A stretch of 64,000 nt of DNA from an uncultured Candidatus Binatia bacterium (GTDB taxonomy: Bacteria; Desulfobacterota; Binatia; Bin18), in the NCBI GenBank assembly GCA_965214605.1, contig OZ243961.1, positions 2,112,001-2,176,000 of the forward strand, read 5' to 3'. Below are positions 1 to 64,000 of the stretch, in pieces. Position 1 is the stretch's first letter; each line of letters starts with the position of its first letter. The notes beneath the pieces are model-generated. The model was not told the origin of the DNA, searched no databases, and saw only the letters and a program-made list of their open reading frames with translations. A program made the translations under genes and the position numbers.

Positions 1-525
1 CCGCGCCAGTTGCACGGCGAAGGGTTATGTCTGAGCGATTTTGTTGTCCCGCAGGCTGCCGGCCGGATGGATTACATTGCGCTCTTTGCGGTGACCTGCG
101 GCGGTGGTATCCGAGAACTATCGGAGCACTACAAACAGGCTGGACAGTATTTTGTATCGCACGCCGTGCAAGCCTTGGCGATTGAAAGTGCCGAAGGTTT
201 TGCCGAACTCCTGCACCGCCGTCTGCGCGAAATGTGGGGCTTTGCCGACCCGGCCGACATGACCATGCGCGACCGCTTTAAAGCCCGGTATCGGGGGGTT
301 CGGGTCAGTTTTGGCTATCCGGCCTGCCCACGTTTAGAAGACCAATGTATCCTCTTTCGGCTCTTGTCTCCAGAGACCGTCGGCCTCCAGCTCACCGAAG
401 GCTTTATGATGGAGCCAGAGGCATCGGTCTCAGCGCTCGTTTTCCATCATCCCCAGGCGCGCTACTTTAGCATTCTGGAAGAAGAGTTGAGGGAATTTGA
501 ACAAGGGCTGGGCGTCATCAATTGA
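1..525 (+). CDS. metH: B12-dependent methionine synthase, C-terminal activation domain (5'-partial)
   Basis: LCLSDFV, DYIALFAVT, ESAEGFAELLHRRLR, YRGVRVSFGYPACP and MMEPEASVSALVFHHPQARYF are typical of the MetH C-terminus; the frame is open to the window edge. Confidence 0.93.
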   Translation, partial: PRQLHGEGLCLSDFVVPQAAGRMDYIALFAVTCGGGIRELSEHYKQAGQYFVSHAVQALAIESAEGFAELLHRRLREMWGFADPADMTMRDRFKARYRGVRVSFGYPACPRLEDQCILFRLLSPETVGLQLTEGFMMEPEASVSALVFHHPQARYFSILEEELREFEQGLGVIN

Positions 526-770
526 GAGACGCGGCACCAGACCAAAACCGAGGTCCGCAGTCTTCCGCTTCCGAATTGAATTTTGCAGCGATGCAGGAGC
601 GGAGGAGTCTAGCAGCTTTTGTTCAAGTCCAACCGCAAACCGGGCAAGACCGGATCACCAGATAGCAGCATGCACCGCGGTCCTCGTAGTTGCCTCTATG
701 ACATACCATCCCAACTAAACACACATAAAATCTTACCTGCTGTCCCAATACGGAGCGGCCAGGTCTTCTC

Positions 771-799
771 TTGACAAAGCCCAGCCAGCCGATTAGTCA
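771..799 (+). promoter_or_regulatory. Possible sigma70 promoter for the 829 operon
   Basis: Perfect TTGACA at 771-776, 17-nt spacer, weak -10 TAGTCA, 30 nt upstream of the ATG at 829. Confidence 0.3.
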
Positions 800-828
800 G
801 GGGACAGCTTTTTTCCTGAGAGGGGCAT

Positions 829-1626
829 ATGCCAACAAAATACGTCGATGTTGACGGCTATGCGGTCCATTATTTTCATACCGGCCAAACAACCCTGCCC
901 CCAGTCGTTCCAGATGTCAGCCAGGGTAAACTGATCCTGTATCTTCACGGGGCGGGGAGTAATGGGCATTTTGCCCACAAGTTGCTCGGTCCCCTGTCGG
1001 CCAAGCACAGCCCCCTCTCCTTCGATTTTCCGGCCCACGGCCGCTCGAGCGGCATCGATAGCCTAGGAAATATCACGGCCTATAGCGATTTCACCTACAG
1101 TTTGTGGCGAACGCTCGGCATTCGTCCGGCGGTGTTGATGGGCCATTCCATGGGTGGGGCGATTGCCATGGACTTAGCTCTCCGTCATCCCGAGATGGTC
1201 GATGGCCTGATCCTGACTTGCACGGCCGCCACATTCAACATTCCGGACGAGCGGATTGAGACCTGGGCACAGGTCATGAAGGGCCGCCAATCCCAGCCGT
1301 TTACTAAAGATTCCTGCTCGCCCAAGACGCCGCAAGACATTGTCCGGCAGGGCTGGATGGAACAGATTAAGACCGACCCGCGCGTCCGCTACTTCGATTT
1401 GGTTGCCTGCCAACAGGTCGATCTGAGATCCAGACTGGGCGAGATCAGGACACCAACGCTGATTCTGGCCGGTCAAGACGATACCGCCACGCCAGTCGCC
1501 CAGAGCGAGGAACTCTGCGCCCAAATTCCCGGCGCCCAGCTCAGCGTTATCGAAGCTGCTGGCCACTGGCTCCCAATCGAAAAGCCACAGGCGGCGTGCG
1601 ATGCTATTGAGGCATTTTTTGGCTAA
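829..1626 (+). CDS. Alpha/beta-fold hydrolase
   Basis: YLHGAG, DFPAHGRS, nucleophile elbow GHSMGG, GQDD acid, AGHW catalytic His. Confidence 0.9.
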   Translation: MPTKYVDVDGYAVHYFHTGQTTLPPVVPDVSQGKLILYLHGAGSNGHFAHKLLGPLSAKHSPLSFDFPAHGRSSGIDSLGNITAYSDFTYSLWRTLGIRPAVLMGHSMGGAIAMDLALRHPEMVDGLILTCTAATFNIPDERIETWAQVMKGRQSQPFTKDSCSPKTPQDIVRQGWMEQIKTDPRVRYFDLVACQQVDLRSRLGEIRTPTLILAGQDDTATPVAQSEELCAQIPGAQLSVIEAAGHWLPIEKPQAACDAIEAFFG

Positions 1627-1647
1627 TCTAGTGAAAGAGGACAGATC

Positions 1648-2796
1648 ATGAGCATTAGAGGAAAAACCGCCGTCGCTGGCGTGTACGAGCATCCGCTCCG
1701 CTGGGCGCCGCACAAAACCCAGTACCAGATTATGGCTGAGAGCGCCCGTGGCGCGCTGGAGGACGCTGGTCTGACGCTGAAAGACGTCGATGGCCTGTTT
1801 ACCTCTGGGGTGAGCGGGATGGGTATCGTCTCTCTCGCAGAGCACCTGAATCTGAACCCCGATTATCTGGACTCCAATTCTATCGGGGGCTCGTCTTTTG
1901 TGTCGCATACCGCCCACGCGGCCGCAGCGATTGCAGCTGGCTACTGCAACGTTGGCCTGATTTTGTACGGGAGCAAATGGTCGTCTGACCGGTTTGCGAT
2001 TGGCACGGCCGGAGGGGCATCAGGAGATCCGCCCGATCAGCAGGAAAACAGCTTCGGGCCAACTACGGTTGGAGCCTATGCTCTGGTTGCACAGCGTCAT
2101 ATGCACGAATTTGGGACGACCAGCGAGCAACTGGCTGAAATAGCAGTGGTCACCAGAAAGCATGCCTCACTCAACCCCAATGCTAAGTTCCGCGACTTGA
2201 TCAGCGTCGAAGACGTGATGAAATCGCGAATGGTGTCGTCTCCCCTCCACCTGCTGGACTGCTGCATGATCTCAGACGGCGGGGGGGCGGTTGTGGTCAC
2301 CTCGGCCGAACGCGCACGTGACCTGAGAAAGAAACCCGTCTACATCCAGGGGGCTTCCGAAGCCTGCTATCATACCAGCGCCGGCCTGCGGGATTTGACC
2401 GATGCGGCGGCCAAACAGTCAGGCCCCAAGGCCCTGCAGCGGGCTGGTGTTGCGCATAAAGACATCGACATGGCAATGATCTACGACTCTTTCACCATAA
2501 CCTTGTGCGTTACCCTGGAAAGCTTAGGCTTTTGTAGCAAGGGAGAGGGGGGCTCATTTGTCCAAAATGGACGGATTGGGCTGGGCGGCGAGCTGCCGAT
2601 CAACACCGATGGCGGTGGTCTGTCATCAAATCACCCCGGCATGCGCGGCATTTTTCTAGTTATTGAAGCCACTAAGCAGCTGCGCGGCGAATGCGCAGAC
2701 CGTCAGGTCCACGACTGTCAGCTAGCATTCTGCCATGGAACCGGAGGGTCCCTAGGACTGCGACATAGCGGAGCGAGCTTGGTATTGAGTGTGTAA
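1648..2796 (+). CDS. Thiolase-superfamily protein (SCP-x/Ltp2-like, DUF35-associated)
   Basis: SPLHLLDCCMISDGGGAVVV, IYDSFT, PINTDGGGLS; followed by a DUF35 gene. Confidence 0.9.
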   Translation: MSIRGKTAVAGVYEHPLRWAPHKTQYQIMAESARGALEDAGLTLKDVDGLFTSGVSGMGIVSLAEHLNLNPDYLDSNSIGGSSFVSHTAHAAAAIAAGYCNVGLILYGSKWSSDRFAIGTAGGASGDPPDQQENSFGPTTVGAYALVAQRHMHEFGTTSEQLAEIAVVTRKHASLNPNAKFRDLISVEDVMKSRMVSSPLHLLDCCMISDGGGAVVVTSAERARDLRKKPVYIQGASEACYHTSAGLRDLTDAAAKQSGPKALQRAGVAHKDIDMAMIYDSFTITLCVTLESLGFCSKGEGGSFVQNGRIGLGGELPINTDGGGLSSNHPGMRGIFLVIEATKQLRGECADRQVHDCQLAFCHGTGGSLGLRHSGASLVLSV

Positions 2797-2808
2797 GGGG
2801 GATTTTCT

Positions 2809-3231
2809 ATGGCTGAAGAAAAAAAATACCGAAAACCCTTGCCTCGCCTTGACGAGGAAAACCGCCCCTTTTGGGAAGCCTGCGCACGGCACGAACTCTA
2901 TGTGCAGAAATGCCGCGGCGACTGTGGTAGGGTCTTTTATTACCCACGCGCTTTTTGTCCGGAAGATCTGTCCACTGACTTTGAATGGCTCAAATGCAGT
3001 GGCAAAGGTACCGTCTACACCTATACCGCGACCTACCAGAATCAGAGTGCCGGCTTCCGCAACAACCTGCCCTACATCATGGCCTATGTGGAGCTGGAAG
3101 AAGGCGTGCGCATGCTGACAAATATTGTCGACTGTACCCCTGAAGAGGTCACCATCGGTATGCCGGTCGAAGTTACCTTTGAGGATGCCACGCCGGAGAT
3201 CTCTCTTCCCCTGTTTCGCCCGGTCCGGTGA
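2809..3231 (+). CDS. Zn-ribbon/OB-fold DUF35 protein (thiolase partner)
   Basis: PFWEAC, QKCRGDCG..YPRAFCP, SGKGTVYTYT, VELEEGVRMLTNIV, IGMPVEVTF. Confidence 0.92.
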   Translation: MAEEKKYRKPLPRLDEENRPFWEACARHELYVQKCRGDCGRVFYYPRAFCPEDLSTDFEWLKCSGKGTVYTYTATYQNQSAGFRNNLPYIMAYVELEEGVRMLTNIVDCTPEEVTIGMPVEVTFEDATPEISLPLFRPVR

Positions 3232-3375
3232 GAAAACCGTCCGCCTAGACCGACCATACGCACGGTGTCCGGATAGTCTGCTGTCCATTGCCAGACCAGG
3301 GTAGTTCTGGCACAATGGACATTCATATCGACCAAAAGCTGAGCCGTTCGGCAAGCTATTTAGGGCAGATACACT

Positions 3376-4044
3376 ATGGCACGTATTATTGATCTCCACT
3401 CGCACTCCGAAGCGTCGGACGATAGCCGCGCGCCTGTCGAGGCGTACCTGAAATGGCTGGCTCGCAAACGTGAAGAACGCCCTCTCGATGGTTTAGTCTT
3501 AACCGAGCACCGTAAATTTGATTCTGCCAGCGACTACCGCGCCCTCGAAGACAAATATGGTCTGCTCATCCTCAAAGCCTCGGAGGTTGAGACCGAGTAT
3601 GGCCATATTCTGGTCTACGGGGTCAACGATGATATCCTCAAACGCTTTGATTTCTCCAACGTTCGACTGCCGGCCCAACAGGTCATCAGCGAGGTCGCTC
3701 GTATGGGCGGCATTGCCATGCCGTGCCATCCCGGTCGACCGACCATCGGCCTCATCGAACATTACGAACAGAGGCCCCCGCTCGAGGGCGTGTATGGGAT
3801 TGAAGCCCTCAACGGAGGCAGTAAAAAAGGCGAAAATGAGCGGGTGGCCGAGTTGATCGACCAGTACGGTTACCACGCGTTCGGCGGCAGCGACTCGCAT
3901 CTGGTGAGCTTCATCGGCATCTGCGCCACCGAATTTGACCAGGACATCAGCTCCACCGAAGATCTGGTCAACGCTCTACGCAGCGGCGGCTACCGGCCGG
4001 TAGATTTCCGGGTTCGTAGAGCCCGGGCCTCAAGCGCATCCTAA
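3376..4044 (+). CDS. PHP-domain metal-dependent phosphoesterase
   Basis: IDLHSHS, LTEH, E..GHIL, CHP and GGSDSH metal-binding motifs. Confidence 0.85.
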   Translation: MARIIDLHSHSEASDDSRAPVEAYLKWLARKREERPLDGLVLTEHRKFDSASDYRALEDKYGLLILKASEVETEYGHILVYGVNDDILKRFDFSNVRLPAQQVISEVARMGGIAMPCHPGRPTIGLIEHYEQRPPLEGVYGIEALNGGSKKGENERVAELIDQYGYHAFGGSDSHLVSFIGICATEFDQDISSTEDLVNALRSGGYRPVDFRVRRARASSAS

Positions 4045-4055
4045 AGGACACGACT

Positions 4056-4499
4056 ATGGCGCTCGATTTTGATCGTTCCATTTTGGGGACCGTCTTTGAT
4101 GAGACCTCATTTGTTCCCATTACCAAAGAAGAGATTCTGGAATTTGCGGCAGCCCTAGGAGAGACCAACCCGCTCTATACGGATGAGGCCGCCGCAGCCA
4201 ACGGTCCGTACGGTGGCTTGGTTGCTCCGCCGACGTTTATCACCAAGCTGCGTCCGAACAAAATGACGCCCGAGAATATGCCGAAGTTCGGCAAAGTTGG
4301 CTTTGACGGCGGGAGAGATCTGGAGGTATTTGAGCCGGTTCGACCCGGCGACACGCTCAAGATGGTCAGTAAGATTCACGACATCTATGAAAAAACTGGG
4401 CGCAGCGGCAGCATGTATTTTATCGTCCTCCGCAACGAGGTCAGCAATCAGAACGGTGAAAAAGTGGCCGTGATCGACCATAGGATTATGCAGCGATGA
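4056..4499 (+). CDS. MaoC-like (hot-dog fold) dehydratase subunit
   Basis: FAAALGETNPLY, VAPPTF, PVRPGDTL, IYEKTGRSG. Confidence 0.88.
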   Translation: MALDFDRSILGTVFDETSFVPITKEEILEFAAALGETNPLYTDEAAAANGPYGGLVAPPTFITKLRPNKMTPENMPKFGKVGFDGGRDLEVFEPVRPGDTLKMVSKIHDIYEKTGRSGSMYFIVLRNEVSNQNGEKVAVIDHRIMQR

Positions 4500-4918
4500 G
4501 CAGCTTATACTTTGAAGATGTTGAAGAGGGCGACGAGTTCCCCACCCTGGACATGTTTCTGACCAAGAATCAGGTCCGCCGCTATGCGCGGACCGCCAAT
4601 ATGGATTTTCCACGCTTTACCGATGACGAGGGTGCCCGCAAGGAGGGCCTACCCGGCATGATTGCGCCCGGTGTCATGAGCATGGGACTGCTAGCACGTA
4701 TGATCAGCGACTGGAACCCCGCCGCCTGTATTACCCGCATCGGAACGACGTTCCGCAGCCCGGTCCTGCCCGATAACAATATTCACCTGTGCGGCGCGGT
4801 CACCCAGAAAGACGAACGGACTCATACTGCCGAATGTGACATTTGGATGGAAAACGACGACGGTGAACGCTGGGTTATTGGCACCGCAACGGTTGCCTTG
4901 CCGACAAAATCGGCCTAA
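4496..4918 (+). CDS. MaoC family dehydratase subunit
   Basis: YFEDVEEGDE, AR.EGLPGMIAPG, FRSPV; ATGA overlap with the upstream MaoC gene. Confidence 0.88.
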   Translation: MSSLYFEDVEEGDEFPTLDMFLTKNQVRRYARTANMDFPRFTDDEGARKEGLPGMIAPGVMSMGLLARMISDWNPAACITRIGTTFRSPVLPDNNIHLCGAVTQKDERTHTAECDIWMENDDGERWVIGTATVALPTKSA

Positions 4919-4992
4919 TGTTCCTCCCCTACTCGTCTGCCTCTGAACGTTCTCTATCCTGGAATAAAGGATAAGGGAGAGGGAGCTCTCAC

Positions 4993-5736
4993 ATGATCAG
5001 TCGAATCGTTCTTATGTCGCTTGTGTTGCTGAGCCTGTGCTTTATGAGGGGCTGGTCGACTCCTGCCCAGGCTCAGTTCGACACCGGTCTTGAAGACTCC
5101 TTAGACGCACCCGCCCAGGTCTATAAAAATTCTCGGCTCGAAACCTTCAACGAAGCCATGTTTGACGTCAACCTGTGGCTGGACGAGAAACTCCTGCGGC
5201 CGGTTGCCAGGAGCTATGAAAAAGTCGTTCCTGAGGGCGCCCGTCTGGGCGCACGACGCTTCTTTCTCAATCTGGGCTTCATTCCGCGTGCCGCCAATAG
5301 CCTCCTTCAGCTCAAGTTCGACGGGGCGGCGCGAGAAGTGAGCCGCTTCATGCTCAACACGACAATCGGCGGACTCGGCTTCTTCGATGTGGCCAAGAAC
5401 CAGTTTGGGATTCAGGAGAGCAACGAAGACTTCGGGCAGACACTAGGCCATTACGGCGTAGAAGACGGAGGGTATCTTGTCCTCCCCTTTTTGGGTCCGT
5501 CAACCGTACGCGACACCGTGGGTTTTGTGATCGATGGAGCGATGGATCCCAAACAGTATATCCTGTCCGGCACACACAACTTTGCGATTAGTAGCGGAAC
5601 GACCGTCACCAACGCCGTCAACGAACGCTCGTTGAACCTAGAGCTGTTTGAGCAGGTTGATCGCTTCTCGCTGGATCTCTACAGCGCCGTCCAGGACTTC
5701 TACCTGCAGCGCAGAGAGCAGCTGATCGAGGAATAG
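4993..5736 (+). CDS. mlaA: VacJ/MlaA family outer-membrane lipid asymmetry protein
   Basis: LETFNEAMF, RFMLNTTIGGLGFFDVA, EDFGQTLG, YLVLPFLGPSTVRD, DLYSAVQDFYLQRR; N-terminal signal sequence. Confidence 0.93.
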   Translation: MISRIVLMSLVLLSLCFMRGWSTPAQAQFDTGLEDSLDAPAQVYKNSRLETFNEAMFDVNLWLDEKLLRPVARSYEKVVPEGARLGARRFFLNLGFIPRAANSLLQLKFDGAAREVSRFMLNTTIGGLGFFDVAKNQFGIQESNEDFGQTLGHYGVEDGGYLVLPFLGPSTVRDTVGFVIDGAMDPKQYILSGTHNFAISSGTTVTNAVNERSLNLELFEQVDRFSLDLYSAVQDFYLQRREQLIEE

Positions 5737-5742
5737 GGCGGC

Positions 5743-6369
5743 ATGCGATATCACCGAGAGATGATGATGGAGTTATGCCGCCGTCCGGTCCAAGTCTGGA
5801 TTTGGCTCGCCTTGGGTTTGGTACTCGCCTGTGCCGGACCGGCACAGGCCGAGACTCCGCCCCAAATGACACGGGAGTTGATCGAGTCTATTATCGCCTG
5901 TGCAACAGCGGACGGGGCTCAACCGAGCGGCTGTGATGTTGAAAAAATCGAGGGGCATCTGGCCCTCGCCCAGCTCGCCCGCTGGCTGATGGGCCCCCAC
6001 TGGCAGGATCTAGGCCAGCAAAAACAGAACGATTTCGCTGCCTTACTCGCCCGCCTGCTGCGTGATGTCGCCTATCCGCGAGCGGCCGAGTTCTTATCCA
6101 GCAATCAAATTGTGTACGGCCAGAATCATGTTGACGGTAAGGAAGCTATTGTTGAAACCTCGCTCGTCAACGCCGAAGAAGGGCAGGTCGTGATCAAGTA
6201 CCGCTTACACCTCATTGACGATAGGTGGAAAGTCTGGGACGTGTATCTCGACGGGGTGAGCATGGCAGGCAACCTGCGCAAACAGGTTCAGTCTATCATG
6301 GCTCGCAAGTCCTACGGGGAGTTGGTTGAGCGTATGCAGAAAAAACTCAATTGGGACGATCCTCAGTAG
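5743..6369 (+). CDS. mlaC: MlaC/Ttg2D (HpnM-like) periplasmic lipid shuttle
   Basis: Signal peptide, LMGPHWQDL..Q, IKYRLH..WKVWDVYLDGVSM; lies between mlaA and hpnN. Confidence 0.85.
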   Translation: MRYHREMMMELCRRPVQVWIWLALGLVLACAGPAQAETPPQMTRELIESIIACATADGAQPSGCDVEKIEGHLALAQLARWLMGPHWQDLGQQKQNDFAALLARLLRDVAYPRAAEFLSSNQIVYGQNHVDGKEAIVETSLVNAEEGQVVIKYRLHLIDDRWKVWDVYLDGVSMAGNLRKQVQSIMARKSYGELVERMQKKLNWDDPQ

Positions 6370-9215
6370 GCGGTGGAGAACCACGCGTGCCTTCGTCTGC
6401 CCCTTCTGCCCCCCTCTCTCCACCGCACTTGACGTGGGAACAGCATACCCTGCATTCCCTGGCCCGCCTGACCACGACCTATCCCATCACGATTCTGACC
6501 GTGTGCCTAGTCTTGGTCAGTGTGGCGCTGAGCTATACCGCCTCATATCTGGAGTTTGTCACTGGCCGGAATGAGCTCATTGACAGCAACAAGCCGTATA
6601 TCAAGCTAGAGGAGCAATACGCCGAGGAGTTTAGCAGCCTTGACCAGTTCTTCGTTGTGGTCGAGCCACAAGATATTGAGCAGGGCCAAGCCTTTATGGT
6701 CCGGCTTGGCGAGCTTCTGACCCGGGAGACGGGCTATATTGAGGACGTCTTCTATCAGGTTGATACCACCTCGCTCGACGGCAAAAAGCTCCTCTACCTG
6801 CCCACCGAGGACTTGCAGAGCCTATTCGGCGATATTTCCGACTCTCGGGATCTGATCCAGGAAATCACCGTCGCCCCGGGCCTCAACACCCTGTTTGAGG
6901 CTATTAACCGGCAGATCAGCGCCGCCACCGTCTCCCACCTCATTGGCAGCCTGTTGGGTCTAGGTCTTCCCGAAGACGAACCACAGGAGGAAAATCGAGA
7001 AACTCCGGACGAAACGCCGACGCCGCAGATCGGCCTTCTCAATTCTCTGCTGTATGAGATGGACCAGGCGCTCAGCAACCCGGCTCATCGCTATCAGTCA
7101 CCCTGGGAAGAGTTCTTTGGCGATACCCAAACGCTGTCGGACGAGGGCTTCCTCGTGTCCGGCAACCGTCAGTTTCTCTTCATGCTAGTCGAACCCGCAG
7201 ATCCGGAAGAGGCCGGACTGACCGAGCTGCAAGACGCCATTACTACGATTCGGCACATTATTCATGACTTGCGATCGGACTTCCCCGGACTCGACGCCGG
7301 TCTGACCGGCATTGAGGTCCTCGACACCGATGAGATGACCAGTGCCCAGAGCGATGCACCGGCGGCAACGCTCGCGACAGCGCTGGGTATTGGTCTATTG
7401 TATCTGACCTTTTTTCAGCGCATCAGGCACCCGGTTCTTATTCTCTCCTCGCTGCTGGTCGGACTATGCTGGACTATGGGCTTTGTCACCCTGGCGGTCG
7501 GTCACCTAACGATTATCAGCCTGTTTGTCGCTCCCCTGCTGCTAGGTTTAGCCGACGATTTCGGTGTCCACTTTATGACCCGCTACGAGGAAGAACGCGG
7601 CGCCGACAGAGACCCGATTGCTGCTCTCCATCAGGTCTATATTCATACTGGACCGAGCATTATCGCCGGGGCATCCACAACGGCTCTGGCCTTTGCAGCC
7701 ATTATGCTGGCCGATTTCCGAGGCATGCAAGAACTCGGCCTAATGTCCAGCGTCGGTATCTTGCTGTCCATGTTGGCCATGTTCAGCTTTCTGCCCGCTC
7801 TAGTCGTGGTAGTTGAGCGTATCCGTCCCTGGCGGGCGCACTCGACCCGCCCGAGTTTTTTGAGTACCCCCTTCACCGCGTTGGGGAGGCTGGTGGAGAA
7901 CAGGCGGCGGTCGGTTTTGGTGTTAGCTGGTCTGCTAACACTGGGGGCGCTGGGAGCACTCCCGACCGTTCGGTTTGACTACGACCTGCTCAACCTCCAA
8001 GCCCATGGCACCCCTTCGGTTGAGTGGGAGAGACGTATCATTGCCCATTCGGAACGCGCCTCCTGGAATGCCTTGGCAACGGCTTCAACCCCCCAGGCTG
8101 CCATGCGGAAAGCGGCAGCGTTTGAAGCCCTGCCAGTCGTCGAAACGGTCGAAAGTATGGCCTCTTTTATCCCCGCCGGTCAGGCTCAGCGGATGGCGCT
8201 GGTCCACGATCTACAGCCCCTGCTGGCTGACCTCCCCCCGGTTCTGGCGAGGCCCTCGCCCGTTATGGTGTTCGACCTCCAGCGTTCTCTTGATCAGATT
8301 CGGTTTAAAGTTCGAGAGAGTAATGAAGACTGGGACCCTGAAAAAAAACCTACAGAAAGTGAGTTGAGCACGGCCCGCAGCCGGCTGAAAACCATTGTCA
8401 CCCGTTTACAAAACCTCCCCCAGAACGAAGCCCGGGCTGCGCTCAGCCGGTTTCAGGCCGATCTGTTTCAAGATTTTGCCGATGTCTGGAGCCTCCTGTG
8501 GAATAATATCCATCCCTCCGGTCCAATTACTCTGGCCGATATTCCACCCCAGCTCAAAAAACGCTTTGTGAGCCGCAACGAGGACAAGTTCTTACTCCAG
8601 ATCTATCCCAAGCACAATATTCGTGAGCAGCAGGCGCTCGAAGCCTTCATCCAGCAGCTGCGCGAGGTTGACCCTGATGTCACGGGCTCGCCGGTCATTG
8701 GCTACGAGTCGATCCGTGCCATGCAGCAGGGCTATATCGAAGCCGCGATGTACGCCCTGATTGCGATTGTGATTGTCACCTTTAGTACCTTGCGGAGTGT
8801 CACCGATACCCTGCTTGCTCTCCTGCCGCTAGGTCTGGGGATGGTTTGGGCCGGCGGCCTGATGTGGCTGTGCAAGCTCCAGTTCAACGTTGCCAACCTG
8901 GTGGCCGCCCCCCTCATTATTGGCATCGGCATCGAAAACGGTATTCACCTCGTCCACCGTTTTCGAGAAGACCCGCAGACGACACCAGCCAGTTTAATCG
9001 CGGGCAGTACAGGCCAAGCTGTAGCCCTGTTTTCGCTAACGACTATGGTCGGCTTCGGTAGCCTGATGATCGCCAAATACTATGGCGTTTTTAGTATGGG
9101 CTTGCTACTGTCGTTGGCAGTAGGCGGCGTCCTGGTCGCCTCCCTTGTTGTGCTCCCGGCGTTTTTGTCTTGTCCGGCACGTCACAGGGCACCTTATGAG
9201 AGTGACCGCGCCTAG
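6351..9215 (+). CDS. hpnN: HpnN/MMPL family RND hopanoid transporter
   Basis: About 950 aa with two TM bundles, LLLGLADDFGVHFMTRYEEE, VRFDYDLLNLQ, VTGSPVIGYES, IIGIGIENGIHLVHRF; start may be GTG at 6387. Confidence 0.9.
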   Translation: MGRSSVGGGEPRVPSSAPSAPLSPPHLTWEQHTLHSLARLTTTYPITILTVCLVLVSVALSYTASYLEFVTGRNELIDSNKPYIKLEEQYAEEFSSLDQFFVVVEPQDIEQGQAFMVRLGELLTRETGYIEDVFYQVDTTSLDGKKLLYLPTEDLQSLFGDISDSRDLIQEITVAPGLNTLFEAINRQISAATVSHLIGSLLGLGLPEDEPQEENRETPDETPTPQIGLLNSLLYEMDQALSNPAHRYQSPWEEFFGDTQTLSDEGFLVSGNRQFLFMLVEPADPEEAGLTELQDAITTIRHIIHDLRSDFPGLDAGLTGIEVLDTDEMTSAQSDAPAATLATALGIGLLYLTFFQRIRHPVLILSSLLVGLCWTMGFVTLAVGHLTIISLFVAPLLLGLADDFGVHFMTRYEEERGADRDPIAALHQVYIHTGPSIIAGASTTALAFAAIMLADFRGMQELGLMSSVGILLSMLAMFSFLPALVVVVERIRPWRAHSTRPSFLSTPFTALGRLVENRRRSVLVLAGLLTLGALGALPTVRFDYDLLNLQAHGTPSVEWERRIIAHSERASWNALATASTPQAAMRKAAAFEALPVVETVESMASFIPAGQAQRMALVHDLQPLLADLPPVLARPSPVMVFDLQRSLDQIRFKVRESNEDWDPEKKPTESELSTARSRLKTIVTRLQNLPQNEARAALSRFQADLFQDFADVWSLLWNNIHPSGPITLADIPPQLKKRFVSRNEDKFLLQIYPKHNIREQQALEAFIQQLREVDPDVTGSPVIGYESIRAMQQGYIEAAMYALIAIVIVTFSTLRSVTDTLLALLPLGLGMVWAGGLMWLCKLQFNVANLVAAPLIIGIGIENGIHLVHRFREDPQTTPASLIAGSTGQAVALFSLTTMVGFGSLMIAKYYGVFSMGLLLSLAVGGVLVASLVVLPAFLSCPARHRAPYESDRA

Positions 9216-9220
9216 GCTGC

Positions 9221-9724
9221 ATGCGGAAAATTACCCCCATGATCATCGGGACCGACTTTCTCAAGACGCTGCGTGCTGAAGGCTTCGATTTTTTCACCGG
9301 AGTGCCCTGCTCGCTGGTCAAGAGTTTGATTGCCCGCCTCGAAGAGGAAGGGCCGTATATTCCGGAAACCCGCGAAGACGCAGCGGTCGGCCTAGCGGCT
9401 GGCGCCTATATGGCCGGTAAACAGCCAGTCGTTATCATGCAAAATTCGGCCTTAGGAGTGTGTCTCAACGCCCTCGCCTCGCTGAGTCTGATCTACGATC
9501 TGCCGTGTCTGTTGCTCGTCACCTGGCGCGGTTATCAGGGAAAAGACGCCCCCGAGCATCTCATCATGGGAAACATCTCCCCCCGCTTATTCGAGACCTT
9601 GCGCATTCCGTATCGGGTGTTGAGTGTCGAGACTACCATGCAAGACGCCGGGTGGGCTGCCGATATCATCCATCACGGCAAAAAACCGGTGGCTCTGTTA
9701 CTCCCTCCGGGGGTGCTTGAGTGA
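9221..9724 (+). CDS. TPP-dependent phosphonopyruvate/sulfopyruvate decarboxylase, alpha (N-terminal) subunit
   Basis: FFTGVPCSL, REDAAVGLAAGAYMAG, MQNSALG..NALASL, WRG..GKDAPEH. Confidence 0.88.
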   Translation: MRKITPMIIGTDFLKTLRAEGFDFFTGVPCSLVKSLIARLEEEGPYIPETREDAAVGLAAGAYMAGKQPVVIMQNSALGVCLNALASLSLIYDLPCLLLVTWRGYQGKDAPEHLIMGNISPRLFETLRIPYRVLSVETTMQDAGWAADIIHHGKKPVALLLPPGVLE

Positions 9725-10284
9725 AGCTGGCAGACGCCTTAGGGATAATGATTCCCCTGCTGCACGACGAGCTCGTCGTGCATGCCAACGGTTTTATTTC
9801 GCGTGAATCCTTCAATCTCAGTGACCGGCCGGGCAACTTCTATATGATCGGCTCTATGGGGCTTGCCTCATCTATCGGTCTGGGCGTTGCCCTCAATCGT
9901 CCCAATCGTCGTGTTGTGGTCTTTGACGGCGACGGCAATGTCCTCATGAATATGGGCTCCTTGGCACTGATTGGCGCCACCCAACCGCCCAACTTCGTTC
10001 ACATCGTTTTCGACAATGAAGCCTATGGCTCAACTGGTAATCAGCGCACGATCTCGGGTCAAGTCGCCCTGGAAGATATCGCCCGCTCCAGCGGCTACCA
10101 GCACGTCGGCAGGGTTGGCACACCGGGAGGTCTTAAAGCTGCGGCAGGCGAATTGCTCGGTCAGGCCGGACCCTCGTTTCTGTTAATTAAGATTGAACCT
10201 GACTGGCAAGAACGCAAAATCGGCCGTATCACGCACGAACCGCCCCAGATTGCGCGGCGATTTATCGAAGCCATTAAAAAATGA
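9721..10284 (+). CDS. TPP-dependent phosphonopyruvate/sulfopyruvate decarboxylase, beta subunit
   Basis: NGFISRE, NFYMIGSMGLASSIGLG, TPP motif DGDGNVLMNMGSL...DNEAYGSTGNQ; GTGA overlap with the alpha gene. Confidence 0.88.
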   Translation: MKLADALGIMIPLLHDELVVHANGFISRESFNLSDRPGNFYMIGSMGLASSIGLGVALNRPNRRVVVFDGDGNVLMNMGSLALIGATQPPNFVHIVFDNEAYGSTGNQRTISGQVALEDIARSSGYQHVGRVGTPGGLKAAAGELLGQAGPSFLLIKIEPDWQERKIGRITHEPPQIARRFIEAIKK

Positions 10285-10375
10285 AGAAACGTCGAATGAT
10301 AAAACGCAACGGTCAAAAGGAAGACACGGGAAAATACGGTTCTTCACGTGTTGACCCTTGACTTCTGAGTTCTCC

Positions 10376-11449
10376 ATGCAGCCCATCCTCCTCAACCCCG
10401 GCCCGGTTAACGTCTCCCCGTTCGTACAAGAGGCCCTTTTGGGTGGAGACCTCTGCCACCGTGAAGAAGAATTCTCAAACCTGTTGCGTGCCATCCGCTC
10501 AAAACTCCTCAAGGCCTTTGCCCACCAACACTATACCTCGGTCGTCATCAGCGGTTCAGGCACCTCAGCGGTAGAAGCAATGGTGTCCTCAGCCCTGCCC
10601 CCAGGGAAAAAACTCTTGGTCATCAATAACGGTGTCTACGGCGAGCGTATGCTACGTATGGCTAGAGCTCATAGAATACCAAGTGTCGAATTGCGCTACA
10701 GCTGGACCGAGCCACCCGACGTCGGTCAGATCGAATCCAGGCTTCAGGCTGATCCGTCTATCGGCGGTGTCGCCCTAGTCCATCATGAGACAACCACCGG
10801 ACTGTTGAATCCGGTTTCCGAGGTCGGATCCCTGACTAGGCGGCTAGACCGTGTGTTCCTCCTCGATGCGGTCAGCGCCTTGGCCGGCGAAGATCTCGAC
10901 CTTGTTCGCGACCAGGTCGATCTGTGTGCCTGTACGGCCAACAAATGTGTGCAAGGCTTGCCCGGTGTGGCCTTTGTTTTGGTTCGGTCTGCCCTGATGC
11001 GGGCTATGCAACACCACGAACCCAGCTCGCTCTCTCTTCACTTGCCTCTCCACTGGGAAGCCCAGGAACGCAACAGTGTCCCTTTTACGCCGTCGGTGCA
11101 AACCTGGTACGCCCTTAACGCCGCTCTTGATGAACTCCTAGAGGAAACTGTGGCGGCGCGTATCCAGCGCTACCGGGCGGCCTCGCAACTGCTGCGGGCA
11201 GGTTTCGATCGCCTGGGGCTGCGGTTTCTTTTGCCGCCCGAACTGCGGGTCAATTCGCTCACCGCGCTGTTCTTGCCTGACGACATGAGCTATCAAGACC
11301 TGCACGACCAACTCAAGAAACGTGGATTTGTTATCTATGAAGGTCAAGGTCAGCTCCGTCCCGATATCTTCCGGATTGCCAACATGGGGCATCTGAACCT
11401 TGACGACTTTCGCCGCTTCCTCCAAAGCCTCGAAGACGTTCTGCGCTAA
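10376..11449 (+). CDS. 2-aminoethylphosphonate-type class V PLP aminotransferase (PhnW/AepZ-like)
   Basis: ILLNPGPV, GSGTSAVEAM, NNGVYGERM, VHHETTTGLLNP, TANKCVQGLPG (PLP Lys), PFTP, GFVIYEGQG, FRIANMG. Confidence 0.88.
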   Translation: MQPILLNPGPVNVSPFVQEALLGGDLCHREEEFSNLLRAIRSKLLKAFAHQHYTSVVISGSGTSAVEAMVSSALPPGKKLLVINNGVYGERMLRMARAHRIPSVELRYSWTEPPDVGQIESRLQADPSIGGVALVHHETTTGLLNPVSEVGSLTRRLDRVFLLDAVSALAGEDLDLVRDQVDLCACTANKCVQGLPGVAFVLVRSALMRAMQHHEPSSLSLHLPLHWEAQERNSVPFTPSVQTWYALNAALDELLEETVAARIQRYRAASQLLRAGFDRLGLRFLLPPELRVNSLTALFLPDDMSYQDLHDQLKKRGFVIYEGQGQLRPDIFRIANMGHLNLDDFRRFLQSLEDVLR

Positions 11450-11474
11450 TCTTTTCAGGGCGTACGTACACGTT

Positions 11475-12212
11475 ATGAAAGCCATTATTCTTGCCGCCGG
11501 TATCGGCAAACGCTTCAAAGCTCCCACCGACCAGATCCCCAAGTGTTTAATTGAAATACAAGGTCGAACCCTCTTAGAGCGGACCTTATCCGCTCTTGGC
11601 GCGGCTGGGGTTAGCCGGGCGGTGGTAGTCGTTGGCTATCGAGGTGAGATGATTGAGAACACAATTGGGGCGAGGTGTGGCCACGTCCAGGTCTCATACA
11701 TCACCAACGCCCGCTATGATCGGGGAGCGATCCTGTCGCTATGGAGTGCCCGCCAGGAATTTGACGATGATCTCCTTATCATGGATGCCGACGTCCTGTT
11801 CCCGACCGCAATGATCAGCCGTCTGGTCGAGTCTCCCCATCCGAACTGCTTTTTGCTCGACCCCAGCACAACTCACACCGGAGAAGAACAAATGCTGTTG
11901 ACCCGTGGCGGACGGGTGGTGACAATTGTTCGGGGGGGATCTGGGGACTATGATCTAGTCGGCGAGTCCATCGGGTTTCTCAAGATTTCCCGTCAGGATG
12001 CACCTCTCCTGCGCACAATTCTTGACGATCAGATTGCCCAAGGGCGGGATACGATCGAACATGAAGAAGCCTACCCGATGTTCCTCGCTCAGCGGTTTGT
12101 CGGTTTTGAGCAGGTTGAAGATCTTCCGTGGATAGAAATAGATTTTCCCCAAGATTTAGAGCAGGCCAAGCGGGAAGTTCTGCCACGTATTCTTGCTCTT
12201 GATCGGCCATAG
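11475..12212 (+). CDS. NTP transferase, LicC/PntC-like cytidylyltransferase
   Basis: MKAIILAAGIGKRF, PKCL, IMDADVLF, GESIGFLK, WIEIDFPQDL; ATG at 11475. Confidence 0.88.
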   Translation: MKAIILAAGIGKRFKAPTDQIPKCLIEIQGRTLLERTLSALGAAGVSRAVVVVGYRGEMIENTIGARCGHVQVSYITNARYDRGAILSLWSARQEFDDDLLIMDADVLFPTAMISRLVESPHPNCFLLDPSTTHTGEEQMLLTRGGRVVTIVRGGSGDYDLVGESIGFLKISRQDAPLLRTILDDQIAQGRDTIEHEEAYPMFLAQRFVGFEQVEDLPWIEIDFPQDLEQAKREVLPRILALDRP

Positions 12213-14025
12213 GCCGAATCCTCTTGTACCCTCTCCCTTCGTTACCAAAAAGATGTTCGTGATGTCCAATCGAACGAAATGCGCCCACGAACATCTTTTA
12301 CTCCCCTCCCCCCTCAGGCCCCTAGTCCGCCTGTCTCCACCCGCCCTAGCAAGCCTGTTTGTCATTGTGGCCGGTCTCATTTTCTTTTGGCGACTGGGCG
12401 AAGGACCAATTTATCGGACCATGGAAGGGCGGGAAGCCCTCGTTATGCAAGAGATGCTGCGTACCGGCAATTGGGTGCTGCCTTTACGCAACGGAGAGAC
12501 GATTCCTTCCAAGCCGCCGTTGGTGCACTGGGTTGGTGCCGGCGTTGCCCATCTGAGCGGGGAGATGTCGGAATGGGCAGCCCGATTTCCGTGTGCTCTG
12601 TTCTCGGCCCTGAGTGTCGGCCTGACCTGTTTCCTCGGCTGTCGGGTGGCCAATCGCGAGGTCGGCATCCTGGCCTCCCTGCTTGTCCTCACCACACCTC
12701 TGTTTGTCGAAATGGCCCGTGAAGCCTGGGTGGATTCGGCCTTGGCCTTTTTTGTCCTAGCCAGCCTCACCAGTTTTGCCTGTATGTATAAAGCCGACGA
12801 ATGGCAGGGTTGGCGAAGCCTGGCCTTTGCGCTGTCCCTAGCCGGCGCAAGCCTCAGCAAAGGACCGATTGGTATCATTCTGCCCGCTCTCGTGATCGGG
12901 CTCTACCTCACGGCTCAGGGGCAACTGTCGCGCATCCGGCAGCTGTTGAGCCCAACCAACGTCGTGGTGGCCGTTGGCATTCCGCTGACCTGGTACGCGC
13001 TAGCGCTCAACCAGGAGGGGTGGGCATTTTTTCAGAAGCAGCTCCTACAGGAAAACATCCTACGCTTTACCTCTGGCTCGGGCAAACGGATCCCTTCCTC
13101 CGCTTTTTTTTTCTTGCCGTTTGTCTTAAACGGATTGCCCTGGAGCCTGCTGTTCGGCTTTGGCTTGTGGCACTTTGCCCGTCAGGCCCCCATCCGGGAG
13201 AAGGGGGTGCTGGCCCTGCTGTGGTGCCTGGCCCTCATCGCTTTTTTTTCGATCGCGGCGGGCAAGCGTGACGTCTATCTGCTGCCCCTGTACCCGGCAA
13301 TGGCATTGTTTGCTGCGGAATGGGGCTGGCCGCGGGTTCCCCGCCAGACCGCACCACTCGCCTCCTGGCTGAGCGCCGGGCTTGTCCTAACCGCTCTCGG
13401 TGCCAGCTTAGCGACGCTGTTGGCTGCAGTCTCGGTCGCCCTTGACTGTCTCACCATTGACTCGGCTGCGGTGGAGCTGGTTTTTGGCGAGGACAAATGG
13501 AAGAGTGCGGCCCGGTTCATTCGTTTTGTGGACGAGCAGCCGGTGTATGGCACGACCTTGCTGGCCGTCTTGTGCAGCTGTGGGGTGGGGGCGGTTTGGG
13601 AGACGACTCGGGGCTTTTGGCAGACAAGCCTGTGGCTGGTGCTCTGTATGCTCCTGCTGACGACCGCCGGTCTGTATCCTTTTACCCGGGCGTACGCAAA
13701 AGAGTTTAAATCCTTAACCGGCTTTGCCACTCAGATCAGCCAGGCTGTTGGAGCTGAACAGCCACTGTTCTTTTACACTCCACAGACCTACTCTTCGGAG
13801 TTTGACGAATTTTCTCAGATCTATTTTTACCTGAACCGTCCGGTTCGCCTTGCTCCGTGCGCCGAACACAGCGACTTTTCGCGCTGTCAACCTGGCTATT
13901 ACGTGCTCCGGGAGCGGTTTTGGCGGTCGCTCCAACACACCCCGAACACCCGTCTGGTGGTCGACAGTCAAAGCGGCTCAGGACCGGACGCACGGCCACA
14001 CCTGGTGCTGGTTCGACGGGATTAA
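12193..14025 (+). CDS. ArnT/PMT family (GT-C) membrane glycosyltransferase
   Basis: EGREALVMQEM..GNWVLP..NG..KPPLVHW, SEWAARFP, LSKGPIG, KRDVYLLPLYP; true start probably downstream of 12193. Confidence 0.88.
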   Translation: MLLIGHRPNPLVPSPFVTKKMFVMSNRTKCAHEHLLLPSPLRPLVRLSPPALASLFVIVAGLIFFWRLGEGPIYRTMEGREALVMQEMLRTGNWVLPLRNGETIPSKPPLVHWVGAGVAHLSGEMSEWAARFPCALFSALSVGLTCFLGCRVANREVGILASLLVLTTPLFVEMAREAWVDSALAFFVLASLTSFACMYKADEWQGWRSLAFALSLAGASLSKGPIGIILPALVIGLYLTAQGQLSRIRQLLSPTNVVVAVGIPLTWYALALNQEGWAFFQKQLLQENILRFTSGSGKRIPSSAFFFLPFVLNGLPWSLLFGFGLWHFARQAPIREKGVLALLWCLALIAFFSIAAGKRDVYLLPLYPAMALFAAEWGWPRVPRQTAPLASWLSAGLVLTALGASLATLLAAVSVALDCLTIDSAAVELVFGEDKWKSAARFIRFVDEQPVYGTTLLAVLCSCGVGAVWETTRGFWQTSLWLVLCMLLLTTAGLYPFTRAYAKEFKSLTGFATQISQAVGAEQPLFFYTPQTYSSEFDEFSQIYFYLNRPVRLAPCAEHSDFSRCQPGYYVLRERFWRSLQHTPNTRLVVDSQSGSGPDARPHLVLVRRD

Positions 14026-14206
14026 TTTGTCCCGAGCACAGACCGCCACTCGATACGGCTCGCTCAGTCTTATGATCGACGATCCGTCTGGATTCAAACT
14101 CACCTTGGCTCTCAGAGGTATTTTCGCTAATCTGACATCCCTGGGCTCATGGAGGCGTCAGTTGTTCGCACCTATTGCCTAGAACACCACAACGATAAGA
14201 GACCCT

Positions 14207-14971
14207 ATGGCTCCTGAGGCATCACCCTCTCCCTCCTCCCCTCCCCCGCTTGGAGAACGTCCGGCTGGCCTGGTACAGAGCGGCTTTACCGCTTGGCTGC
14301 GCCGGCGGCGGCGGATATTGCCCATTCCTCTGTGTGTCCTCGTGCTCATATTCCTTCCCCCCACCTACCCTCTGGCTAGCCCGAAGCTTGACTTGGTCAG
14401 CGATATCTTTGGCACAGCGGTGTGTCTGCTCGGTCAGTGGATGCGGGGCTGGGCCTGGGGGAGTAATGCCGAAGTCGGCAAATTTGGCCTACGTGAACGC
14501 GGTCCATACGCGCTTATGCGTCATCCCCTGTACAGCGGCAACTTTCTCATTGTGCTGGGATTAGTCATAGTCTACCATAACCTGTGGGTCTATCCACTCT
14601 TTCTTCTGCCCTTTGCCTATCTGTACAACGCCATTACCAAGATGGAAGAACAACGCCTACACTGGCGCTTTACCCACGACTACGAAGGCTATCGGGAAGT
14701 CGCTGTGCCCCGCTTTATCCCAGCCCTGGCGCATCTGGGCAGGGCGGTCGACACAACGCTGCCATTTGGCTGGAAGCTGGCGTGGCGAAAAGAGTACGAG
14801 TCAGTATGCGGCTGGCTAGCTGGCATTATTGGTATTCAGATCTACGAACAGGTTGAGGCGTATGGCTGGATCGTCACCTGGCCCTCCACCCGCCTGTGGT
14901 TCAGCCTCTTAGTCGTGATCGGCCTTGCCAATGTGAGTCTCAAGACGCTGGGACGCCTGTCACGGCGTTGA
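14207..14971 (+). CDS. Isoprenylcysteine carboxyl/phospholipid methyltransferase family membrane protein
   Basis: GPYALMRHPLYSG, EE..L..RF..Y..Y...VPRFIP; multiple TM helices. Confidence 0.85.
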   Translation: MAPEASPSPSSPPPLGERPAGLVQSGFTAWLRRRRRILPIPLCVLVLIFLPPTYPLASPKLDLVSDIFGTAVCLLGQWMRGWAWGSNAEVGKFGLRERGPYALMRHPLYSGNFLIVLGLVIVYHNLWVYPLFLLPFAYLYNAITKMEEQRLHWRFTHDYEGYREVAVPRFIPALAHLGRAVDTTLPFGWKLAWRKEYESVCGWLAGIIGIQIYEQVEAYGWIVTWPSTRLWFSLLVVIGLANVSLKTLGRLSRR

Positions 14972-14975
14972 ACCT

Positions 14976-15863
14976 ATGACCGCTCTCAGGCGCAAACGCC
15001 TCATCGTCAATGGCGACGATTTTGGCCTGTCCGACCGGGTCAACGAGGCGATCCTCCACGCCCATCAGCACGGGATTCTGACCAATACCAGCCTGATGGT
15101 CGGCGCTCAGGCATGGCATGAGGCGGTCGAGTTGGCAAGGGCTACACCGAGCCTTCAGGTCGGGCTCCACCTGACCCTGGTCCAAGGTCAGTCGGTCCTA
15201 TCACACCGCCATATCCCACAGCTGACCGATCACAGCGGAAATTTTCTCCATAATCCGACCCGGGCCGGGCTGCGTTACTTCTTCTCGCCCCGCGCCCGGT
15301 CTCAAGTCCAGGACGAATGTCGGGCCCAAATCGAACGCTTTCTGGCCACCGGTTTACCGCTGGCCCATATTGATGGGCACGTCAATATACATCTGCATCC
15401 CGTCGTCTTGAACAGCCTGTTGGGTCTGGCCAAGGAATATGGCGTCCGGGCCATGCGGCTGACCCAGGAAGATCTGGCCTGTAGTCTGACGCTTGATCCA
15501 CGTGCTGCGATTCGCAAACGCTGGGAGTCCTTCATCTTTATCCGCCTGGCCCGACACGCGGAAAAGAAGCTGGCCGCGGCCGGCCTTGTCTGGCCGGATG
15601 CGCTGTTTGGACTACACCAGACCGGAAGAGTGGATGAACCCTACCTGCTGAAGCTCCTGCCCCGTCTCCAAGCCGGCGTTACCGAACTATACTGTCACCC
15701 CGCCTTTCTGCCCTGCCCGGAAGTCCAGCGCTGGACACCAGGCTATCGACGAGACGTCGAGTTAGCCGCCCTGACTAGCTGGGCCGTTCGGCAGATGCTC
15801 CAACACCAGGATATTGAGCTGATTGGCTACCGAGATCTGTACCAACAGGTTCATACCGCCTGA
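14976..15863 (+). CDS. hpnK: Hopanoid biosynthesis-associated deacetylase HpnK (YdjC/ChbG family)
   Basis: LIVNGDDFGL, GILTNTSLMV, VGLHLTLV, RAGLRYFF, HIDGHVNIHLHP, TELYCHP. Confidence 0.9.
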   Translation: MTALRRKRLIVNGDDFGLSDRVNEAILHAHQHGILTNTSLMVGAQAWHEAVELARATPSLQVGLHLTLVQGQSVLSHRHIPQLTDHSGNFLHNPTRAGLRYFFSPRARSQVQDECRAQIERFLATGLPLAHIDGHVNIHLHPVVLNSLLGLAKEYGVRAMRLTQEDLACSLTLDPRAAIRKRWESFIFIRLARHAEKKLAAAGLVWPDALFGLHQTGRVDEPYLLKLLPRLQAGVTELYCHPAFLPCPEVQRWTPGYRRDVELAALTSWAVRQMLQHQDIELIGYRDLYQQVHTA

Positions 15864-15893
15864 GCGTCACCCATTCGCCCGCTATCCGGCCCT

Positions 15894-17084
15894 CTAGTCA
15901 CAGCCGGGCTCCGAGGTTTCGCTATGTGAGACGTCGGGCAAGACGTCTGCGGCGTCAATGAGCACCATCGTGCCATCCCGACGAACCCGAAAGGTATGCT
16001 CTCGCCAGCGGACGGTGTTCCCGCCTAGACTCCAGACCCAAATCCCAAACGATAAGAGATCGGTGATAAGGACAAGTCCAAACGTCGTCGTTAGGGGGAG
16101 CCTGACGCCCAGAAAATATCGCCCTAGCAGCGTGGCCGAGAGACAACGGACCGCCAGAGTCAGTCCGGACAGGACAGCTAGAGGTGTTGCCCAACCAGAC
16201 ACAAGCCCTAGCACGGCCCAGACCGTACCATACGTCACCACCGTCCCCACATAGCCGGACGGGCGGCATACGCGTTGGGTACGCGCCCAGCGCAGCTGGT
16301 GGTACAAAAGTCCCCGCAGACTCGCGACATCGGGATAGGTCTCTACAACATAGGGCAGGATGCGTGCTTGATAGCCGGCTTGAGTGGCCAAGTTCCCCAG
16401 ATAATAATCATCGGCCAGATAATCGGCCAGAGCCGCAAAGCCCCCAATCGCCTCAACGCACGAACGTGTCACCGCTATGGTCGCACCAAAGGCGTACCTT
16501 GTCCTCTCGATTTGGCTGGCAAGTAGGACAGAAGGCATAAAGGAGGTATTGATCAGCACTGATTCGAGGAGAGCGGGCAGGGGCTGTCGAGTGGCGCTGC
16601 GGTACGGACAGGTCACGACTCCAACCTGTGGGCCGCTCAGGGGAGGAATGATACGCCGGAGATAGTCCGAAGCGACCCGAACGTCGCTGTCGCTGATCGC
16701 AAAAATATCATACTTGGCCTGCTGTGACAGAGAGTGCAGGGTGCTCACCTTATAATTGCTGCCGATCACCTCGGGATTGACAACGAGCGAGATATCACAC
16801 TCTGGGAAGTCGTGCTGTAAGCGTTGGACGACTGTAATCGCGGGATCACGCGGATCGCGAACGCCGAACAATAGCTGAAAAGCTGGATAATCGATTCGAC
16901 AGAAACTCGCCAAATGCCCGTACAAGTCGGGCGTCATTCCCTTGAGGGGTTTAAAGACAGAAACCGGCGGACACGCAACTGGGGAAGCTGGAAGCTGTCG
17001 AAACAGTCGCCAGGCAGCATACACAGACAAGAGGTAATACAGACAGGCTATACATAACAAAACGGCGAAAAATGTCGTGGCCAT
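15894..17084 (-). CDS. hpnI: Bacteriohopanetetrol glucosamine glycosyltransferase HpnI (GT21-like)
   Basis: PPVSVFKPLKG, IGSNYKVS, SDSDVRV, LADYLADDYYLG, HQLRWART; directly downstream of hpnJ. Confidence 0.9.
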   Translation of the reverse strand: MATTFFAVLLCIACLYYLLSVYAAWRLFRQLPASPVACPPVSVFKPLKGMTPDLYGHLASFCRIDYPAFQLLFGVRDPRDPAITVVQRLQHDFPECDISLVVNPEVIGSNYKVSTLHSLSQQAKYDIFAISDSDVRVASDYLRRIIPPLSGPQVGVVTCPYRSATRQPLPALLESVLINTSFMPSVLLASQIERTRYAFGATIAVTRSCVEAIGGFAALADYLADDYYLGNLATQAGYQARILPYVVETYPDVASLRGLLYHQLRWARTQRVCRPSGYVGTVVTYGTVWAVLGLVSGWATPLAVLSGLTLAVRCLSATLLGRYFLGVRLPLTTTFGLVLITDLLSFGIWVWSLGGNTVRWREHTFRVRRDGTMVLIDAADVLPDVSHSETSEPGCD

Positions 17085-17137
17085 AAGGTGGACAGACAGC
17101 GAGAGGAGTAATGCTCAGTCCCTTCTGGCAAGATGTC

Positions 17138-18583
17138 CTAGGCGGGTGGTGAGGCGCTCTTCCCAGTCATCTGACGTCGGGTGCGCATGGTCCGAAAAAA
17201 ATCTTTGCCTTCTTGCCACATCCGTTTTCGTTCTTCGGAATCAGTGGCCATCTTTTTAACGGCTTTCAAGATGTAGCGGGGACGCAGATAGTAGGAGGTG
17301 TAAAACCGCTCCACCGTCGAGAATATCTCCTCGCTCGACAGATGGGGATAATTCATCACACATTTTTGATAGCCCGTCTCGTCAACCATGTCTTCCGGTT
17401 TGATGAAGCCGTGCTCCACAGCGTGGTCGTAGAAGGCGGTACCGGGATAGGGCGAAGCTAAGGAGACCTGAATCGTCTCGGGGGCCATTTCTCGGGCAAA
17501 ACGCATGGTCTCTTGCATAGTTTCCCGCGTCTCACCGGGTAGGCCCAAGATAAACGTACCGTGAATCAAAATACCAAGCTTATGGCAGTCTTTGGTAAAG
17601 CGCCGTGCGGTTTCGAGCGCAACGCCTTTTTTAATGTTCTTCAGAATCTGGGCGTTGCCGGACTCATAGCCAATAACAAACAGGCGTAGTCCGCCCTCCT
17701 TCATGATCTTGAGCGTTTCGTAGTCAACATTCGCTCGCGAGTTTGTCGACCAACAGAGGCCCAGCGGTTTGAGTCGCCGGGCGATCTCCCGCGCCCGCTT
17801 GGGGTTGGCCGTAAAGGTGTCATCGTCAAAGAAAATCTCCTTCATACCCGGAAACAGACGGACCATTTCCCGGACCTCTGCAATGACATTGTCCACCGAG
17901 CGGGTCCGATACGCGTGACCAGTAGTGACCTGAGGCCACAGGCAGAAGGTACAGCGCGCCGGGCAACCACGGCCGGTATACAGGGACACATACGGGTACT
18001 GGCAGTAGGGGCTATTATACTTCCGGAAGTCCAGATCCCGGGCATAAATAGAGGTCACAAAAGGCAGACGGTCCAACTCCTCGCTGGTCAGCGGCGTCCG
18101 ATCGAGATTGTGCACAATCTGCCCATTCTTTCGATAGCTAATACCTCGAATCTGACCCCAGTCCAGGCCCTCGGCAACCTCTTTCATCGACCAGTCAAAC
18201 TCTTTGCGAGCAGCGATATCAATGGCTGTGGACGCTTGCAGGGTCTGGGCGGGCATGGAGGTTGGATGGCCGCCCACAAAAGCGACGACCGCCCCCGGAT
18301 TGCCGTCCTTGATCATCTCCGCGGTTTGCACATCCATTTTGAACGAGGGGGTACTGGTATGCAGGACAACGAAGTCATACGCCTTGGCAATCTCCACGCT
18401 CTGCGCTTGATTGAGCCCCTCAGGTGGAGCATCAAGCACACGGCTATTTTGAATCATACCAGCCGGATAACACAGCCAAGTTGGATACCAGAAGGACCAC
18501 ACCTCCCGCGTTGCCTGATACCGAGATCCCGCCCCACCGTCGAAGTTGTCGTAAGCCGGGGGGTTTAAGAACAACGTACGCAT
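17138..18583 (-). CDS. hpnJ: Hopanoid biosynthesis radical SAM protein HpnJ
   Basis: MRTLFLNPP..FDGGAGSRYQATRE..SFWYPTWL N-terminus; CPARCTFC cluster motif followed by LWPQ. Confidence 0.95.
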   Translation of the reverse strand: MRTLFLNPPAYDNFDGGAGSRYQATREVWSFWYPTWLCYPAGMIQNSRVLDAPPEGLNQAQSVEIAKAYDFVVLHTSTPSFKMDVQTAEMIKDGNPGAVVAFVGGHPTSMPAQTLQASTAIDIAARKEFDWSMKEVAEGLDWGQIRGISYRKNGQIVHNLDRTPLTSEELDRLPFVTSIYARDLDFRKYNSPYCQYPYVSLYTGRGCPARCTFCLWPQVTTGHAYRTRSVDNVIAEVREMVRLFPGMKEIFFDDDTFTANPKRAREIARRLKPLGLCWSTNSRANVDYETLKIMKEGGLRLFVIGYESGNAQILKNIKKGVALETARRFTKDCHKLGILIHGTFILGLPGETRETMQETMRFAREMAPETIQVSLASPYPGTAFYDHAVEHGFIKPEDMVDETGYQKCVMNYPHLSSEEIFSTVERFYTSYYLRPRYILKAVKKMATDSEERKRMWQEGKDFFRTMRTRRQMTGKSASPPA

Positions 18584-18612
18584 TCCCTTCTCCTTACCTC
18601 ATCTGCATCCAA

Positions 18613-18660
18613 GTCGCCCCCTTACATAACAAAGAACGGACAGCCGGCATAGGGGGCGAC
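18613..18660. repeat. Intergenic inverted repeat, REP-like
   Basis: GTCGCCCCCT (18613-18622) and AGGGGGCGAC (18651-18660) form a perfect 10-bp inverted repeat between hpnL and hpnJ. Confidence 0.5.
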
Positions 18661-18676
18661 GGCACAGCCCGACCGC

Positions 18677-19714
18677 CTAGGGCAGTGTCTCGGGTAGCAC
18701 CGGAGGAGGCTCCTCAGCCCGCCAGGCATAGCCGGCGCGTGTCAAGAAAACCAGACCGATCCCGTTATAGACCGCCTCCCGCGCCCGTTTCAGAACCATC
18801 AGGGCCAGCCCAGCCCCGACATCGATCCCGAGCATACGGCTCAAAAAGACCCCCGCGGTCTCTCTGACGCCCAGCGCACCGGGAATCACCAGAGCCGCAG
18901 CGGTCATAGGTTGCACCATGGATTCGATAATCAGCGCCTCGACCGGACTGACCCGTATACCGATCAGGGTAAAGATAACCCAGATTTCGACCGCTCCCAG
19001 CAACCAGCCCAACAGGTGGTACAGGGTTGCGGCGAGAAAGATATGCGGATTTCTGTCGTACAGCTGGCGCAACTGGGCATCGATACGCCGGGCCCCGGCT
19101 TGCCAGCGTTGCAGGGCGGACCAGGTTGGAAACCAGCGCCCCAGACCGCGAACAAGCTTTTCCATCAGACCGCGCCGCTGCCAATGGATCAGACCCAGGA
19201 CAAAGCCGTAGGAGACCGCCATTAGCAGACCCATCACCCACCAGCTGTGCAGCCCCCAGCCAAGGCGGAACAGAAAAAACGGCAGACCTATAAGAATAAA
19301 GATGACTTGAGACACGGTCAGCGCGGTTTTAGCCGCCACAACCGAGGCCATGCCCACCTCGGAACGAATCCCACGCCGGCGTAACAAGTAGACCTTGAAG
19401 GCTTCGCCGCCGATAGAGGCGGTCGGGGTGAGGTTATTGACCGACTCTCCAGCAATCCGGCTCAGCGAGAAATACCACAGCGGGATGGGGCGAACAGAGG
19501 CGTCTTGAGGAACTAGCCACGCCCAGCCTTTGGCGTCACATGCGGCAATAGCGGCGTAGGGCAGGAGCACGATTGGGGCGAACCAACCCAGCCGAACCAT
19601 GTAGCTGACAACATCAGACAGCCCTATCGTCCATGCCAAGACGCCGAGGAGGCCCAGGCCAACAGACACGGACAACAGTTGGATGCCACGGTGTTTGCTA
19701 GTGCTAATGGTCAT
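18677..19714 (-). CDS. HpnL-like lysylphosphatidylglycerol-synthase TM/flippase-like membrane protein
   Basis: RIAGESVNNLTPTASIGGE, IPGALGVRE, KRARE; many TM helices; upstream of hpnJ. Confidence 0.82.
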   Translation of the reverse strand: MTISTSKHRGIQLLSVSVGLGLLGVLAWTIGLSDVVSYMVRLGWFAPIVLLPYAAIAACDAKGWAWLVPQDASVRPIPLWYFSLSRIAGESVNNLTPTASIGGEAFKVYLLRRRGIRSEVGMASVVAAKTALTVSQVIFILIGLPFFLFRLGWGLHSWWVMGLLMAVSYGFVLGLIHWQRRGLMEKLVRGLGRWFPTWSALQRWQAGARRIDAQLRQLYDRNPHIFLAATLYHLLGWLLGAVEIWVIFTLIGIRVSPVEALIIESMVQPMTAAALVIPGALGVRETAGVFLSRMLGIDVGAGLALMVLKRAREAVYNGIGLVFLTRAGYAWRAEEPPPVLPETLP

Positions 19715-20308
19715 GCGGGCGGGAGACTCATCAGGGCCGACTTAGGAATCTTGAGACTCCAAGCCCGCTAATTTTCGGAGCGCCGTACTCAATACGCCCC
19801 AGTCGTGAGGTCTCCGCGCACGTGCATGTCGGCAGCCACAGGGGCTGACACCGCTCAATAGCATCGGGTGAACAGGCCGGACAAATCCACCGCTTGGCCG
19901 CGGCCTCGGGACGACAAAAAACAGGCGCAGCAATGGAATGCATCCCTTTGGTTCGATAATGTCGGTCGAGTTCTTGGCCGATATCGGGCGACACCGTGCT
20001 CATATCAAACCTGGAGTTGCCTGGCGCAAGGCCAGCCAGCACGCCGAGGGGGATCGCCCGCAATGCGGCGTTATCGGCCAGAATGCTAAGCACAATCCCA
20101 TGTTGCTCGGCCAGGGACCAAGGCGTAGCCGCTCGTGTTGCACCACCCAAGCTGTCAGCCCGAGCGACTGTTCGATTGAAAACCGACGGGGAATGATCCG
20201 CCTGGGGCGAATGCTGGGCCAGCGGCAGCCCCATGTTGTCCGCACCAATAAGACCGTGCATAAGGAAAGACTACTCAAAAAGCTCAACAATAAAAACACG
20301 GCCCAACT

Positions 20309-20698
20309 TTATTGCAACGCAGTTGGCTCACTCAGGGTGAACTCGGCAATCTGCGCGTCAAACCGCTCTCCTCCGGTAGTCACCATTTGATACGTCCCAT
20401 GCATCGAGCCAAAGGGAGTCGGCAGGGGACAGCCCGAGGTGTATTCAAACGACTGGCCCGGACTGAGGACGGGCTGCTCACCAACCACTCCCGGACCTTT
20501 GACTTCTTCTACATGGCCGGTTGCGTCGGTAATAATCCAGTGGCGGGAGAGTAACTGGGCAGTCTCTTTGCTCTCGTTTGAAATCCGGACCGTGTATAGA
20601 AAGAACCACCGATTCAGCTGCGGCATAGATCGGCTGGGATCATACTGGGTCGTTACACGGACCCGAATACCTTTTGTCATTGCTTCAGATCTCGCCAC
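20309..20698 (-). CDS. apaG: ApaG protein
   Basis: FFLYTVRISN, QLLSRHWIITD, VKGPGVVGEQP, FEYTSGCPL.TPFGSMHGTY. Confidence 0.95.
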   Translation of the reverse strand: MARSEAMTKGIRVRVTTQYDPSRSMPQLNRWFFLYTVRISNESKETAQLLSRHWIITDATGHVEEVKGPGVVGEQPVLSPGQSFEYTSGCPLPTPFGSMHGTYQMVTTGGERFDAQIAEFTLSEPTALQ

Positions 20699-20769
20699 AA
20701 CTCACCTCTTTGCTCGGAGACACTCCCGTTTCATAGCAGCTTAGCGGCTTGTCTGGGAGAGGGGAAACT

Positions 20770-21189
20770 TCAGGTCTTTAGTTGGGCCGCAATGGCCTGG
20801 GCCAGGCGAGCCCCGTCCTCAGTGCGCAATGAGCCAGCCGACCAGTCAATCCCAAGCCCAGACCCGTCAGAGAATTTCGGGATGATATGAAAATGCACGT
20901 GCATGACGGCTTGGTGGGCACTGCCGCCGTTGTTCTGGAGGACATTAAAATCCCGAGCTCCAGTCACCCGTAGCACTGCTCGACTCAGCCGTGGCAAGAC
21001 CCGCCCCAGGGCAGCCGCGGAGTCGTCCGACAACTGATCGAGCGTCTCAGCAGACTCTTTGGGAATGACCAAGGTATGACCTGTGCTGAGCGGACCGATA
21101 TCCAGAAAAGCCAAGACCTTCTCATCCTCGTACACCCGATGACAGGGAATTTCTCCGGCGATAATCCGTGTAAAAATCGTGTCAGGCAT
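20770..21189 (-). CDS. HIT family nucleotide hydrolase
   Basis: IFTRIIAGEIPC, AFLDIGP..GHTLVIPK, histidine triad HVHFHIIP. Confidence 0.93.
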   Translation of the reverse strand: MPDTIFTRIIAGEIPCHRVYEDEKVLAFLDIGPLSTGHTLVIPKESAETLDQLSDDSAAALGRVLPRLSRAVLRVTGARDFNVLQNNGGSAHQAVMHVHFHIIPKFSDGSGLGIDWSAGSLRTEDGARLAQAIAAQLKT

Positions 21190-21192
21190 GGG

Positions 21193-21700
21193 TCAAGAGT
21201 AACCTAAGCTCTCAGAGCAAACCAGCCCCAGACGTATCACGGGGCGAATAACCGTGCCGTTGGGAAACTCCAGGCTCGTCAGCACCCTCACAGACTTAAC
21301 CGTCCGGCGCAAGCCACAACAGGCTCGCCGGCTTGGGCTCTTCGCCGCCAAACAAATCGTACCCAAGATGACCGATGTAAGCCCGCCCTTGGGCATCCGC
21401 CATCATATCGTTGGTATTGCCAACCGCCAGGCTACTCAGGTCAGCGACGGGGGTAAGGCCGTCCCGATCGAGGCGGAGCGGCTGACGGTTTTGTATAGCA
21501 ACAATGAAGAGGCGACCATCGGGTAAAAAACCGAGCCCTGAAGGTCGTTCCGCCACCTCGGCCCCCCCACGTGCATTGCCAGACCGATCAACCGTCAGGA
21601 CCTAACCGGCAAATAAATCCGAAAACGACAACTTGCTGTCGCACCACTGCGGACCCTCTCAGAAGACCTGGCCGTCAGGCAGAATTTCGGGGCGTACCAT
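21193..21700 (-). pseudogene. SMP-30/gluconolactonase family pseudogene
   Basis: RBS plus ATG at 21700 reads MVRPEILPDGQVF*EGPQWCDSKLSFSDLFAG*VLTVD, frameshift, AERPSGLGFLPDGRL...NDMMADAQGRAYIG...APDG*, frameshift, LEFPNGTVI; several stops and 3' truncation. Confidence 0.85.
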
Positions 21701-21716
21701 GCAGTTTCTCCTTTGC

Positions 21717-22514
21717 TCAACGCCCCCGAAAAACCGGCCGGCGCTTTTCCATAAACGCGGCCACGCCCTCTCTATGGTCCTCCGTCTGGCCGCAGCGAAG
21801 ATGCGTCTCGGCCTCGCGGTCTAGCATCGTCCGAAAATCGACCGTGGGAGAGGCGTTAATATTGGCCTTCATATAGCGGTAGCTGACCAGCGGGCCCGAG
21901 GCGATACGCTCGGCGATCGCCATGGCCTCTTCCATCAGCATCTCATGCGGGAAAACCCGATTCACCAGGCCGAGGGTGTGGGCCTCTTGGGCTGAAATCA
22001 TATCTGGGAGAAAGAACAGCTCTTTGGCCTTGGCCTGGCCGACCAGATGCGTCAGTTGCCACGTCGTCCCATAATCTCCTCCGTAGCCAACCCGCGCATA
22101 CGCTGTGCCAAACCGTGCCCGCTCAGACGCCAAGCGCAGATCACACGACAAGGCCAGGCCCAGCCCAGCACCGGCCGTCGGCCCGTTCACGACCGCGAGA
22201 ACCACCTTAGGATAGCTGTACAGCAGCCAGGGTAGGCTATGACTCTGGCGCAGTTGATCAATCTTGTCTTCCAGAGTTGAGGTTTTCCCTCCGATTTCAG
22301 TGCCTTTGTGCATAGCCGCAACATCCCCGCCGGCACAGAATCCGCGACCGGCGCCGGTCAGGATCACCGCCCCCACGTCCTGGTCATGCCTCCATTCTTG
22401 AAGCGTCGCTACCCCAATGTCACCCATTTGGCGGGTCAGGGCATTCAGTTTGTCCGGACGGTTCAAGGTCAGAACGCCGACGCGATTTTTAACACTCACT
22501 TCTATCTCCGCCAT
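21717..22514 (-). CDS. Enoyl-CoA hydratase/isomerase
   Basis: LTLNRPDKLNAL, GRGFCAGGDV, VNGPTAGAGLGLALSCD, EDHREGVAAFMEKR; ATG at 22514 with upstream AGGAGG. Confidence 0.93.
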   Translation of the reverse strand: MAEIEVSVKNRVGVLTLNRPDKLNALTRQMGDIGVATLQEWRHDQDVGAVILTGAGRGFCAGGDVAAMHKGTEIGGKTSTLEDKIDQLRQSHSLPWLLYSYPKVVLAVVNGPTAGAGLGLALSCDLRLASERARFGTAYARVGYGGDYGTTWQLTHLVGQAKAKELFFLPDMISAQEAHTLGLVNRVFPHEMLMEEAMAIAERIASGPLVSYRYMKANINASPTVDFRTMLDREAETHLRCGQTEDHREGVAAFMEKRRPVFRGR

Positions 22515-22622
22515 TCCCTTAACCTCCTTACATGCGAGACGACACACCAAACGCTTGCACTCTAGCGTGTTTTGCGCATAAAGGAAAAGTGCGCAACGGA
22601 GAAAGTCAATAAGGAGGCTCCT

Positions 22623-23249
22623 ATGACTGCTGTTGATTCCCACCGTATTTCGACCGTGGACGAACTTCGAACCATTATTGGCCTGCCCGGCGACCTCGTG
22701 CCCCACAAGCTGTGGACAGCTCTGGACGAAACCTGCGTTGATTTTATTCAGCGCTCACCCTTTTTACTGCTGGCCACCTCCGACGCTGAGGGCGACATAG
22801 ACGTTTCGCCCAAAGGCGACGGCCCCGGCTTTGTTGCCGTAGAAGGTGAAACGACACTGCTCATTCCAGACCGCAGCGGCAACAAGCTAGTCTTTGGCCT
22901 GCAAAATATTCTGGCCAACCCACACGTTGGGCTGATCTTTCTCATTCCCGGCACGGGCGAAACGCTGCGGGTCAACGGCACGGCAGAATTGACCAACGAC
23001 CCGGCCATTCTCGAGCGCCTATCGGCCCGGGGTAAACCGGCCGTTGTTGCCATCCGGGTCAACATCAAAGAAGTCTTTTACCACTGCGCCAAGGCATTTC
23101 TGCGGGCCCAGCTGTGGAAGTCCGAAACCTGGCCGGAAAAGAAAAAACTGTCATTTGGCAAAATCCTGGCCGGCAAAATTGGCGGCAACGACAAGATGGC
23201 CGAGCAGATTGATCAATTTGTGGAGCAGGACTATAAGACGAATTTATAG
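22623..23249 (+). CDS. Pyridoxamine 5'-phosphate oxidase-like FMN-binding protein
   Basis: FIQRSPF, DVSPKGDGPGFV, IPDRSGN, GLIFLIPG.GETLRVNG, HCAKAF.R; AGGAGG RBS. Confidence 0.9.
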   Translation: MTAVDSHRISTVDELRTIIGLPGDLVPHKLWTALDETCVDFIQRSPFLLLATSDAEGDIDVSPKGDGPGFVAVEGETTLLIPDRSGNKLVFGLQNILANPHVGLIFLIPGTGETLRVNGTAELTNDPAILERLSARGKPAVVAIRVNIKEVFYHCAKAFLRAQLWKSETWPEKKKLSFGKILAGKIGGNDKMAEQIDQFVEQDYKTNL

Positions 23250-23290
23250 AACTGGCCTGGGCGAGAATTCCTCACAAGAAGAAAGCGTCA

Positions 23291-23872
23291 ATGCGCAGTC
23301 ACTTCTTTGCCTACCTGTCGCGTATGAAATTCATCCGTCGCTGGGGACTGATGCACAGCACCTACCCGGAGAACATCCAGGAACACAGTTCCCAGGTGGC
23401 GCTGGTGGCCCATGCTCTGGCCATCATTCACAACCGAGTGTTTTCTGGTCGGGTCAACCCTGACCGGGTGGCGACCCTGGCTCTGTATCATGATGCTGGT
23501 GAGGTCCTGACCGGCGATCTGCCCACCCCGGTGAAATACTTCAACCCCGATATCAAGACCGCCTATCGTGCCATTGAACAGACCGCCAATATGAAGCTGC
23601 TGAGTATGGTCCCGGTCGAACTCCAAGCGGATTATCAGGCCTTCTTTCAGCCCCAGGCAGCGGATGCCCGCTGCCTCGCACTGGTCAAGGCAGCCGATAA
23701 ACTGTGCGCCTACATGAAATGCGTTCAAGAGGTCAGCGTGGGCAACAAAGAGTTCAGCCAAGCCGAAAAGACACTTAGAGCGGCGGTGGAAAGCCTGCAG
23801 GTCCCCGAAGTACGCTATTTCCTCGACACCTTCGCGCCGAGTTTTAAGCTGACCCTCGACGAACTCAACTAA
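23291..23872 (+). CDS. yfbR: 5'-deoxynucleotidase YfbR (HD domain)
   Basis: SHFFAYLSRMKFI.RW.LM, ENIQEHS, LYHDAGEVLTGDLPTPVKY, VKAADKLCAY. Confidence 0.93.
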   Translation: MRSHFFAYLSRMKFIRRWGLMHSTYPENIQEHSSQVALVAHALAIIHNRVFSGRVNPDRVATLALYHDAGEVLTGDLPTPVKYFNPDIKTAYRAIEQTANMKLLSMVPVELQADYQAFFQPQAADARCLALVKAADKLCAYMKCVQEVSVGNKEFSQAEKTLRAAVESLQVPEVRYFLDTFAPSFKLTLDELN

Positions 23873-24416
23873 GCTTGCCAAGCAGGATGTCTTGCAGGCT
23901 ATAGCGGTCCTGGAACTCGACCAGCGCCGTCTCAAACGCGGAATCTAGGTCGGCGCTCAGGTTGGTGTTCGACACGGTCCGCTTGAGGTGCGAAATCCAG
24001 TCCTGCCACTCGGCGCGCTGATCGTCATCTTGGGGGAGGGTAGTGGTATAGTGAGTTGTACAGTCGGCGCTCAGGAAAATTACGGCCAAGCGCTCCTGGC
24101 GGGGTAATTTATCCAACAGCGCGACATCCGCGGCCCGGCGCGGGTTCAGGAAGAACACCCCGGCTTTTGTCTCACCGAAGCTCGGGTACAACTGATAGGC
24201 AATGGCCGCCAGCCACACGCCCTGGCCACTCTGCCAGGTACACAGAGACACAGCGAGCGGAAGATCCGTCTCCACAAACCATTCTAGCTCCTCAACCCGA
24301 ACGACGAGAGCCAGTTCGTCGGTCCCGTCTCGATCAAGGAAGCGGACCGAATACAAGGGTTCGTCCTGAAGCAGTAGCCAACTGTCTCGGCTGATCACAA
24401 CGCCCGTTTTCTCCAT
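23865..24416 (-). CDS. Hypothetical protein
   Basis: 183-aa protein-like ORF with ATG at 24416, convergent with yfbR; no motif recognised. Confidence 0.65.
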   Translation of the reverse strand: MEKTGVVISRDSWLLLQDEPLYSVRFLDRDGTDELALVVRVEELEWFVETDLPLAVSLCTWQSGQGVWLAAIAYQLYPSFGETKAGVFFLNPRRAADVALLDKLPRQERLAVIFLSADCTTHYTTTLPQDDDQRAEWQDWISHLKRTVSNTNLSADLDSAFETALVEFQDRYSLQDILLGKLS

Positions 24417-24903
24417 TGGTGGGCCTTCCTCTATCCTTTTTGAGCGCTCTCGATCATGTATCCGGGAAAGAAGGAGTACAGCATAGGGCCAACGCGGCAA
24501 TCCTTACCATTGGCTCGGCACTCTTGCCAGGCCGGATCGTGGACACGAACTCGGCCTGGGATGGCCGGACGTCTGACCGACATCGGGGTCAATCTTTTTA
24601 CAAGACGATTGTGGACGATAAGCCGGATCAGACAAAAGTTGTCTCGAAGGGCTGATTGCCAGCAGCCTACCGGCACCGCACCGGCTCTTAGTCGGCAGAC
24701 ATGGTGAAAGCGACTGAACCGCTTGCTCGCCCGAGTCGTCCGGATACGCGCCAGCAGCGATCTCGGCTTGGCGATCTCCTCCCTGCCTGATCGAGCCGAT
24801 AGGTCTGAAAATCCAGCCCGAGGTTGGACATTCTTAGCCACAACCGCAAACATTTTAGAATCCGCCCCTATACTACGGAGGCCAGACCGGACTCGGCTGA
24901 GCT

Positions 24904-25911
24904 TTAACCTCCCGTTCTTGGCACATGTGGCTCCGTCAGGGGGCGTGAGCGGACCGCTTCCAAAAGATTGGCCAGCTTACGGGCCGCACTGCGGCCAGGC
25001 TGCTGCGCCCAGCGAGTGGCAACACCGCCTTTTCCTCCCACAGCTGTGAGTCCGATCCGGCCAAGCTCATGGCGCAGCTCAGCGACGGCCCAGACAATTT
25101 CCTGCTCTGCTCGTTGTAAGCCGAGCATTCGATTTGCTTGGAGATACTGGTAGTGATCAGCAATTGCCGCCTCCAGCCGGTCAAGATTCATGTTACTCAG
25201 GGCGCTGACGGCCAGAACAGGAGTTGACCAGCCAGATGCATCCGAGCGTGGTTCAATCGCTAAAGCGGACCTGACCTCAGCGACGGCTCTATCGGCCAAG
25301 GCCGCATCGTCGGCCTTATTGACGGCTAAGATATCCGGAATTTCCATCACTCCGGCTTTGATAAACTGTAGCACATCACCGGAAAAGGGCTGAACGACCA
25401 CCACTACGGTATCGGCAATATTGGCAATGTCGGTCTCACTCTGCCCAACTCCGACCGTTTCGACCAAGACGACATCACAGATATGACGCAGTAAAAAAAC
25501 GGCAAAAAACGCCTCTCGGCTTAAACCACCCAGCCGGTCACGAGCGGCAAAGCTGCGGACATATACCGTGGCCGCGGGCGGAATTTGCATCCGGCTGCGG
25601 TCGCCCAACAACGCCCCCCCAGAAACCTTGCTTGATGGATCAACTGCAACGACGCCAAGCCGACACTTGGCTTGGACGGATCGCGCAATCAGACGCGCAA
25701 TCAGTGAGCTTTTGCCAACCCCAGGCGGACCGGTCATCCCGACCACCTGGGCCGGGGCCGACAGAGCCGCTATGTCGTCAAGCAGAGCCAGGGCGTGTTC
25801 TTGGCGCTCGGGGCGATGATCTTCGAGCAGGTTGAGCGCAGCCGCTATTGCTTTTCGTTCAAAATTCAGGAGGGCTTGAAGGTCGATGGCACGGACAGGA
25901 GGAATGGGCAT
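24904..25911 (-). CDS. meaB: MeaB/ArgK GTPase, chaperone of B12-dependent mutases
   Basis: GMTGPPGVGKSSL, AVDPSS..SGGALLGDR.RM, VETVGVGQSE, IKAGVMEI.D..VNKAD. Confidence 0.93.
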   Translation of the reverse strand: MPIPPVRAIDLQALLNFERKAIAAALNLLEDHRPERQEHALALLDDIAALSAPAQVVGMTGPPGVGKSSLIARLIARSVQAKCRLGVVAVDPSSKVSGGALLGDRSRMQIPPAATVYVRSFAARDRLGGLSREAFFAVFLLRHICDVVLVETVGVGQSETDIANIADTVVVVVQPFSGDVLQFIKAGVMEIPDILAVNKADDAALADRAVAEVRSALAIEPRSDASGWSTPVLAVSALSNMNLDRLEAAIADHYQYLQANRMLGLQRAEQEIVWAVAELRHELGRIGLTAVGGKGGVATRWAQQPGRSAARKLANLLEAVRSRPLTEPHVPRTGG

Positions 25912-25917
25912 ATATGT

Positions 25918-27894
25918 CTACCAACCCGCCTCTTCGGCCATCTCGACCATATCCGACACAATTTGGACCATATCAAAGTCTTTCGGCGTATACACACGTG
26001 CCACTCCGGCTCGACATAGGGACTCGGCGTCATCCTCGGGAATAATCCCGCCCACCACAACCGGCACGTGGCCGAGCCCTTCGGCTTTGAGGCCGTTGAG
26101 GATTTCCGGGACCAAGCGCAGATGTGATCCAGATAAGACGCTCAGACCAATGATATGCACGCCTTCATCGCGGGCACTAGCGACGATTTGGTCTGGGGTG
26201 AGTCGAATCCCTTCATACACCACTTCCATACCCGCATCCCGACACCACACCGCGACCTGCTCGGCGCCGTTGGAATGGCCGTCCAGACCGGGCTTGCCGA
26301 CCAAGACTCTAAGCGGCCGACCCAGTACCTCGGCCGAACGGCAGACACGCGTGCGGACGGCTTCCAGCGGATCGGCCTTGGTCCCCTCGACCCGATGCGC
26401 GACCGGAGCCATGCCAACGCCGGTCGGAGCCCGGAATACGCCAAAGACCTCCCGCAGTATGCTCGTCCACTCACCAGTTGTGACTCCAGCATGGGCACAC
26501 CGAATCGAGGCAGGCATAATGTTCGCCCCGCCGCTCGCGGCATCGGATAAACCGGTCAGCGCAGCCTCCACCTCAGCCTGGCTCCGAGCCTTCCGAAACG
26601 CGCTCAAGCGCTCGATTTGATCTCGTTCAGCCGCTTCGTCAACCTTAAGAATAGCGGAGGACTCACCATTATACAGCGGCGACGGTGCGGTCTCAGTGAA
26701 GGCGTTCACCCCAACGACGAGCTGCTCCTTGGCATTAACCCGTCGCACACGCTCGGTATGGCTGGCTACTAGCTGCTCCTTGACAGAATCCAGGGCCGCG
26801 ATCACCCCACCCATGTCCAACACGCGCTCAAGCTCTTGGCAGGCCGCGGCTTTCATGGCGTCGGTCTTACTTTCAATGACCGTGCTGCCCTCAAAGATAT
26901 CCCCGTACTCAAGGATATCGGTCTCAAAGGCCAAGATTTGTTGAATCCGCAGACTCCACTGCTGGTCCCACGGCCGGGGCAAGCCCAGAGCCTCATTCCA
27001 GGTCGGCAGCTGCATGGCCCGGCAACGAGCGTCTTTGCTGAGGGTAACGCCCAAGGCTTCTAAGACGATGCGAGGGACGTTGTTCTCAGGCTGCGCCTCC
27101 GTCAGACCCAAAGAATTGACCTGCACGCCGTAGCGAAAACGGCGCAGCTTTGGTTCCGTGACCCCGTAGCGGTCACGGGCCACGGCATTCCACAACTGCC
27201 CAAAGGCGCGCAATTTACAGACCTCCTCAATGAACCGGACGCTGGCGTTGACAAAGAAACTCATCCGGCCAACCGCCGCAGCCAGCTGATCGGCGCCGAG
27301 TTGATCAGAATCGCGCACCGTATCAAGAATAGCAATCGCCGTACTGAGCGCATACGCAACCTCCTGGACCGGCGTCGCTCCGGCTTCCTGTAGATGGTAG
27401 GAACAGACATTGACCGGGTTCCATTTGGGAACGTGGGCCACGGTGTAGGTGATGATATCGCTGATCAGACGCAAGCTGGGCTGGGGCGGAAAAATATACG
27501 TCCCGCGTGACAGATATTCCTTGACAATGTCGTTCTGGGTCGTACCCTGGAGCGCGGTCTGAGCTATGCCGCGACGCTCGGCCAGAGCTATATACAGCGC
27601 TAACAGCCAGGCAGCCGTGGCGTTGATTGTCATCGAGGTATTCATCTGCCCGAGCGGGATTTCATAGAACAGCGTCTCCATATCGTCCAAATGGCAGATC
27701 GGTACGCCAACTTTTCCGACCTCACCTCGGGCCAGACTATGATCGCTGTCATAGCCGGTTTGGGTCGGTAGATCGAAGGCGACCGACAGGCCGGTCTGGC
27801 CCTTGCTCAGGTTCAGACGATACAGTTCATTACTGGCCTTTGCCGTTGAGTGACCGGAGTAAGTGCGCATGACCCAGGGTTTGTCTCGTTGCAT
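25918..27894 (-). CDS. ecm: Ethylmalonyl-CoA mutase (MeaA/Ecm), AdoCbl-dependent
   Basis: MQRDKPWVMRTYSGHS..SNELYR.NL.KGQTGLSVAFDLPTQTGYD, RYGVQVNSLGLTE.QPENN, B12 motif GKPGLDGHSNG; ATG at 27894. Confidence 0.92.
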   Translation of the reverse strand: MQRDKPWVMRTYSGHSTAKASNELYRLNLSKGQTGLSVAFDLPTQTGYDSDHSLARGEVGKVGVPICHLDDMETLFYEIPLGQMNTSMTINATAAWLLALYIALAERRGIAQTALQGTTQNDIVKEYLSRGTYIFPPQPSLRLISDIITYTVAHVPKWNPVNVCSYHLQEAGATPVQEVAYALSTAIAILDTVRDSDQLGADQLAAAVGRMSFFVNASVRFIEEVCKLRAFGQLWNAVARDRYGVTEPKLRRFRYGVQVNSLGLTEAQPENNVPRIVLEALGVTLSKDARCRAMQLPTWNEALGLPRPWDQQWSLRIQQILAFETDILEYGDIFEGSTVIESKTDAMKAAACQELERVLDMGGVIAALDSVKEQLVASHTERVRRVNAKEQLVVGVNAFTETAPSPLYNGESSAILKVDEAAERDQIERLSAFRKARSQAEVEAALTGLSDAASGGANIMPASIRCAHAGVTTGEWTSILREVFGVFRAPTGVGMAPVAHRVEGTKADPLEAVRTRVCRSAEVLGRPLRVLVGKPGLDGHSNGAEQVAVWCRDAGMEVVYEGIRLTPDQIVASARDEGVHIIGLSVLSGSHLRLVPEILNGLKAEGLGHVPVVVGGIIPEDDAESLCRAGVARVYTPKDFDMVQIVSDMVEMAEEAGW

Positions 27895-27934
27895 TCGTGG
27901 GTGTCCTTGAGGGTGTTCGAAGAGGAGTGGGGCT

Positions 27935-28768
27935 TCAGCGTGACAACAGCTGGAGCAGCACGCCATGGGTATGCCTGGGACTGATCATGGCCATATCACC
28001 AGCTGTGCCTCGAATCACATTGGCTTTGATCCCTCTGCTGGTCAGGGCCTGGAGCGCGCCCTCTAGATGATCAACGTCTAGCGACAGCAGGTACATGCCC
28101 TCGCCCTTTTTGTCGATGAACTGGCCGATTGGGCTTTTGTCTCCCAGGGGGGTGACGATTTCGATTTTCGCATCCCCAATTGGCAAAAACGTATTGCGCA
28201 GCCCTAAAACCGGTACGTCCTTGGCTGCTTCCCGCTCAAGCCTAAAATTGTGCTGATAGGTCGCAACCGCCCCCTCGAGGTCCTTGACCGCAATCACCAC
28301 ATGATCGATCCGTTTGGTGGTGAAAGGCCGGTCTCGTCCTTGGCTCAGCAGAGACGCGTGCTCGGAATGATCGACCGGTTGGACGTATTCGACCAGGACA
28401 CTGCAACACGCCTGGGGGTGCAGAAAAGCGATGATCCCAGCCAGGCCGTTGCGAGGCTGCTGGTCAATCAGCCGGAGCCCCTTGTCTTTGGCCTCTTGGA
28501 GCTCGGTTTCGATATTGTCGGTCTCGAAACACACATGATGCAGCCCGCCGCCCTTTTTCTCCAGGAATCTGGCGACCCCGGAATCCGGAGTAATCGGCTC
28601 AAGCAACTCAATTTCACTGTCCCCAACAGGCAGCAGGGCGGCTTTGACGCCCTGGTCTTCTAGAGTCGCCGTTTTGCCCAGTGACAGCCCAAGGGTATCG
28701 CGATAAAACGGGTAGGCGTCTTCAAGATGACGGACAACAATGCCAACGTGGTGAATTTTTGACAGCAC
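27935..28768 (-). CDS. mce: Methylmalonyl/ethylmalonyl-CoA epimerase with a second VOC domain
   Basis: IHHVGIVV, IELLEP, FLEKKGGGLHHVCF, IAFLHP; second repeat IDHVVIAV...KKGEGMY. Confidence 0.85.
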   Translation of the reverse strand: MLSKIHHVGIVVRHLEDAYPFYRDTLGLSLGKTATLEDQGVKAALLPVGDSEIELLEPITPDSGVARFLEKKGGGLHHVCFETDNIETELQEAKDKGLRLIDQQPRNGLAGIIAFLHPQACCSVLVEYVQPVDHSEHASLLSQGRDRPFTTKRIDHVVIAVKDLEGAVATYQHNFRLEREAAKDVPVLGLRNTFLPIGDAKIEIVTPLGDKSPIGQFIDKKGEGMYLLSLDVDHLEGALQALTSRGIKANVIRGTAGDMAMISPRHTHGVLLQLLSR

Positions 28769-28779
28769 TGTACTCTCTC

Positions 28780-29817
28780 CTACCCGACCCGTCTCATCTG
28801 CTCTAGAATATCGTAGCCGGTAATGGCCTTGCTCTTAGCCGCCTGTTCCGCCAGATAGGCCTGCTCAACCGTACCGGCCTGGGCAGCTTTTGCCAGATCC
28901 ATCAGAGCGATCTTGACCGTTGCTTCATCAATCATCTCTCCCGTCTGAGGGTCGGGCATTGAACCGCCGCCCTTCTCATGGTAGAGATCAAGGACACGGG
29001 TGGCATAGCCAACCTGCTCCTCGGTAGGAGTAAAGCAAGCGTTGGCGATGGCGGCCTGTTGAGGGTGGATGACCCAGGTGCCGTCCATACCGATGTTGGC
29101 CGACCCAACATTTTTCTCGCGTAGGCCGGTCTTGATCTCAGTAACTTTTTCGGGCGGATCGTCTCTGCGCCACAGCGGCAAATAGACATTGTCAATGGCG
29201 TGCAGCCCGGCCGCTTTAGCAGCGACTACGACAGCCTGCTTGGAGTAGTGAAAGTTGATGTTTTGATCTTTGACGATATCCCGAATCCCAAGGGTAGCGG
29301 CAAAGTCGGCAATCCCAAAAATCAGCCCAGCCATCCGGTCTGAGGCGCTGGCGATGTCGTAGGCCCTGACCACGGCCTGGGGGATTTCGATCAGCGCTTC
29401 GATCTGAATCCGGCTCTTCCAGCCCGCCTGTTTCTCCAGAGTATTCAGCAAGCTGGACACATATTTAATGTCATCCGACCCGTGGACTTTGGGGAGAACA
29501 AGACCGTGGAACTTGTCCACCGCCCCCAGCACAATCGCCTCTAAGTCCCCCAGGAAGAACTCTGAACGGATATTATTGGGCCGCACGGTCACGACTTTTT
29601 TACCAAAATTCAAAGTATTGAGCGCCTCCACAACACACGCACGGCTCTGGGGACCTTTGAACTCGTAGGGGCAGGCGTCCTCGAAGTCCATCATCACATG
29701 ATCAACCGGTGATTTGACCGGATCGGCCGCGTTCTGGTGAAGCTTCATCCTGTGACCGGGATAGGTCATCTCGGTCCGTGGGATAACAAAACGGTTGCCT
29801 TCATCGAGCACAAACAT
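28780..29817 (-). CDS. CitE/malyl-CoA lyase family CoA-ester lyase
   Basis: MMDFEDAC, TVRPN, LVLPKV, ALIE, FGIADF, GTWVIHPQQ, MIDEAT; operonic with the epimerase and ecm. Confidence 0.85.
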   Translation of the reverse strand: MFVLDEGNRFVIPRTEMTYPGHRMKLHQNAADPVKSPVDHVMMDFEDACPYEFKGPQSRACVVEALNTLNFGKKVVTVRPNNIRSEFFLGDLEAIVLGAVDKFHGLVLPKVHGSDDIKYVSSLLNTLEKQAGWKSRIQIEALIEIPQAVVRAYDIASASDRMAGLIFGIADFAATLGIRDIVKDQNINFHYSKQAVVVAAKAAGLHAIDNVYLPLWRRDDPPEKVTEIKTGLREKNVGSANIGMDGTWVIHPQQAAIANACFTPTEEQVGYATRVLDLYHEKGGGSMPDPQTGEMIDEATVKIALMDLAKAAQAGTVEQAYLAEQAAKSKAITGYDILEQMRRVG

Positions 29818-29962
29818 GGAATCCCCCTGTATGTCAGTAGTAGTAATAGAGGAATCTTGTTTAGCAGATTCGTGCCTGCTTCCCAACTGCCCTAGCCCAG
29901 ATTCAGAGTGGATGGTATGGCTGTGCGGTCACCCCTAGTAGATCCGCGTTAAGGAGATCCGT

Positions 29963-31600
29963 ATGACCGACGTACTGCGGCAGACTGAGACGATTGTAGA
30001 CGCCCTGCAAAAAGTCCGCGACGAAGCCCTCCGCCACGGCCGTAGCCTGACCAACAACGGGAAAGCCATTGACGAGCACCAAGTCCATGCCGAACGGCTA
30101 GCCTACCTAGCGACCGAGGTCGAAGCCGCCCACACCTTACTCGTCTACGCCAAGGCCGCAACCCAAAACGGCGATACTGTGATCGGCGACAAGGCGCTCG
30201 GTTTTGTGGCCGAGGTCGGCTACAAGCTCCTCGCCCAGACCGATATTCATCTGACTGACTTTGGTTTTTCCGAGGCATTTTTGGCCGATACGCTGGGCGG
30301 TGCTACGGTCAAGGCGGCCATTCGCTCAGGCGCAAAAGAGGACCGCTTTCGACTCATTGGGCGGTCCGAGTTGTCCGCTCAGGGCGTCAACAACTCATGG
30401 CTGGAGAGCGATATCGCGCTGATGACCCGTGATTCAGCGCGGCAGTTTGCTAAGACCGAAGTGGCCCCGCTTGCCGAAGCCGTGCATCGCAATGACGCGC
30501 TTATCCCGGAGCCCATTATCACCAGCATGGCCGAACTCGGCTATTTCGGCATGTCGGTCCCCGAAGAGTACGGCGGCGGTAACATGGGCAATCTGGCTAT
30601 GATTCTTGCCACCGAAGAGCTGTCGGCGGCCTCGCTGGGCGTAGCCGGCAGCTTGATTACACGACCGGAAATTCTGATCAAGGCCCTGCTACGGGGTGGC
30701 ACCCAAGCCCAAAAACAGAAGTGGCTCCCTCCGGTTGCGGCCGGACAGCTAATGGTCGCCATTTCGGTCACCGAACCCGATACCGGTTCGGACGTCGCGT
30801 CAGTGGCGTGCAGAGCTGAGCAGGCCACTGTCGGCGGTAAGGCCGGCTATGTCCTAAACGGCGCAAAGGCGTGGTGCACGTTTGCTGGGCGGGCCAATAT
30901 CATCGCTCTGTTAGCTCGGACCAATCCCGATATGAGTTCTGGGGCGCAGGGCCTGTCACTGTTTATTGTCGAGAAGGACGCTTTTGATGGGCATTCGTTT
31001 CAGATGACACAGGCCACGGGTGGAGTGATGCAGGGCGACGCGATCCCGACCCTGGGCTACCGAGGCATGCACTCGTATGTGTTGAACTGTGATCAGTACT
31101 TTGTGCCGGCTGAAAATCTGGTGGGTGAAGAAGCCGGGCTCAACAGAGGCTTCTATCTACAAATGGCAGGATTTGCCGCCGGACGCTTACAGACCGGCGG
31201 GCGGGCTACCGGTCTAGCCCAGGCCGCCTTAGAAGTTAGCGCTGGCTATGCTCGCGAGCGCAGGCAATTCGGGACCATGCTAGGCGCCTTTCAGCTCACC
31301 CAGTACAAGTTGGGCCGTATGGCTAGCCACCTGGCCGCCGCTCGGCACCTGACCTATGCGGCAGCACCGGCCATGGATAAAGACGAGTCGGCCAGCCTGA
31401 CCGCAGCCATGGCAAAGCTGCTGGCCTGTGATGCGGCCGTGTGGATCAGCCAAGAGGGCCAGCTGATACACGGCGGCTGGGGGTACGGTGAGGAGTACGC
31501 CATCTCGCGCTACGTGGTCGACGCTCTAGTCCTACCGATCTTCGAAGGCGTCAAGCCGGTGCTGGAGCTCAAGGTTATTGCTAGAACTCTGTTGGCGTAG
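29963..31600 (+). CDS. mcd: Acyl-CoA dehydrogenase, probable (2S)-methylsuccinyl-CoA dehydrogenase
   Basis: 545 aa with N-terminal extension, TEELS.ASLGVAGSLITRPEI, TEPDTGSD, LGYRGMH, RLQTGGRA, IHGGWGYGEEY; divergent from the ecm operon. Confidence 0.8.
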   Translation: MTDVLRQTETIVDALQKVRDEALRHGRSLTNNGKAIDEHQVHAERLAYLATEVEAAHTLLVYAKAATQNGDTVIGDKALGFVAEVGYKLLAQTDIHLTDFGFSEAFLADTLGGATVKAAIRSGAKEDRFRLIGRSELSAQGVNNSWLESDIALMTRDSARQFAKTEVAPLAEAVHRNDALIPEPIITSMAELGYFGMSVPEEYGGGNMGNLAMILATEELSAASLGVAGSLITRPEILIKALLRGGTQAQKQKWLPPVAAGQLMVAISVTEPDTGSDVASVACRAEQATVGGKAGYVLNGAKAWCTFAGRANIIALLARTNPDMSSGAQGLSLFIVEKDAFDGHSFQMTQATGGVMQGDAIPTLGYRGMHSYVLNCDQYFVPAENLVGEEAGLNRGFYLQMAGFAAGRLQTGGRATGLAQAALEVSAGYARERRQFGTMLGAFQLTQYKLGRMASHLAAARHLTYAAAPAMDKDESASLTAAMAKLLACDAAVWISQEGQLIHGGWGYGEEYAISRYVVDALVLPIFEGVKPVLELKVIARTLLA

Positions 31601-31670
31601 GGGGCCGCCCTTCTGAATGCTGTTCCTCACTGGTCAAATTTTTTGCCACTTCCCCCTTGGAGCCCCCTAC
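31597..31670. repeat. GTAG-type REP-like inverted repeat between convergent genes
   Basis: GTAGGGGGC (31597-31605) and GCCCCCTAC (31662-31670) form a perfect 9-bp inverted repeat. Confidence 0.5.
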
Positions 31671-31686
31671 ATTCCACCGACTCCCC

Positions 31687-32838
31687 TTAAATCAAGCTCT
31701 GATACCGCTCCATAAACCGCTGATCAATCCAATCTTTTAGCTTCCATGCCCAGCGACTGTAGGAAACGAGCCTCTTATAGCGCAGCAGCGCCCTGCCATC
31801 CGCCGTATTCAGAATCGATAAAAAACCGGACTGCGGCCTATAACGCGGGAGCGGGCTGCCGTTCAGGCTTGCAATCAGGCTCTCCCACAGCACCGGCCCC
31901 TGACGGACCGCGTATACTCCGGCTTTGGCAGTGCGGCTATAGTCAGCCAAGGTAGCACAATCGCCAACGCCGAACACACGCCTGTCGTCAAGCGCGTGCA
32001 GGCTGTCGGTGACTAACAGAAAGCCTCGGGCATCTAGCGATAAACCGCAGTCGCGGAACACCGGCGCTGCCACAGCTCCGCTCAACCAAACGGTCAACCG
32101 GGCAGGCATCACCCCGCCGTCGTCCAACTCAACCCCATCAGAGTGGACCCGACACACGGACCGACCAACATGAACCGCAATCTTTTTGTGATGAAGAATC
32201 CGCTCGGCTCGACGGCGAAAGGCGGCGGAGTACCCGTTCAGAACAGCGGACGAGGACTCAAACAACGATACCCGGCAGGAACGCCCGGCTCGCGCCAGCA
32301 CGGCTTCAAGTGCGCACGCTATCTCACAACCGGCCGCTCCGCCGCCAACTACTGCAATATGACAAACGCTGTCGTTTTTTTCTCGGGCTAGAGCCTCGAC
32401 GCGCCAACGTAGATGGACAGCTTGAGAGAAGGGTTTGAGCAGGACCGCGTGAGATTTGACCGCTTCGACCTCAGCCCCCACAACTTGGGAGCCAAGGTTG
32501 AACGATACCAGATCGTATCTGATGGAATCCCTCTCAGCCAGCCGAACCGTCCGCCGGTTCGGGTCGAGTCCAATCACGCGGGCCTTTATGAAGCACCCGT
32601 TCGCCCGCCGGGTCAGGGCGGCAACATCAATCCTGATCGCCTCTTGCGGGTATATCCCAGCCACATAGCCGGGGATCATGCCCGAATAATGCTGGTAGTC
32701 ATCTAAGGAAGCAACGGTCAGCTTGACATTCGGCAGAGGGGTGAGGATGTACCGCCGCAGCACTTCGAGATGGGCGTGGCCGGCTCCGACGAGGACGAGG
32801 TGGGTGGGGTCGGACTGTCGTAGGTAATCAGATTGAAT
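31687..32838 (-). CDS. FAD/NAD(P)-binding pyridine nucleotide-disulfide oxidoreductase (similar to the N-terminal domain of SelD fusions)
   Basis: HLVLVGAGHAHLEV (upstream of the tracked GTG at 32763), YSGMIPG, VVGGGAAGCE, GVGDCA, KAGVYAVRQGP, WKLKDWID.RFM; start inferred at ATT 32838. Confidence 0.85.
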   Translation of the reverse strand: MQSDYLRQSDPTHLVLVGAGHAHLEVLRRYILTPLPNVKLTVASLDDYQHYSGMIPGYVAGIYPQEAIRIDVAALTRRANGCFIKARVIGLDPNRRTVRLAERDSIRYDLVSFNLGSQVVGAEVEAVKSHAVLLKPFSQAVHLRWRVEALAREKNDSVCHIAVVGGGAAGCEIACALEAVLARAGRSCRVSLFESSSAVLNGYSAAFRRRAERILHHKKIAVHVGRSVCRVHSDGVELDDGGVMPARLTVWLSGAVAAPVFRDCGLSLDARGFLLVTDSLHALDDRRVFGVGDCATLADYSRTAKAGVYAVRQGPVLWESLIASLNGSPLPRYRPQSGFLSILNTADGRALLRYKRLVSYSRWAWKLKDWIDQRFMERYQSLI

Positions 32839-32934
32839 GACTCCCTCCTTCGCGCACCACTAAGGAATTTGAGCCTCTCCTTGCGCCTCAGCATGGGACA
32901 CTCGCCGAGCCATTTCTCGTGTCGTCGTGGTGAG

Positions 32935-34029
32935 TCAGCTCTTCGTCAACTCCAGACCCTCGAACCACGGCAACACCAACTCTTCATTGATACTCGACGT
33001 ATAGGCGTGCCCCCAGTCGGCCAGTTCTTTGTAGGTCGCGTTGTAGCCAATGTGGCTGAGCAGCTCAGAGCCCTGCCGAATCGTAGCCACCGGGAAAATA
33101 AAATCGTGCGCGCCATGCACGATGTAAATCGGCAGGTCCTTGCCCTGCTTACGGCGCAGCATAGGATCCATCATCGCGTGGAAATCGCCCGCAATCGGGG
33201 CAATGCCAGTAAACATGTCCGGGCGGCTCAGGCCGAACATGTAGGTGAAGGTTCCACCGTCAGACAGACCGGACAGGTAGACCCGACTCTTATCGACCGC
33301 ATAGGTCGCACACACTTCTTCGAACATCTTGGTGATCGACTCAACATCGAGCGGCGGTTGGAGGACCGACCAGGTGACATCTATGGACTTGGGGGACAGC
33401 AGCAAATAGCCTTTACTCTTGGCTGGCCGCAGCCAGGCCCAAATATAGTCCTCGCCGCGCCCATAGCCGCCGTGCAGACAGATGATCAAGGGCCACTCTT
33501 TGTGCGGGCTATAATTCTCAGGCACGTATAGGGAATAGGCTGCATGGGCGTCAGTGCGCTTGGTATGCATCAGGCCAACCGGCACCTTGGCGTCGGGCGC
33601 CGGTGTTTCAAGGGCGTCTCGCTTTGGCAACGCTTCCGGCAGCAACCAGTACTCTTGGAGGGTCGGAGTGGAGAGCCGGACCTCGTATAGGAGATTCATC
33701 GCCTTGCACAAGGCCCAGCGACTGTGCAGGAAAGATATTGAGAAATCTTTGCCAGCAGGCTTTAAAAATGCCTCCGCTGCGTTGCCACATTGAACCAAGG
33801 CAGCCTTAAAGGTCGTGTGAAACTCGGTCAGTGAGTCCGGGGGCGAAAGCGTGGTCACCTCTTCGACCAGGGTCGAGAACATGTCACCAGTGACGTCTTG
33901 GAGCTGGGCCTGGGAGTCACCGACTTTGCTGAAGTGGATATGCTCTTGAATCGACTCAAAAGTCCGTAGAAAAAGGAGCAGCTTCTTCTCAGCCGTGTGG
34001 ATACCCTGAAAGTAGTGTTCGTCTGTCAT
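32935..34029 (-). CDS. Phospholipase/carboxylesterase-like alpha/beta hydrolase with N-terminal helical extension
   Basis: SLYVPENY, PLIICLHGG, GLSDGG, HGAHD.IFP, WGHAY. Confidence 0.85.
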   Translation of the reverse strand: MTDEHYFQGIHTAEKKLLLFLRTFESIQEHIHFSKVGDSQAQLQDVTGDMFSTLVEEVTTLSPPDSLTEFHTTFKAALVQCGNAAEAFLKPAGKDFSISFLHSRWALCKAMNLLYEVRLSTPTLQEYWLLPEALPKRDALETPAPDAKVPVGLMHTKRTDAHAAYSLYVPENYSPHKEWPLIICLHGGYGRGEDYIWAWLRPAKSKGYLLLSPKSIDVTWSVLQPPLDVESITKMFEEVCATYAVDKSRVYLSGLSDGGTFTYMFGLSRPDMFTGIAPIAGDFHAMMDPMLRRKQGKDLPIYIVHGAHDFIFPVATIRQGSELLSHIGYNATYKELADWGHAYTSSINEELVLPWFEGLELTKS

Positions 34030-34663
34030 CTCGCTCTCCCTTATTACAGTTTGCAGACGGACCCTAGCAACTGGACAGGTCCGACCGCAAGAGTCCGCGC
34101 AGCCAATAGTGCGACCGCTTAGCGGCCGACTTCGTCACCCTCATCTTCCATCGCAGCCTGGACAGCACGGGCACGGTCGTAGAGACGCTCAATCGCGCTG
34201 TGAGGCGGCAGGGCGCTCAGATCTTGAGCCCCACAGATTATCGTTGGCTTCATTCCGATCGCTCATCCGTAGCCCACCCACCATCCGAGAGGTGAGAATG
34301 ACCTCGTAGCGGTTAATCGGCCGCTCACTGACCCCTAGATCTCAAGGGGGTCGTCATCCCCACGCGTTTCCCCTTCAGATAGCGCTGACCCGCCGCCCAC
34401 AATAGGGAGGAAGGATAAACCCCTATAAGGCGAAGTACTGAGCTGGGGGACAGATGGGCTCCCAGCTAGGGGGGGATAGCGAAGACGGCAGGGAGCAGGG
34501 ACCGGAAAAAATCGGAGCCGGTCAGGATTATCGGTTGGGTGTCTGGAACAGTGCCACTCTCGTCAAACATGTGAGGACACCCACGGTGCCATTGTAGACT
34601 CCTGCCCCCAGCATGAAACAGGTTCTCGTTTCTCGTCTCCCGGAACGGTGGCTGACGCCAGGC

Positions 34664-35512
34664 TCAGCCAGCTTCCCCGGCTTTCTCTGTCTCAATCACT
34701 CTGACCTCCACCGCGTGCTGTCCATGGCGCCCCTGGGCAATCTCAAAGGCGACCCAGGCTCCCGGTCTCAGGCTACGATCGCCCTGACCCGGAATACCAC
34801 TAAAGTGGACAAAGATCTCCTCGCCTTGCTCCGAGTGTATCATTCCCCGCCCACCGGCGAACCACACCACCCGACCCCGTCCCCGTCCAACTCTCTGCCA
34901 CGGTTTGACCGCAGCTTGTCCGTCCCAATACACGGCCGGAACGCGCACTGCTTTCACCCCGGGTGTATCCCAGGCGGCGTGTGAATAATCGGTCAGCTGT
35001 GCCTTGAGAGCCCGTATATCACGACGCAGCTCTTCCACGCTCGGCCGCCCGACCAGCCACCAGCCGTTATACACGCTGTGGATGGTCAGCTCCGGAGCCA
35101 AACATAGGGTATGCGGAATGGCCACATTAGGGTATTCCCCGTCGGTGTTATCGACGATGTCCAGCTGCTGAATCGCCCGCCGCTCGTGATCGCTCAGAAA
35201 AGGAAAGCGGGCACCCAAACCTGCCCGATAGGCGGCGGTGACAGCTGGCGTATCGGTGCTGATCGCCACCACGCGAGTTTTATTAAGTTCGACCTCGGGA
35301 TAAAAAGAGACCAGCTGGCTGAGCTGGAGACGATCTCTGGGACAGAAAAATCCGCGATACACCACAACGATCAGCGGTTGGCCGTGATCAAAGCCGAGGT
35401 GCCGGTCGAATTCGTCCGGGGCAGTCAGCTGCGATAGGCTGACGCGTCGACCGGTGTGGTCGGGTAGGGACAGATCGGGAAACTGAGCACCGACGTAAAG
35501 CGATGTAGACAT
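34664..35512 (-). CDS. AhpC/TSA redoxin domain fused to a C-terminal cold-shock domain
   Basis: GAQFPDLSLPD, YRGFFCPRD, AISTD, FPFLSD, GRPSVEEL; C-terminal GRVVWF...EIFVHFSGI..GDRSL..G..V.FEI.QG..G.HAVEV. Confidence 0.82.
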   Translation of the reverse strand: MSTSLYVGAQFPDLSLPDHTGRRVSLSQLTAPDEFDRHLGFDHGQPLIVVVYRGFFCPRDRLQLSQLVSFYPEVELNKTRVVAISTDTPAVTAAYRAGLGARFPFLSDHERRAIQQLDIVDNTDGEYPNVAIPHTLCLAPELTIHSVYNGWWLVGRPSVEELRRDIRALKAQLTDYSHAAWDTPGVKAVRVPAVYWDGQAAVKPWQRVGRGRGRVVWFAGGRGMIHSEQGEEIFVHFSGIPGQGDRSLRPGAWVAFEIAQGRHGQHAVEVRVIETEKAGEAG

Positions 35513-35574
35513 GTGTGTCTCCGAGAATGTGGTTCATCTCAACCTTAGCAGGAAGGAAGAATGAACCATAATTA

Positions 35575-37707
35575 TTAGACCAACACCCGCGGAAACTCTT
35601 CCAACCAGCGTCGGCTAAAGACCAAAGCGTCATTGTATGCGGCCTCTAGCTCAATCATGACAAGAAATGTTCCCGCCGTGCAACTCAGCTTGATCGTGCT
35701 GTCGATCACAATCTTCCAAGCCGTCCGTTCCCACTCCAGGTGACGGCGCATCTGGGCCGTACAGCTCAGGGGATCGTCGTCTCGGACAGACAGATCTTTC
35801 GTATTTGTCTCGGTCATGCTCAGCCCCTGTCCAGTCAAGAAACTCGTGCCGGCGACCCGGGTGCTGAGTGTCGTCGTACCATCGACCAGATTGTGCCGAA
35901 CGGTGCATGAGCGTTCACCGTCTTCTGAGCGGACGGGGGCGGCCGGCACCTCGGGCGGAGCAAAGACCGGCGTCGGCAGAGCTGGAGACTGGGCCGGGAT
36001 GACAGGCAGAACAAGCTGAGAAGGGCGAACCGTGCCGTAGTACAGCCTCAGGATTACCGGACGCGGGGACGGCCAGACCAGCGGCCAGTCGGCTCCGGCT
36101 ATACTCAGCCGGAGCCGACGGCCCGGGGCAAAAACGTGGCAGATGCTGCTCAGCTCAAGACGGACCGGGTAGATCCGACCGGGCACTAGTGGGGTCGGCT
36201 GAGCGCGACTGTCCCGATGGGCCAGATTGAGCACGCCGCGGGTCACGAGCAGGGAAGAGCCGTCCGGACCGACATCGCACAGTTTGACCGCGAGCTGAGC
36301 GATCGGTTCTGAGGCTGCAACATACAGCTCTAGCTGGGGAAACCCCAAAATCTCCAGCGGCTCGGAAAGGGGTGGGGTAGTGAACGTCAACGAGCACGCG
36401 TCATCACAGCGTTGGTCACGTGGTAGACCGCTGGGCCGCAGTCCGGTACACCAAAACGGGGCGGCCAGACCGGGGATTGGGGGGCCTTGCCAGGAAAGAT
36501 GCTGCTGATCTCTTTCAAAGAGATCCTCGCTCTCTTCCTGTGATGGGAATTGGTCATCGATGGTATCTTTGCCCGCCTGGCGATCGGCCATCAACGACCC
36601 CTTTTGGTCCGGGGGCGTGTCCACCAGCGGTTCTGAAGCAAACGTTCCGGCTGGCCCTAAATACCAGGTCTGATAGTCGGTCCGAGCCACCGGCCATTCG
36701 ATTTCAGATCGCCAGTGACCGGGCGTGGTCTCGCGATACGGAGCGGGTGAGCGCGAGCCCTGGACCCACACAGTCAGCTTGGGCTCGTCCATGACACCGT
36801 TCTGAATCCCCTTAAGCCAGTAGTCCCACCAGCGCAGTATCTCTCGGAGATGATCAATCTGGGGACCGGGCCGCGCGACGTGCGGCATGTCGTGCAGCCA
36901 CGGACCGATGAGGCCCTTGCACGGAACGCGCAGGTGCTGCAACAGCTGGAGCACAAAATCCCGATAGCTATCGGCCCAGCCGCCAATGGCGAACACTGGG
37001 CACTGAATCGCTTCCCAGTCCTCACACAACGAGCCGTTTTGCCAGTAAGCATCGTAGGTTTGGTGGCGGAGCCATTCAAACGGCCATTGTGGGGTGTGCT
37101 CAAGCCGCTCCCGCCAGCGTGCGCACCACTCTTCACCCACGATTTCCGGCAGCGGCGGCAGAGCGTTTAAGGCCACCATACGGCCCGCCCAGGCGACCGA
37201 TTCGTTGACCGGTAGACAGCCTCCGTGGTAGTGTACGTCTTGTCCGTAGCGATCGACTAGGGCGTGGAGGGCAACAATCGCCTTGAGTTGGGGCGGATCG
37301 TGCATAGCGGTCTGAATAGCGCTAATCCCCCCGTAGGATGAACCGTACATACCGAGCTGGCCGCTACACCAGGGCTGATCGGCCAGCCAAGCCAGCACTT
37401 GCAGACAGTCGAGCTGTTCCTGGCGGGTGTACTCATTCTCGGCAACGCCCTCCGAGGCTCCACTCCCCCTGATATCAAGCCGGACCCCTACATAGCCTTT
37501 GCGGGCCAAATAGCTGTGGGTCCGCCAATCACGCGCGATTTTGTTGTCATCTTTGCGATATGGGTGAGCTTCAACAACGGCCGGAAACGGGCCGTCGTTT
37601 GGAGCGTCCGGCATGTACAGAGTGATGCCAAGCTTGACCCCGTCCGGCATGGGGACGGCGAGCTGGGGGATGACGCGTATCGGATAGTCGTCCGTAGAGT
37701 TTTTCAT
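35575..37707 (-). CDS. CocE/NonD family hydrolase (peptidase S15)
   Basis: MPDGVKL, PYRKDD, DIRGSGASEG, GSSYGG, GGWADSY, IGPWLH, RWWDYWLKG. Confidence 0.92.
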   Translation of the reverse strand: MKNSTDDYPIRVIPQLAVPMPDGVKLGITLYMPDAPNDGPFPAVVEAHPYRKDDNKIARDWRTHSYLARKGYVGVRLDIRGSGASEGVAENEYTRQEQLDCLQVLAWLADQPWCSGQLGMYGSSYGGISAIQTAMHDPPQLKAIVALHALVDRYGQDVHYHGGCLPVNESVAWAGRMVALNALPPLPEIVGEEWCARWRERLEHTPQWPFEWLRHQTYDAYWQNGSLCEDWEAIQCPVFAIGGWADSYRDFVLQLLQHLRVPCKGLIGPWLHDMPHVARPGPQIDHLREILRWWDYWLKGIQNGVMDEPKLTVWVQGSRSPAPYRETTPGHWRSEIEWPVARTDYQTWYLGPAGTFASEPLVDTPPDQKGSLMADRQAGKDTIDDQFPSQEESEDLFERDQQHLSWQGPPIPGLAAPFWCTGLRPSGLPRDQRCDDACSLTFTTPPLSEPLEILGFPQLELYVAASEPIAQLAVKLCDVGPDGSSLLVTRGVLNLAHRDSRAQPTPLVPGRIYPVRLELSSICHVFAPGRRLRLSIAGADWPLVWPSPRPVILRLYYGTVRPSQLVLPVIPAQSPALPTPVFAPPEVPAAPVRSEDGERSCTVRHNLVDGTTTLSTRVAGTSFLTGQGLSMTETNTKDLSVRDDDPLSCTAQMRRHLEWERTAWKIVIDSTIKLSCTAGTFLVMIELEAAYNDALVFSRRWLEEFPRVLV

Positions 37708-37816
37708 ACCACCGTCTCTCTTGCTGTCTGTTGCAAAAAAAAGCTATCGTTGACGAGAGGCTCCTCAGGTCCAAGTAGAGTAGGCAAGAGACGCCCAGCA
37801 AACAAGGAGTACCCCT

Positions 37817-38620
37817 ATGCCCCAGGCGCGTATCGACGCAAGCTTAACCCTGTACTATGAGCTTGACGATTATACAGCTCCATGGACCAGCCCAGAGACG
37901 ATTTTGCTCATCCACGGTGTAGCGGATACGAGCAAAGCCTGGTTTGCCTGGGTGCCACGTTTGGCCCGACAGTTTCGCCTGGTCCGGCCCGACCTCAGAG
38001 GCTTTGGCCAGTCCACCGTTCCGCCGGCCGATTATGCCTGGTCGCTCAGTGGCTTCGCCCAGGATCTTAAGGGCCTGCTTGACCACCTAGGCATGAGTCC
38101 CGTCCATGTTGTCGGCCAACGGATTGGCGGCAGCGTCGCCATGCAGTTTGCTCATGACTATCCCGCGTGTGTCAAAAGCCTGACCGTCATCGGTGCTCCG
38201 GCCACCTTAGCCACCACCTCCTTGAATCCCGACGCCTGGCTTGAACAGGTGGAAAAGGAAGGCGTGGAGAGCTGGGCGCGGACCACCATGGATCGGCGTT
38301 TGGGCGATGTCAGTCCGGCTATGCGGGAATGGTGGATTCAAGAGATGGGCAAAGCTCCAGCTCAGGTCATGACCGGCATCTTTGCCTATGTCGGCGGCAT
38401 GGACATCACCCATATTCTCCGCCATATCCAAGCTCCGACCTTGGTCATCACCAGCGATAGAGGGGTGCTGGCGGCTGTTGAGACGGTCCGGGAGTGGCAG
38501 ACCCAGATTCCAAACTCTCGCCTGCTAGTCTTGCCCAGCACCGCCTATCACCTCGCCGCGGCCCTGCCTGACGCCTGCGCCGATGCCGTCCTGTCTTTCA
38601 TCGGAGAGCTACACACGTGA
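37817..38620 (+). CDS. Alpha/beta-fold hydrolase-like protein
   Basis: DDYTAPW, LLIHGVA, DLRGFGQS; atypical elbow GQRIGG; C-terminal YH. Confidence 0.85.
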   Translation: MPQARIDASLTLYYELDDYTAPWTSPETILLIHGVADTSKAWFAWVPRLARQFRLVRPDLRGFGQSTVPPADYAWSLSGFAQDLKGLLDHLGMSPVHVVGQRIGGSVAMQFAHDYPACVKSLTVIGAPATLATTSLNPDAWLEQVEKEGVESWARTTMDRRLGDVSPAMREWWIQEMGKAPAQVMTGIFAYVGGMDITHILRHIQAPTLVITSDRGVLAAVETVREWQTQIPNSRLLVLPSTAYHLAAALPDACADAVLSFIGELHT

Positions 38621-39915
38621 CAGCGACGCTGAGCGACACGCCAGACAGTTTGTGGCTGACCGAGCCGTCTCCGGCCGCTCCGCCGCTGCACGGCCGGGCA
38701 CGGGCCAACCTCGCTATTGTGGGCGGCGGTATAACAGGACTGAGCGCCGCTTACCATTTCAAGCAGCGCTATCCGAACAAGCATGTTGTGGTGCTTGAAG
38801 GGCAGCGGATCGGCTTTGGGGCAAGCGGGCGCAGCAGCGGATTTATCTCCCGGGAATATCACGGCTGGGACAGCCTCTTTTTTCGCAAGGGAGCGGCTGC
38901 TGTCGAACCCTACGCCCGGTACGCCGAGCGCGGCTATAGGCATCTGGTCCACACCATTAGACAGGAAGCGATTGAGTGCGACCTCCGGGAAAGCGGCGCG
39001 CTGCGGCTGGCCAAAAAAGACGCTGAGGTGCGGACGCTAGAGAAACAGGTGCAGGCCTACGCTCAGTTCGGCAAATCCGTTCAGCTGTGGCGGGGCCAAG
39101 ACTTAGCCGCAAAGATCCGCTCGGAGTTTTATCCGGCCGGAATTTTCCTGCCCCACTGGGCAACTCTGCATCCGGGCAAGCTCGTCCGGGGTCTCAGAAC
39201 CGCGGTCGAGAGGCTGGGCGTCCACATCTACGAGCACACTCCCATACAGCGGCTCCAGCAGGGCAAACCGGTCGCGCTGATCTGCCCAGACGGCCAGATC
39301 AGCGCCGACACGGCCATTGTCGCCACCAACGCCTACACGCCTCAGCTGGGCCTCTTCAAGCGTATTCTGATGCCCCTCCATCTCTACGTTATCGTGACCG
39401 AACCGGTGGACGAGACCGTCATTGGTCATGGCGCCTGGACGAGCCTGCCGGGTCGGTATGAAATGGACGCCAGCCATACCATTCGGCTCACCCCCGACGG
39501 GCGCCTGCTGATCAGAGGCGGCGCCCGTTACGACTACAACAGCCGGGTCACCTATCGTCACCAGCCCAGGGCGTACCAGCGCTTGGCCGAGCGACTCGTC
39601 GAACGCTATCCCTATCTGGGCAGCGTCCACGCCGCCCATAGCTGGAGCGGCGTGATGGCGCTCACCCGCGCCCACACACCGCTGCTGGGGCGGCTGCAAA
39701 ACGACAATAGTGTCCTGTTCAGCGTCGGCTACAACGGCTTCGGTCTAGTGAGTGGATTTTATGCCGGCAGGTTGATGTGCGAGCTGTACGCAGCTCAACC
39801 CAACCCGGATGTGGCCCTGATGTCCTCACCGACCAAGACCGGCTGGATCCCACCCGAGCCCCTGCGCTATGTGTCCATAAATCTGTCTCTGGCTCTCCGA
39901 CATCATCTTTTGTGA
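38617..39915 (+). CDS. FAD-dependent amine oxidoreductase (DAO/PuuB-like)
   Basis: IVGGGITGLSAA, GFGASGRSSG, LHPGKLVRGL, ATNAY, GYNGFG; GTGA overlap. Confidence 0.9.
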   Translation: MTATLSDTPDSLWLTEPSPAAPPLHGRARANLAIVGGGITGLSAAYHFKQRYPNKHVVVLEGQRIGFGASGRSSGFISREYHGWDSLFFRKGAAAVEPYARYAERGYRHLVHTIRQEAIECDLRESGALRLAKKDAEVRTLEKQVQAYAQFGKSVQLWRGQDLAAKIRSEFYPAGIFLPHWATLHPGKLVRGLRTAVERLGVHIYEHTPIQRLQQGKPVALICPDGQISADTAIVATNAYTPQLGLFKRILMPLHLYVIVTEPVDETVIGHGAWTSLPGRYEMDASHTIRLTPDGRLLIRGGARYDYNSRVTYRHQPRAYQRLAERLVERYPYLGSVHAAHSWSGVMALTRAHTPLLGRLQNDNSVLFSVGYNGFGLVSGFYAGRLMCELYAAQPNPDVALMSSPTKTGWIPPEPLRYVSINLSLALRHHLL

Positions 39916-40280
39916 GGAAGGCTAGGCACTCTCAATCGAAATCCAAAAGAGGAGAAACGCTGCTCTCTCAGAGCGTCTCTTCGGTCTTTCCTTTAACACT
40001 CCGGCTAGGAGCCGGCATTGTCCACAGCAATGCCCATCTCCAGTGCGACTTCTTCAGCGGTATACGGCTAGGACGCTCCGGTTCGGCAGACAGAATCAGA
40101 AGCTCGAGGACTCCTTGGTAGCAGGCAAAGTCTGCCGCCTGGCTGAAAGGCGTCGGTGTAACGGCTTACTGAGGAGGCGCATCCGTCAGCGTGGCACGAA
40201 CGCTGACAGATTCTCCGTCCCCTCATACGTACAGGAATCGCTGGTAAGAAGGGGGAGACTCAGGCTGCCTCTTCTTAGAT

Positions 40281-40592
40281 TTACTGCAAAGGCGAAAAAC
40301 CAGCCGGTGTCAGAATCTTGTTGTACTGGCTGACAATCATCGCCTGAGCGCGGGGCCGGAAGGTCTGAAGGGCGGGGTCATTGCCCTGAGCGGCCCGGGC
40401 TTGGGCGCGGTGGTTCAGGTCTTCATAAGCCCAGATATGGACCACCTCGTTGAGCGGCCCGACCTCGGTCGACCACCAGCCTATCAGCTTGGAGTATTTG
40501 CTGATGACGGGCAGGGCTTCCTGCTCTATCAGGGCTTGAAACTCCGGGACCTTGCCCGGCTGTAAGGTGTACACTCGCATTTCGTAGATCAT
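40281..40592 (-). CDS. NIPSNAP family protein
   Basis: IYEMRVYTLQPG, TEVGPLNEVVHIWAY, IL.P..FSPLQ. Confidence 0.93.
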   Translation of the reverse strand: MIYEMRVYTLQPGKVPEFQALIEQEALPVISKYSKLIGWWSTEVGPLNEVVHIWAYEDLNHRAQARAAQGNDPALQTFRPRAQAMIVSQYNKILTPAGFSPLQ

Positions 40593-40628
40593 ACGACATC
40601 CCTCCTTTGGATAGTGGTTTACTGCTGG

Positions 40629-42557
40629 CTAAAAGCGCAGGATCAAACGGCCTTGGACGCCGGAGTCCATCCCCCCCTCGTGCGTCAGGGTGGTCTCTCC
40701 ACTGACCTGGGCGACTAGGTGTGCACCAACCCCGAACTCAATGCCGCCGCCAAAGACTGCGTCCGGCTCGTTGTCGGCCACCTTGCCGGAGACGGTTTGG
40801 CCGGAGCCAAGCCTTCCCCTGACCTGCTCTTCATCGCCAAAGTCGTGCTCGCCGGCGATGCGCAGATGCGGCGCGACCCACACGTCGCCAAACTGCAGCA
40901 GGCTGGACATCTGGCCGCCGATAAAGCCGACCCAGCTTTCGTGAACGCTGCTTCGAACCGACAAGGCAAGCGGGCCGGCGTTTTCCCGGTAGCCGTCAAG
41001 TTGAGATTCGGTCCAGCGGCCGCCAATGATCGGTCCGAAGATTGTGTTGCCATATTGGAAGTTATAGCCGCCGCTCAGGAGGGCGAACCAGGTTGATCCT
41101 TTCGGGTCGGCTGAGGCGTTGGGGCGCGGGCTAAAGCCGGTTGGCCGCGAGAAGCGGTAGTCGTCCGCAGCATAGCCGACGGCCGCGTCAATATACACCA
41201 CCCGGTTGCTCACCGTGCCGTAGATGGTTCCGAACCAGCTCTCCAGGTCGGCCCGGCCTCGTCCTTCGTCCAACTCCAGATCGGCCTCGCTGTAACCAAA
41301 CCCAGCCCCGAGCATCGCCAACTGATGGAACCGCCAGTCTAACCCGAGCATCCCGGTAGTCGTGTCATAATCAAAGCGGCGCTGGCCAGCGCCGCCGTCC
41401 CGGTCGCCCATACCGAAGTCGCCAGTGAGATGCAGGGAGAACTTTCCCACCGCAACCTCGGTGCCTGTGCCGAACCCGGAACGCGCGGACAGCAAGCGGG
41501 CTTCCATCAGGCGCTGTTGCGAGCGCGACGACAGCAGGCCCAGCATAGAACGGGCAGTTATGTCTGCCCCGGCGTTGGCCTTCATGGCGAGATAGGCGGC
41601 AACGTATTGGCCAGCAAGCTGGTGCGTCCGGGCGGTCGGATGGATACCGTCGTAGAATATGCCGGCGTCGGTCATCTCCGGAGTCGCACAGCTACGCACC
41701 TCAGAGCTGGACACTTCCGTATAGAAACAGGGCCGCTTTGTATAGGTAAAGCCGTAGAGAGCCGGGTTATCCAGCATATCAGCGAACAAATCGTCCATTG
41801 CCACAAGCGTGATGTCAAGGCTACGGACGGATTCAAGCGTGGTCACAGCTGTGAGCAGGGCGGTATTGTGGGCAGCGGTCAACTGGCTGAGGCTGGCTGA
41901 GAGCGCCGGGCCGAGGACTGTAGCGCGTGGCGTACTGCCCATATCTGGCAGGTTCAGAACGGCAAACCTTTTCTGACCGGCCTGAGCCAGCCTGCCGATG
42001 CCGGTGGCGATATTGCCGACGACCGTGCCGACAAGGGCTTGAGGATTGGGCACGCCGGTGGCAACCCGGTCAGCATAGTCTTGAGCTCCGACGAAGTAGA
42101 CGGCGAGGCTGTTCGGACCAGTCACTCCTCCCTCGATCGCTCTGCCGACCTGATCGAGCGCGTCAACATTCAGCAGGTTGAGCAACGCGGCAACAGACGG
42201 GTTTGGAGAGAAGTTCGTCTCTCCCGACTCCGCACCTGCAAAGGCGAAGTTAAAGACGGCTGACTCAGGGACATCGAGCAAGCTGGGCAGCGCCTCGGCA
42301 TATGTTGGGCCGTTGGAGAACCGGCCCGGGTAATACGGCGGACTAGGCGGCTGTACCGGCACCAGGAGGGGATACTGTGCGTTCAGGGCGGCGGTTGCCC
42401 GGTGCAGGTTGCCGTTGTCGGTCAGGCTGTCGCCGATGAAGAACAGGCTGTCCTGGGCCATAGCCGGCCGGCAGGTCAGCACGCCAGCCACCAGCAGCCC
42501 TACAGCGAGACTGTAGCGGACAAACCGCTGACTCTCTCCTGTGGTCTGTAATGTCAA
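40629..42557 (-). CDS. GDSL (SGNH) esterase autotransporter, EstA-like
   Basis: Signal peptide, GDSLTDNG, GRFSNGP, NFAFAGA, YDGIHPT; C-terminal beta-barrel ending LILRF. Confidence 0.9.
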   Translation of the reverse strand: MTLQTTGESQRFVRYSLAVGLLVAGVLTCRPAMAQDSLFFIGDSLTDNGNLHRATAALNAQYPLLVPVQPPSPPYYPGRFSNGPTYAEALPSLLDVPESAVFNFAFAGAESGETNFSPNPSVAALLNLLNVDALDQVGRAIEGGVTGPNSLAVYFVGAQDYADRVATGVPNPQALVGTVVGNIATGIGRLAQAGQKRFAVLNLPDMGSTPRATVLGPALSASLSQLTAAHNTALLTAVTTLESVRSLDITLVAMDDLFADMLDNPALYGFTYTKRPCFYTEVSSSEVRSCATPEMTDAGIFYDGIHPTARTHQLAGQYVAAYLAMKANAGADITARSMLGLLSSRSQQRLMEARLLSARSGFGTGTEVAVGKFSLHLTGDFGMGDRDGGAGQRRFDYDTTTGMLGLDWRFHQLAMLGAGFGYSEADLELDEGRGRADLESWFGTIYGTVSNRVVYIDAAVGYAADDYRFSRPTGFSPRPNASADPKGSTWFALLSGGYNFQYGNTIFGPIIGGRWTESQLDGYRENAGPLALSVRSSVHESWVGFIGGQMSSLLQFGDVWVAPHLRIAGEHDFGDEEQVRGRLGSGQTVSGKVADNEPDAVFGGGIEFGVGAHLVAQVSGETTLTHEGGMDSGVQGRLILRF

Positions 42558-42607
42558 TACCGTACTCTCCTTGTCCTCAAGAGTCTCCGTGTCGGATGAA
42601 GGGGTGT

Positions 42608-43816
42608 CTAGGCATCGGTGAAGGCCGGTGCAACCTTGGTCGCAAACAGCTCAATGTCTTCTATCAGCTGCGCTTGCGGCTCCAAGCCGTTATAGGCCAC
42701 CAGCGAAAAATACTCGAACGGAATCTCACTATAGATCTCGTCGATCTGGTGTTTTACCTCGTCCACTGTGCCAGCCACAATCAGGCCGGTATTCATCACC
42801 CGCTCCAACATTGAGCCCTGTCCTTCGGACAGCAGCACGGGGAAAAAATGGACAGCAAACTGTGAGAAGAATGGCACGATCGTCCTGTCTACTTTCTCAT
42901 ACGCCTCTTGGCGCGTTTTGCCAACAAACAGGAAGCGCAGCAAGCCCTGACCCTGGCCCTGGCTGAGGGTTTTTCCTGCCTGGGCCGCACCCTCACGATA
43001 GGCGAGGTCCTGCTTTCGGGCGCCCTGCATGGGCGCGAAATAACAGCAGGTGAATCCCTCTTGTCCCGACCAATAGGCGGACTCGGCACTGCCCGACGAG
43101 CTGATGAACACCGGCGGGTGCGGTTTTTGATACGGGGCCGGGACTACGCTGATCTGACGCACCCGGTTCTGTTCGTCGATCTCGCCCGGCGCGCCGTACT
43201 CTTGGGCGCAGGGGTAGGCCGGATAGTGCTCAATGCCGGCGTACGGGTAAGGCACTTGGAAATACTCCCCGTCGTGGGCAAAGCTCTGCTGTGTCCAGGC
43301 TTTCTTCACAATCGCGACCATTTCGCGAAAGATCTGCTGGTTGTTCTCATCGGCCTCAGCCTGCTCGGGTGATTCCCGGTGCGACAGAGTGGGGAGCGAT
43401 TGGTAGGCCTGGCCCAAGGTCCGGACCCATCGTGCCTGGTAACCACGGGCAAACCCGACAAAAAAGCGGCCTTTCAGAATATGATCCAACAGTGCGGTCT
43501 CTTCAGCCACCCGCAGCGGGTTATGCGTGCCCATCACATAGCCTAGTTGGCCCATCCGCATGCGCTTGGCATACGGCCCGAGCCAGGCGTTCATGATGCC
43601 CGGACAGGGGAGCATCTCAAACCCCTCGGAATGAAAATGGTGCTCAATAAAACTCATTCCCCAATAGCCCAGCTCATCGGCCGCTCTGACAATGTCGACC
43701 ATGCCATCAATGATCTCGGCATACTTTTCAACGTTCCGTCCAACCGGCCTCAGCCGTTTGCGCTCAGCGTTAGAACTGACCGGCATAGACGGGACTATCT
43801 GAATCATTGTCTTCAC
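42608..43816 (-). CDS. LLM-class flavin-dependent oxidoreductase
   Basis: ADELGYW...EHHFHSEG, NPLRVAEETALLDH..KGRF.VGFARGYQ, PYQKPHPP. Confidence 0.9.
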   Translation of the reverse strand: MKTMIQIVPSMPVSSNAERKRLRPVGRNVEKYAEIIDGMVDIVRAADELGYWGMSFIEHHFHSEGFEMLPCPGIMNAWLGPYAKRMRMGQLGYVMGTHNPLRVAEETALLDHILKGRFFVGFARGYQARWVRTLGQAYQSLPTLSHRESPEQAEADENNQQIFREMVAIVKKAWTQQSFAHDGEYFQVPYPYAGIEHYPAYPCAQEYGAPGEIDEQNRVRQISVVPAPYQKPHPPVFISSSGSAESAYWSGQEGFTCCYFAPMQGARKQDLAYREGAAQAGKTLSQGQGQGLLRFLFVGKTRQEAYEKVDRTIVPFFSQFAVHFFPVLLSEGQGSMLERVMNTGLIVAGTVDEVKHQIDEIYSEIPFEYFSLVAYNGLEPQAQLIEDIELFATKVAPAFTDA

Positions 43817-44022
43817 CCATGTCCTCCTTGCTGTGCCTCTTAAACCTGCTCAGTCTCACAGCGTCAAGACCGCCCATATCTGTTTTTCTCTCTTCCTAAC
43901 TTGCATCCATGTCCGAGGTTTTATATAGCTCCGGCCAGACACGCCGTACAATACGGTTTACCCTCTCTTCTCTTCCTGATCCAAAGGCCAGGATAAACCA
44001 CATCGACGCAAGGAGGAAGCAT

Positions 44023-45159
44023 ATGGGGCTGGCTGACCTACGTGATTGCGCGTGTATCGTCGGAGTCGGCGATACTCCGCAAGGCTCGGTGCCAGAAAAA
44101 ACAGGCGATGAGCTGGCCATTGACGCCGCTAGGGCCGCCCTTGATGACTGTGGGCTCAACAAAGACGATATCGAGGGTTTGTTTGTCCAACCTAGCTATG
44201 GGCGTCAGGGTGATTACCTCAAAGTCGGGCTGATGCTCGGCCTGAATCCCAAGGTCGGTGGCGCGGTTGAGGCGTCAGGCGCAACAGGCTGTTACATGAT
44301 TCAGCATGCCGCCCTGCTGCTCAACGCTGGGATGGCCAATTATATTTTGCTAGTCTATGGCACCAACCAGAAAACCACCCGCAACCGCTTTGGCGCAGCG
44401 TTGCTTGAAGAGCACGCTCCTTACGGCGGTTTTAATCCCTCCGGGCCGTTTGCATTCGCCTTTCGTCGCCACATGTACCTGTACGGTACGACTGAGGAAC
44501 AGCTAGCGACGATTGCGATTAACCAGCGCACGCACGCCAGGCTCAACCCCAAAGCTGTACAAAAAACGCTCCTGACGCTCGACACCTATATGAACGCCCG
44601 CTACATTGTCCGGCCGCTGCGCCTGTTTGACTACTGCTACATCACCGATGGTGGCCACGCGTTTATTCTCACCACCCCCGAACGCGCCAACAACCTCAAG
44701 AAACCTCCGGTGTCTATCTGTGGCATGGGTCGTCAAGAAGCCTTTCGGGCCTATGAAACGCCCGATCTGGTCATGCAGAGCTTTCAGCAGGAAGCCGTGG
44801 CCAAGATGGTCTTTGACATGGCCGATATGAGCGTGCGAGACATCCAAGCTCTGTACGTGCAAGACGCCTATAGCCCAGCCGTGATCGCCGCTCTGGAAAA
44901 TTATGGCTTTTGCCCGCGCGGCGAAGCCGGCCGCTGGATTCAGGACGGGCGGATCGGCCTAGGTGGGGAGCTGCCGCTCAACGTCAATGGCGGCCAGCTA
45001 TCCGAGACCTACATGGTTGGCTGGCAGAACACCTGCGACGCGGTGCGCCAGCTGCGGGGCGAGTGTGGCCTCCGTCAAATCCACGACGTCGAACGGATCA
45101 TGTGTACCTACACTGGCGGATTGCGCGAGCACGCTGGCGCCCTCATTCTACGGAGATAA
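44023..45159 (+). CDS. Thiolase-superfamily protein (Ltp2-like)
   Basis: PLRLFDYCYITDGG, LPLNVNGGQLSETY, AVRQLRGE; AGGAGG RBS before ATG at 44023. Confidence 0.88.
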   Translation: MGLADLRDCACIVGVGDTPQGSVPEKTGDELAIDAARAALDDCGLNKDDIEGLFVQPSYGRQGDYLKVGLMLGLNPKVGGAVEASGATGCYMIQHAALLLNAGMANYILLVYGTNQKTTRNRFGAALLEEHAPYGGFNPSGPFAFAFRRHMYLYGTTEEQLATIAINQRTHARLNPKAVQKTLLTLDTYMNARYIVRPLRLFDYCYITDGGHAFILTTPERANNLKKPPVSICGMGRQEAFRAYETPDLVMQSFQQEAVAKMVFDMADMSVRDIQALYVQDAYSPAVIAALENYGFCPRGEAGRWIQDGRIGLGGELPLNVNGGQLSETYMVGWQNTCDAVRQLRGECGLRQIHDVERIMCTYTGGLREHAGALILRR

Positions 45160-45163
45160 ACCC

Positions 45164-45574
45164 GTGGCCGCCTATAAAAAACCCCTCCCCGCTATTGAAA
45201 AATGGAACGCGCCCTACTGGCAGGCGGCCAAGCGGCATGAGTTTGTGGCTCAAAGGTGTCGGAGCTGCGACTATATTCATCTCCCGCCCGGTCCGGTGTG
45301 CACCAACTGTCTGAGTGCCGACCAAGACTGGGTGCCGCTGAGCGGCAGAGGTACGATCTATTCCTACGGCGTGTATTATCAACGCTGGCACGAGGGCTTT
45401 GCCGATGACATTCCCTACAACGTTGCCCTTATCGACCTGAAAGAAGGACCACAGATCGTTAGCCAGATCATAGGGTGTGAGAACGACGAATTAGACTGCG
45501 GCCTGGCTGTCGAAGTGGTGTTCGACGATGTCACCCCTGATGTGAGCCTGCCGAAGTTTCGCCTAATGCAATAA
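45164..45574 (+). CDS. Zn-ribbon/OB-fold DUF35 protein
   Basis: PYWQAA, QRCRSC..PP..CTNC, SGRGTIYSY, PYNVALIDLKEGP; GTG at 45164. Confidence 0.9.
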   Translation: MAAYKKPLPAIEKWNAPYWQAAKRHEFVAQRCRSCDYIHLPPGPVCTNCLSADQDWVPLSGRGTIYSYGVYYQRWHEGFADDIPYNVALIDLKEGPQIVSQIIGCENDELDCGLAVEVVFDDVTPDVSLPKFRLMQ

Positions 45575-45584
45575 GGAGGACAGT

Positions 45585-46484
45585 ATGAAGATCGGATTTA
45601 TTGGACTCGGAAATATGGGTGGTCCCATGGCCTCCCACATCCTTGCCGCTGGTCATTCGGTGACCGTGTACGATATCCGTAAAGAAGCCGCCGCCCCACA
45701 GCTTGATCACGGCGCCCGGTGGGCCGACAGCCCGCGCGCCGTGGCAGCGACGAGTGAGATTGTCCTCACCTCGCTGCCCGGCCCCAAGCAGGTCGAAGAG
45801 GTCGCCCTGGGAGAGGGCGGCGTCCTACAGGGGGCGGAGTCGGACAGTGTGTATATTGACCTGTCAACCAGCTCTCCAACTCTGATTCGTGAGATCTGCG
45901 CCACCTTTCAGGAAAAAAATGTTCACGTGTTAGACGCACCGGTCAGCGGCGGGCCGATCGGCGCCCAAGCCGCCACACTGGCGGTGATGGTTGGAGGAGA
46001 CAGAACCGTGTACGATCGGGTCAAACCGGTGTTAGACGTGATTGGCGACAAGGTCTCTTATGTGGGTGGTATAGGCTGCGGAGAAATTGCCAAAATCGTC
46101 CACAATATGATCGGTATTTGTAGTCTCTCCCTGTTAGCCGAGGGTTTAACGCTGGGCGTCAAAGCCGGGGTTGATCCGCAAGCTCTCCTCCAAGCCATTC
46201 AAGACGGCGCGGTGGGTCAGGGTTTGATGCTGAACTACATGGTGCCGGAAGTCGTCTTCAAGGGCGATTTTGACACCGCCCGCTTTGCCCTGCGCTGGGC
46301 GCGCAAGGATATTGGCCTTGCCACCGAGCTGGGACGTGAGTTTGAGGTGCCGCTCAAGGTGGCCAATGTGATTGAACAGGAGTTTGTTGAAGCCATGGCC
46401 CGGGGCTGGGGTGAGCGGGATTCCAGCGCACCGTTTGCTCTCCAGGAAGAGCGGGCCAAGGTGACGGTTCGCGTGGCTGAGTGA
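45585..46484 (+). CDS. 3-hydroxyisobutyrate dehydrogenase-family NAD(P) oxidoreductase
   Basis: IGFIGLGNMGGPMA, DAPVSGG, LAVMVGG, KIVHN, KDIGLA. Confidence 0.92.
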   Translation: MKIGFIGLGNMGGPMASHILAAGHSVTVYDIRKEAAAPQLDHGARWADSPRAVAATSEIVLTSLPGPKQVEEVALGEGGVLQGAESDSVYIDLSTSSPTLIREICATFQEKNVHVLDAPVSGGPIGAQAATLAVMVGGDRTVYDRVKPVLDVIGDKVSYVGGIGCGEIAKIVHNMIGICSLSLLAEGLTLGVKAGVDPQALLQAIQDGAVGQGLMLNYMVPEVVFKGDFDTARFALRWARKDIGLATELGREFEVPLKVANVIEQEFVEAMARGWGERDSSAPFALQEERAKVTVRVAE

Positions 46485-46503
46485 GGGCGTCTCGCTCCGG
46501 CGT

Positions 46504-47004
46504 CTACTGCGCCGCAATCGCGTCCAGCCCAGCCTGTGCGGCCTCGATATCTTCGGCCTCCGTCCCTCCGCTGGCGCCAATTCCACCCAGGAGCTTGCCA
46601 CTAACCATGATAGGTAAGCCGCCGCCCGCTGGCAGCAAGGGCTCGCCTATCAGCTTTTGGACGCTTTTAAATAGTTGGGGGCGACCCGTGGCCAACTCTT
46701 CAACGGAGGCTGACGGGCGGCTGAAGGTAGCCGAGGTCAGGGCTTTGCTGTAGGCCACCTTCGGCGTCATCCAACGCGCGCCATCCATACGGACCATGGC
46801 TACCGGACGACCAAAATTATCGACCACGGCAAAGCTCATTGCCCAGCCTGCTTGTTCGGCTTTGGCTTTGGCCGCGGCAATAATCGACTCGGCCATGGCC
46901 AGACTCACCAGAGACGGGGCGTCGGCTTCTTGGGCCCGTACCGAAGGTGAGCTGAGGACGAGGCTGACAATGACCCACAGGCCAACGATAGATATCTTTT
47001 TCAT
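46504..47004 (-). CDS. GlcG/HbpS family heme-binding protein, exported
   Basis: Signal peptide, AVVD..G...RMDGA, KALTS, GGGLPI...GGIGASGG..ED; ATG at 47004. Confidence 0.88.
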   Translation of the reverse strand: MKKISIVGLWVIVSLVLSSPSVRAQEADAPSLVSLAMAESIIAAAKAKAEQAGWAMSFAVVDNFGRPVAMVRMDGARWMTPKVAYSKALTSATFSRPSASVEELATGRPQLFKSVQKLIGEPLLPAGGGLPIMVSGKLLGGIGASGGTEAEDIEAAQAGLDAIAAQ

Positions 47005-47053
47005 ACCGTTTCTCTCCCTATTACAATCGACACGATACTCCACCGAGAGGGCT

Positions 47054-48733
47054 TTAGGCGGCGGCCCGCAGCACCTGTCCGGGCAGCACTCCGGTGTGTT
47101 GCTGCTCGGCATATAAGACTTGACCGTTGACAACCGTGTACTGCACGCCCCGGGCTGGCATGACTAAGCGGCGACCGCCGCCCGGGAGATCGTGGCGCAT
47201 CTCCGGCCGACGTCCAGAGCCAATCGTCTGGTAATCAAAAATCGCGAGATCAGCGGCCAGTCCCACAGCCAAGCGGCCCCTGTCCTGAATGCCGAAGAAA
47301 TGAGCTGGCTCTGTGGTCAGCCGCTGGACGGCTCGTTCAAGCGTCATGACCTGCTTGTCACGTACCCAAGTGCCGAGCAGGTAGGTGCAGTAGCCTGCGT
47401 CGCATAGCATATCAACGTGCGCCCCACCGTCGGATAGGCCGATCATGGCGCGGGGATCGGTGATCAGATCGGGAATCAGGTCCTCATTCGCGTTGAACAG
47501 GACAATGGTGTACTGCAGCCGCAGCTCATCTTCGAGGGCTAGGTCCAGAAAGGTATCCAGCCCATCCTTACCCCGCTCGGCCGCAATGTCGGCCACTGTC
47601 CTCCCTTCCAGCGGCCTCATGGTTGGATTGGTGACTTCTTTGACCTCCAACCGCTCCCACTTCCCGGAAAAAATACGCGGAGTTTCTAGCTCCGTGCGAA
47701 AGGCTTGGCGGAAGTCGGGGTCGCGGTAGACCTGCATCTGCTCTTCGACTGAGCGGTTAAAGACCGGGTTCCAGGACGGATGGTTAGCAAAGATGAACGG
47801 ATTACGCAGATCAATCTGAATTACAAACGGCCGACAGGTGACCTGTGGTACGCCGCCGCGCTTAATGAGCGGCTCGGCCTTACTCAGCATGTCTAGTCCA
47901 GCAGTCGGCTTGTCATCGCGACTAATCACCCCCAGCCAAGTCACCGGCCGGCCGCTTTCGGTCAGCAGAAAATCGACCAGATCGTACTCCTCGTCCGAGA
48001 TCTCGCCGGCGGTTGCTGTAAGCGCGAGTTCCATGGTACCTCGGCCAAGCCCTTTGAGCACATTGGCATAGGCTTTCAGTTCGTCGCGGCTGGCTTGGCG
48101 GCAGGCCAGAGGACGTGCCTGATAGCCGATGTGTTGAGGAATCGCGGTGGTAGTTATGCCTAAGGCTCCAGCCAACATAGCTTCCTTGAGCAAGGCTTTA
48201 ATCTGCCCAATTTCATCCGGGGCAGCAGCTCGGTCCATTGAGTCTTCGCCCATCACAAAGTGACGAAACGGGGTGAGCGGCGCCAGAAATCCGAGGTTAA
48301 TCCCTGAGCCTCGTTTTTGTGCGGCCTGCATATACTCGGGAAAGCTGACCCAGTCCCAGGTAATGCCTTTGCTCAGAACTTCGATGGGAATGGCCTCAAC
48401 ATTCACCAGGTCCCAGGCTGCGACTTCTTGGACCTCGGGCCGACAAGGAGCCAGACCAACTCCGCAATTGCCCATAACCACGCTGGTCACACCGTGCCAA
48501 CTCGAGCAGCTGATGAGCGGGTCCCAACAAATCTGGGCGTCATAATGGGTGTGGGGATCAATAAAGCCTGGTGAGACAATCAGGTCCGAGGCGTCAATAA
48601 CCTGCTGAGCTGCGTCTTTGATCTTGCCGATCTCGACAATCCGGCCATCCGCAATAGCAACGTCTGCCTGAAAACGTGGCCCGCCTGTTCCATCCACAAC
48701 AGTACCGTTCCGAATCAATACATCGTAGGCCAT
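47054..48733 (-). CDS. N-acyl-D-amino acid deacylase-like amidohydrolase
   Basis: VVDGTG, PGFIDPHTHYDAQ, GNCGVG, SDGGAH, DRG.LAVG.AAD. Confidence 0.92.
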   Translation of the reverse strand: MAYDVLIRNGTVVDGTGGPRFQADVAIADGRIVEIGKIKDAAQQVIDASDLIVSPGFIDPHTHYDAQICWDPLISCSSWHGVTSVVMGNCGVGLAPCRPEVQEVAAWDLVNVEAIPIEVLSKGITWDWVSFPEYMQAAQKRGSGINLGFLAPLTPFRHFVMGEDSMDRAAAPDEIGQIKALLKEAMLAGALGITTTAIPQHIGYQARPLACRQASRDELKAYANVLKGLGRGTMELALTATAGEISDEEYDLVDFLLTESGRPVTWLGVISRDDKPTAGLDMLSKAEPLIKRGGVPQVTCRPFVIQIDLRNPFIFANHPSWNPVFNRSVEEQMQVYRDPDFRQAFRTELETPRIFSGKWERLEVKEVTNPTMRPLEGRTVADIAAERGKDGLDTFLDLALEDELRLQYTIVLFNANEDLIPDLITDPRAMIGLSDGGAHVDMLCDAGYCTYLLGTWVRDKQVMTLERAVQRLTTEPAHFFGIQDRGRLAVGLAADLAIFDYQTIGSGRRPEMRHDLPGGGRRLVMPARGVQYTVVNGQVLYAEQQHTGVLPGQVLRAAA

Positions 48734-49185
48734 GACATCCTCACTTGTGTAAAATGTGGTTCATCCTGACTCTTGGGGCAGGATGGACCGCACCGGTGCT
48801 ACCAACACTAGCCTATCTCGAAAGCTTTCGTCAAGCGCGAGACTCCGTCCAGATCATCGTTCTGAGGCGTCTCCTAGGCGAGAGATCCCTCGTAGCAACC
48901 GCAGGCAACGCTGAGGAGCGGAAAACTCAAGGGCGGCAACTGCCCCACTCGATAATGAGCGATTGCAACCAACACGCCGGCACGCTCGCCGCCGGCGTGA
49001 GGTTTCGTTTATGACTAAGCCCAGTAACGGCCTCGGGGTCAGGACGGCACCAAGGCCGAATTGTCTGACTTAAGGGTTTGCCATACCAACATGAGGTGTC
49101 TTGCCTTTCGGTCTAGGCAGTGTAATGCCTGACGTGCTAAGAGGGCACGAGCGTCTGATCCAACAGAACACGAGGAGGACACAAC

Positions 49186-49728
49186 GTGGCAGACGACCAT
49201 CCTCATGGCCACCATCACGGTCCAGGTTTCCGTTTCTGTCCCAGATGCGGGGGGCGGCTGGAACGCAAAAAAGTCAAGGCCAATGAGCCCGAGCGGCGCG
49301 TGTGTGGTCGCTGTGCGTTTATCTCCTACGAAGATCCCAAAATCGCGGCCTGCACCATCCCGGTCATCGACAATAAGATCGTTCTGCTCAAACGCGGTAT
49401 CGAGCCCAGCCATGGCAAGTGGGTCTTTCCTGGCGGATTTATGGATCGGGGCGAACGGGTGGAGGACGCGGCCATTCGGGAAACCTGGGAAGAGGTCAAT
49501 CTCAAAGTCGAAATCGACCGGCTGCTCAACATCTACTCGTATACCGGTTACCCGGTCGTTATCGTGGTCTATCTGGTCAATGTCGTGGGCGGAGAGCTCA
49601 AAGCCATGGACGAAACCCTCGAGACGATGATCGTTGCTCCAGACGAGATCCCGTGGGATGAGCTGGCCTTTGACAGTACCCGGGACGCGCTGCGGGAGTA
49701 TGTGGCCTTAGTGACCACTTCGTCCTAG
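49186..49728 (+). CDS. NUDIX hydrolase with N-terminal zinc ribbon
   Basis: FCPRCG...CGRC, YEDPK, Nudix box PGGFMDRGERVEDAAIRETWEE, IPWDELAF; His-rich N-terminus. Confidence 0.92.
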   Translation: MADDHPHGHHHGPGFRFCPRCGGRLERKKVKANEPERRVCGRCAFISYEDPKIAACTIPVIDNKIVLLKRGIEPSHGKWVFPGGFMDRGERVEDAAIRETWEEVNLKVEIDRLLNIYSYTGYPVVIVVYLVNVVGGELKAMDETLETMIVAPDEIPWDELAFDSTRDALREYVALVTTSS

Positions 49729-49757
49729 GGACGATCGGCGAACCGTCCTCCACGCCT

Positions 49758-50573
49758 TTAGTCCAACCACTCGCGCTGACCCTTAATAAAGCCGGTCACA
49801 CTATCTACCGTTGTCTGCGGCCGCTCAATATTGAACAGATGGCTGGCGTTGGACAGGATGAGAAGCTCGGCATTTGGAATCCGGCGCGATAACACCACCG
49901 AGTTCTCAGGGGGGACTAAACCGTCCTGCTTGCCGGTAATGACCAAGCTGGGGACGTTGATCTGGGGCAGGCGCGCATAGGTATCGTGGCCCTGGATGGC
50001 TGCCATTTGGCTGACCATACCGTGCTTGGGTGTCGGATGGACTGCCGACAGCCGATTTAACTCAAGCAGAGAATCCATATGTTTCTGCATGAACCACGGC
50101 GTCACCGCCACCTTGGTCATAGCTAGGGCAGCTTCTTCGACGCTCACCGATTCAATATGCTCCAACATATGTAGCACCTCAGGGTCGTTGGAGAGCATCG
50201 TGTGCTCACCCCCGCAGTTTGTACAGCCAAGGGTCAGGCTTTTCACCCGCTCGGGATGGCGTAGAGCGAGTTCCTGGGCAATCATCCCGCCCATCGAAAT
50301 GCCGAAAATATGGGCGCTGTCGATGTCTAAGCCGTCCAGAAGCCCCGCCGTGTCGTCTGCGAACATCGGCATTGAGTACGGTTCATCCGGCTTATCACTC
50401 TGGCCCACGCCCCGGTTATCGAACGCAATCGTCCGAAAAGATTGGGCAAAGAGCGGGATATTCCAGCGCCAGCCGATAGAGCTGACGGTAAAGCCCATGA
50501 TCAGAATCAACGGCTCGCCACTGCCGTGTTCTTCATAGTATAGCGAAATTCCGTTGGATTGGAGATGCGGCAT
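49758..50573 (-). CDS. Alpha/beta-fold hydrolase
   Basis: DNRGVGQS, GISMGG, GKQD, ASH. Confidence 0.92.
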   Translation of the reverse strand: MPHLQSNGISLYYEEHGSGEPLILIMGFTVSSIGWRWNIPLFAQSFRTIAFDNRGVGQSDKPDEPYSMPMFADDTAGLLDGLDIDSAHIFGISMGGMIAQELALRHPERVKSLTLGCTNCGGEHTMLSNDPEVLHMLEHIESVSVEEAALAMTKVAVTPWFMQKHMDSLLELNRLSAVHPTPKHGMVSQMAAIQGHDTYARLPQINVPSLVITGKQDGLVPPENSVVLSRRIPNAELLILSNASHLFNIERPQTTVDSVTGFIKGQREWLD

Positions 50574-50588
50574 AGCTTAACCCCTCCT

Positions 50589-50858
50589 TTACAGATAGGG
50601 AATAAAATTCTTCATCGCCGACAGCAGAGCTTCGAGGTCGGCGTAGCCTTCCAACTCGTCGTATAGGAAATAATACTGGCTGCGGACCTCGTTCTCGTCT
50701 TGTTCGTTCTCGTCCACCGATACCGCGGCCTCAAATTCTTTGAGCATGGCTTGAGTCTGGAGTTTTGTCTCAACTGGAATCGTATCGTCGGTCGCAATCA
50801 CCAGACGCGTCTGATGGATCAGGCGGCCAACGATATAGGCATTACTGTGTTCGGTCAT
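50589..50858 (-). CDS. Small acidic hypothetical protein (gene A)
   Basis: 89-aa ORF with GAGGTG RBS before ATG at 50858; apparently operonic with the TPR and hydrolase genes. Confidence 0.75.
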   Translation of the reverse strand: MTEHSNAYIVGRLIHQTRLVIATDDTIPVETKLQTQAMLKEFEAAVSVDENEQDENEVRSQYYFLYDELEGYADLEALLSAMKNFIPYL

Positions 50859-50877
50859 ATACACCTCGGTCAGACGT

Positions 50878-53088
50878 TTACGAGCTCTCACCCAGCTTTT
50901 TCTCTTTCAACTCCCGCTTCCAGCTGTCCTTGCCGTCCTCCGGCGTGGGCTCTGGTGGCGACAGGGCGTCGAGATTGAAACTTGCCTCCCATGACTTGTC
51001 CTCGCCGGGAGTGAACCCGCCGGTCAACTGACCGGTGGTGATACTGGCGATCTCGTAATCGGGCAGATCGACGGTCACCATGCACGCGCCGCGGAACGCG
51101 AGGCCGGACTCCTCGTAGAAGTCGAAGGTACGGGACTCGAACCCGTGGGCCGCGCGATCTTCGGCAAGGGCATCCGGATCGACGGGCGTGATGTTCAGGA
51201 AGAACGCCCCCCTTCTGTCCTTCGCGCGACACGGTTCCTTGACGTAGGCCAAGGTGCTGGCGCCGGTGCCATCGGACTGGAGATACACGTCGAAGTGCGA
51301 GCGACTCACGGGCTCGTCGGACCGGACCGACTGGTACGCTGACCAGGACGCCTCGATCAGGCTGGCCGAGTCGTACAGAAACATCACCCGGTTGTCCGGG
51401 GTGAGCGTGGGGCCTCCCGCGGCGTAGTCGCGTGTGAGCAGGAAGTCGGCGCGATCGAGATTGCCATTGTATACAATGAGGCTTCCGGACAGATAGTAGT
51501 GCAGCGCGTGGCGCGCGCCGGCGAACCGGACGACCACCCCGGAGTCGTATTGCGTCGCGACGACGACGCTCCTGCCCGCCACCGTTTCCCGGATGACTTC
51601 GAAGTCGGCAACGAGCGCCTTCTGGAAATCCGCCGTCCCCCCGCCGTGATTGATCTGGACTATCTCGTAGGCGGAAAAAACGAAAACCAGTAGCGCGGCG
51701 CCGGCCAGGCCGATGAGCGCGGCGCCGCCGGCCAAGCGGCGCACGCCCAGTAGAACGAGCGAGAACAGGACCAGCGGAATACCGAGATAGAACAGACCCT
51801 CATAGGCGTGGAAGGCAGTGTTGTAGCGTAGGGGCAGCGACCAGCAGAAGCCGGATAGCACCAGGGCCGCCGGCGGAAGCCGCTGGCGGAGCCGGCGGAC
51901 AAGCATCAGGCCGATCAGGGACGCTCCGAACATGACGTAGCCACCGGTGGCGCTCTGCGGTCCCCACGGCGTGGTCGAGTATATCGCCGCGGCATCATTG
52001 ACACGCCGCGCCATGGAGACGGGAAGCGAGCTACCGCCGCCGATGCGCGAGAACTGCTCCTCCAGGAATGACGGCCAGTCCAAGCCACCGTAGGCGTGGT
52101 AGGCCGTATCCACTCCGACGCGCTTCAGCATCGACTGGAAGGACGGCAATTCCGTCAGTGTGTGCTGACTCAGTGCGCGCCATTCATTGGCAAAATTGAA
52201 GGTCAGGAGCGACACGCCGATAAGCAACGCCACCGCGCCGAGCGTCAGGTAGCGACCGAGAAGTGGCGCGGCGGTCGAAGCCGTCAAGTGCTTCCGGTTG
52301 CCGTGAGCGGGACCCGCCGAACGCACACGGACAAGTTCGCTAACCACGCCGAGCGCAATGAATGCCGCCAGCAGCCCGAAGACGTGCCAGCCCAGCAGCA
52401 GCGACACCAGAGTCTTGACCAGCAACTGCCGGAAGCGGCCCTCTTGGACGAAGACGACCAGGCCGTGAAAGGTCAACATGATGCCGAACAGATCCATGCT
52501 CGTCTTGGGGTGGATCATGTCGTTGTAATACAGGCAATAGGGCGAGGAGAACGCCAGGAGCGTGGCCGTCAGGGCGATCCACCGGTTGGATGGGGAATCA
52601 ATGAGCCTGAGGACCGCAAGGTACGCCAGAACCGCAGCGGCGGCGAAAAACAACAGCATCACCATCCTGGCGGCGTAGATCGTCGCCGACAGACCGCCGC
52701 CGAAGGGCAGGGTGGCCAGCTTCAAGAGCGCGTAACCACCCATCGGAAAGCGGTTGTACGGGGCATAGCCGACAGGGAACCCCGGATTTGGAAACTGTCG
52801 CTGGAACATCAGAAGACCGTGTTCGGGAGAGAGGTTCACGGCGACCGCAAGGTGCTCCGACGACACCCAGTTGTGGTCGCCGGGCCGGTAGAAATACCCC
52901 CGGTCGCCGCCGAAGACGAAGACGGTCGACAGCGCCAGCAACAGCAGACCCAAAGGAAGGAACGACCGGCTGGTCGGATCCCTTAGGAAATAATACTGGC
53001 TGCGGACCTCGTTCTCGTCTTGTTCGTTCTCGTCCACCGATACCGCGGCCTCAAATTCTTTGAGCATGGCTTGAGTCTGGATAGGCAT
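50878..53088 (-). CDS. GT-C-like multi-TM membrane protein, chimeric copy (N-terminus from gene A, C-terminal tail from the TPR gene)
   Basis: Begins with QTQAML..YYFL of gene A, body nearly identical to 53594-55675, ends WKRELKEKKLGESS of the TPR protein; start and RBS uncertain. Confidence 0.7.
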   Translation of the reverse strand: MPIQTQAMLKEFEAAVSVDENEQDENEVRSQYYFLRDPTSRSFLPLGLLLLALSTVFVFGGDRGYFYRPGDHNWVSSEHLAVAVNLSPEHGLLMFQRQFPNPGFPVGYAPYNRFPMGGYALLKLATLPFGGGLSATIYAARMVMLLFFAAAAVLAYLAVLRLIDSPSNRWIALTATLLAFSSPYCLYYNDMIHPKTSMDLFGIMLTFHGLVVFVQEGRFRQLLVKTLVSLLLGWHVFGLLAAFIALGVVSELVRVRSAGPAHGNRKHLTASTAAPLLGRYLTLGAVALLIGVSLLTFNFANEWRALSQHTLTELPSFQSMLKRVGVDTAYHAYGGLDWPSFLEEQFSRIGGGSSLPVSMARRVNDAAAIYSTTPWGPQSATGGYVMFGASLIGLMLVRRLRQRLPPAALVLSGFCWSLPLRYNTAFHAYEGLFYLGIPLVLFSLVLLGVRRLAGGAALIGLAGAALLVFVFSAYEIVQINHGGGTADFQKALVADFEVIRETVAGRSVVVATQYDSGVVVRFAGARHALHYYLSGSLIVYNGNLDRADFLLTRDYAAGGPTLTPDNRVMFLYDSASLIEASWSAYQSVRSDEPVSRSHFDVYLQSDGTGASTLAYVKEPCRAKDRRGAFFLNITPVDPDALAEDRAAHGFESRTFDFYEESGLAFRGACMVTVDLPDYEIASITTGQLTGGFTPGEDKSWEASFNLDALSPPEPTPEDGKDSWKRELKEKKLGESS

Positions 53089-53123
53089 TACTGTGTTCGG
53101 CCATATCCACCTCGGTCAGACGC

Positions 53124-53474
53124 TTACGAGCTCTCACCCAGCTTTTTCTCTTTCAACTCCCGCTTCCAGTCGAGCACGCGGGCCTTGGCCGCCTCAGCCT
53201 CAGCCTCAGAAATCATACCCTTCTGCTGATAGAAGCGAGACAAGATGGTAAACCCCATGGCATCATCCGGGGTCAGGGCGATTAGCCGTTTGGCCGTCTC
53301 AATCGCTTCATCGAGCATGTCCTTATCGGCATACGCGTGGGCTAGATCGTGCACGGCATCGACGTAGGTGGGATCGATGTCGAGAATTGCTGTGTAGGTC
53401 TCAATCGCCCTGTCGGCTTCCCCGTCACACAGCAGATCGTAGGCTCGATCGTACAGTTCTTCGATAGACAGCAT
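53124..53474 (-). CDS. Tetratricopeptide repeat protein
   Basis: AIETY..ILDIDPTYVDA..LAHAY....LDEAIE......LTPDD......LSRFYQQKG. Confidence 0.9.
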   Translation of the reverse strand: MLSIEELYDRAYDLLCDGEADRAIETYTAILDIDPTYVDAVHDLAHAYADKDMLDEAIETAKRLIALTPDDAMGFTILSRFYQQKGMISEAEAEAAKARVLDWKRELKEKKLGESS

Positions 53475-53593
53475 GAATGACTCTCCTCAAATAAGAATCC
53501 TGCCGTGTTCTTGGCACGACTAGAGGTCCTCACCTCCTCCATGTGCGGTGAGAGGTGCTGGGGTGCATATTGCTCCCGGTGAACACTTGCCTC

Positions 53594-55675
53594 TCACGTT
53601 CTGTCCTTGCCGTCCTCCGGCGTGGGCTCTGGTGGCGACAGGGCGTCGAGATTGAAACTTGCCTCCCATGACTTGTCCTCGCCGGGAGTGAACCCGCCGG
53701 TCAACTGACCGGTGGTGATACTGGCGATCTCGTAATCGGGCAGATCGACGGTCACCATGCACGCGCCGCGGAACGCGAGGCCGGACTCCTCGTAGAAGTC
53801 GAAGGTACGGGACTCGAACCCGTGGGCCGCGCGATCTTCGGCAAGGGCATCCGGATCGACGGGCGTGATGTTCAGGAAGAACGCCCCCCTTCTGTCCTTC
53901 GCGCGACACGGTTCCTTGACGTAGGCCAAGGTGCTGGCGCCGGTGCCATCGGACTGGAGATACACGTCGAAGTGCGAGCGACTCACGGGCTCGTCGGACC
54001 GGACCGACTGGTACGCTGACCAGGACGCCTCGATCAGGCTGGCCGAGTCGTACAGAAACATCACCCGGTTGTCCGGGGTGAGCGTGGGGCCTCCCGCGGC
54101 GTAGTCGCGTGTGAGCAGGAAGTCGGCGCGATCGAGATTGCCATTGTATACAATGAGGCTTCCGGACAGATAGTAGTGCAGCGCGTGGCGCGCGCCGGCG
54201 AACCGGACGACCACCCCGGAGTCGTATTGCGTCGCGACGACGACGCTCCTGCCCGCCACCGTTTCCCGGATGACTTCGAAGTCGGCAACGAGCGCCTTCT
54301 GGAAATCCGCCGTCCCCCCGCCGTGATTGATCTGGACTATCTCGTAGGCGGAAAAAACGAAAACCAGTAGCGCGGCGCCGGCCAGGCCGATGAGCGCGGC
54401 GCCGCCGGCCAAGCGGCGCACGCCCAGTAGAACGAGCGAGAACAGGACCAGCGGAATACCGAGATAGAACAGACCCTCATAGGCGTGGAAGGCAGTGTTG
54501 TAGCGTAGGGGCAGCGACCAGCAGAAGCCGGATAGCACCAGGGCCGCCGGCGGAAGCCGCTGGCGGAGCCGGCGGACAAGCATCAGGCCGATCAGGGACG
54601 CTCCGAACATGACGTAGCCACCGGTGGCGCTCTGCGGTCCCCACGGCGTGGTCGAGTATATCGCCGCGGCATCATTGACACGCCGCGCCATGGAGACGGG
54701 AAGCGAGCTACCGCCGCCGATGCGCGAGAACTGCTCCTCCAGGAATGACGGCCAGTCCAAGCCACCGTAGGCGTGGTAGGCCGTATCCACTCCGACGCGC
54801 TTCAGCATCGACTGGAAGGACGGCAATTCCGTCAGTGTGTGCTGACTCAGTGCGCGCCATTCATTGGCAAAATTGAAGGTCAGGAGCGACACGCCGATAA
54901 GCAACGCCACCGCGCCGAGCGTCAGGTAGCGACCGAGAAGTGGCGCGGCGGTCGAAGCCGTCAAGTGCTTCCGGTTGCCGTGAGCGGGACCCGCCGAACG
55001 CACACGGACAAGTTCGCTAACCACGCCGAGCGCAATGAATGCCGCCAGCAGCCCGAAGACGTGCCAGCCCAGCAGCAGCGACACCAGAGTCTTGACCAGC
55101 AACTGCCGGAAGCGGCCCTCTTGGACGAAGACGACCAGGCCGTGAAAGGTCAACATGATGCCGAACAGATCCATGCTCGTCTTGGGGTGGATCATGTCGT
55201 TGTAATACAGGCAATAGGGCGAGGAGAACGCCAGGAGCGTGGCCGTCAGGGCGATCCACCGGTTGGATGGGGAATCAATGAGCCTGAGGACCGCAAGGTA
55301 CGCCAGAACCGCAGCGGCGGCGAAAAACAACAGCATCACCATCCTGGCGGCGTAGATCGTCGCCGACAGACCGCCGCCGAAGGGCAGGGTGGCCAGCTTC
55401 AAGAGCGCGTAACCACCCATCGGAAAGCGGTTGTACGGGTCGTAGCCGACAATGCCCCCCGGATTCGGAAACTGTCGCTGGAACATCAAAAGACCGTGTT
55501 CGGGAGAGAGGTTCACGGCGATCGCAAGCTGCTCCGACGACATCCAGTTGTGGTCACCGGGCCGGTAGAAATACCCCCGGTCGCCGCCGAAGACGAAGAC
55601 GGTCGACAGCGCCAGCAACAGCAGGCCCAAGGGGAGGAACGACCGGCTGATCGGATCCCTCTGGTGCTTGTCCAT
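53594..55675 (-). CDS. Uncharacterised GT-C-like membrane protein with extracytoplasmic two-Cys C-terminal domain (intact copy)
   Basis: About 11-13 hydrophobic segments, first loop HNW.SS...YNRFP.GGY, FSSPY..YYNDM, LGWHVF; soluble C-terminus; ATG at 55675. Confidence 0.8.
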   Translation of the reverse strand: MDKHQRDPISRSFLPLGLLLLALSTVFVFGGDRGYFYRPGDHNWMSSEQLAIAVNLSPEHGLLMFQRQFPNPGGIVGYDPYNRFPMGGYALLKLATLPFGGGLSATIYAARMVMLLFFAAAAVLAYLAVLRLIDSPSNRWIALTATLLAFSSPYCLYYNDMIHPKTSMDLFGIMLTFHGLVVFVQEGRFRQLLVKTLVSLLLGWHVFGLLAAFIALGVVSELVRVRSAGPAHGNRKHLTASTAAPLLGRYLTLGAVALLIGVSLLTFNFANEWRALSQHTLTELPSFQSMLKRVGVDTAYHAYGGLDWPSFLEEQFSRIGGGSSLPVSMARRVNDAAAIYSTTPWGPQSATGGYVMFGASLIGLMLVRRLRQRLPPAALVLSGFCWSLPLRYNTAFHAYEGLFYLGIPLVLFSLVLLGVRRLAGGAALIGLAGAALLVFVFSAYEIVQINHGGGTADFQKALVADFEVIRETVAGRSVVVATQYDSGVVVRFAGARHALHYYLSGSLIVYNGNLDRADFLLTRDYAAGGPTLTPDNRVMFLYDSASLIEASWSAYQSVRSDEPVSRSHFDVYLQSDGTGASTLAYVKEPCRAKDRRGAFFLNITPVDPDALAEDRAAHGFESRTFDFYEESGLAFRGACMVTVDLPDYEIASITTGQLTGGFTPGEDKSWEASFNLDALSPPEPTPEDGKDRT

Positions 55676-56108
55676 CCCTTCACTACCTGACCTGGTTACC
55701 TTGATATCCAAGTAGCGCTTATGACCGCATTGTGTCGTCGTGTAATTCTCTGATAGAAAAGGATATTTTCCATGTCATACAACCCTATGCAGGGGGCTGG
55801 TCATCCTGCTTTACAAATTGCCGAGAACGTCCTGCTTTTAGTATCTTTGCTTTCATCCAACAGCCTCACTCAGATTTGACTCTGAAATCCTCCAGAAAAT
55901 ATTCCAGCTTTACCCCTGCCACCCTAGCAAACTTGGAGGCGTCCAACATCCCCCTCTGGTCAACCCGGAATGCCTCTCCTCACGGCGCTGATGTGTGGAC
56001 CACAAATAAGAATCCTGCCGTGTTCTTGGCACGACTAGAGGTCCTCACCTCCTCCATGTGCGGTGAGAGGTGCTGGGGTGCATATTGCTCCCGGTGAACA
56101 CTTGCCTC

Positions 56109-57822
56109 TCACGTTCTGTCCTTGCCGTCCTCCGGCGTGGGCTCTGGTGGCGACAGGGCGTCGAGATTGAAACTTGCCTCCCATGACTTGTCCTCGCCGG
56201 GAGTGAACCCGCCGGTCAACTGACCGGTGGTGATACTGGCGATCTCGTAATCGGGCAGATCGACGGTCACCATGCACGCGCCGCGGAACGCGAGGCCGGA
56301 CTCCTCGTAGAAGTCGAAGGTACGGGACTCGAACCCGTGGGCCGCGCGATCTTCGGCAAGGGCATCCGGATCGACGGGCGTGATGTTCAGGAAGAACGCC
56401 CCCCTTCTGTCCTTCGCGCGACACGGTTCCTTGACGTAGGCCAAGGTGCTGGCGCCGGTGCCATCGGACTGGAGATACACGTCGAAGTGCGAGCGACTCA
56501 CGGGCTCGTCGGACCGGACCGACTGGTACGCTGACCAGGACGCCTCGATCAGGCTGGCCGAGTCGTACAGAAACATCACCCGGTTGTCCGGGGTGAGCGT
56601 GGGGCCTCCCGCGGCGTAGTCGCGTGTGAGCAGGAAGTCGGCGCGATCGAGATTGCCATTGTATACAATGAGGCTTCCGGACAGATAGTAGTGCAGCGCG
56701 TGGCGCGCGCCGGCGAACCGGACGACCACCCCGGAGTCGTATTGCGTCGCGACGACGACGCTCCTGCCCGCCACCGTTTCCCGGATGACTTCGAAGTCGG
56801 CAACGAGCGCCTTCTGGAAATCCGCCGTCCCCCCGCCGTGATTGATCTGGACTATCTCGTAGGCGGAAAAAACGAAAACCAGTAGCGCGGCGCCGGCCAG
56901 GCCGATGAGCGCGGCGCCGCCGGCCAAGCGGCGCACGCCCAGTAGAACGAGCGAGAACAGGACCAGCGGAATACCGAGATAGAACAGACCCTCGTCGGTG
57001 TGCATGTGAGTGTTGTGGCGTAGGGGCAGCGACCAGCAGAAGCCGGATAGCACCAGGGCCGCCGGCGGAAGCCGCTGGCGGAGCCGGCGGACAAGCATCA
57101 GGCCGATCAGGGACGCTCCGGACATGACGTAGCCACCGGTGGCGCTCTGCGGTCCCCACGGCGTGGTCGAGTATATCGCCGCGGCATCATTGACACGCCG
57201 CGCCATGGAGACGGGAAGCGAGCTACCGCCGCCGATGCGCGAGAACTGCTCCTCCAGGAATGACGGCCAGTCCAAGCCACCGTAGGCGTGGTAGGCCGTA
57301 CTCACTCCGATGCGCTTCAGCATCGACTGGAAGGACGGCAATTCCGTCAGTGTGTGCTGACGGATACGGTTCAGGGCGCGCCATTCATTGGCAAAATTGA
57401 AGGTCAGGAGCGACACGCCGATAAGCAACGCCACCGCGCCGAGCGTCAGGTAGCGACCGAGAAGTGGCGCGGCGGTCGAAGCCGTCAAGTGCTTCCGGTT
57501 GCCATGATCGGGACCCGCCGAACGCACACGGACAAGTTCGCTAACCACGCCGAGCGCAATGAATGCCGCCAGCAGCCCGAAGACGTGCCAGCCCAGCAGC
57601 AGCGACACCAGAGTCTTGACCAGCAACTGCCGGAAGCGGCCCTCTTGGACGAAGACGACCAGGCCGTGAAAGGTCAACATGATGCCGAACAGATCCATGC
57701 TCGTCTTGGGGTGGATCATGTCGTTGTAATACAGGCAATAGGGCGAGGAGAACGCCAGGAGCGTGGCCGTCAGGGCGATCCACCGGTTGGATGGGGAATC
57801 AATGAGCCTGAGGACCGCAAGG
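56109..57822 (-). pseudogene. 5'-truncated third copy of the GT-C-like membrane protein
   Basis: Homology begins abruptly at LAVLRLIDS and the first ~125 codons are missing; the frame stays open (TTG at 57848 in unrelated sequence). Confidence 0.75.
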
Positions 57823-58202
57823 GAATTTCCCACCTCTTCTCCCAACACATACTCCGGTTGAGAACAGCCCCACCTACGGAAAACGAGCGAGTTGATATGG
57901 ACAAAGCTTTCTCCCGTCTTTGGGCAACAGCTCCCTGTGGGGTCTGGAGTGTTGGTTCTCTTTCCTCCAATACCAACCTATGCTGGAGCTTTCTGATAGG
58001 GCATAACTTCTCCTCGTGTCTCGCCTTCCGACACTCCTTATAGGCGATTCTCCCAGATTCTTGCGTAGCGTGATCAGCATAACCGCCTCGCTCTTCAGCT
58101 TGCTGTCTAGAGGAATGTTCGCTGCGCTCATGGCCGCCTTTTCCCGGAGTGTTGCGATGAGCCTATTTACACCATACGACCAAGCCCGGTACAGTTTGCC
58201 GT

Positions 58203-59291
58203 ATGGCCGAAATGGGTGTTGAAACGGACGTACTCAATTTTATTGCCGTCCCTGAGGGCAGAGATTTTAACGCGTTGGCGCTAACCGTTTTTGCTCATCA
58301 GTTCGAGCGCAACAAGCCGTATCAACGCTTTTGCGTCGCCCGGGGCGCCAACCCTGATCGCGTCACCCGCTGGCAGGATATCCCGGCTGTGCCGACCGTT
58401 GCATTTAAAGAGTTGGATCTCAGCTGTGGTCCACCCCAAAAGATTTTTCGGACCAGCGGCACCACCCGCGGCCAGGACAAACGGGGCCGTCATCTGGTCC
58501 CCGACCTACGTCTGTATCACGCCTCGGCCCTGGCCCATTTCGATCAGTGTGTCGTGCCCGACGGTAGGCAGCTGCGGGTATTGGCCCTTATTCCTTCCCT
58601 GTCCGTCCGCCCGGATTCCTCGCTCAGCCAGATGGCAGAGTGGATTATCGCTGAACGAGGTGAACCGGGCAGCCAATTTTTTATTGACTCCACTGGTATT
58701 CAGCTCGAGTCCTTTGCCGCCGCCCTAACCCAGGCCCAAGCCGAGGGCAGCCCAGTCTGTATTCTGGCCATCACCGCTGCTCTGGTGGCCTTCTTCGACT
58801 GGTGTGCCCGCCAGCAGACCGCCTTCGCCTTGCCCGCCAGCAGCCGCGTCATGGACACCGGCGGCGATAAAGGTCAGCGACGACCGCTGTCTCGGAAGGG
58901 GCTTTTTCACGCCTGCTGGAAGTATCTGAAAGTCGCCGGCTACTCCTGTATCAATGAATATGGCATGACCGAGATGGCCTCACAGTTTTATGACAATGTG
59001 TTGTATAACCGATTTTATCACGGGAACGAGCCACGCTATAAAATCGGGCCGGCCTGGACCCGCACCCTCGTGGTCGACCCGGACAGCCTCCAAGCAGTCC
59101 CGCTGGGTCAGCCCGGCGTCCTCCGCCACTTTGACCTGGCCAACTGTGGATCGGTCATGGCGATTCAGACCGATGATGTCGGCCATCTGACGCGAGCCGG
59201 ATTCGAGTTGAACGGCCGCATCCCGGGCACTGAGGCACGCGGGTGTGCCTTGGCCTTGGACGAGTTTTTAGCCACGCTGGACAAGAGCTAA
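58203..59291 (+). CDS. luxE: LuxE-family acyl-protein synthetase
   Basis: FAHQF..N..Y, IPAVPTVAFK, FRTSGTT, SSL..M, TGG.KG, NEYGMTEMASQ.Y, DLAN.GSV.AIQTDD.G, GR..G.EARGC. Confidence 0.85.
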   Translation: MAEMGVETDVLNFIAVPEGRDFNALALTVFAHQFERNKPYQRFCVARGANPDRVTRWQDIPAVPTVAFKELDLSCGPPQKIFRTSGTTRGQDKRGRHLVPDLRLYHASALAHFDQCVVPDGRQLRVLALIPSLSVRPDSSLSQMAEWIIAERGEPGSQFFIDSTGIQLESFAAALTQAQAEGSPVCILAITAALVAFFDWCARQQTAFALPASSRVMDTGGDKGQRRPLSRKGLFHACWKYLKVAGYSCINEYGMTEMASQFYDNVLYNRFYHGNEPRYKIGPAWTRTLVVDPDSLQAVPLGQPGVLRHFDLANCGSVMAIQTDDVGHLTRAGFELNGRIPGTEARGCALALDEFLATLDKS

Positions 59292-59326
59292 CACAACCAA
59301 GCCGCCGCTGTGGCGTTTGACTGCCT

Positions 59327-60619
59327 ATGGCCGCCCTCACGCCCGACTCCCTACGTACCATTATCAACGGCCTGTTAGCCGCCCGAGAACGCTCCCTCGT
59401 CCGGCGTCCGGTCCACGAGATCCTAACCAGTATTGACGCGCTTGCGGCTAGCTTTCTTGACCCCAACTCAAGCGAACGCCGACATGCCGAGGCGCTCCTG
59501 TCCGCAGAAAGCGGACTCTCGCCGAAGATGGCCCGGCATAGCCTGCCGCTTATTTTCCAGGAGTATCGGTCCGAGCGTTTACACGGTCTTTTGGCCGCTG
59601 AACTCGGCACCAGCGCCGTCCTCGACCGGGTTGAGAACGGTCTCCGAGCCTGGGGACCGCGCTTGATGACCCACGTCCTAGCAGGCAATCTTCCCGGTGC
59701 AGGCCTGGATAACATCGTCTTCTCGCTGTTGGTGAAATCAGCCACGTTAGCGAAAGCCGCCTCCTCAGGCGCCGGCTTGCAACGGCTGTTCGCCCACATT
59801 TTGCGTCAGCATGATCCCGAGCTCGGCGCCTGTCTAGCCCTGGTCAGCTGGCCAGGCGGCAAGGCAGAGCTTGAGAATATTGCGTTTTCCGAGGCTGGGC
59901 TGGTTGTGGCCTCGGGTTCGGACGAAAGTTTGGCAGCGATTCGTCAGCGCGTTTCAGGGCGATTCATCGGTTACGGCCATAAACTGAGCCTGAGTCTCAT
60001 CACCCACGACGCCCTCGATCAGTCTCAAAAGTCGGCCGAGCGGGCGGCCTACGATGTGGTGCTGTTTGACCAACGCGGCTGTCTGTCCCCCCAGGTAGTG
60101 TATGTTGAAGACCACGGAGCGGTCTCACCAAAGGTGTTTGCTACGCTGTTGGCAGAAGCGCTCGCAGACTGGCAGACTCGCTTACCCCGGGGGCGGATCA
60201 GTCCGGCGGTCAGCACCCAGATACGGCGAGTGCGAGACGAGGCCGAATGGCAGGCTCTGAGTGGCAAAGACGTTGTCCTCCACTCCAGCCCACGGGGAAC
60301 GGAGTGGACGGTGATCTATGAGGCCGATCCGACGTTTGCACCTGGACCGCTCTACCGAACGGTTCGGGTCAAACCGCTCGTCGGGCTCGAGCAGCTCGCC
60401 ACGCTGCTCGAGCCGTGGCGGCCGTATCTCGAAGCGGTCGGGACTGTCGTGCCGAGCGAGGTCCGTCGCCGCCAGACGCTGCTGGAGGTCCTGGCCAACA
60501 GCGGGGTGAGTCGCATCTGTCCGCTCGGCACAATGCAGATTCCGCCGCTCAGCTGGCGACACGGTGGCCGACCCCGGCTGGCTGAGCTGGTCCGCTGGAT
60601 GACAAGCGATCTGGGCTGA
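59327..60619 (+). CDS. luxC: LuxC-family acyl-CoA/acyl-protein reductase
   Basis: HVLAGNLP, VVASGSDES, GYGHKLS, AAYDVVLFDQRGCLSPQ (catalytic Cys), RICPLGTMQ.P..W.HGG. Confidence 0.85.
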   Translation: MAALTPDSLRTIINGLLAARERSLVRRPVHEILTSIDALAASFLDPNSSERRHAEALLSAESGLSPKMARHSLPLIFQEYRSERLHGLLAAELGTSAVLDRVENGLRAWGPRLMTHVLAGNLPGAGLDNIVFSLLVKSATLAKAASSGAGLQRLFAHILRQHDPELGACLALVSWPGGKAELENIAFSEAGLVVASGSDESLAAIRQRVSGRFIGYGHKLSLSLITHDALDQSQKSAERAAYDVVLFDQRGCLSPQVVYVEDHGAVSPKVFATLLAEALADWQTRLPRGRISPAVSTQIRRVRDEAEWQALSGKDVVLHSSPRGTEWTVIYEADPTFAPGPLYRTVRVKPLVGLEQLATLLEPWRPYLEAVGTVVPSEVRRRQTLLEVLANSGVSRICPLGTMQIPPLSWRHGGRPRLAELVRWMTSDLG

Positions 60620-60670
60620 GGCAGACGCCCTATTTGCCCACGCCATACGCCTGATCTATGCTTTGCCCCT

Positions 60671-61879
60671 ATGAGCACCCTAAGTGACGATTTCCTGCGT
60701 TTTGTGTGTCAAACCTCGCCCGAACCTATGGGTATCGAGGTCGCCTCAGCCCACGGCTGCGTGGTAGTCGACACAACTGGCCGCGAGTATCTGGACCTGC
60801 TGTCCGGCATCGGTGTTGCCAGTATCGGTCATACTCATCCGGCCGTGGTACAGGCTGTCCAAGACCAGGCCGCCCATTATCTGCATACCATGGTCTACGG
60901 AGAATACATCCAGGAGCCCCAGGTACGGCTGGCGGGTCGCTTGGCCGAGATTGCGCCTGACTCGCTGTCGGTCTCCTATTTTACCAACAGTGGAACCGAA
61001 GCAGTGGAAGGCGCTCTCAAAACCGCCCGCAAATATACCAGCCGTTCACACCTCGTCAGTTTTGTAGGCAGCTTCCACGGCGATACCCTCGGCTCAGTCT
61101 CCGTGGGCGGCAATCCAACGTACCGCGTCCCGTTTGAACCGCTGCTCCCGACGGTGACGTTTTTAGCTTTTAACGATAGGCAGGCGCTCAGCGCGATTGA
61201 CGACAGCGTCGCTGCCGTCATTATCGAACCGATTCAGGGCGAAGGCGGCGTACAGATTCCGGATACCGCATTTCTGCCGGCCCTGCGTCAACGCTGCTCC
61301 GAGGTCGGCGCAGTGCTGATCTTCGACGAAGTCATCACCGGTTTTGGACGGACAGGAAAAGTCTTTGCCGCCGAACACTGGCAGGTCAGCCCCGATATCC
61401 TGGTGTTGGCCAAAGCGTTAGGAGGAGGCATGCCGCTCGGAGCATTTATGAGTAGACCGGAGATCTTGCAAACCCTGTCGACCGATCCACCCCTGGCCCA
61501 CGTGACAACATTCGGCGGACATCCGGTGTGCTGTGCGGCCGGACTGGCTGCTCTGGACGTCATGTTTGCAGAGCGGCTTCCCCAGCGGGCCCAGGAAAAA
61601 GGACACGAGTTCGTGGCGAAACTGCACGCCCTGGTTGGTCGCGGCGGGCTGACCGGAGTCCGGGGCCGGGGCTTACTCATCGGACTTGACTTTAGCGATC
61701 CCGGGACAACGCGACGTTTCGTCAAGCGGTGTTTTACCGACGGTCTGGTGCTAGGTTGGACGCTGCACGACGATAGCGTCGTGCGCTTAGCTCCACCATT
61801 AATCATCTCGTCGGCCGAGATTACTCAGGCGATTGAGGTCATGGGTAGAGCGCTTGATGGCGGCTCAAGGTCATTATAA
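60671..61879 (+). CDS. Class III PLP aminotransferase (ArgD/OAT-like)
   Basis: YLDLLSGIG...GH.HP, NSGTEAVEGALK, SFHG, EPIQGEGG, FDEVITGFGRTG, AKALGGGMP, TTFGG. Confidence 0.92.
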   Translation: MSTLSDDFLRFVCQTSPEPMGIEVASAHGCVVVDTTGREYLDLLSGIGVASIGHTHPAVVQAVQDQAAHYLHTMVYGEYIQEPQVRLAGRLAEIAPDSLSVSYFTNSGTEAVEGALKTARKYTSRSHLVSFVGSFHGDTLGSVSVGGNPTYRVPFEPLLPTVTFLAFNDRQALSAIDDSVAAVIIEPIQGEGGVQIPDTAFLPALRQRCSEVGAVLIFDEVITGFGRTGKVFAAEHWQVSPDILVLAKALGGGMPLGAFMSRPEILQTLSTDPPLAHVTTFGGHPVCCAAGLAALDVMFAERLPQRAQEKGHEFVAKLHALVGRGGLTGVRGRGLLIGLDFSDPGTTRRFVKRCFTDGLVLGWTLHDDSVVRLAPPLIISSAEITQAIEVMGRALDGGSRSL

Positions 61880-61884
61880 CCCGG

Positions 61885-62325
61885 TCATGGCTCAATTTTC
61901 CCCCAGGCATTCACCTTGGTGGGGGTAATGCGCACCATATCGTTGCGCTCAATGCGCAGGTCCATCGCTCGGTACTGCGGGTAGCGCTCACGCAGTAAGG
62001 CGAGGGCCTGGTCGTATTCGGTTCGCTCCTCAACCATGGCGGCCGTACCCCGTACCATCACATACGCTAGCCGGGTCCAGTCATCGGCGTAATCGTCAAC
62101 CACCAGCGCTACCCTGGGATTCTCCAACATATTCTGAATTCGCTTGAGCGGTTTCCCTGTGTGGCGCTTCGGCTTTTGATCGACCACAAAGTAGAAGTGT
62201 TGGCCGTTATAGGCATAACAAAACGGGATCACGTGTGGCTCACCATCCTGACCGGCCGTTGCCAGCCGCGCTACCTTGTGGGCGTCAAGAAAGCGCCGTA
62301 CGGGTTCTGCAATCAGCTGGGACAT
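61885..62325 (-). CDS. PPOX-class (probably F420-dependent) oxidoreductase
   Basis: VARLAT...G.PHVIP, VDQKPK, LKRIQN..ENPRVALVVDDY.DDW..L. Confidence 0.88.
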   Translation of the reverse strand: MSQLIAEPVRRFLDAHKVARLATAGQDGEPHVIPFCYAYNGQHFYFVVDQKPKRHTGKPLKRIQNMLENPRVALVVDDYADDWTRLAYVMVRGTAAMVEERTEYDQALALLRERYPQYRAMDLRIERNDMVRITPTKVNAWGKIEP

Positions 62326-62326
62326 A

Positions 62327-63397
62327 TTAGACTGCCACGTCGGGCCCTGGGGTCAACGAGGGCGTTGACCGCTTCTGAGACGGGGAGCGATCGTTACCGA
62401 CATTGGTGTGGCCCTCAAACGTCTCCTGGGCTTCCCGATAGAGGACCTCGGCTTGGCCCGAGTAGCGGGAGGAAAAGTGAAAGACGACCAGCTTCTTGAC
62501 CTGTGCCGCTCGCCCTAGCAGACCGGCCTGGTGGGCTGTCAGATGGTGGCGTCGGGTTGCCTGCCCGTGGTCGGCATTCAGAAAGGGCGCCTCGCAGAAA
62601 AACACATCCGCCCCACGGACCAAGTCAGTAATACGGGCCACGTTGTCCGGGCTGTACAGCGTATCAACCACGTAGGCGAGCTTGTGTCCCGGGCTCTGTT
62701 TGACCAAACGGCCACGCAGCTCTCCGAGCACGAAAGTCCGTCCATACTGGCGTCCGTCCTGCCGCCACTCAGCTTGAATGCAAAAATCGTCCGGCCGCTC
62801 GGCGCGCACCGCGCGTTTCAGCTCAGACAGCCACGGCCCAGGGCCGACTCCGAGTTCGGCCAAAACAGCGGTATCCACATTCAGGTGGGTTTCTTCCTCT
62901 AGAGCGAAGGCCAAAGAGGCGATCCGGTGATCGAGGTGCGTGGTCCGTACGCAAAATCCGGTTTCCTCCACGAGTGTCCCGGCAAACGGCAGCGCAGGCA
63001 GCGGCCGAGGGATAAAACCCGTCGCTGCTTCAAAACGTGCTCGCTGCATGGTCTGCTGTCCGACTTCCGTCACTTCGAGGGTAAAATCGTAACCATCGGT
63101 CAGGTTCCAGGTATAGCCCCGTAGTTTCCCGGCCACACACGTCAGAACTCCCGGTGGCCCAAACAGGTGGAGTGTCTTCTTCCGAGATAAACACACTCGC
63201 AAAAGACGATCAAAGCCAATGAAGTGATCCATGTGACAGTGAGAGACAAACACATGGCTCAGCCGCAGTACTTCGGCGGTCGCTAGGGCGTCATTATGGC
63301 CCAGGTCAAACACCACCGCCCGCCCCTGCAAAGGCAGATGAATATAGAGGCCGGGGTCACCAAACGGTCCATTCACAAGGCGTGCAATGGGGCTCAT
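62327..63397 (-). CDS. rnz: Ribonuclease Z-like metallo-beta-lactamase
   Basis: LVNGPFGDPGLY, SHCHMDHFIG, LDH.I, YVVDT, CEA.F, HLTA, HFS.RY; ATG at 63397. Confidence 0.82.
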   Translation of the reverse strand: MSPIARLVNGPFGDPGLYIHLPLQGRAVVFDLGHNDALATAEVLRLSHVFVSHCHMDHFIGFDRLLRVCLSRKKTLHLFGPPGVLTCVAGKLRGYTWNLTDGYDFTLEVTEVGQQTMQRARFEAATGFIPRPLPALPFAGTLVEETGFCVRTTHLDHRIASLAFALEEETHLNVDTAVLAELGVGPGPWLSELKRAVRAERPDDFCIQAEWRQDGRQYGRTFVLGELRGRLVKQSPGHKLAYVVDTLYSPDNVARITDLVRGADVFFCEAPFLNADHGQATRRHHLTAHQAGLLGRAAQVKKLVVFHFSSRYSGQAEVLYREAQETFEGHTNVGNDRSPSQKRSTPSLTPGPDVAV

Positions 63398-63547
63398 GAC
63401 CAGAACATTATCCCGGCTCCCCAATCTCTTTGCAAGACGGTCTTTGGCAGTGCATGGGCAGGGACATTGACAGCACGGCGCGGGAACGCTAGCCAAGAGC
63501 ATATACAGGGGTCCTCTGTGTGAGAACCCGAGGGGGAGAACGTAGCT

Positions 63548-64000
63548 ATGGCCACCATGATTACTAGTGACTGCATTAACTGCGGAGCCTGTGAGCCAGA
63601 ATGCCCCAACACCGCCATCTACCAAGGCGGGGTTGACTGGGAGTTGAACGGCGCAGTCAGCTCCGCCATCTCAGACGACATCTTCTACATTGTCCCTCAG
63701 AAGTGCACCGAGTGTGTCGGCTTTTTTGACCAGGAAGCCTGTGCCGCGGTCTGTCCGGTCGACTGCTGCATTCCCAACCCGGATATTCCAGAAACGGAAG
63801 CGGTCTTGATCGCCCGTGCCAAAGAGCTCCACCCGGAAGAAAGCTTTGGGGACGATTTTCCGTCCCGCTTCAAAGGTGATCACTCCGCTGAACCAGTTGC
63901 CAAGCCAACCTCAGCTGTCGAGTCAGCCCCAGCTGCCGCTCCGCCACCCGTAGCCCCTGTCCCCGTCCCGGCGGCAGGCGCAGAGGCTTCAACACTCACC
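63548..64000 (+). CDS. YfhL-like 2x[4Fe-4S] ferredoxin with Ala/Pro-rich extension (3'-partial; absent from the ORF track)
   Basis: Read from sequence: MATMITSDCINCGACEPECPNTAIY...KCTECVGFFDQEACAAVCPVDCC; GGGGGAG RBS; no stop before the window end. Confidence 0.92.
   Translation, partial: MATMITSDCINCGACEPECPNTAIYQGGVDWELNGAVSSAISDDIFYIVPQKCTECVGFFDQEACAAVCPVDCCIPNPDIPETEAVLIARAKELHPEESFGDDFPSRFKGDHSAEPVAKPTSAVESAPAAAPPPVAPVPVPAAGAEASTLT

Follow-up and report, generated by a model that had tools for sequence, protein, structure and literature searches.

Several described systems come close to parts of the locus considered here. The gene-cluster family known as 'Group 1 phosphonolipid' or 'Burkholderiales_CDP-OH', one of the ppm families and with a product given as uncharacterised, has a seven-gene core consisting of a Ppm-PntC fusion, Ppd, AEPT, a 2-oxoglutarate oxygenase, a second PntC and two phospholipid genes, according to the available text of Li & Horsman (2022, PMC8942020, citing Yu et al. 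2013). The same text gives one sentence to Nitrosococcus GCF 731, in which a ppm/AEPT neighbourhood adjoins squalene synthase and cyclase genes, as a 'phosphonoterpene' hint (PMC8942020), so that the idea of a phosphonate-bearing triterpenoid has been voiced before; an antiSMASH 'phosphonate-terpene' call is also on record (PMC7285500). Among the single components, RhiEF is described as a characterised split phosphonopyruvate decarboxylase (PMC12141560), and in Tde-PntC two residues, Glu104 and Glu196, are reported to touch the amine of 2-aminoethylphosphonate (AEP) (PMC6697681). Export by MlaA, MlaC and HpnN, suggested in an initial annotation of this DNA, is not a new idea, being already in print as the HpnS/HpnM/HpnN proposal for hopanoid transport (bioRxiv 10.1101/2025.07.29.667474, in the part of the preprint available). 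The literature searched yielded no hopanoid that bears a phosphonate.

The window, that is the whole 64-kb stretch of Binatia DNA analysed, carries the following genes, and all those named in the initial annotation were confirmed in position and strand by ORF, Pfam and NCBIfam analysis.

4993..5736, + strand: MlaA-family lipoprotein, 'HpnS' type of the Belin-lab preprint (PF04333, 216.5 bits, Pfam)
5743..6369, + strand: MlaC/HpnM-like periplasmic lipid carrier (PF05494, 75.6 bits)
6351..9215, + strand: HpnN-like RND (MMPL/HAE3) inner-membrane lipid transporter (TIGR03480, 562 bits; start codon uncertain)
9221..9724, + strand: split TPP decarboxylase, alpha subunit with the PYR domain (PF02776 TPP_enzyme_N)
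9721..10284, + strand: split TPP decarboxylase, beta subunit with the PP domain (PF02775 TPP_enzyme_C)
10358..11449, + strand: class V aminotransferase, AepZ/PhnW type (TIGR03301 PhnW-AepZ, 359 bits)
11475..12212, + strand: PntC/LicC-like cytidylyltransferase, NTP_transf_3 (PF12804; ORF open from a TTG at 11400, homology from 11475)
12193..14025, + strand: ArnT-like GT-C glycosyltransferase, PMT_2 (PF13231 and PF02366)
14207..14971, + strand: PEMT/ICMT-superfamily membrane methyltransferase (PF04191, 31 bits)
14976..15863, + strand: HpnK, BHT-N-acetylglucosamine deacetylase family (TIGR03473, 344 bits, cut-off 232.6)
15894..17084, - strand: HpnI, BHT glucosamine glycosyltransferase (TIGR03472, 387 bits, cut-off 310)
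17138..18583, - strand: HpnJ, B12-binding radical SAM enzyme, cyclitol ether formation (TIGR03471, 723 bits, cut-off 577.6)
18677..19714, - strand: HpnL, LPG_synthase_TM, MprF-flippase-like membrane protein (TIGR03476, 194.5 bits, cut-off 195.65; PF03706, 107 bits)

Coding regions on the + strand abut or overlap, with gaps of -20 to 181 bases in the ORF list, including a 4-base overlap between the two decarboxylase ORFs (9221-9724 and 9721-10284). The HpnI, HpnJ and HpnL genes on the - strand converge toward the + strand run from MlaA to HpnK. A promoter and terminator scan of the locus gave nothing above chance level and lends no support to an operon structure. The RND protein scores below the cut-offs of both HpnN models (TIGR03480, 562 bits against 751.85; NF052374, 324 bits against 1100), and the MlaC-like protein, in which the MlaC domain itself is present, scores below that of the HpnM model (TIGR03481, 46.4 bits against 160.1); 'hpnN' and 'MlaC' are therefore used here as family-level names only. 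It also holds that pepM, shc, hpnH and a CDP-alcohol phosphotransferase are absent from the window: profiles for PEP_mutase, SQHop_cyclase, HpnH-type proteins and CDP-OH_P_transf had no match among the 22 + 38 window ORFs scanned, and tblastn with such proteins from other loci (PEP mutase, cyclase, HpnH and CDP-OH types) recovered nothing in the 64 kb.

The middle genes of the run constitute an AEP-type module (Ppd alpha/beta, AEPT and a PntC-like enzyme), as judged by their best solved relatives and in line with the first proposal. The best PDB matches of the alpha and beta decarboxylase subunits are RhiE (9iz3_A, 4.5e-34) and RhiF (9iz3_B, 5.6e-35), the latter with the GDG...DN cofactor stretch aligned, and the pair is read from its sequence as a putative phosphonopyruvate decarboxylase (Ppd alpha/beta). 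The aminotransferase reaches 359.0 bits with TIGR03301, 1.8 below the cut-off of 360.8, and an orthologue in locus L065 reaches 372.8 bits, the catabolic PhnW model scoring lower (276) for the window protein. Its best PDB match is PhnW (1m32, 5.3e-69), the PntC-AEPT fusion Tde1415 also being matched (2.4e-60), and the Asp, Lys and Arg aligned to positions 167, 193 and 339 of the 1m32 sequence are conserved. These we take to be Asp168 (at the cofactor), Lys194 (the PLP lysine) and Arg340 (which binds the acid group) of the Salmonella AEPT. The protein encoded from 11475 has a weak best match (55 bits, 3.4e-14 to 5.5e-14) to the CMP-AEP synthase (PntC) domain of Tde1415 (6pd1), with MurU (8hhd, 5.4e-09) and LicC (1jyk, 6.7e-09) ranked lower; aligned with Tde-PntC, it has Glu at the Glu196 position and Asp, as in LicC, at the Glu104 position. 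We consider it probable that the module makes CMP-AEP.

The distribution of the arrangement was analysed in a comparison set of 80 loci, 30 of them Binatia-type. Upstream of the decarboxylase, all 24 Binatia-type loci with 2.5 kb or more of flanking sequence have an RND gene; on the downstream side, hpnK and hpnI are present in 19 of the 25 that extend 4 kb or more in that direction. The aminotransferase is present in 28 and the PntC-like NTP gene in 22 of the 30. In the other six of the 25 loci with enough flank, hpnK/I/J are missing and the RND, MlaC and decarboxylase/aminotransferase genes are kept, two of these loci (L010 and L011) having an OEP gene in place of MlaA. Within the Binatia-type set identity is as low as 64-74% among the decarboxylases and about 50% among the RND and MlaC proteins, and the gene order holds. 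Thus, as the initial annotation had suggested checking, the module is found again in other Binatia genomes, stably flanked by hopanoid-type export genes on one side and hpnK/I/J/L on the other, and the arrangement of the window is not due to chance. MlaA genes occur in 17 of the 80 loci, all Binatia-type.

Outside Binatia, Scalinduaceae and an unclassified MAG have related modules that adjoin other hopanoid genes. Locus L054 combines the module with CDP-OH_P_transf, HpnI, HpnK and HpnJ, and loci L047 and L067 have it together with HpnH (428 bits, cut-off 225) and an HpnG-like gene. In locus L074, which has no aminotransferase gene, shc, hpnH, hpnL-like, MMPL, OEP and MlaC genes surround decarboxylase, NTP and CDP-OH_P_transf genes. 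Loci L039, L059 and L074, each with a module of this kind, also encode HpnL-family proteins. A CDP-OH_P_transf gene follows the module in 14 of the 80 loci; neither a CDP-alcohol phosphotransferase nor a LicD-type enzyme was found in the window, and among the 30 Binatia-type loci one (L033) has such an enzyme.

From the gene families and their conserved order we infer the following chemistry. A PepM-PntC fusion whose gene lies at another chromosomal site would supply phosphonopyruvate. The split decarboxylase (9221-10284) would convert this to phosphonoacetaldehyde, from which the AepZ-type transaminase (10358-11449) would form AEP, and the PntC-like enzyme (11475-12212) would activate AEP as CMP-AEP. 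HpnI, HpnK and HpnJ would provide bacteriohopanetetrol (BHT) derivatives, namely BHT-glucosamine and BHT-cyclitol ether. The aminoethylphosphonyl group would then be transferred to the hydroxyl of a lipid, an extended hopanoid being the likeliest acceptor; in relatives this step is presumably carried out by the CDP-alcohol phosphotransferase encoded directly after pntC, an enzyme absent from the window. HpnL is similar to the flippase domain of MprF and may flip the amine-bearing lipid, and the HpnN-like RND, the MlaC-like carrier and MlaA may move it to the outer membrane. As a whole, the statement that the locus is a single envelope-lipid unit, in which an operon for tailoring hopanoid side chains and exporting the product has taken in a pathway for an AEP head group, hopanoid acceptor included, is plausible, if somewhat short of an even chance.

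The probable role of the ArnT-like GT-C and the PEMT/ICMT-like methyltransferase is to attach a sugar and a methyl group to this lipid or to a neighbouring one of the envelope. The sole PDB match of the GT-C is ArnT (5ezm, 7.9e-23), and its 107.5 bits with the ArnT model NF009784 fall below the cut-off of 567, which places it in the GT-C/PMT_2 family only; the methyltransferase scores 61 bits with the LmtA model (cut-off 325) and its nearest Atlas clusters are generic PEMT/ICMT. Both had been listed as parts of the module, a role given up here: the GT-C occurs in five and the methyltransferase in three of the 80 loci, in one of which (L008) they accompany an Arn-like aminosugar set, and they are lineage-specific additions.

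The alternative that survives best, possible though in our view doubtful, is that CMP-AEP is made and the acceptor is lipid A, a glycan or a 'Group 1 phosphonolipid'-type glycerolipid, with RND/MlaC/MlaA (or OEP) as its dedicated exporter and hpnK/I/J/L as neighbours that share an envelope function or regulation. It draws on the fact that the tightest linkage is that of the RND gene and the module, which persists in the six Binatia-type loci devoid of hpnK/I/J, and on the sub-threshold HpnN scores of the RND protein. Also, seven of the 11 anammox loci have the five-gene module with no hopanoid gene detected by tblastn within 10 kb, and the three of these scanned with NCBIfam (L055, L061 and L078) have housekeeping neighbours. 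Locus L039 (PepM-PntC fusion, Ppd, AEPT, second PntC, CDP-OH_P_transf, LPG_synthase_TM) resembles the Group 1 cluster as outlined in the available text of PMC8942020, and the GT-C and methyltransferase are most like the lipid A modifiers ArnT and LmtA. However, the best solved relatives of the RND protein are HpnN structures (6wu0, 2.8e-50, and 5khn), far ahead of MmpL4, and the Binatia module is enclosed in the run from the export genes to hpnK, with a few bases between genes. Moreover, separate lineages have different hopanoid genes beside the module (hpnI/K/J, hpnH/G or shc), a pattern that is hard to explain without a shared product.

Returning to the module itself, it is improbable that the decarboxylase acts on a substrate other than phosphonopyruvate, either as a ComDE-type enzyme leading to a taurine-like head group or on 3-phosphohydroxypyruvate, in a route to phosphoethanolamine and CDP-ethanolamine that dispenses with PepM. 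The models are nearly tied: with the Ppd model TIGR03297, built on fused enzymes and here scored against single halves, the alpha and beta subunits reach 125.0 and 172.8 bits (cut-off 312.5), and they reach 123.1 bits with ComD (cut-off 147.95) and 178.5 bits with ComE (cut-off 221.5). In addition, 36 Nitrospinota loci have the same split pair with neither aminotransferase nor pepM, at one of the positions that contact the amine the PntC-like enzyme shares its Asp with LicC, and pepM was not found within 10 kb of the module in 78 of the 80 loci, among them all 30 of Binatia type, nor in the 64-kb window. Against this, both Com scores lie below their cut-offs, no domain of ComA/ComB/ComC-type, cysteate or sulfolactate enzymes was found among the 60 window ORFs scanned, and the aminotransferase is AEP-type by model and by solved relatives. 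The split architecture, at first called ComD/ComE-like, is no pointer to ComDE, as the characterised split enzyme RhiEF, in the available description, is a phosphonopyruvate decarboxylase. The Binatia decarboxylase clade has as its sister in the tree the enzyme of locus L039 (support 100/98), whose gene directly adjoins that of a PepM-PntC fusion, and the taurine or sulfonate reading is therefore unlikely.

Such a fusion stands beside the module in two of the 80 loci (L039 and L059), and others come from records named Binatia (GIW42232.1, MCS6927129.1, MGE0827291.1 and HKA56383.1). Three more are on contigs of 5,135,574, 3,084,234 and 1,957,954 bases; contigs of these same lengths carry, in this order, orthologues of the window's decarboxylase with 86, 83 and 84% identity, so that in three close relatives fusion and orthologue appear, from the equal base counts, to share a contig, which also speaks for phosphonopyruvate. 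The contig of the window (4,312,128 bases) is not among the PepM-bearing contigs found. To our knowledge, nucleotidyl activation of this kind has no example for a sulfonate, which counts against that variant, and the phosphohydroxypyruvate route is speculation for which we know of no precedent.

Least probable of all is that two or three unrelated gene sets (for export, AEP and hopanoid tailoring) were joined in an ancestor of Binatia and kept by inheritance only: the 19 hpn-linked Binatia-type loci could share one ancestral arrangement, because upstream flanking genes are common to them, and the promoter and terminator scan gave no sign of an operon, but gene order was kept despite the divergence given above, coding regions abut or overlap, and Scalinduaceae and L074 each acquired their own juxtaposition of the module and other hopanoid genes.

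A phosphono-decorated hopanoid locus, as first proposed, thus keeps its AEP-type module and its stable embedding in Binatia, and loses support for a ComDE reading of the split pair and the GT-C and methyltransferase as core parts. The presence of genes for AEP, which has a carbon-phosphorus bond, amid hopanoid tailoring and export genes hints at an undescribed type of membrane lipid. Tentatively, and with a good deal of doubt, Binatia, marine anammox bacteria (Scalinduaceae) and some other uncultured lineages may make C-P composite hopanoids, in which a CDP-alcohol phosphotransferase would join AEP from CMP-AEP by an ester bond to BHT, BHT-glucosamine or BHT-cyclitol ether. An HpnL-type protein would flip the product, and a dedicated route of HpnN-like/MlaC/MlaA or OEP proteins would export it. 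If this is true, some or even all of the 'Group 1 phosphonolipids' would be phosphono-hopanoids, and sediments could hold a new, chemically robust biomarker tying hopanoids to the phosphorus redox cycle.

Compared with known systems, the window encodes the HpnI/HpnK/HpnJ route to BHT-glucosamine and BHT-cyclitol ether with all three proteins passing NCBIfam cut-offs, and we know of no version of that route with a phosphonate step. RhiEF (PDB 9IZ3/9IZ4) is likewise a two-subunit TPP enzyme, and both subunits in the window have it as their best solved relative; it comes from Bacillus, serves a diffusible antifungal peptide (rhizocticin) and is encoded with ppm, as far as described in the available text (PMC12141560), whereas the window pair belongs to an envelope-lipid locus without ppm. 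The Pnt pathway shares with the window a logic in which AEP is activated as CMP-AEP and then passed on to a molecule of the cell surface, Tde1415 being the closest solved relative of the 11475 protein, but the match is weak, Asp replaces one amine-contacting Glu, the window proteins are separate where Tde1415 is a fusion, and the known Pnt clusters, in the part of the source available, point to glycans via LicD-like enzymes (PMC6697681). The HpnN-HpnM-HpnS proposal has the same triad of RND, MlaC-like and MlaA-like proteins beside hopanoid genes and, in the available part of the preprint, covers Proteobacteria (bioRxiv 10.1101/2025.07.29.667474); the triad of the window is from Binatia, falls below the HpnN and HpnM cut-offs and forms one gene run with an AEP pathway. 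The Nitrosococcus hint, set apart from the window by its description, is a one-line speculation from a ppm-centred RefSeq survey that, in the text available, leaves side-chain (hpnH/I/J/K) and export genes unanalysed, found no compound and has Binatia and anammox bacteria outside its coverage. The window shares Ppd, AEPT and a free PntC with the Group 1 clusters as given in the same text, and its relatives L039, L059 and the Scalinduaceae loci add the Ppm-PntC fusion and the CDP-alcohol phosphotransferase. The window differs from the Group 1 core in having a single PntC and no Ppm(-PntC), 2-oxoglutarate oxygenase or CDP-OH_P_transf, and also in its Ppd, which is split in two, and in the position of its module, between HpnN/HpnM/HpnS-type export genes and hpnK/I/J/L.

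The genes of the locus were called by ORF listing together with Pfam and NCBIfam profile scans of the window, and by these means every gene named in the initial annotation was recovered in its place and on its strand:

4993-5736, plus strand, MlaA (ORF/Pfam/NCBIfam)
5743-6369, plus strand, MlaC-like protein (ORF/Pfam/NCBIfam)
6351-9215, plus strand, HpnN-like RND transporter (ORF/Pfam/NCBIfam)
9221-9724, plus strand, N-domain ORF of the TPP decarboxylase (4-base overlap with the C-domain ORF)
9721-10284, plus strand, C-domain ORF of the TPP decarboxylase (4-base overlap with the N-domain ORF)
10358-11449, plus strand, class V aminotransferase (ORF/Pfam/NCBIfam)
ORF open from 11400, homology from 11475, plus strand, NTP_transf_3 protein (ORF/Pfam and PDB alignments)
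12193-14025, plus strand, PMT_2/ArnT-like GT-C (ORF/Pfam/NCBIfam)
14207-14971, plus strand, PEMT/ICMT-like membrane methyltransferase (ORF/Pfam/NCBIfam)
14976-15863, plus strand, HpnK (above the NCBIfam cut-off)
15894-19714, converging from the right on the plus-strand run, HpnI, HpnJ and HpnL (NCBIfam)

Curated NCBIfam cut-offs are exceeded by HpnI, HpnJ and HpnK, with HpnL, a member of the family of the MprF flippase domain (Pfam), falling one bit short. The RND transporter scores 562 against a cut-off of 752 in the HpnN model and the MlaC-like protein 46 against 160 in the HpnM model, so these two are referred to only as HpnN-like and HpnM-like. No PEP mutase, squalene-hopene cyclase, HpnH or CDP-alcohol phosphotransferase occurs among the 38 further window ORFs scanned, each 130 aa or longer (37 in the part from 22.5 kb to the end, and a partial ORF at 10-525), nor did such proteins from other loci give any tblastn match within the window, in agreement with the initial annotation, which had seen no pepM, shc, hpnH or CDP-alcohol phosphotransferase there. 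Between 3000 and 22000, promoter-like sites (8, with 7.3 expected) and terminator-like sites (28, with 17.3 expected) are in no case located at gene boundaries and provide no evidence of an operon.

Directly upstream of mlaA (829-4918) lies a five-gene block encoding an alpha/beta hydrolase, an SCP-x-type thiolase, a PHP-family protein and two MaoC/HadAB-like hydratase subunits, which resembles steroid side-chain degradation sets and whose synteny with the lipid locus extends to 18-19 of the 30 Binatia-type loci described below. The gene that precedes hpnL on its strand, at a distance of 16 bases, is a 176-aa ORF (19731-20261) consisting only of an NAD-binding domain of the 3-hydroxyisobutyrate/6-phosphogluconate dehydrogenase type. 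Its product, which is either cut short or naturally of this size, is kept at 55% identity in a Binatia-type locus (L014). Elsewhere in the window, the genes at 24904-31600 (MeaB, B12-dependent acyl-CoA mutase, glyoxalase-type epimerase, HpcH/citrate-lyase-beta-like lyase and acyl-CoA dehydrogenase) look like an ethylmalonyl-CoA or methylmalonyl-CoA pathway set. The stretch 50878-58043 contains long ORFs (736, 705, 579, 374 and 251 aa) lacking a Pfam match at 1e-5 and has an unusual AT skew of up to 0.167. At 58203-61879, a LuxE-like acyl-protein synthetase, a LuxC-like acyl-CoA reductase and a class III aminotransferase are encoded side by side and may form a route from fatty aldehyde to fatty amine.

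The best solved relative of both decarboxylase subunits is 9iz3 (PDB search, 4.5e-34 and 5.6e-35), described in a review as RhiEF, the heterodimeric phosphonopyruvate decarboxylase (Ppd) of rhizocticin biosynthesis and a homologue of the split sulfopyruvate decarboxylase ComDE (PMC12141560). Since this characterized Ppd is itself heterodimeric, the split architecture is no argument for ComDE and cannot serve as a pointer to a taurine variant, which the initial annotation had left open on that ground. Curated Ppd and ComD/ComE models give like scores on the window decarboxylase, every one below its cut-off, and do not separate the two readings (NCBIfam). The aminotransferase reaches 359 bits with the AepZ-type model (cut-off 360.8) and only 276 bits with the catabolic PhnW model (NCBIfam). 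Its best solved relatives are transaminases of 2-aminoethylphosphonate (AEP; 1m32 at 5.3e-69), and alignment with 1m32, the Salmonella enzyme, shows conservation of the Asp, Lys and Arg that we take to be the cofactor and substrate contacts of that enzyme. Among solved structures, the nucleotidyltransferase is closest to the PntC domain of the Treponema PntC-AEPT fusion (6pd1, 3.4e-14), with MurU and LicC behind. Two Glu residues touch the AEP amine in the 6pd1 structure (PMC6697681); in the window protein one of these aligns with Glu and the other with Asp, as in LicC.

A scan with the decarboxylase beta subunit, one genome per species, recovered 80 loci (L001-L080), the closest of which belong to Candidatus Binatia MAGs and complete chromosomes (84-85% identity), which assigns the window to Binatia. 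Thirty are of Binatia type (L001-L029 and L033), including some under other record labels that group with Binatia in the decarboxylase tree. Five of the loci (L006, L009, L012, L014 and L027) are titled "uncultured Enterobacteriaceae bacterium", a label that is probably wrong: all five share the Binatia synteny, and those placed in the tree (L009, L012, L014 and L027) fall inside Binatia. Gene occurrence was assessed by tblastn of the window proteins at a query coverage of at least 50%. The RND gene lies upstream in 24 of the 30 Binatia-type loci, the other six having less than 1.9 kb of upstream sequence, and the aminotransferase is found in 28, the other two ending within 401 bases. The nucleotidyltransferase occurs in 22 and is missing from four with more than 6 kb of flank. 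Of the 25 loci whose downstream sequence reaches 4 kb or more, 19 have both hpnK and hpnI, so that the order of RND gene, module and hpnK/hpnI seen in the window recurs in Binatia.

Outside Binatia, the decarboxylase occurs in 11 anammox Planctomycetota (Scalinduaceae and Anammoxibacter), one member of the Myxococcales (L039), one unclassified MAG (L074) and 37 Nitrospinota or Nitrospirota. In a maximum-likelihood tree of the concatenated subunits (77 of 81 sequences, four having been left out for a subunit match below 80% query coverage), L039 is sister to all 29 Binatia-type sequences including the window (support 100/98) and L074 branches next (93/91). The anammox sequences form one clade, which L059 (Anammoxibacter) joins weakly (84/47), and 36 Nitrospinota-type sequences form a separate one (100/99). 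These 36 loci (within L030-L080; e.g. L050:8564-10564) carry the decarboxylase pair without aminotransferase, nucleotidyltransferase or pepM, always after an NAD-dependent epimerase/dehydratase gene and with a pyruvate phosphate dikinase and an ABC exporter nearby.

Hopanoid genes also accompany the module outside Binatia, in varying combinations. In L054 it occurs with a CDP-OH_P_transf gene, HpnI, HpnK, a radical SAM protein and HpnJ, and in L047 and L067 HpnH (428 bits, cut-off 225) and an HpnG-like phosphorylase are encoded a few kb upstream. The unclassified MAG L074 carries shc, polyprenyl synthase, HpnH and HpnL-like genes, followed by the decarboxylase, CDP-OH_P_transf and an MMPL transporter and then by nucleotidyltransferase, OEP and MlaC genes, with no class V aminotransferase. 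In 14 of the 80 loci, only one of them of Binatia type (L033), the next gene after the module encodes or is followed by one encoding a CDP-alcohol phosphotransferase. In three Scalindua loci, a dehydrogenase of the SagB type (nitroreductase-like, about 550 aa) is encoded after this enzyme (L055:10058-11725, L061:13090-14730 and L078:13178-14821) and may act in head-group tailoring. Inside the module of L059 (10595-11581) and of the deep Binatia locus L033 (13036-14028), a 328-330-aa protein with weak squalene-hopene-cyclase repeats, 42% identical between the two, could be hopanoid-binding or prenyl-handling.

The strongest rival to a hopanoid product is an AEP lipid of another kind with its own HpnN-like exporter. 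The link between RND gene and module is the most constant feature of the locus and outlasts the loss of hpnK/I/J: the six Binatia-type loci without hpnK and hpnI (L004, L005, L008, L010, L011 and L012) keep the decarboxylase and aminotransferase genes, and the four with enough upstream flank (L004, L005, L010 and L011) also keep RND and MlaC genes, a TolC-like OEP taking the place of MlaA in L010 and L011. Likewise, none of the hopanoid queries found a tblastn match in seven of the 11 anammox loci; in three of these (L055, L061 and L078) the five-gene module and the SagB-like dehydrogenase stand among housekeeping genes (NCBIfam).

PEP mutase, the expected source of phosphonopyruvate, adjoins the module in two of the 80 loci. 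The gene immediately before the decarboxylase pair of L039 encodes a PepM-PntC fusion, and the pair is followed by aminotransferase, second nucleotidyltransferase, CDP-alcohol phosphotransferase and HpnL-like genes; in L059 such a fusion is encoded 2 kb upstream. With the L039 PepM as protein query, the matches included fusions named as Binatia (GIW42232.1, MCS6927129.1, MGE0827291.1 and HKA56383.1) and others on contigs of 3,084,234, 1,957,954 and 5,135,574 bases. On contigs of exactly these sizes, the decarboxylase orthologue shares 83, 84 and 86% identity with that of the window, suggesting that close relatives carry pepM-pntC elsewhere on the same chromosome, the contigs being equated by equal base count rather than by DNA reading. 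The window's own contig (4,312,128 bases) is not among the PepM members listed in 30 clusters, which cover the best 120 of thousands of matches and list 15 of 27 and 15 of 23 members for two of the clusters. A Scalindua PepM-PntC fusion exists although tblastn finds no pepM within 10 kb in 10 of the 11 anammox loci, which provides a precedent for an unlinked pepM.

A non-phosphonate substrate of the decarboxylase, sulfopyruvate or, more speculatively, 3-phosphohydroxypyruvate, is unlikely in view of the AEP-type aminotransferase, the pepM-adjacent sister locus L039 and the PepM genes of close relatives, though less firmly so for the genome of the window. Shared inheritance alone, with no functional tie, is also unlikely given the separate juxtapositions with hopanoid genes in other phyla and the abutting reading frames.

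The initial annotation had listed the GT-C and the membrane methyltransferase alongside the head-group genes; they occur in only five and three of the 80 loci, respectively. In L008 these two genes are followed (5726-10630) by a DegT aminotransferase-GT2 fusion, a GFO/IDH/MocA oxidoreductase and another GT-C, a set resembling the Arn route for a polyprenyl-phosphate aminosugar. Given this rarity and this company, both are read as a lineage-specific addition, probably for sugar and methyl transfer on an envelope lipid, and not as the missing phosphonyl transferase. The methyltransferase matched only generic PEMT/ICMT clusters in an Atlas search and gave no useful PDB match. The GT-C was also considered as the missing AEP transferase and rejected, being confined to those five loci, standing beside a CDP-alcohol phosphotransferase in L033 and accompanying the Arn-like set in L008.

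For the AEP-hopanoid reading, the likeliest of those considered, we infer every chemical step, the acceptor and, in the genome of the window, the missing transferase from gene identities and synteny. An unlinked PepM-PntC would supply phosphonopyruvate. Decarboxylation and transamination would turn this into AEP, the nucleotidyltransferase would activate the AEP as CMP-AEP, and the aminoethylphosphonyl group would then be handed to a lipid hydroxyl. CDP-alcohol phosphotransferases use CMP-AEP in eukaryotic phosphonolipid synthesis and would be the obvious catalysts of this transfer where encoded. The neighbouring genes suggest an extended hopanoid as the acceptor. HpnL and the RND/MlaC/MlaA triad would carry the product outward, the triad matching the HpnN/HpnM/HpnS hopanoid transport proposed in a preprint (bioRxiv 10.1101/2025.07.29.667474).

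Hopanoids rank among the major lipids of membranes and among the major molecular fossils; to our knowledge none bears a phosphorus-containing head group. None was found in the literature searched, nor was any joining of hopanoids with phosphonopyruvate decarboxylase; among the matches listed, no title on pepM and hopanoids had a phosphonate topic and no paper joined bacteriohopane terms with phosphonolipid or AEP terms. The Binatota literature examined held nothing on pepM or hopanoid head groups. The compound itself would be new, if it exists. A conserved AEP pathway in a hopanoid tailoring and export locus offers a concrete target testable by mass, with candidate organisms, and gives HpnL and a second, HpnN-like exporter a possible role. 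The locus also shows that a ppm-centred survey overlooks modules encoded at a distance from their ppm on the chromosome.

Lipids or glycans are the presumed targets of about half of the phosphonate gene clusters of bacteria, and the largest lipid-type groups are described as having no known product (PMC8942020). For Nitrosococcus GCF 731, the same survey remarks in one sentence that the squalene synthase and cyclases "hint at a possible phosphonoterpene" (PMC8942020); the genome paper cited there has a "phosphonate-terpene" call by antiSMASH (PMC7285500). The "Burkholderiales_CDP-OH" (Group 1 phosphonolipid) core of Li & Horsman, for which these authors report no characterized product, comprises a Ppm-PntC fusion, Ppd, AEPT, an oxygenase, a second PntC and two phospholipid genes (PMC8942020). 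The window module is like that core, but stands apart from its ppm, has a split Ppd and is instead built into the hopanoid tailoring and export locus of an uncultured phylum.
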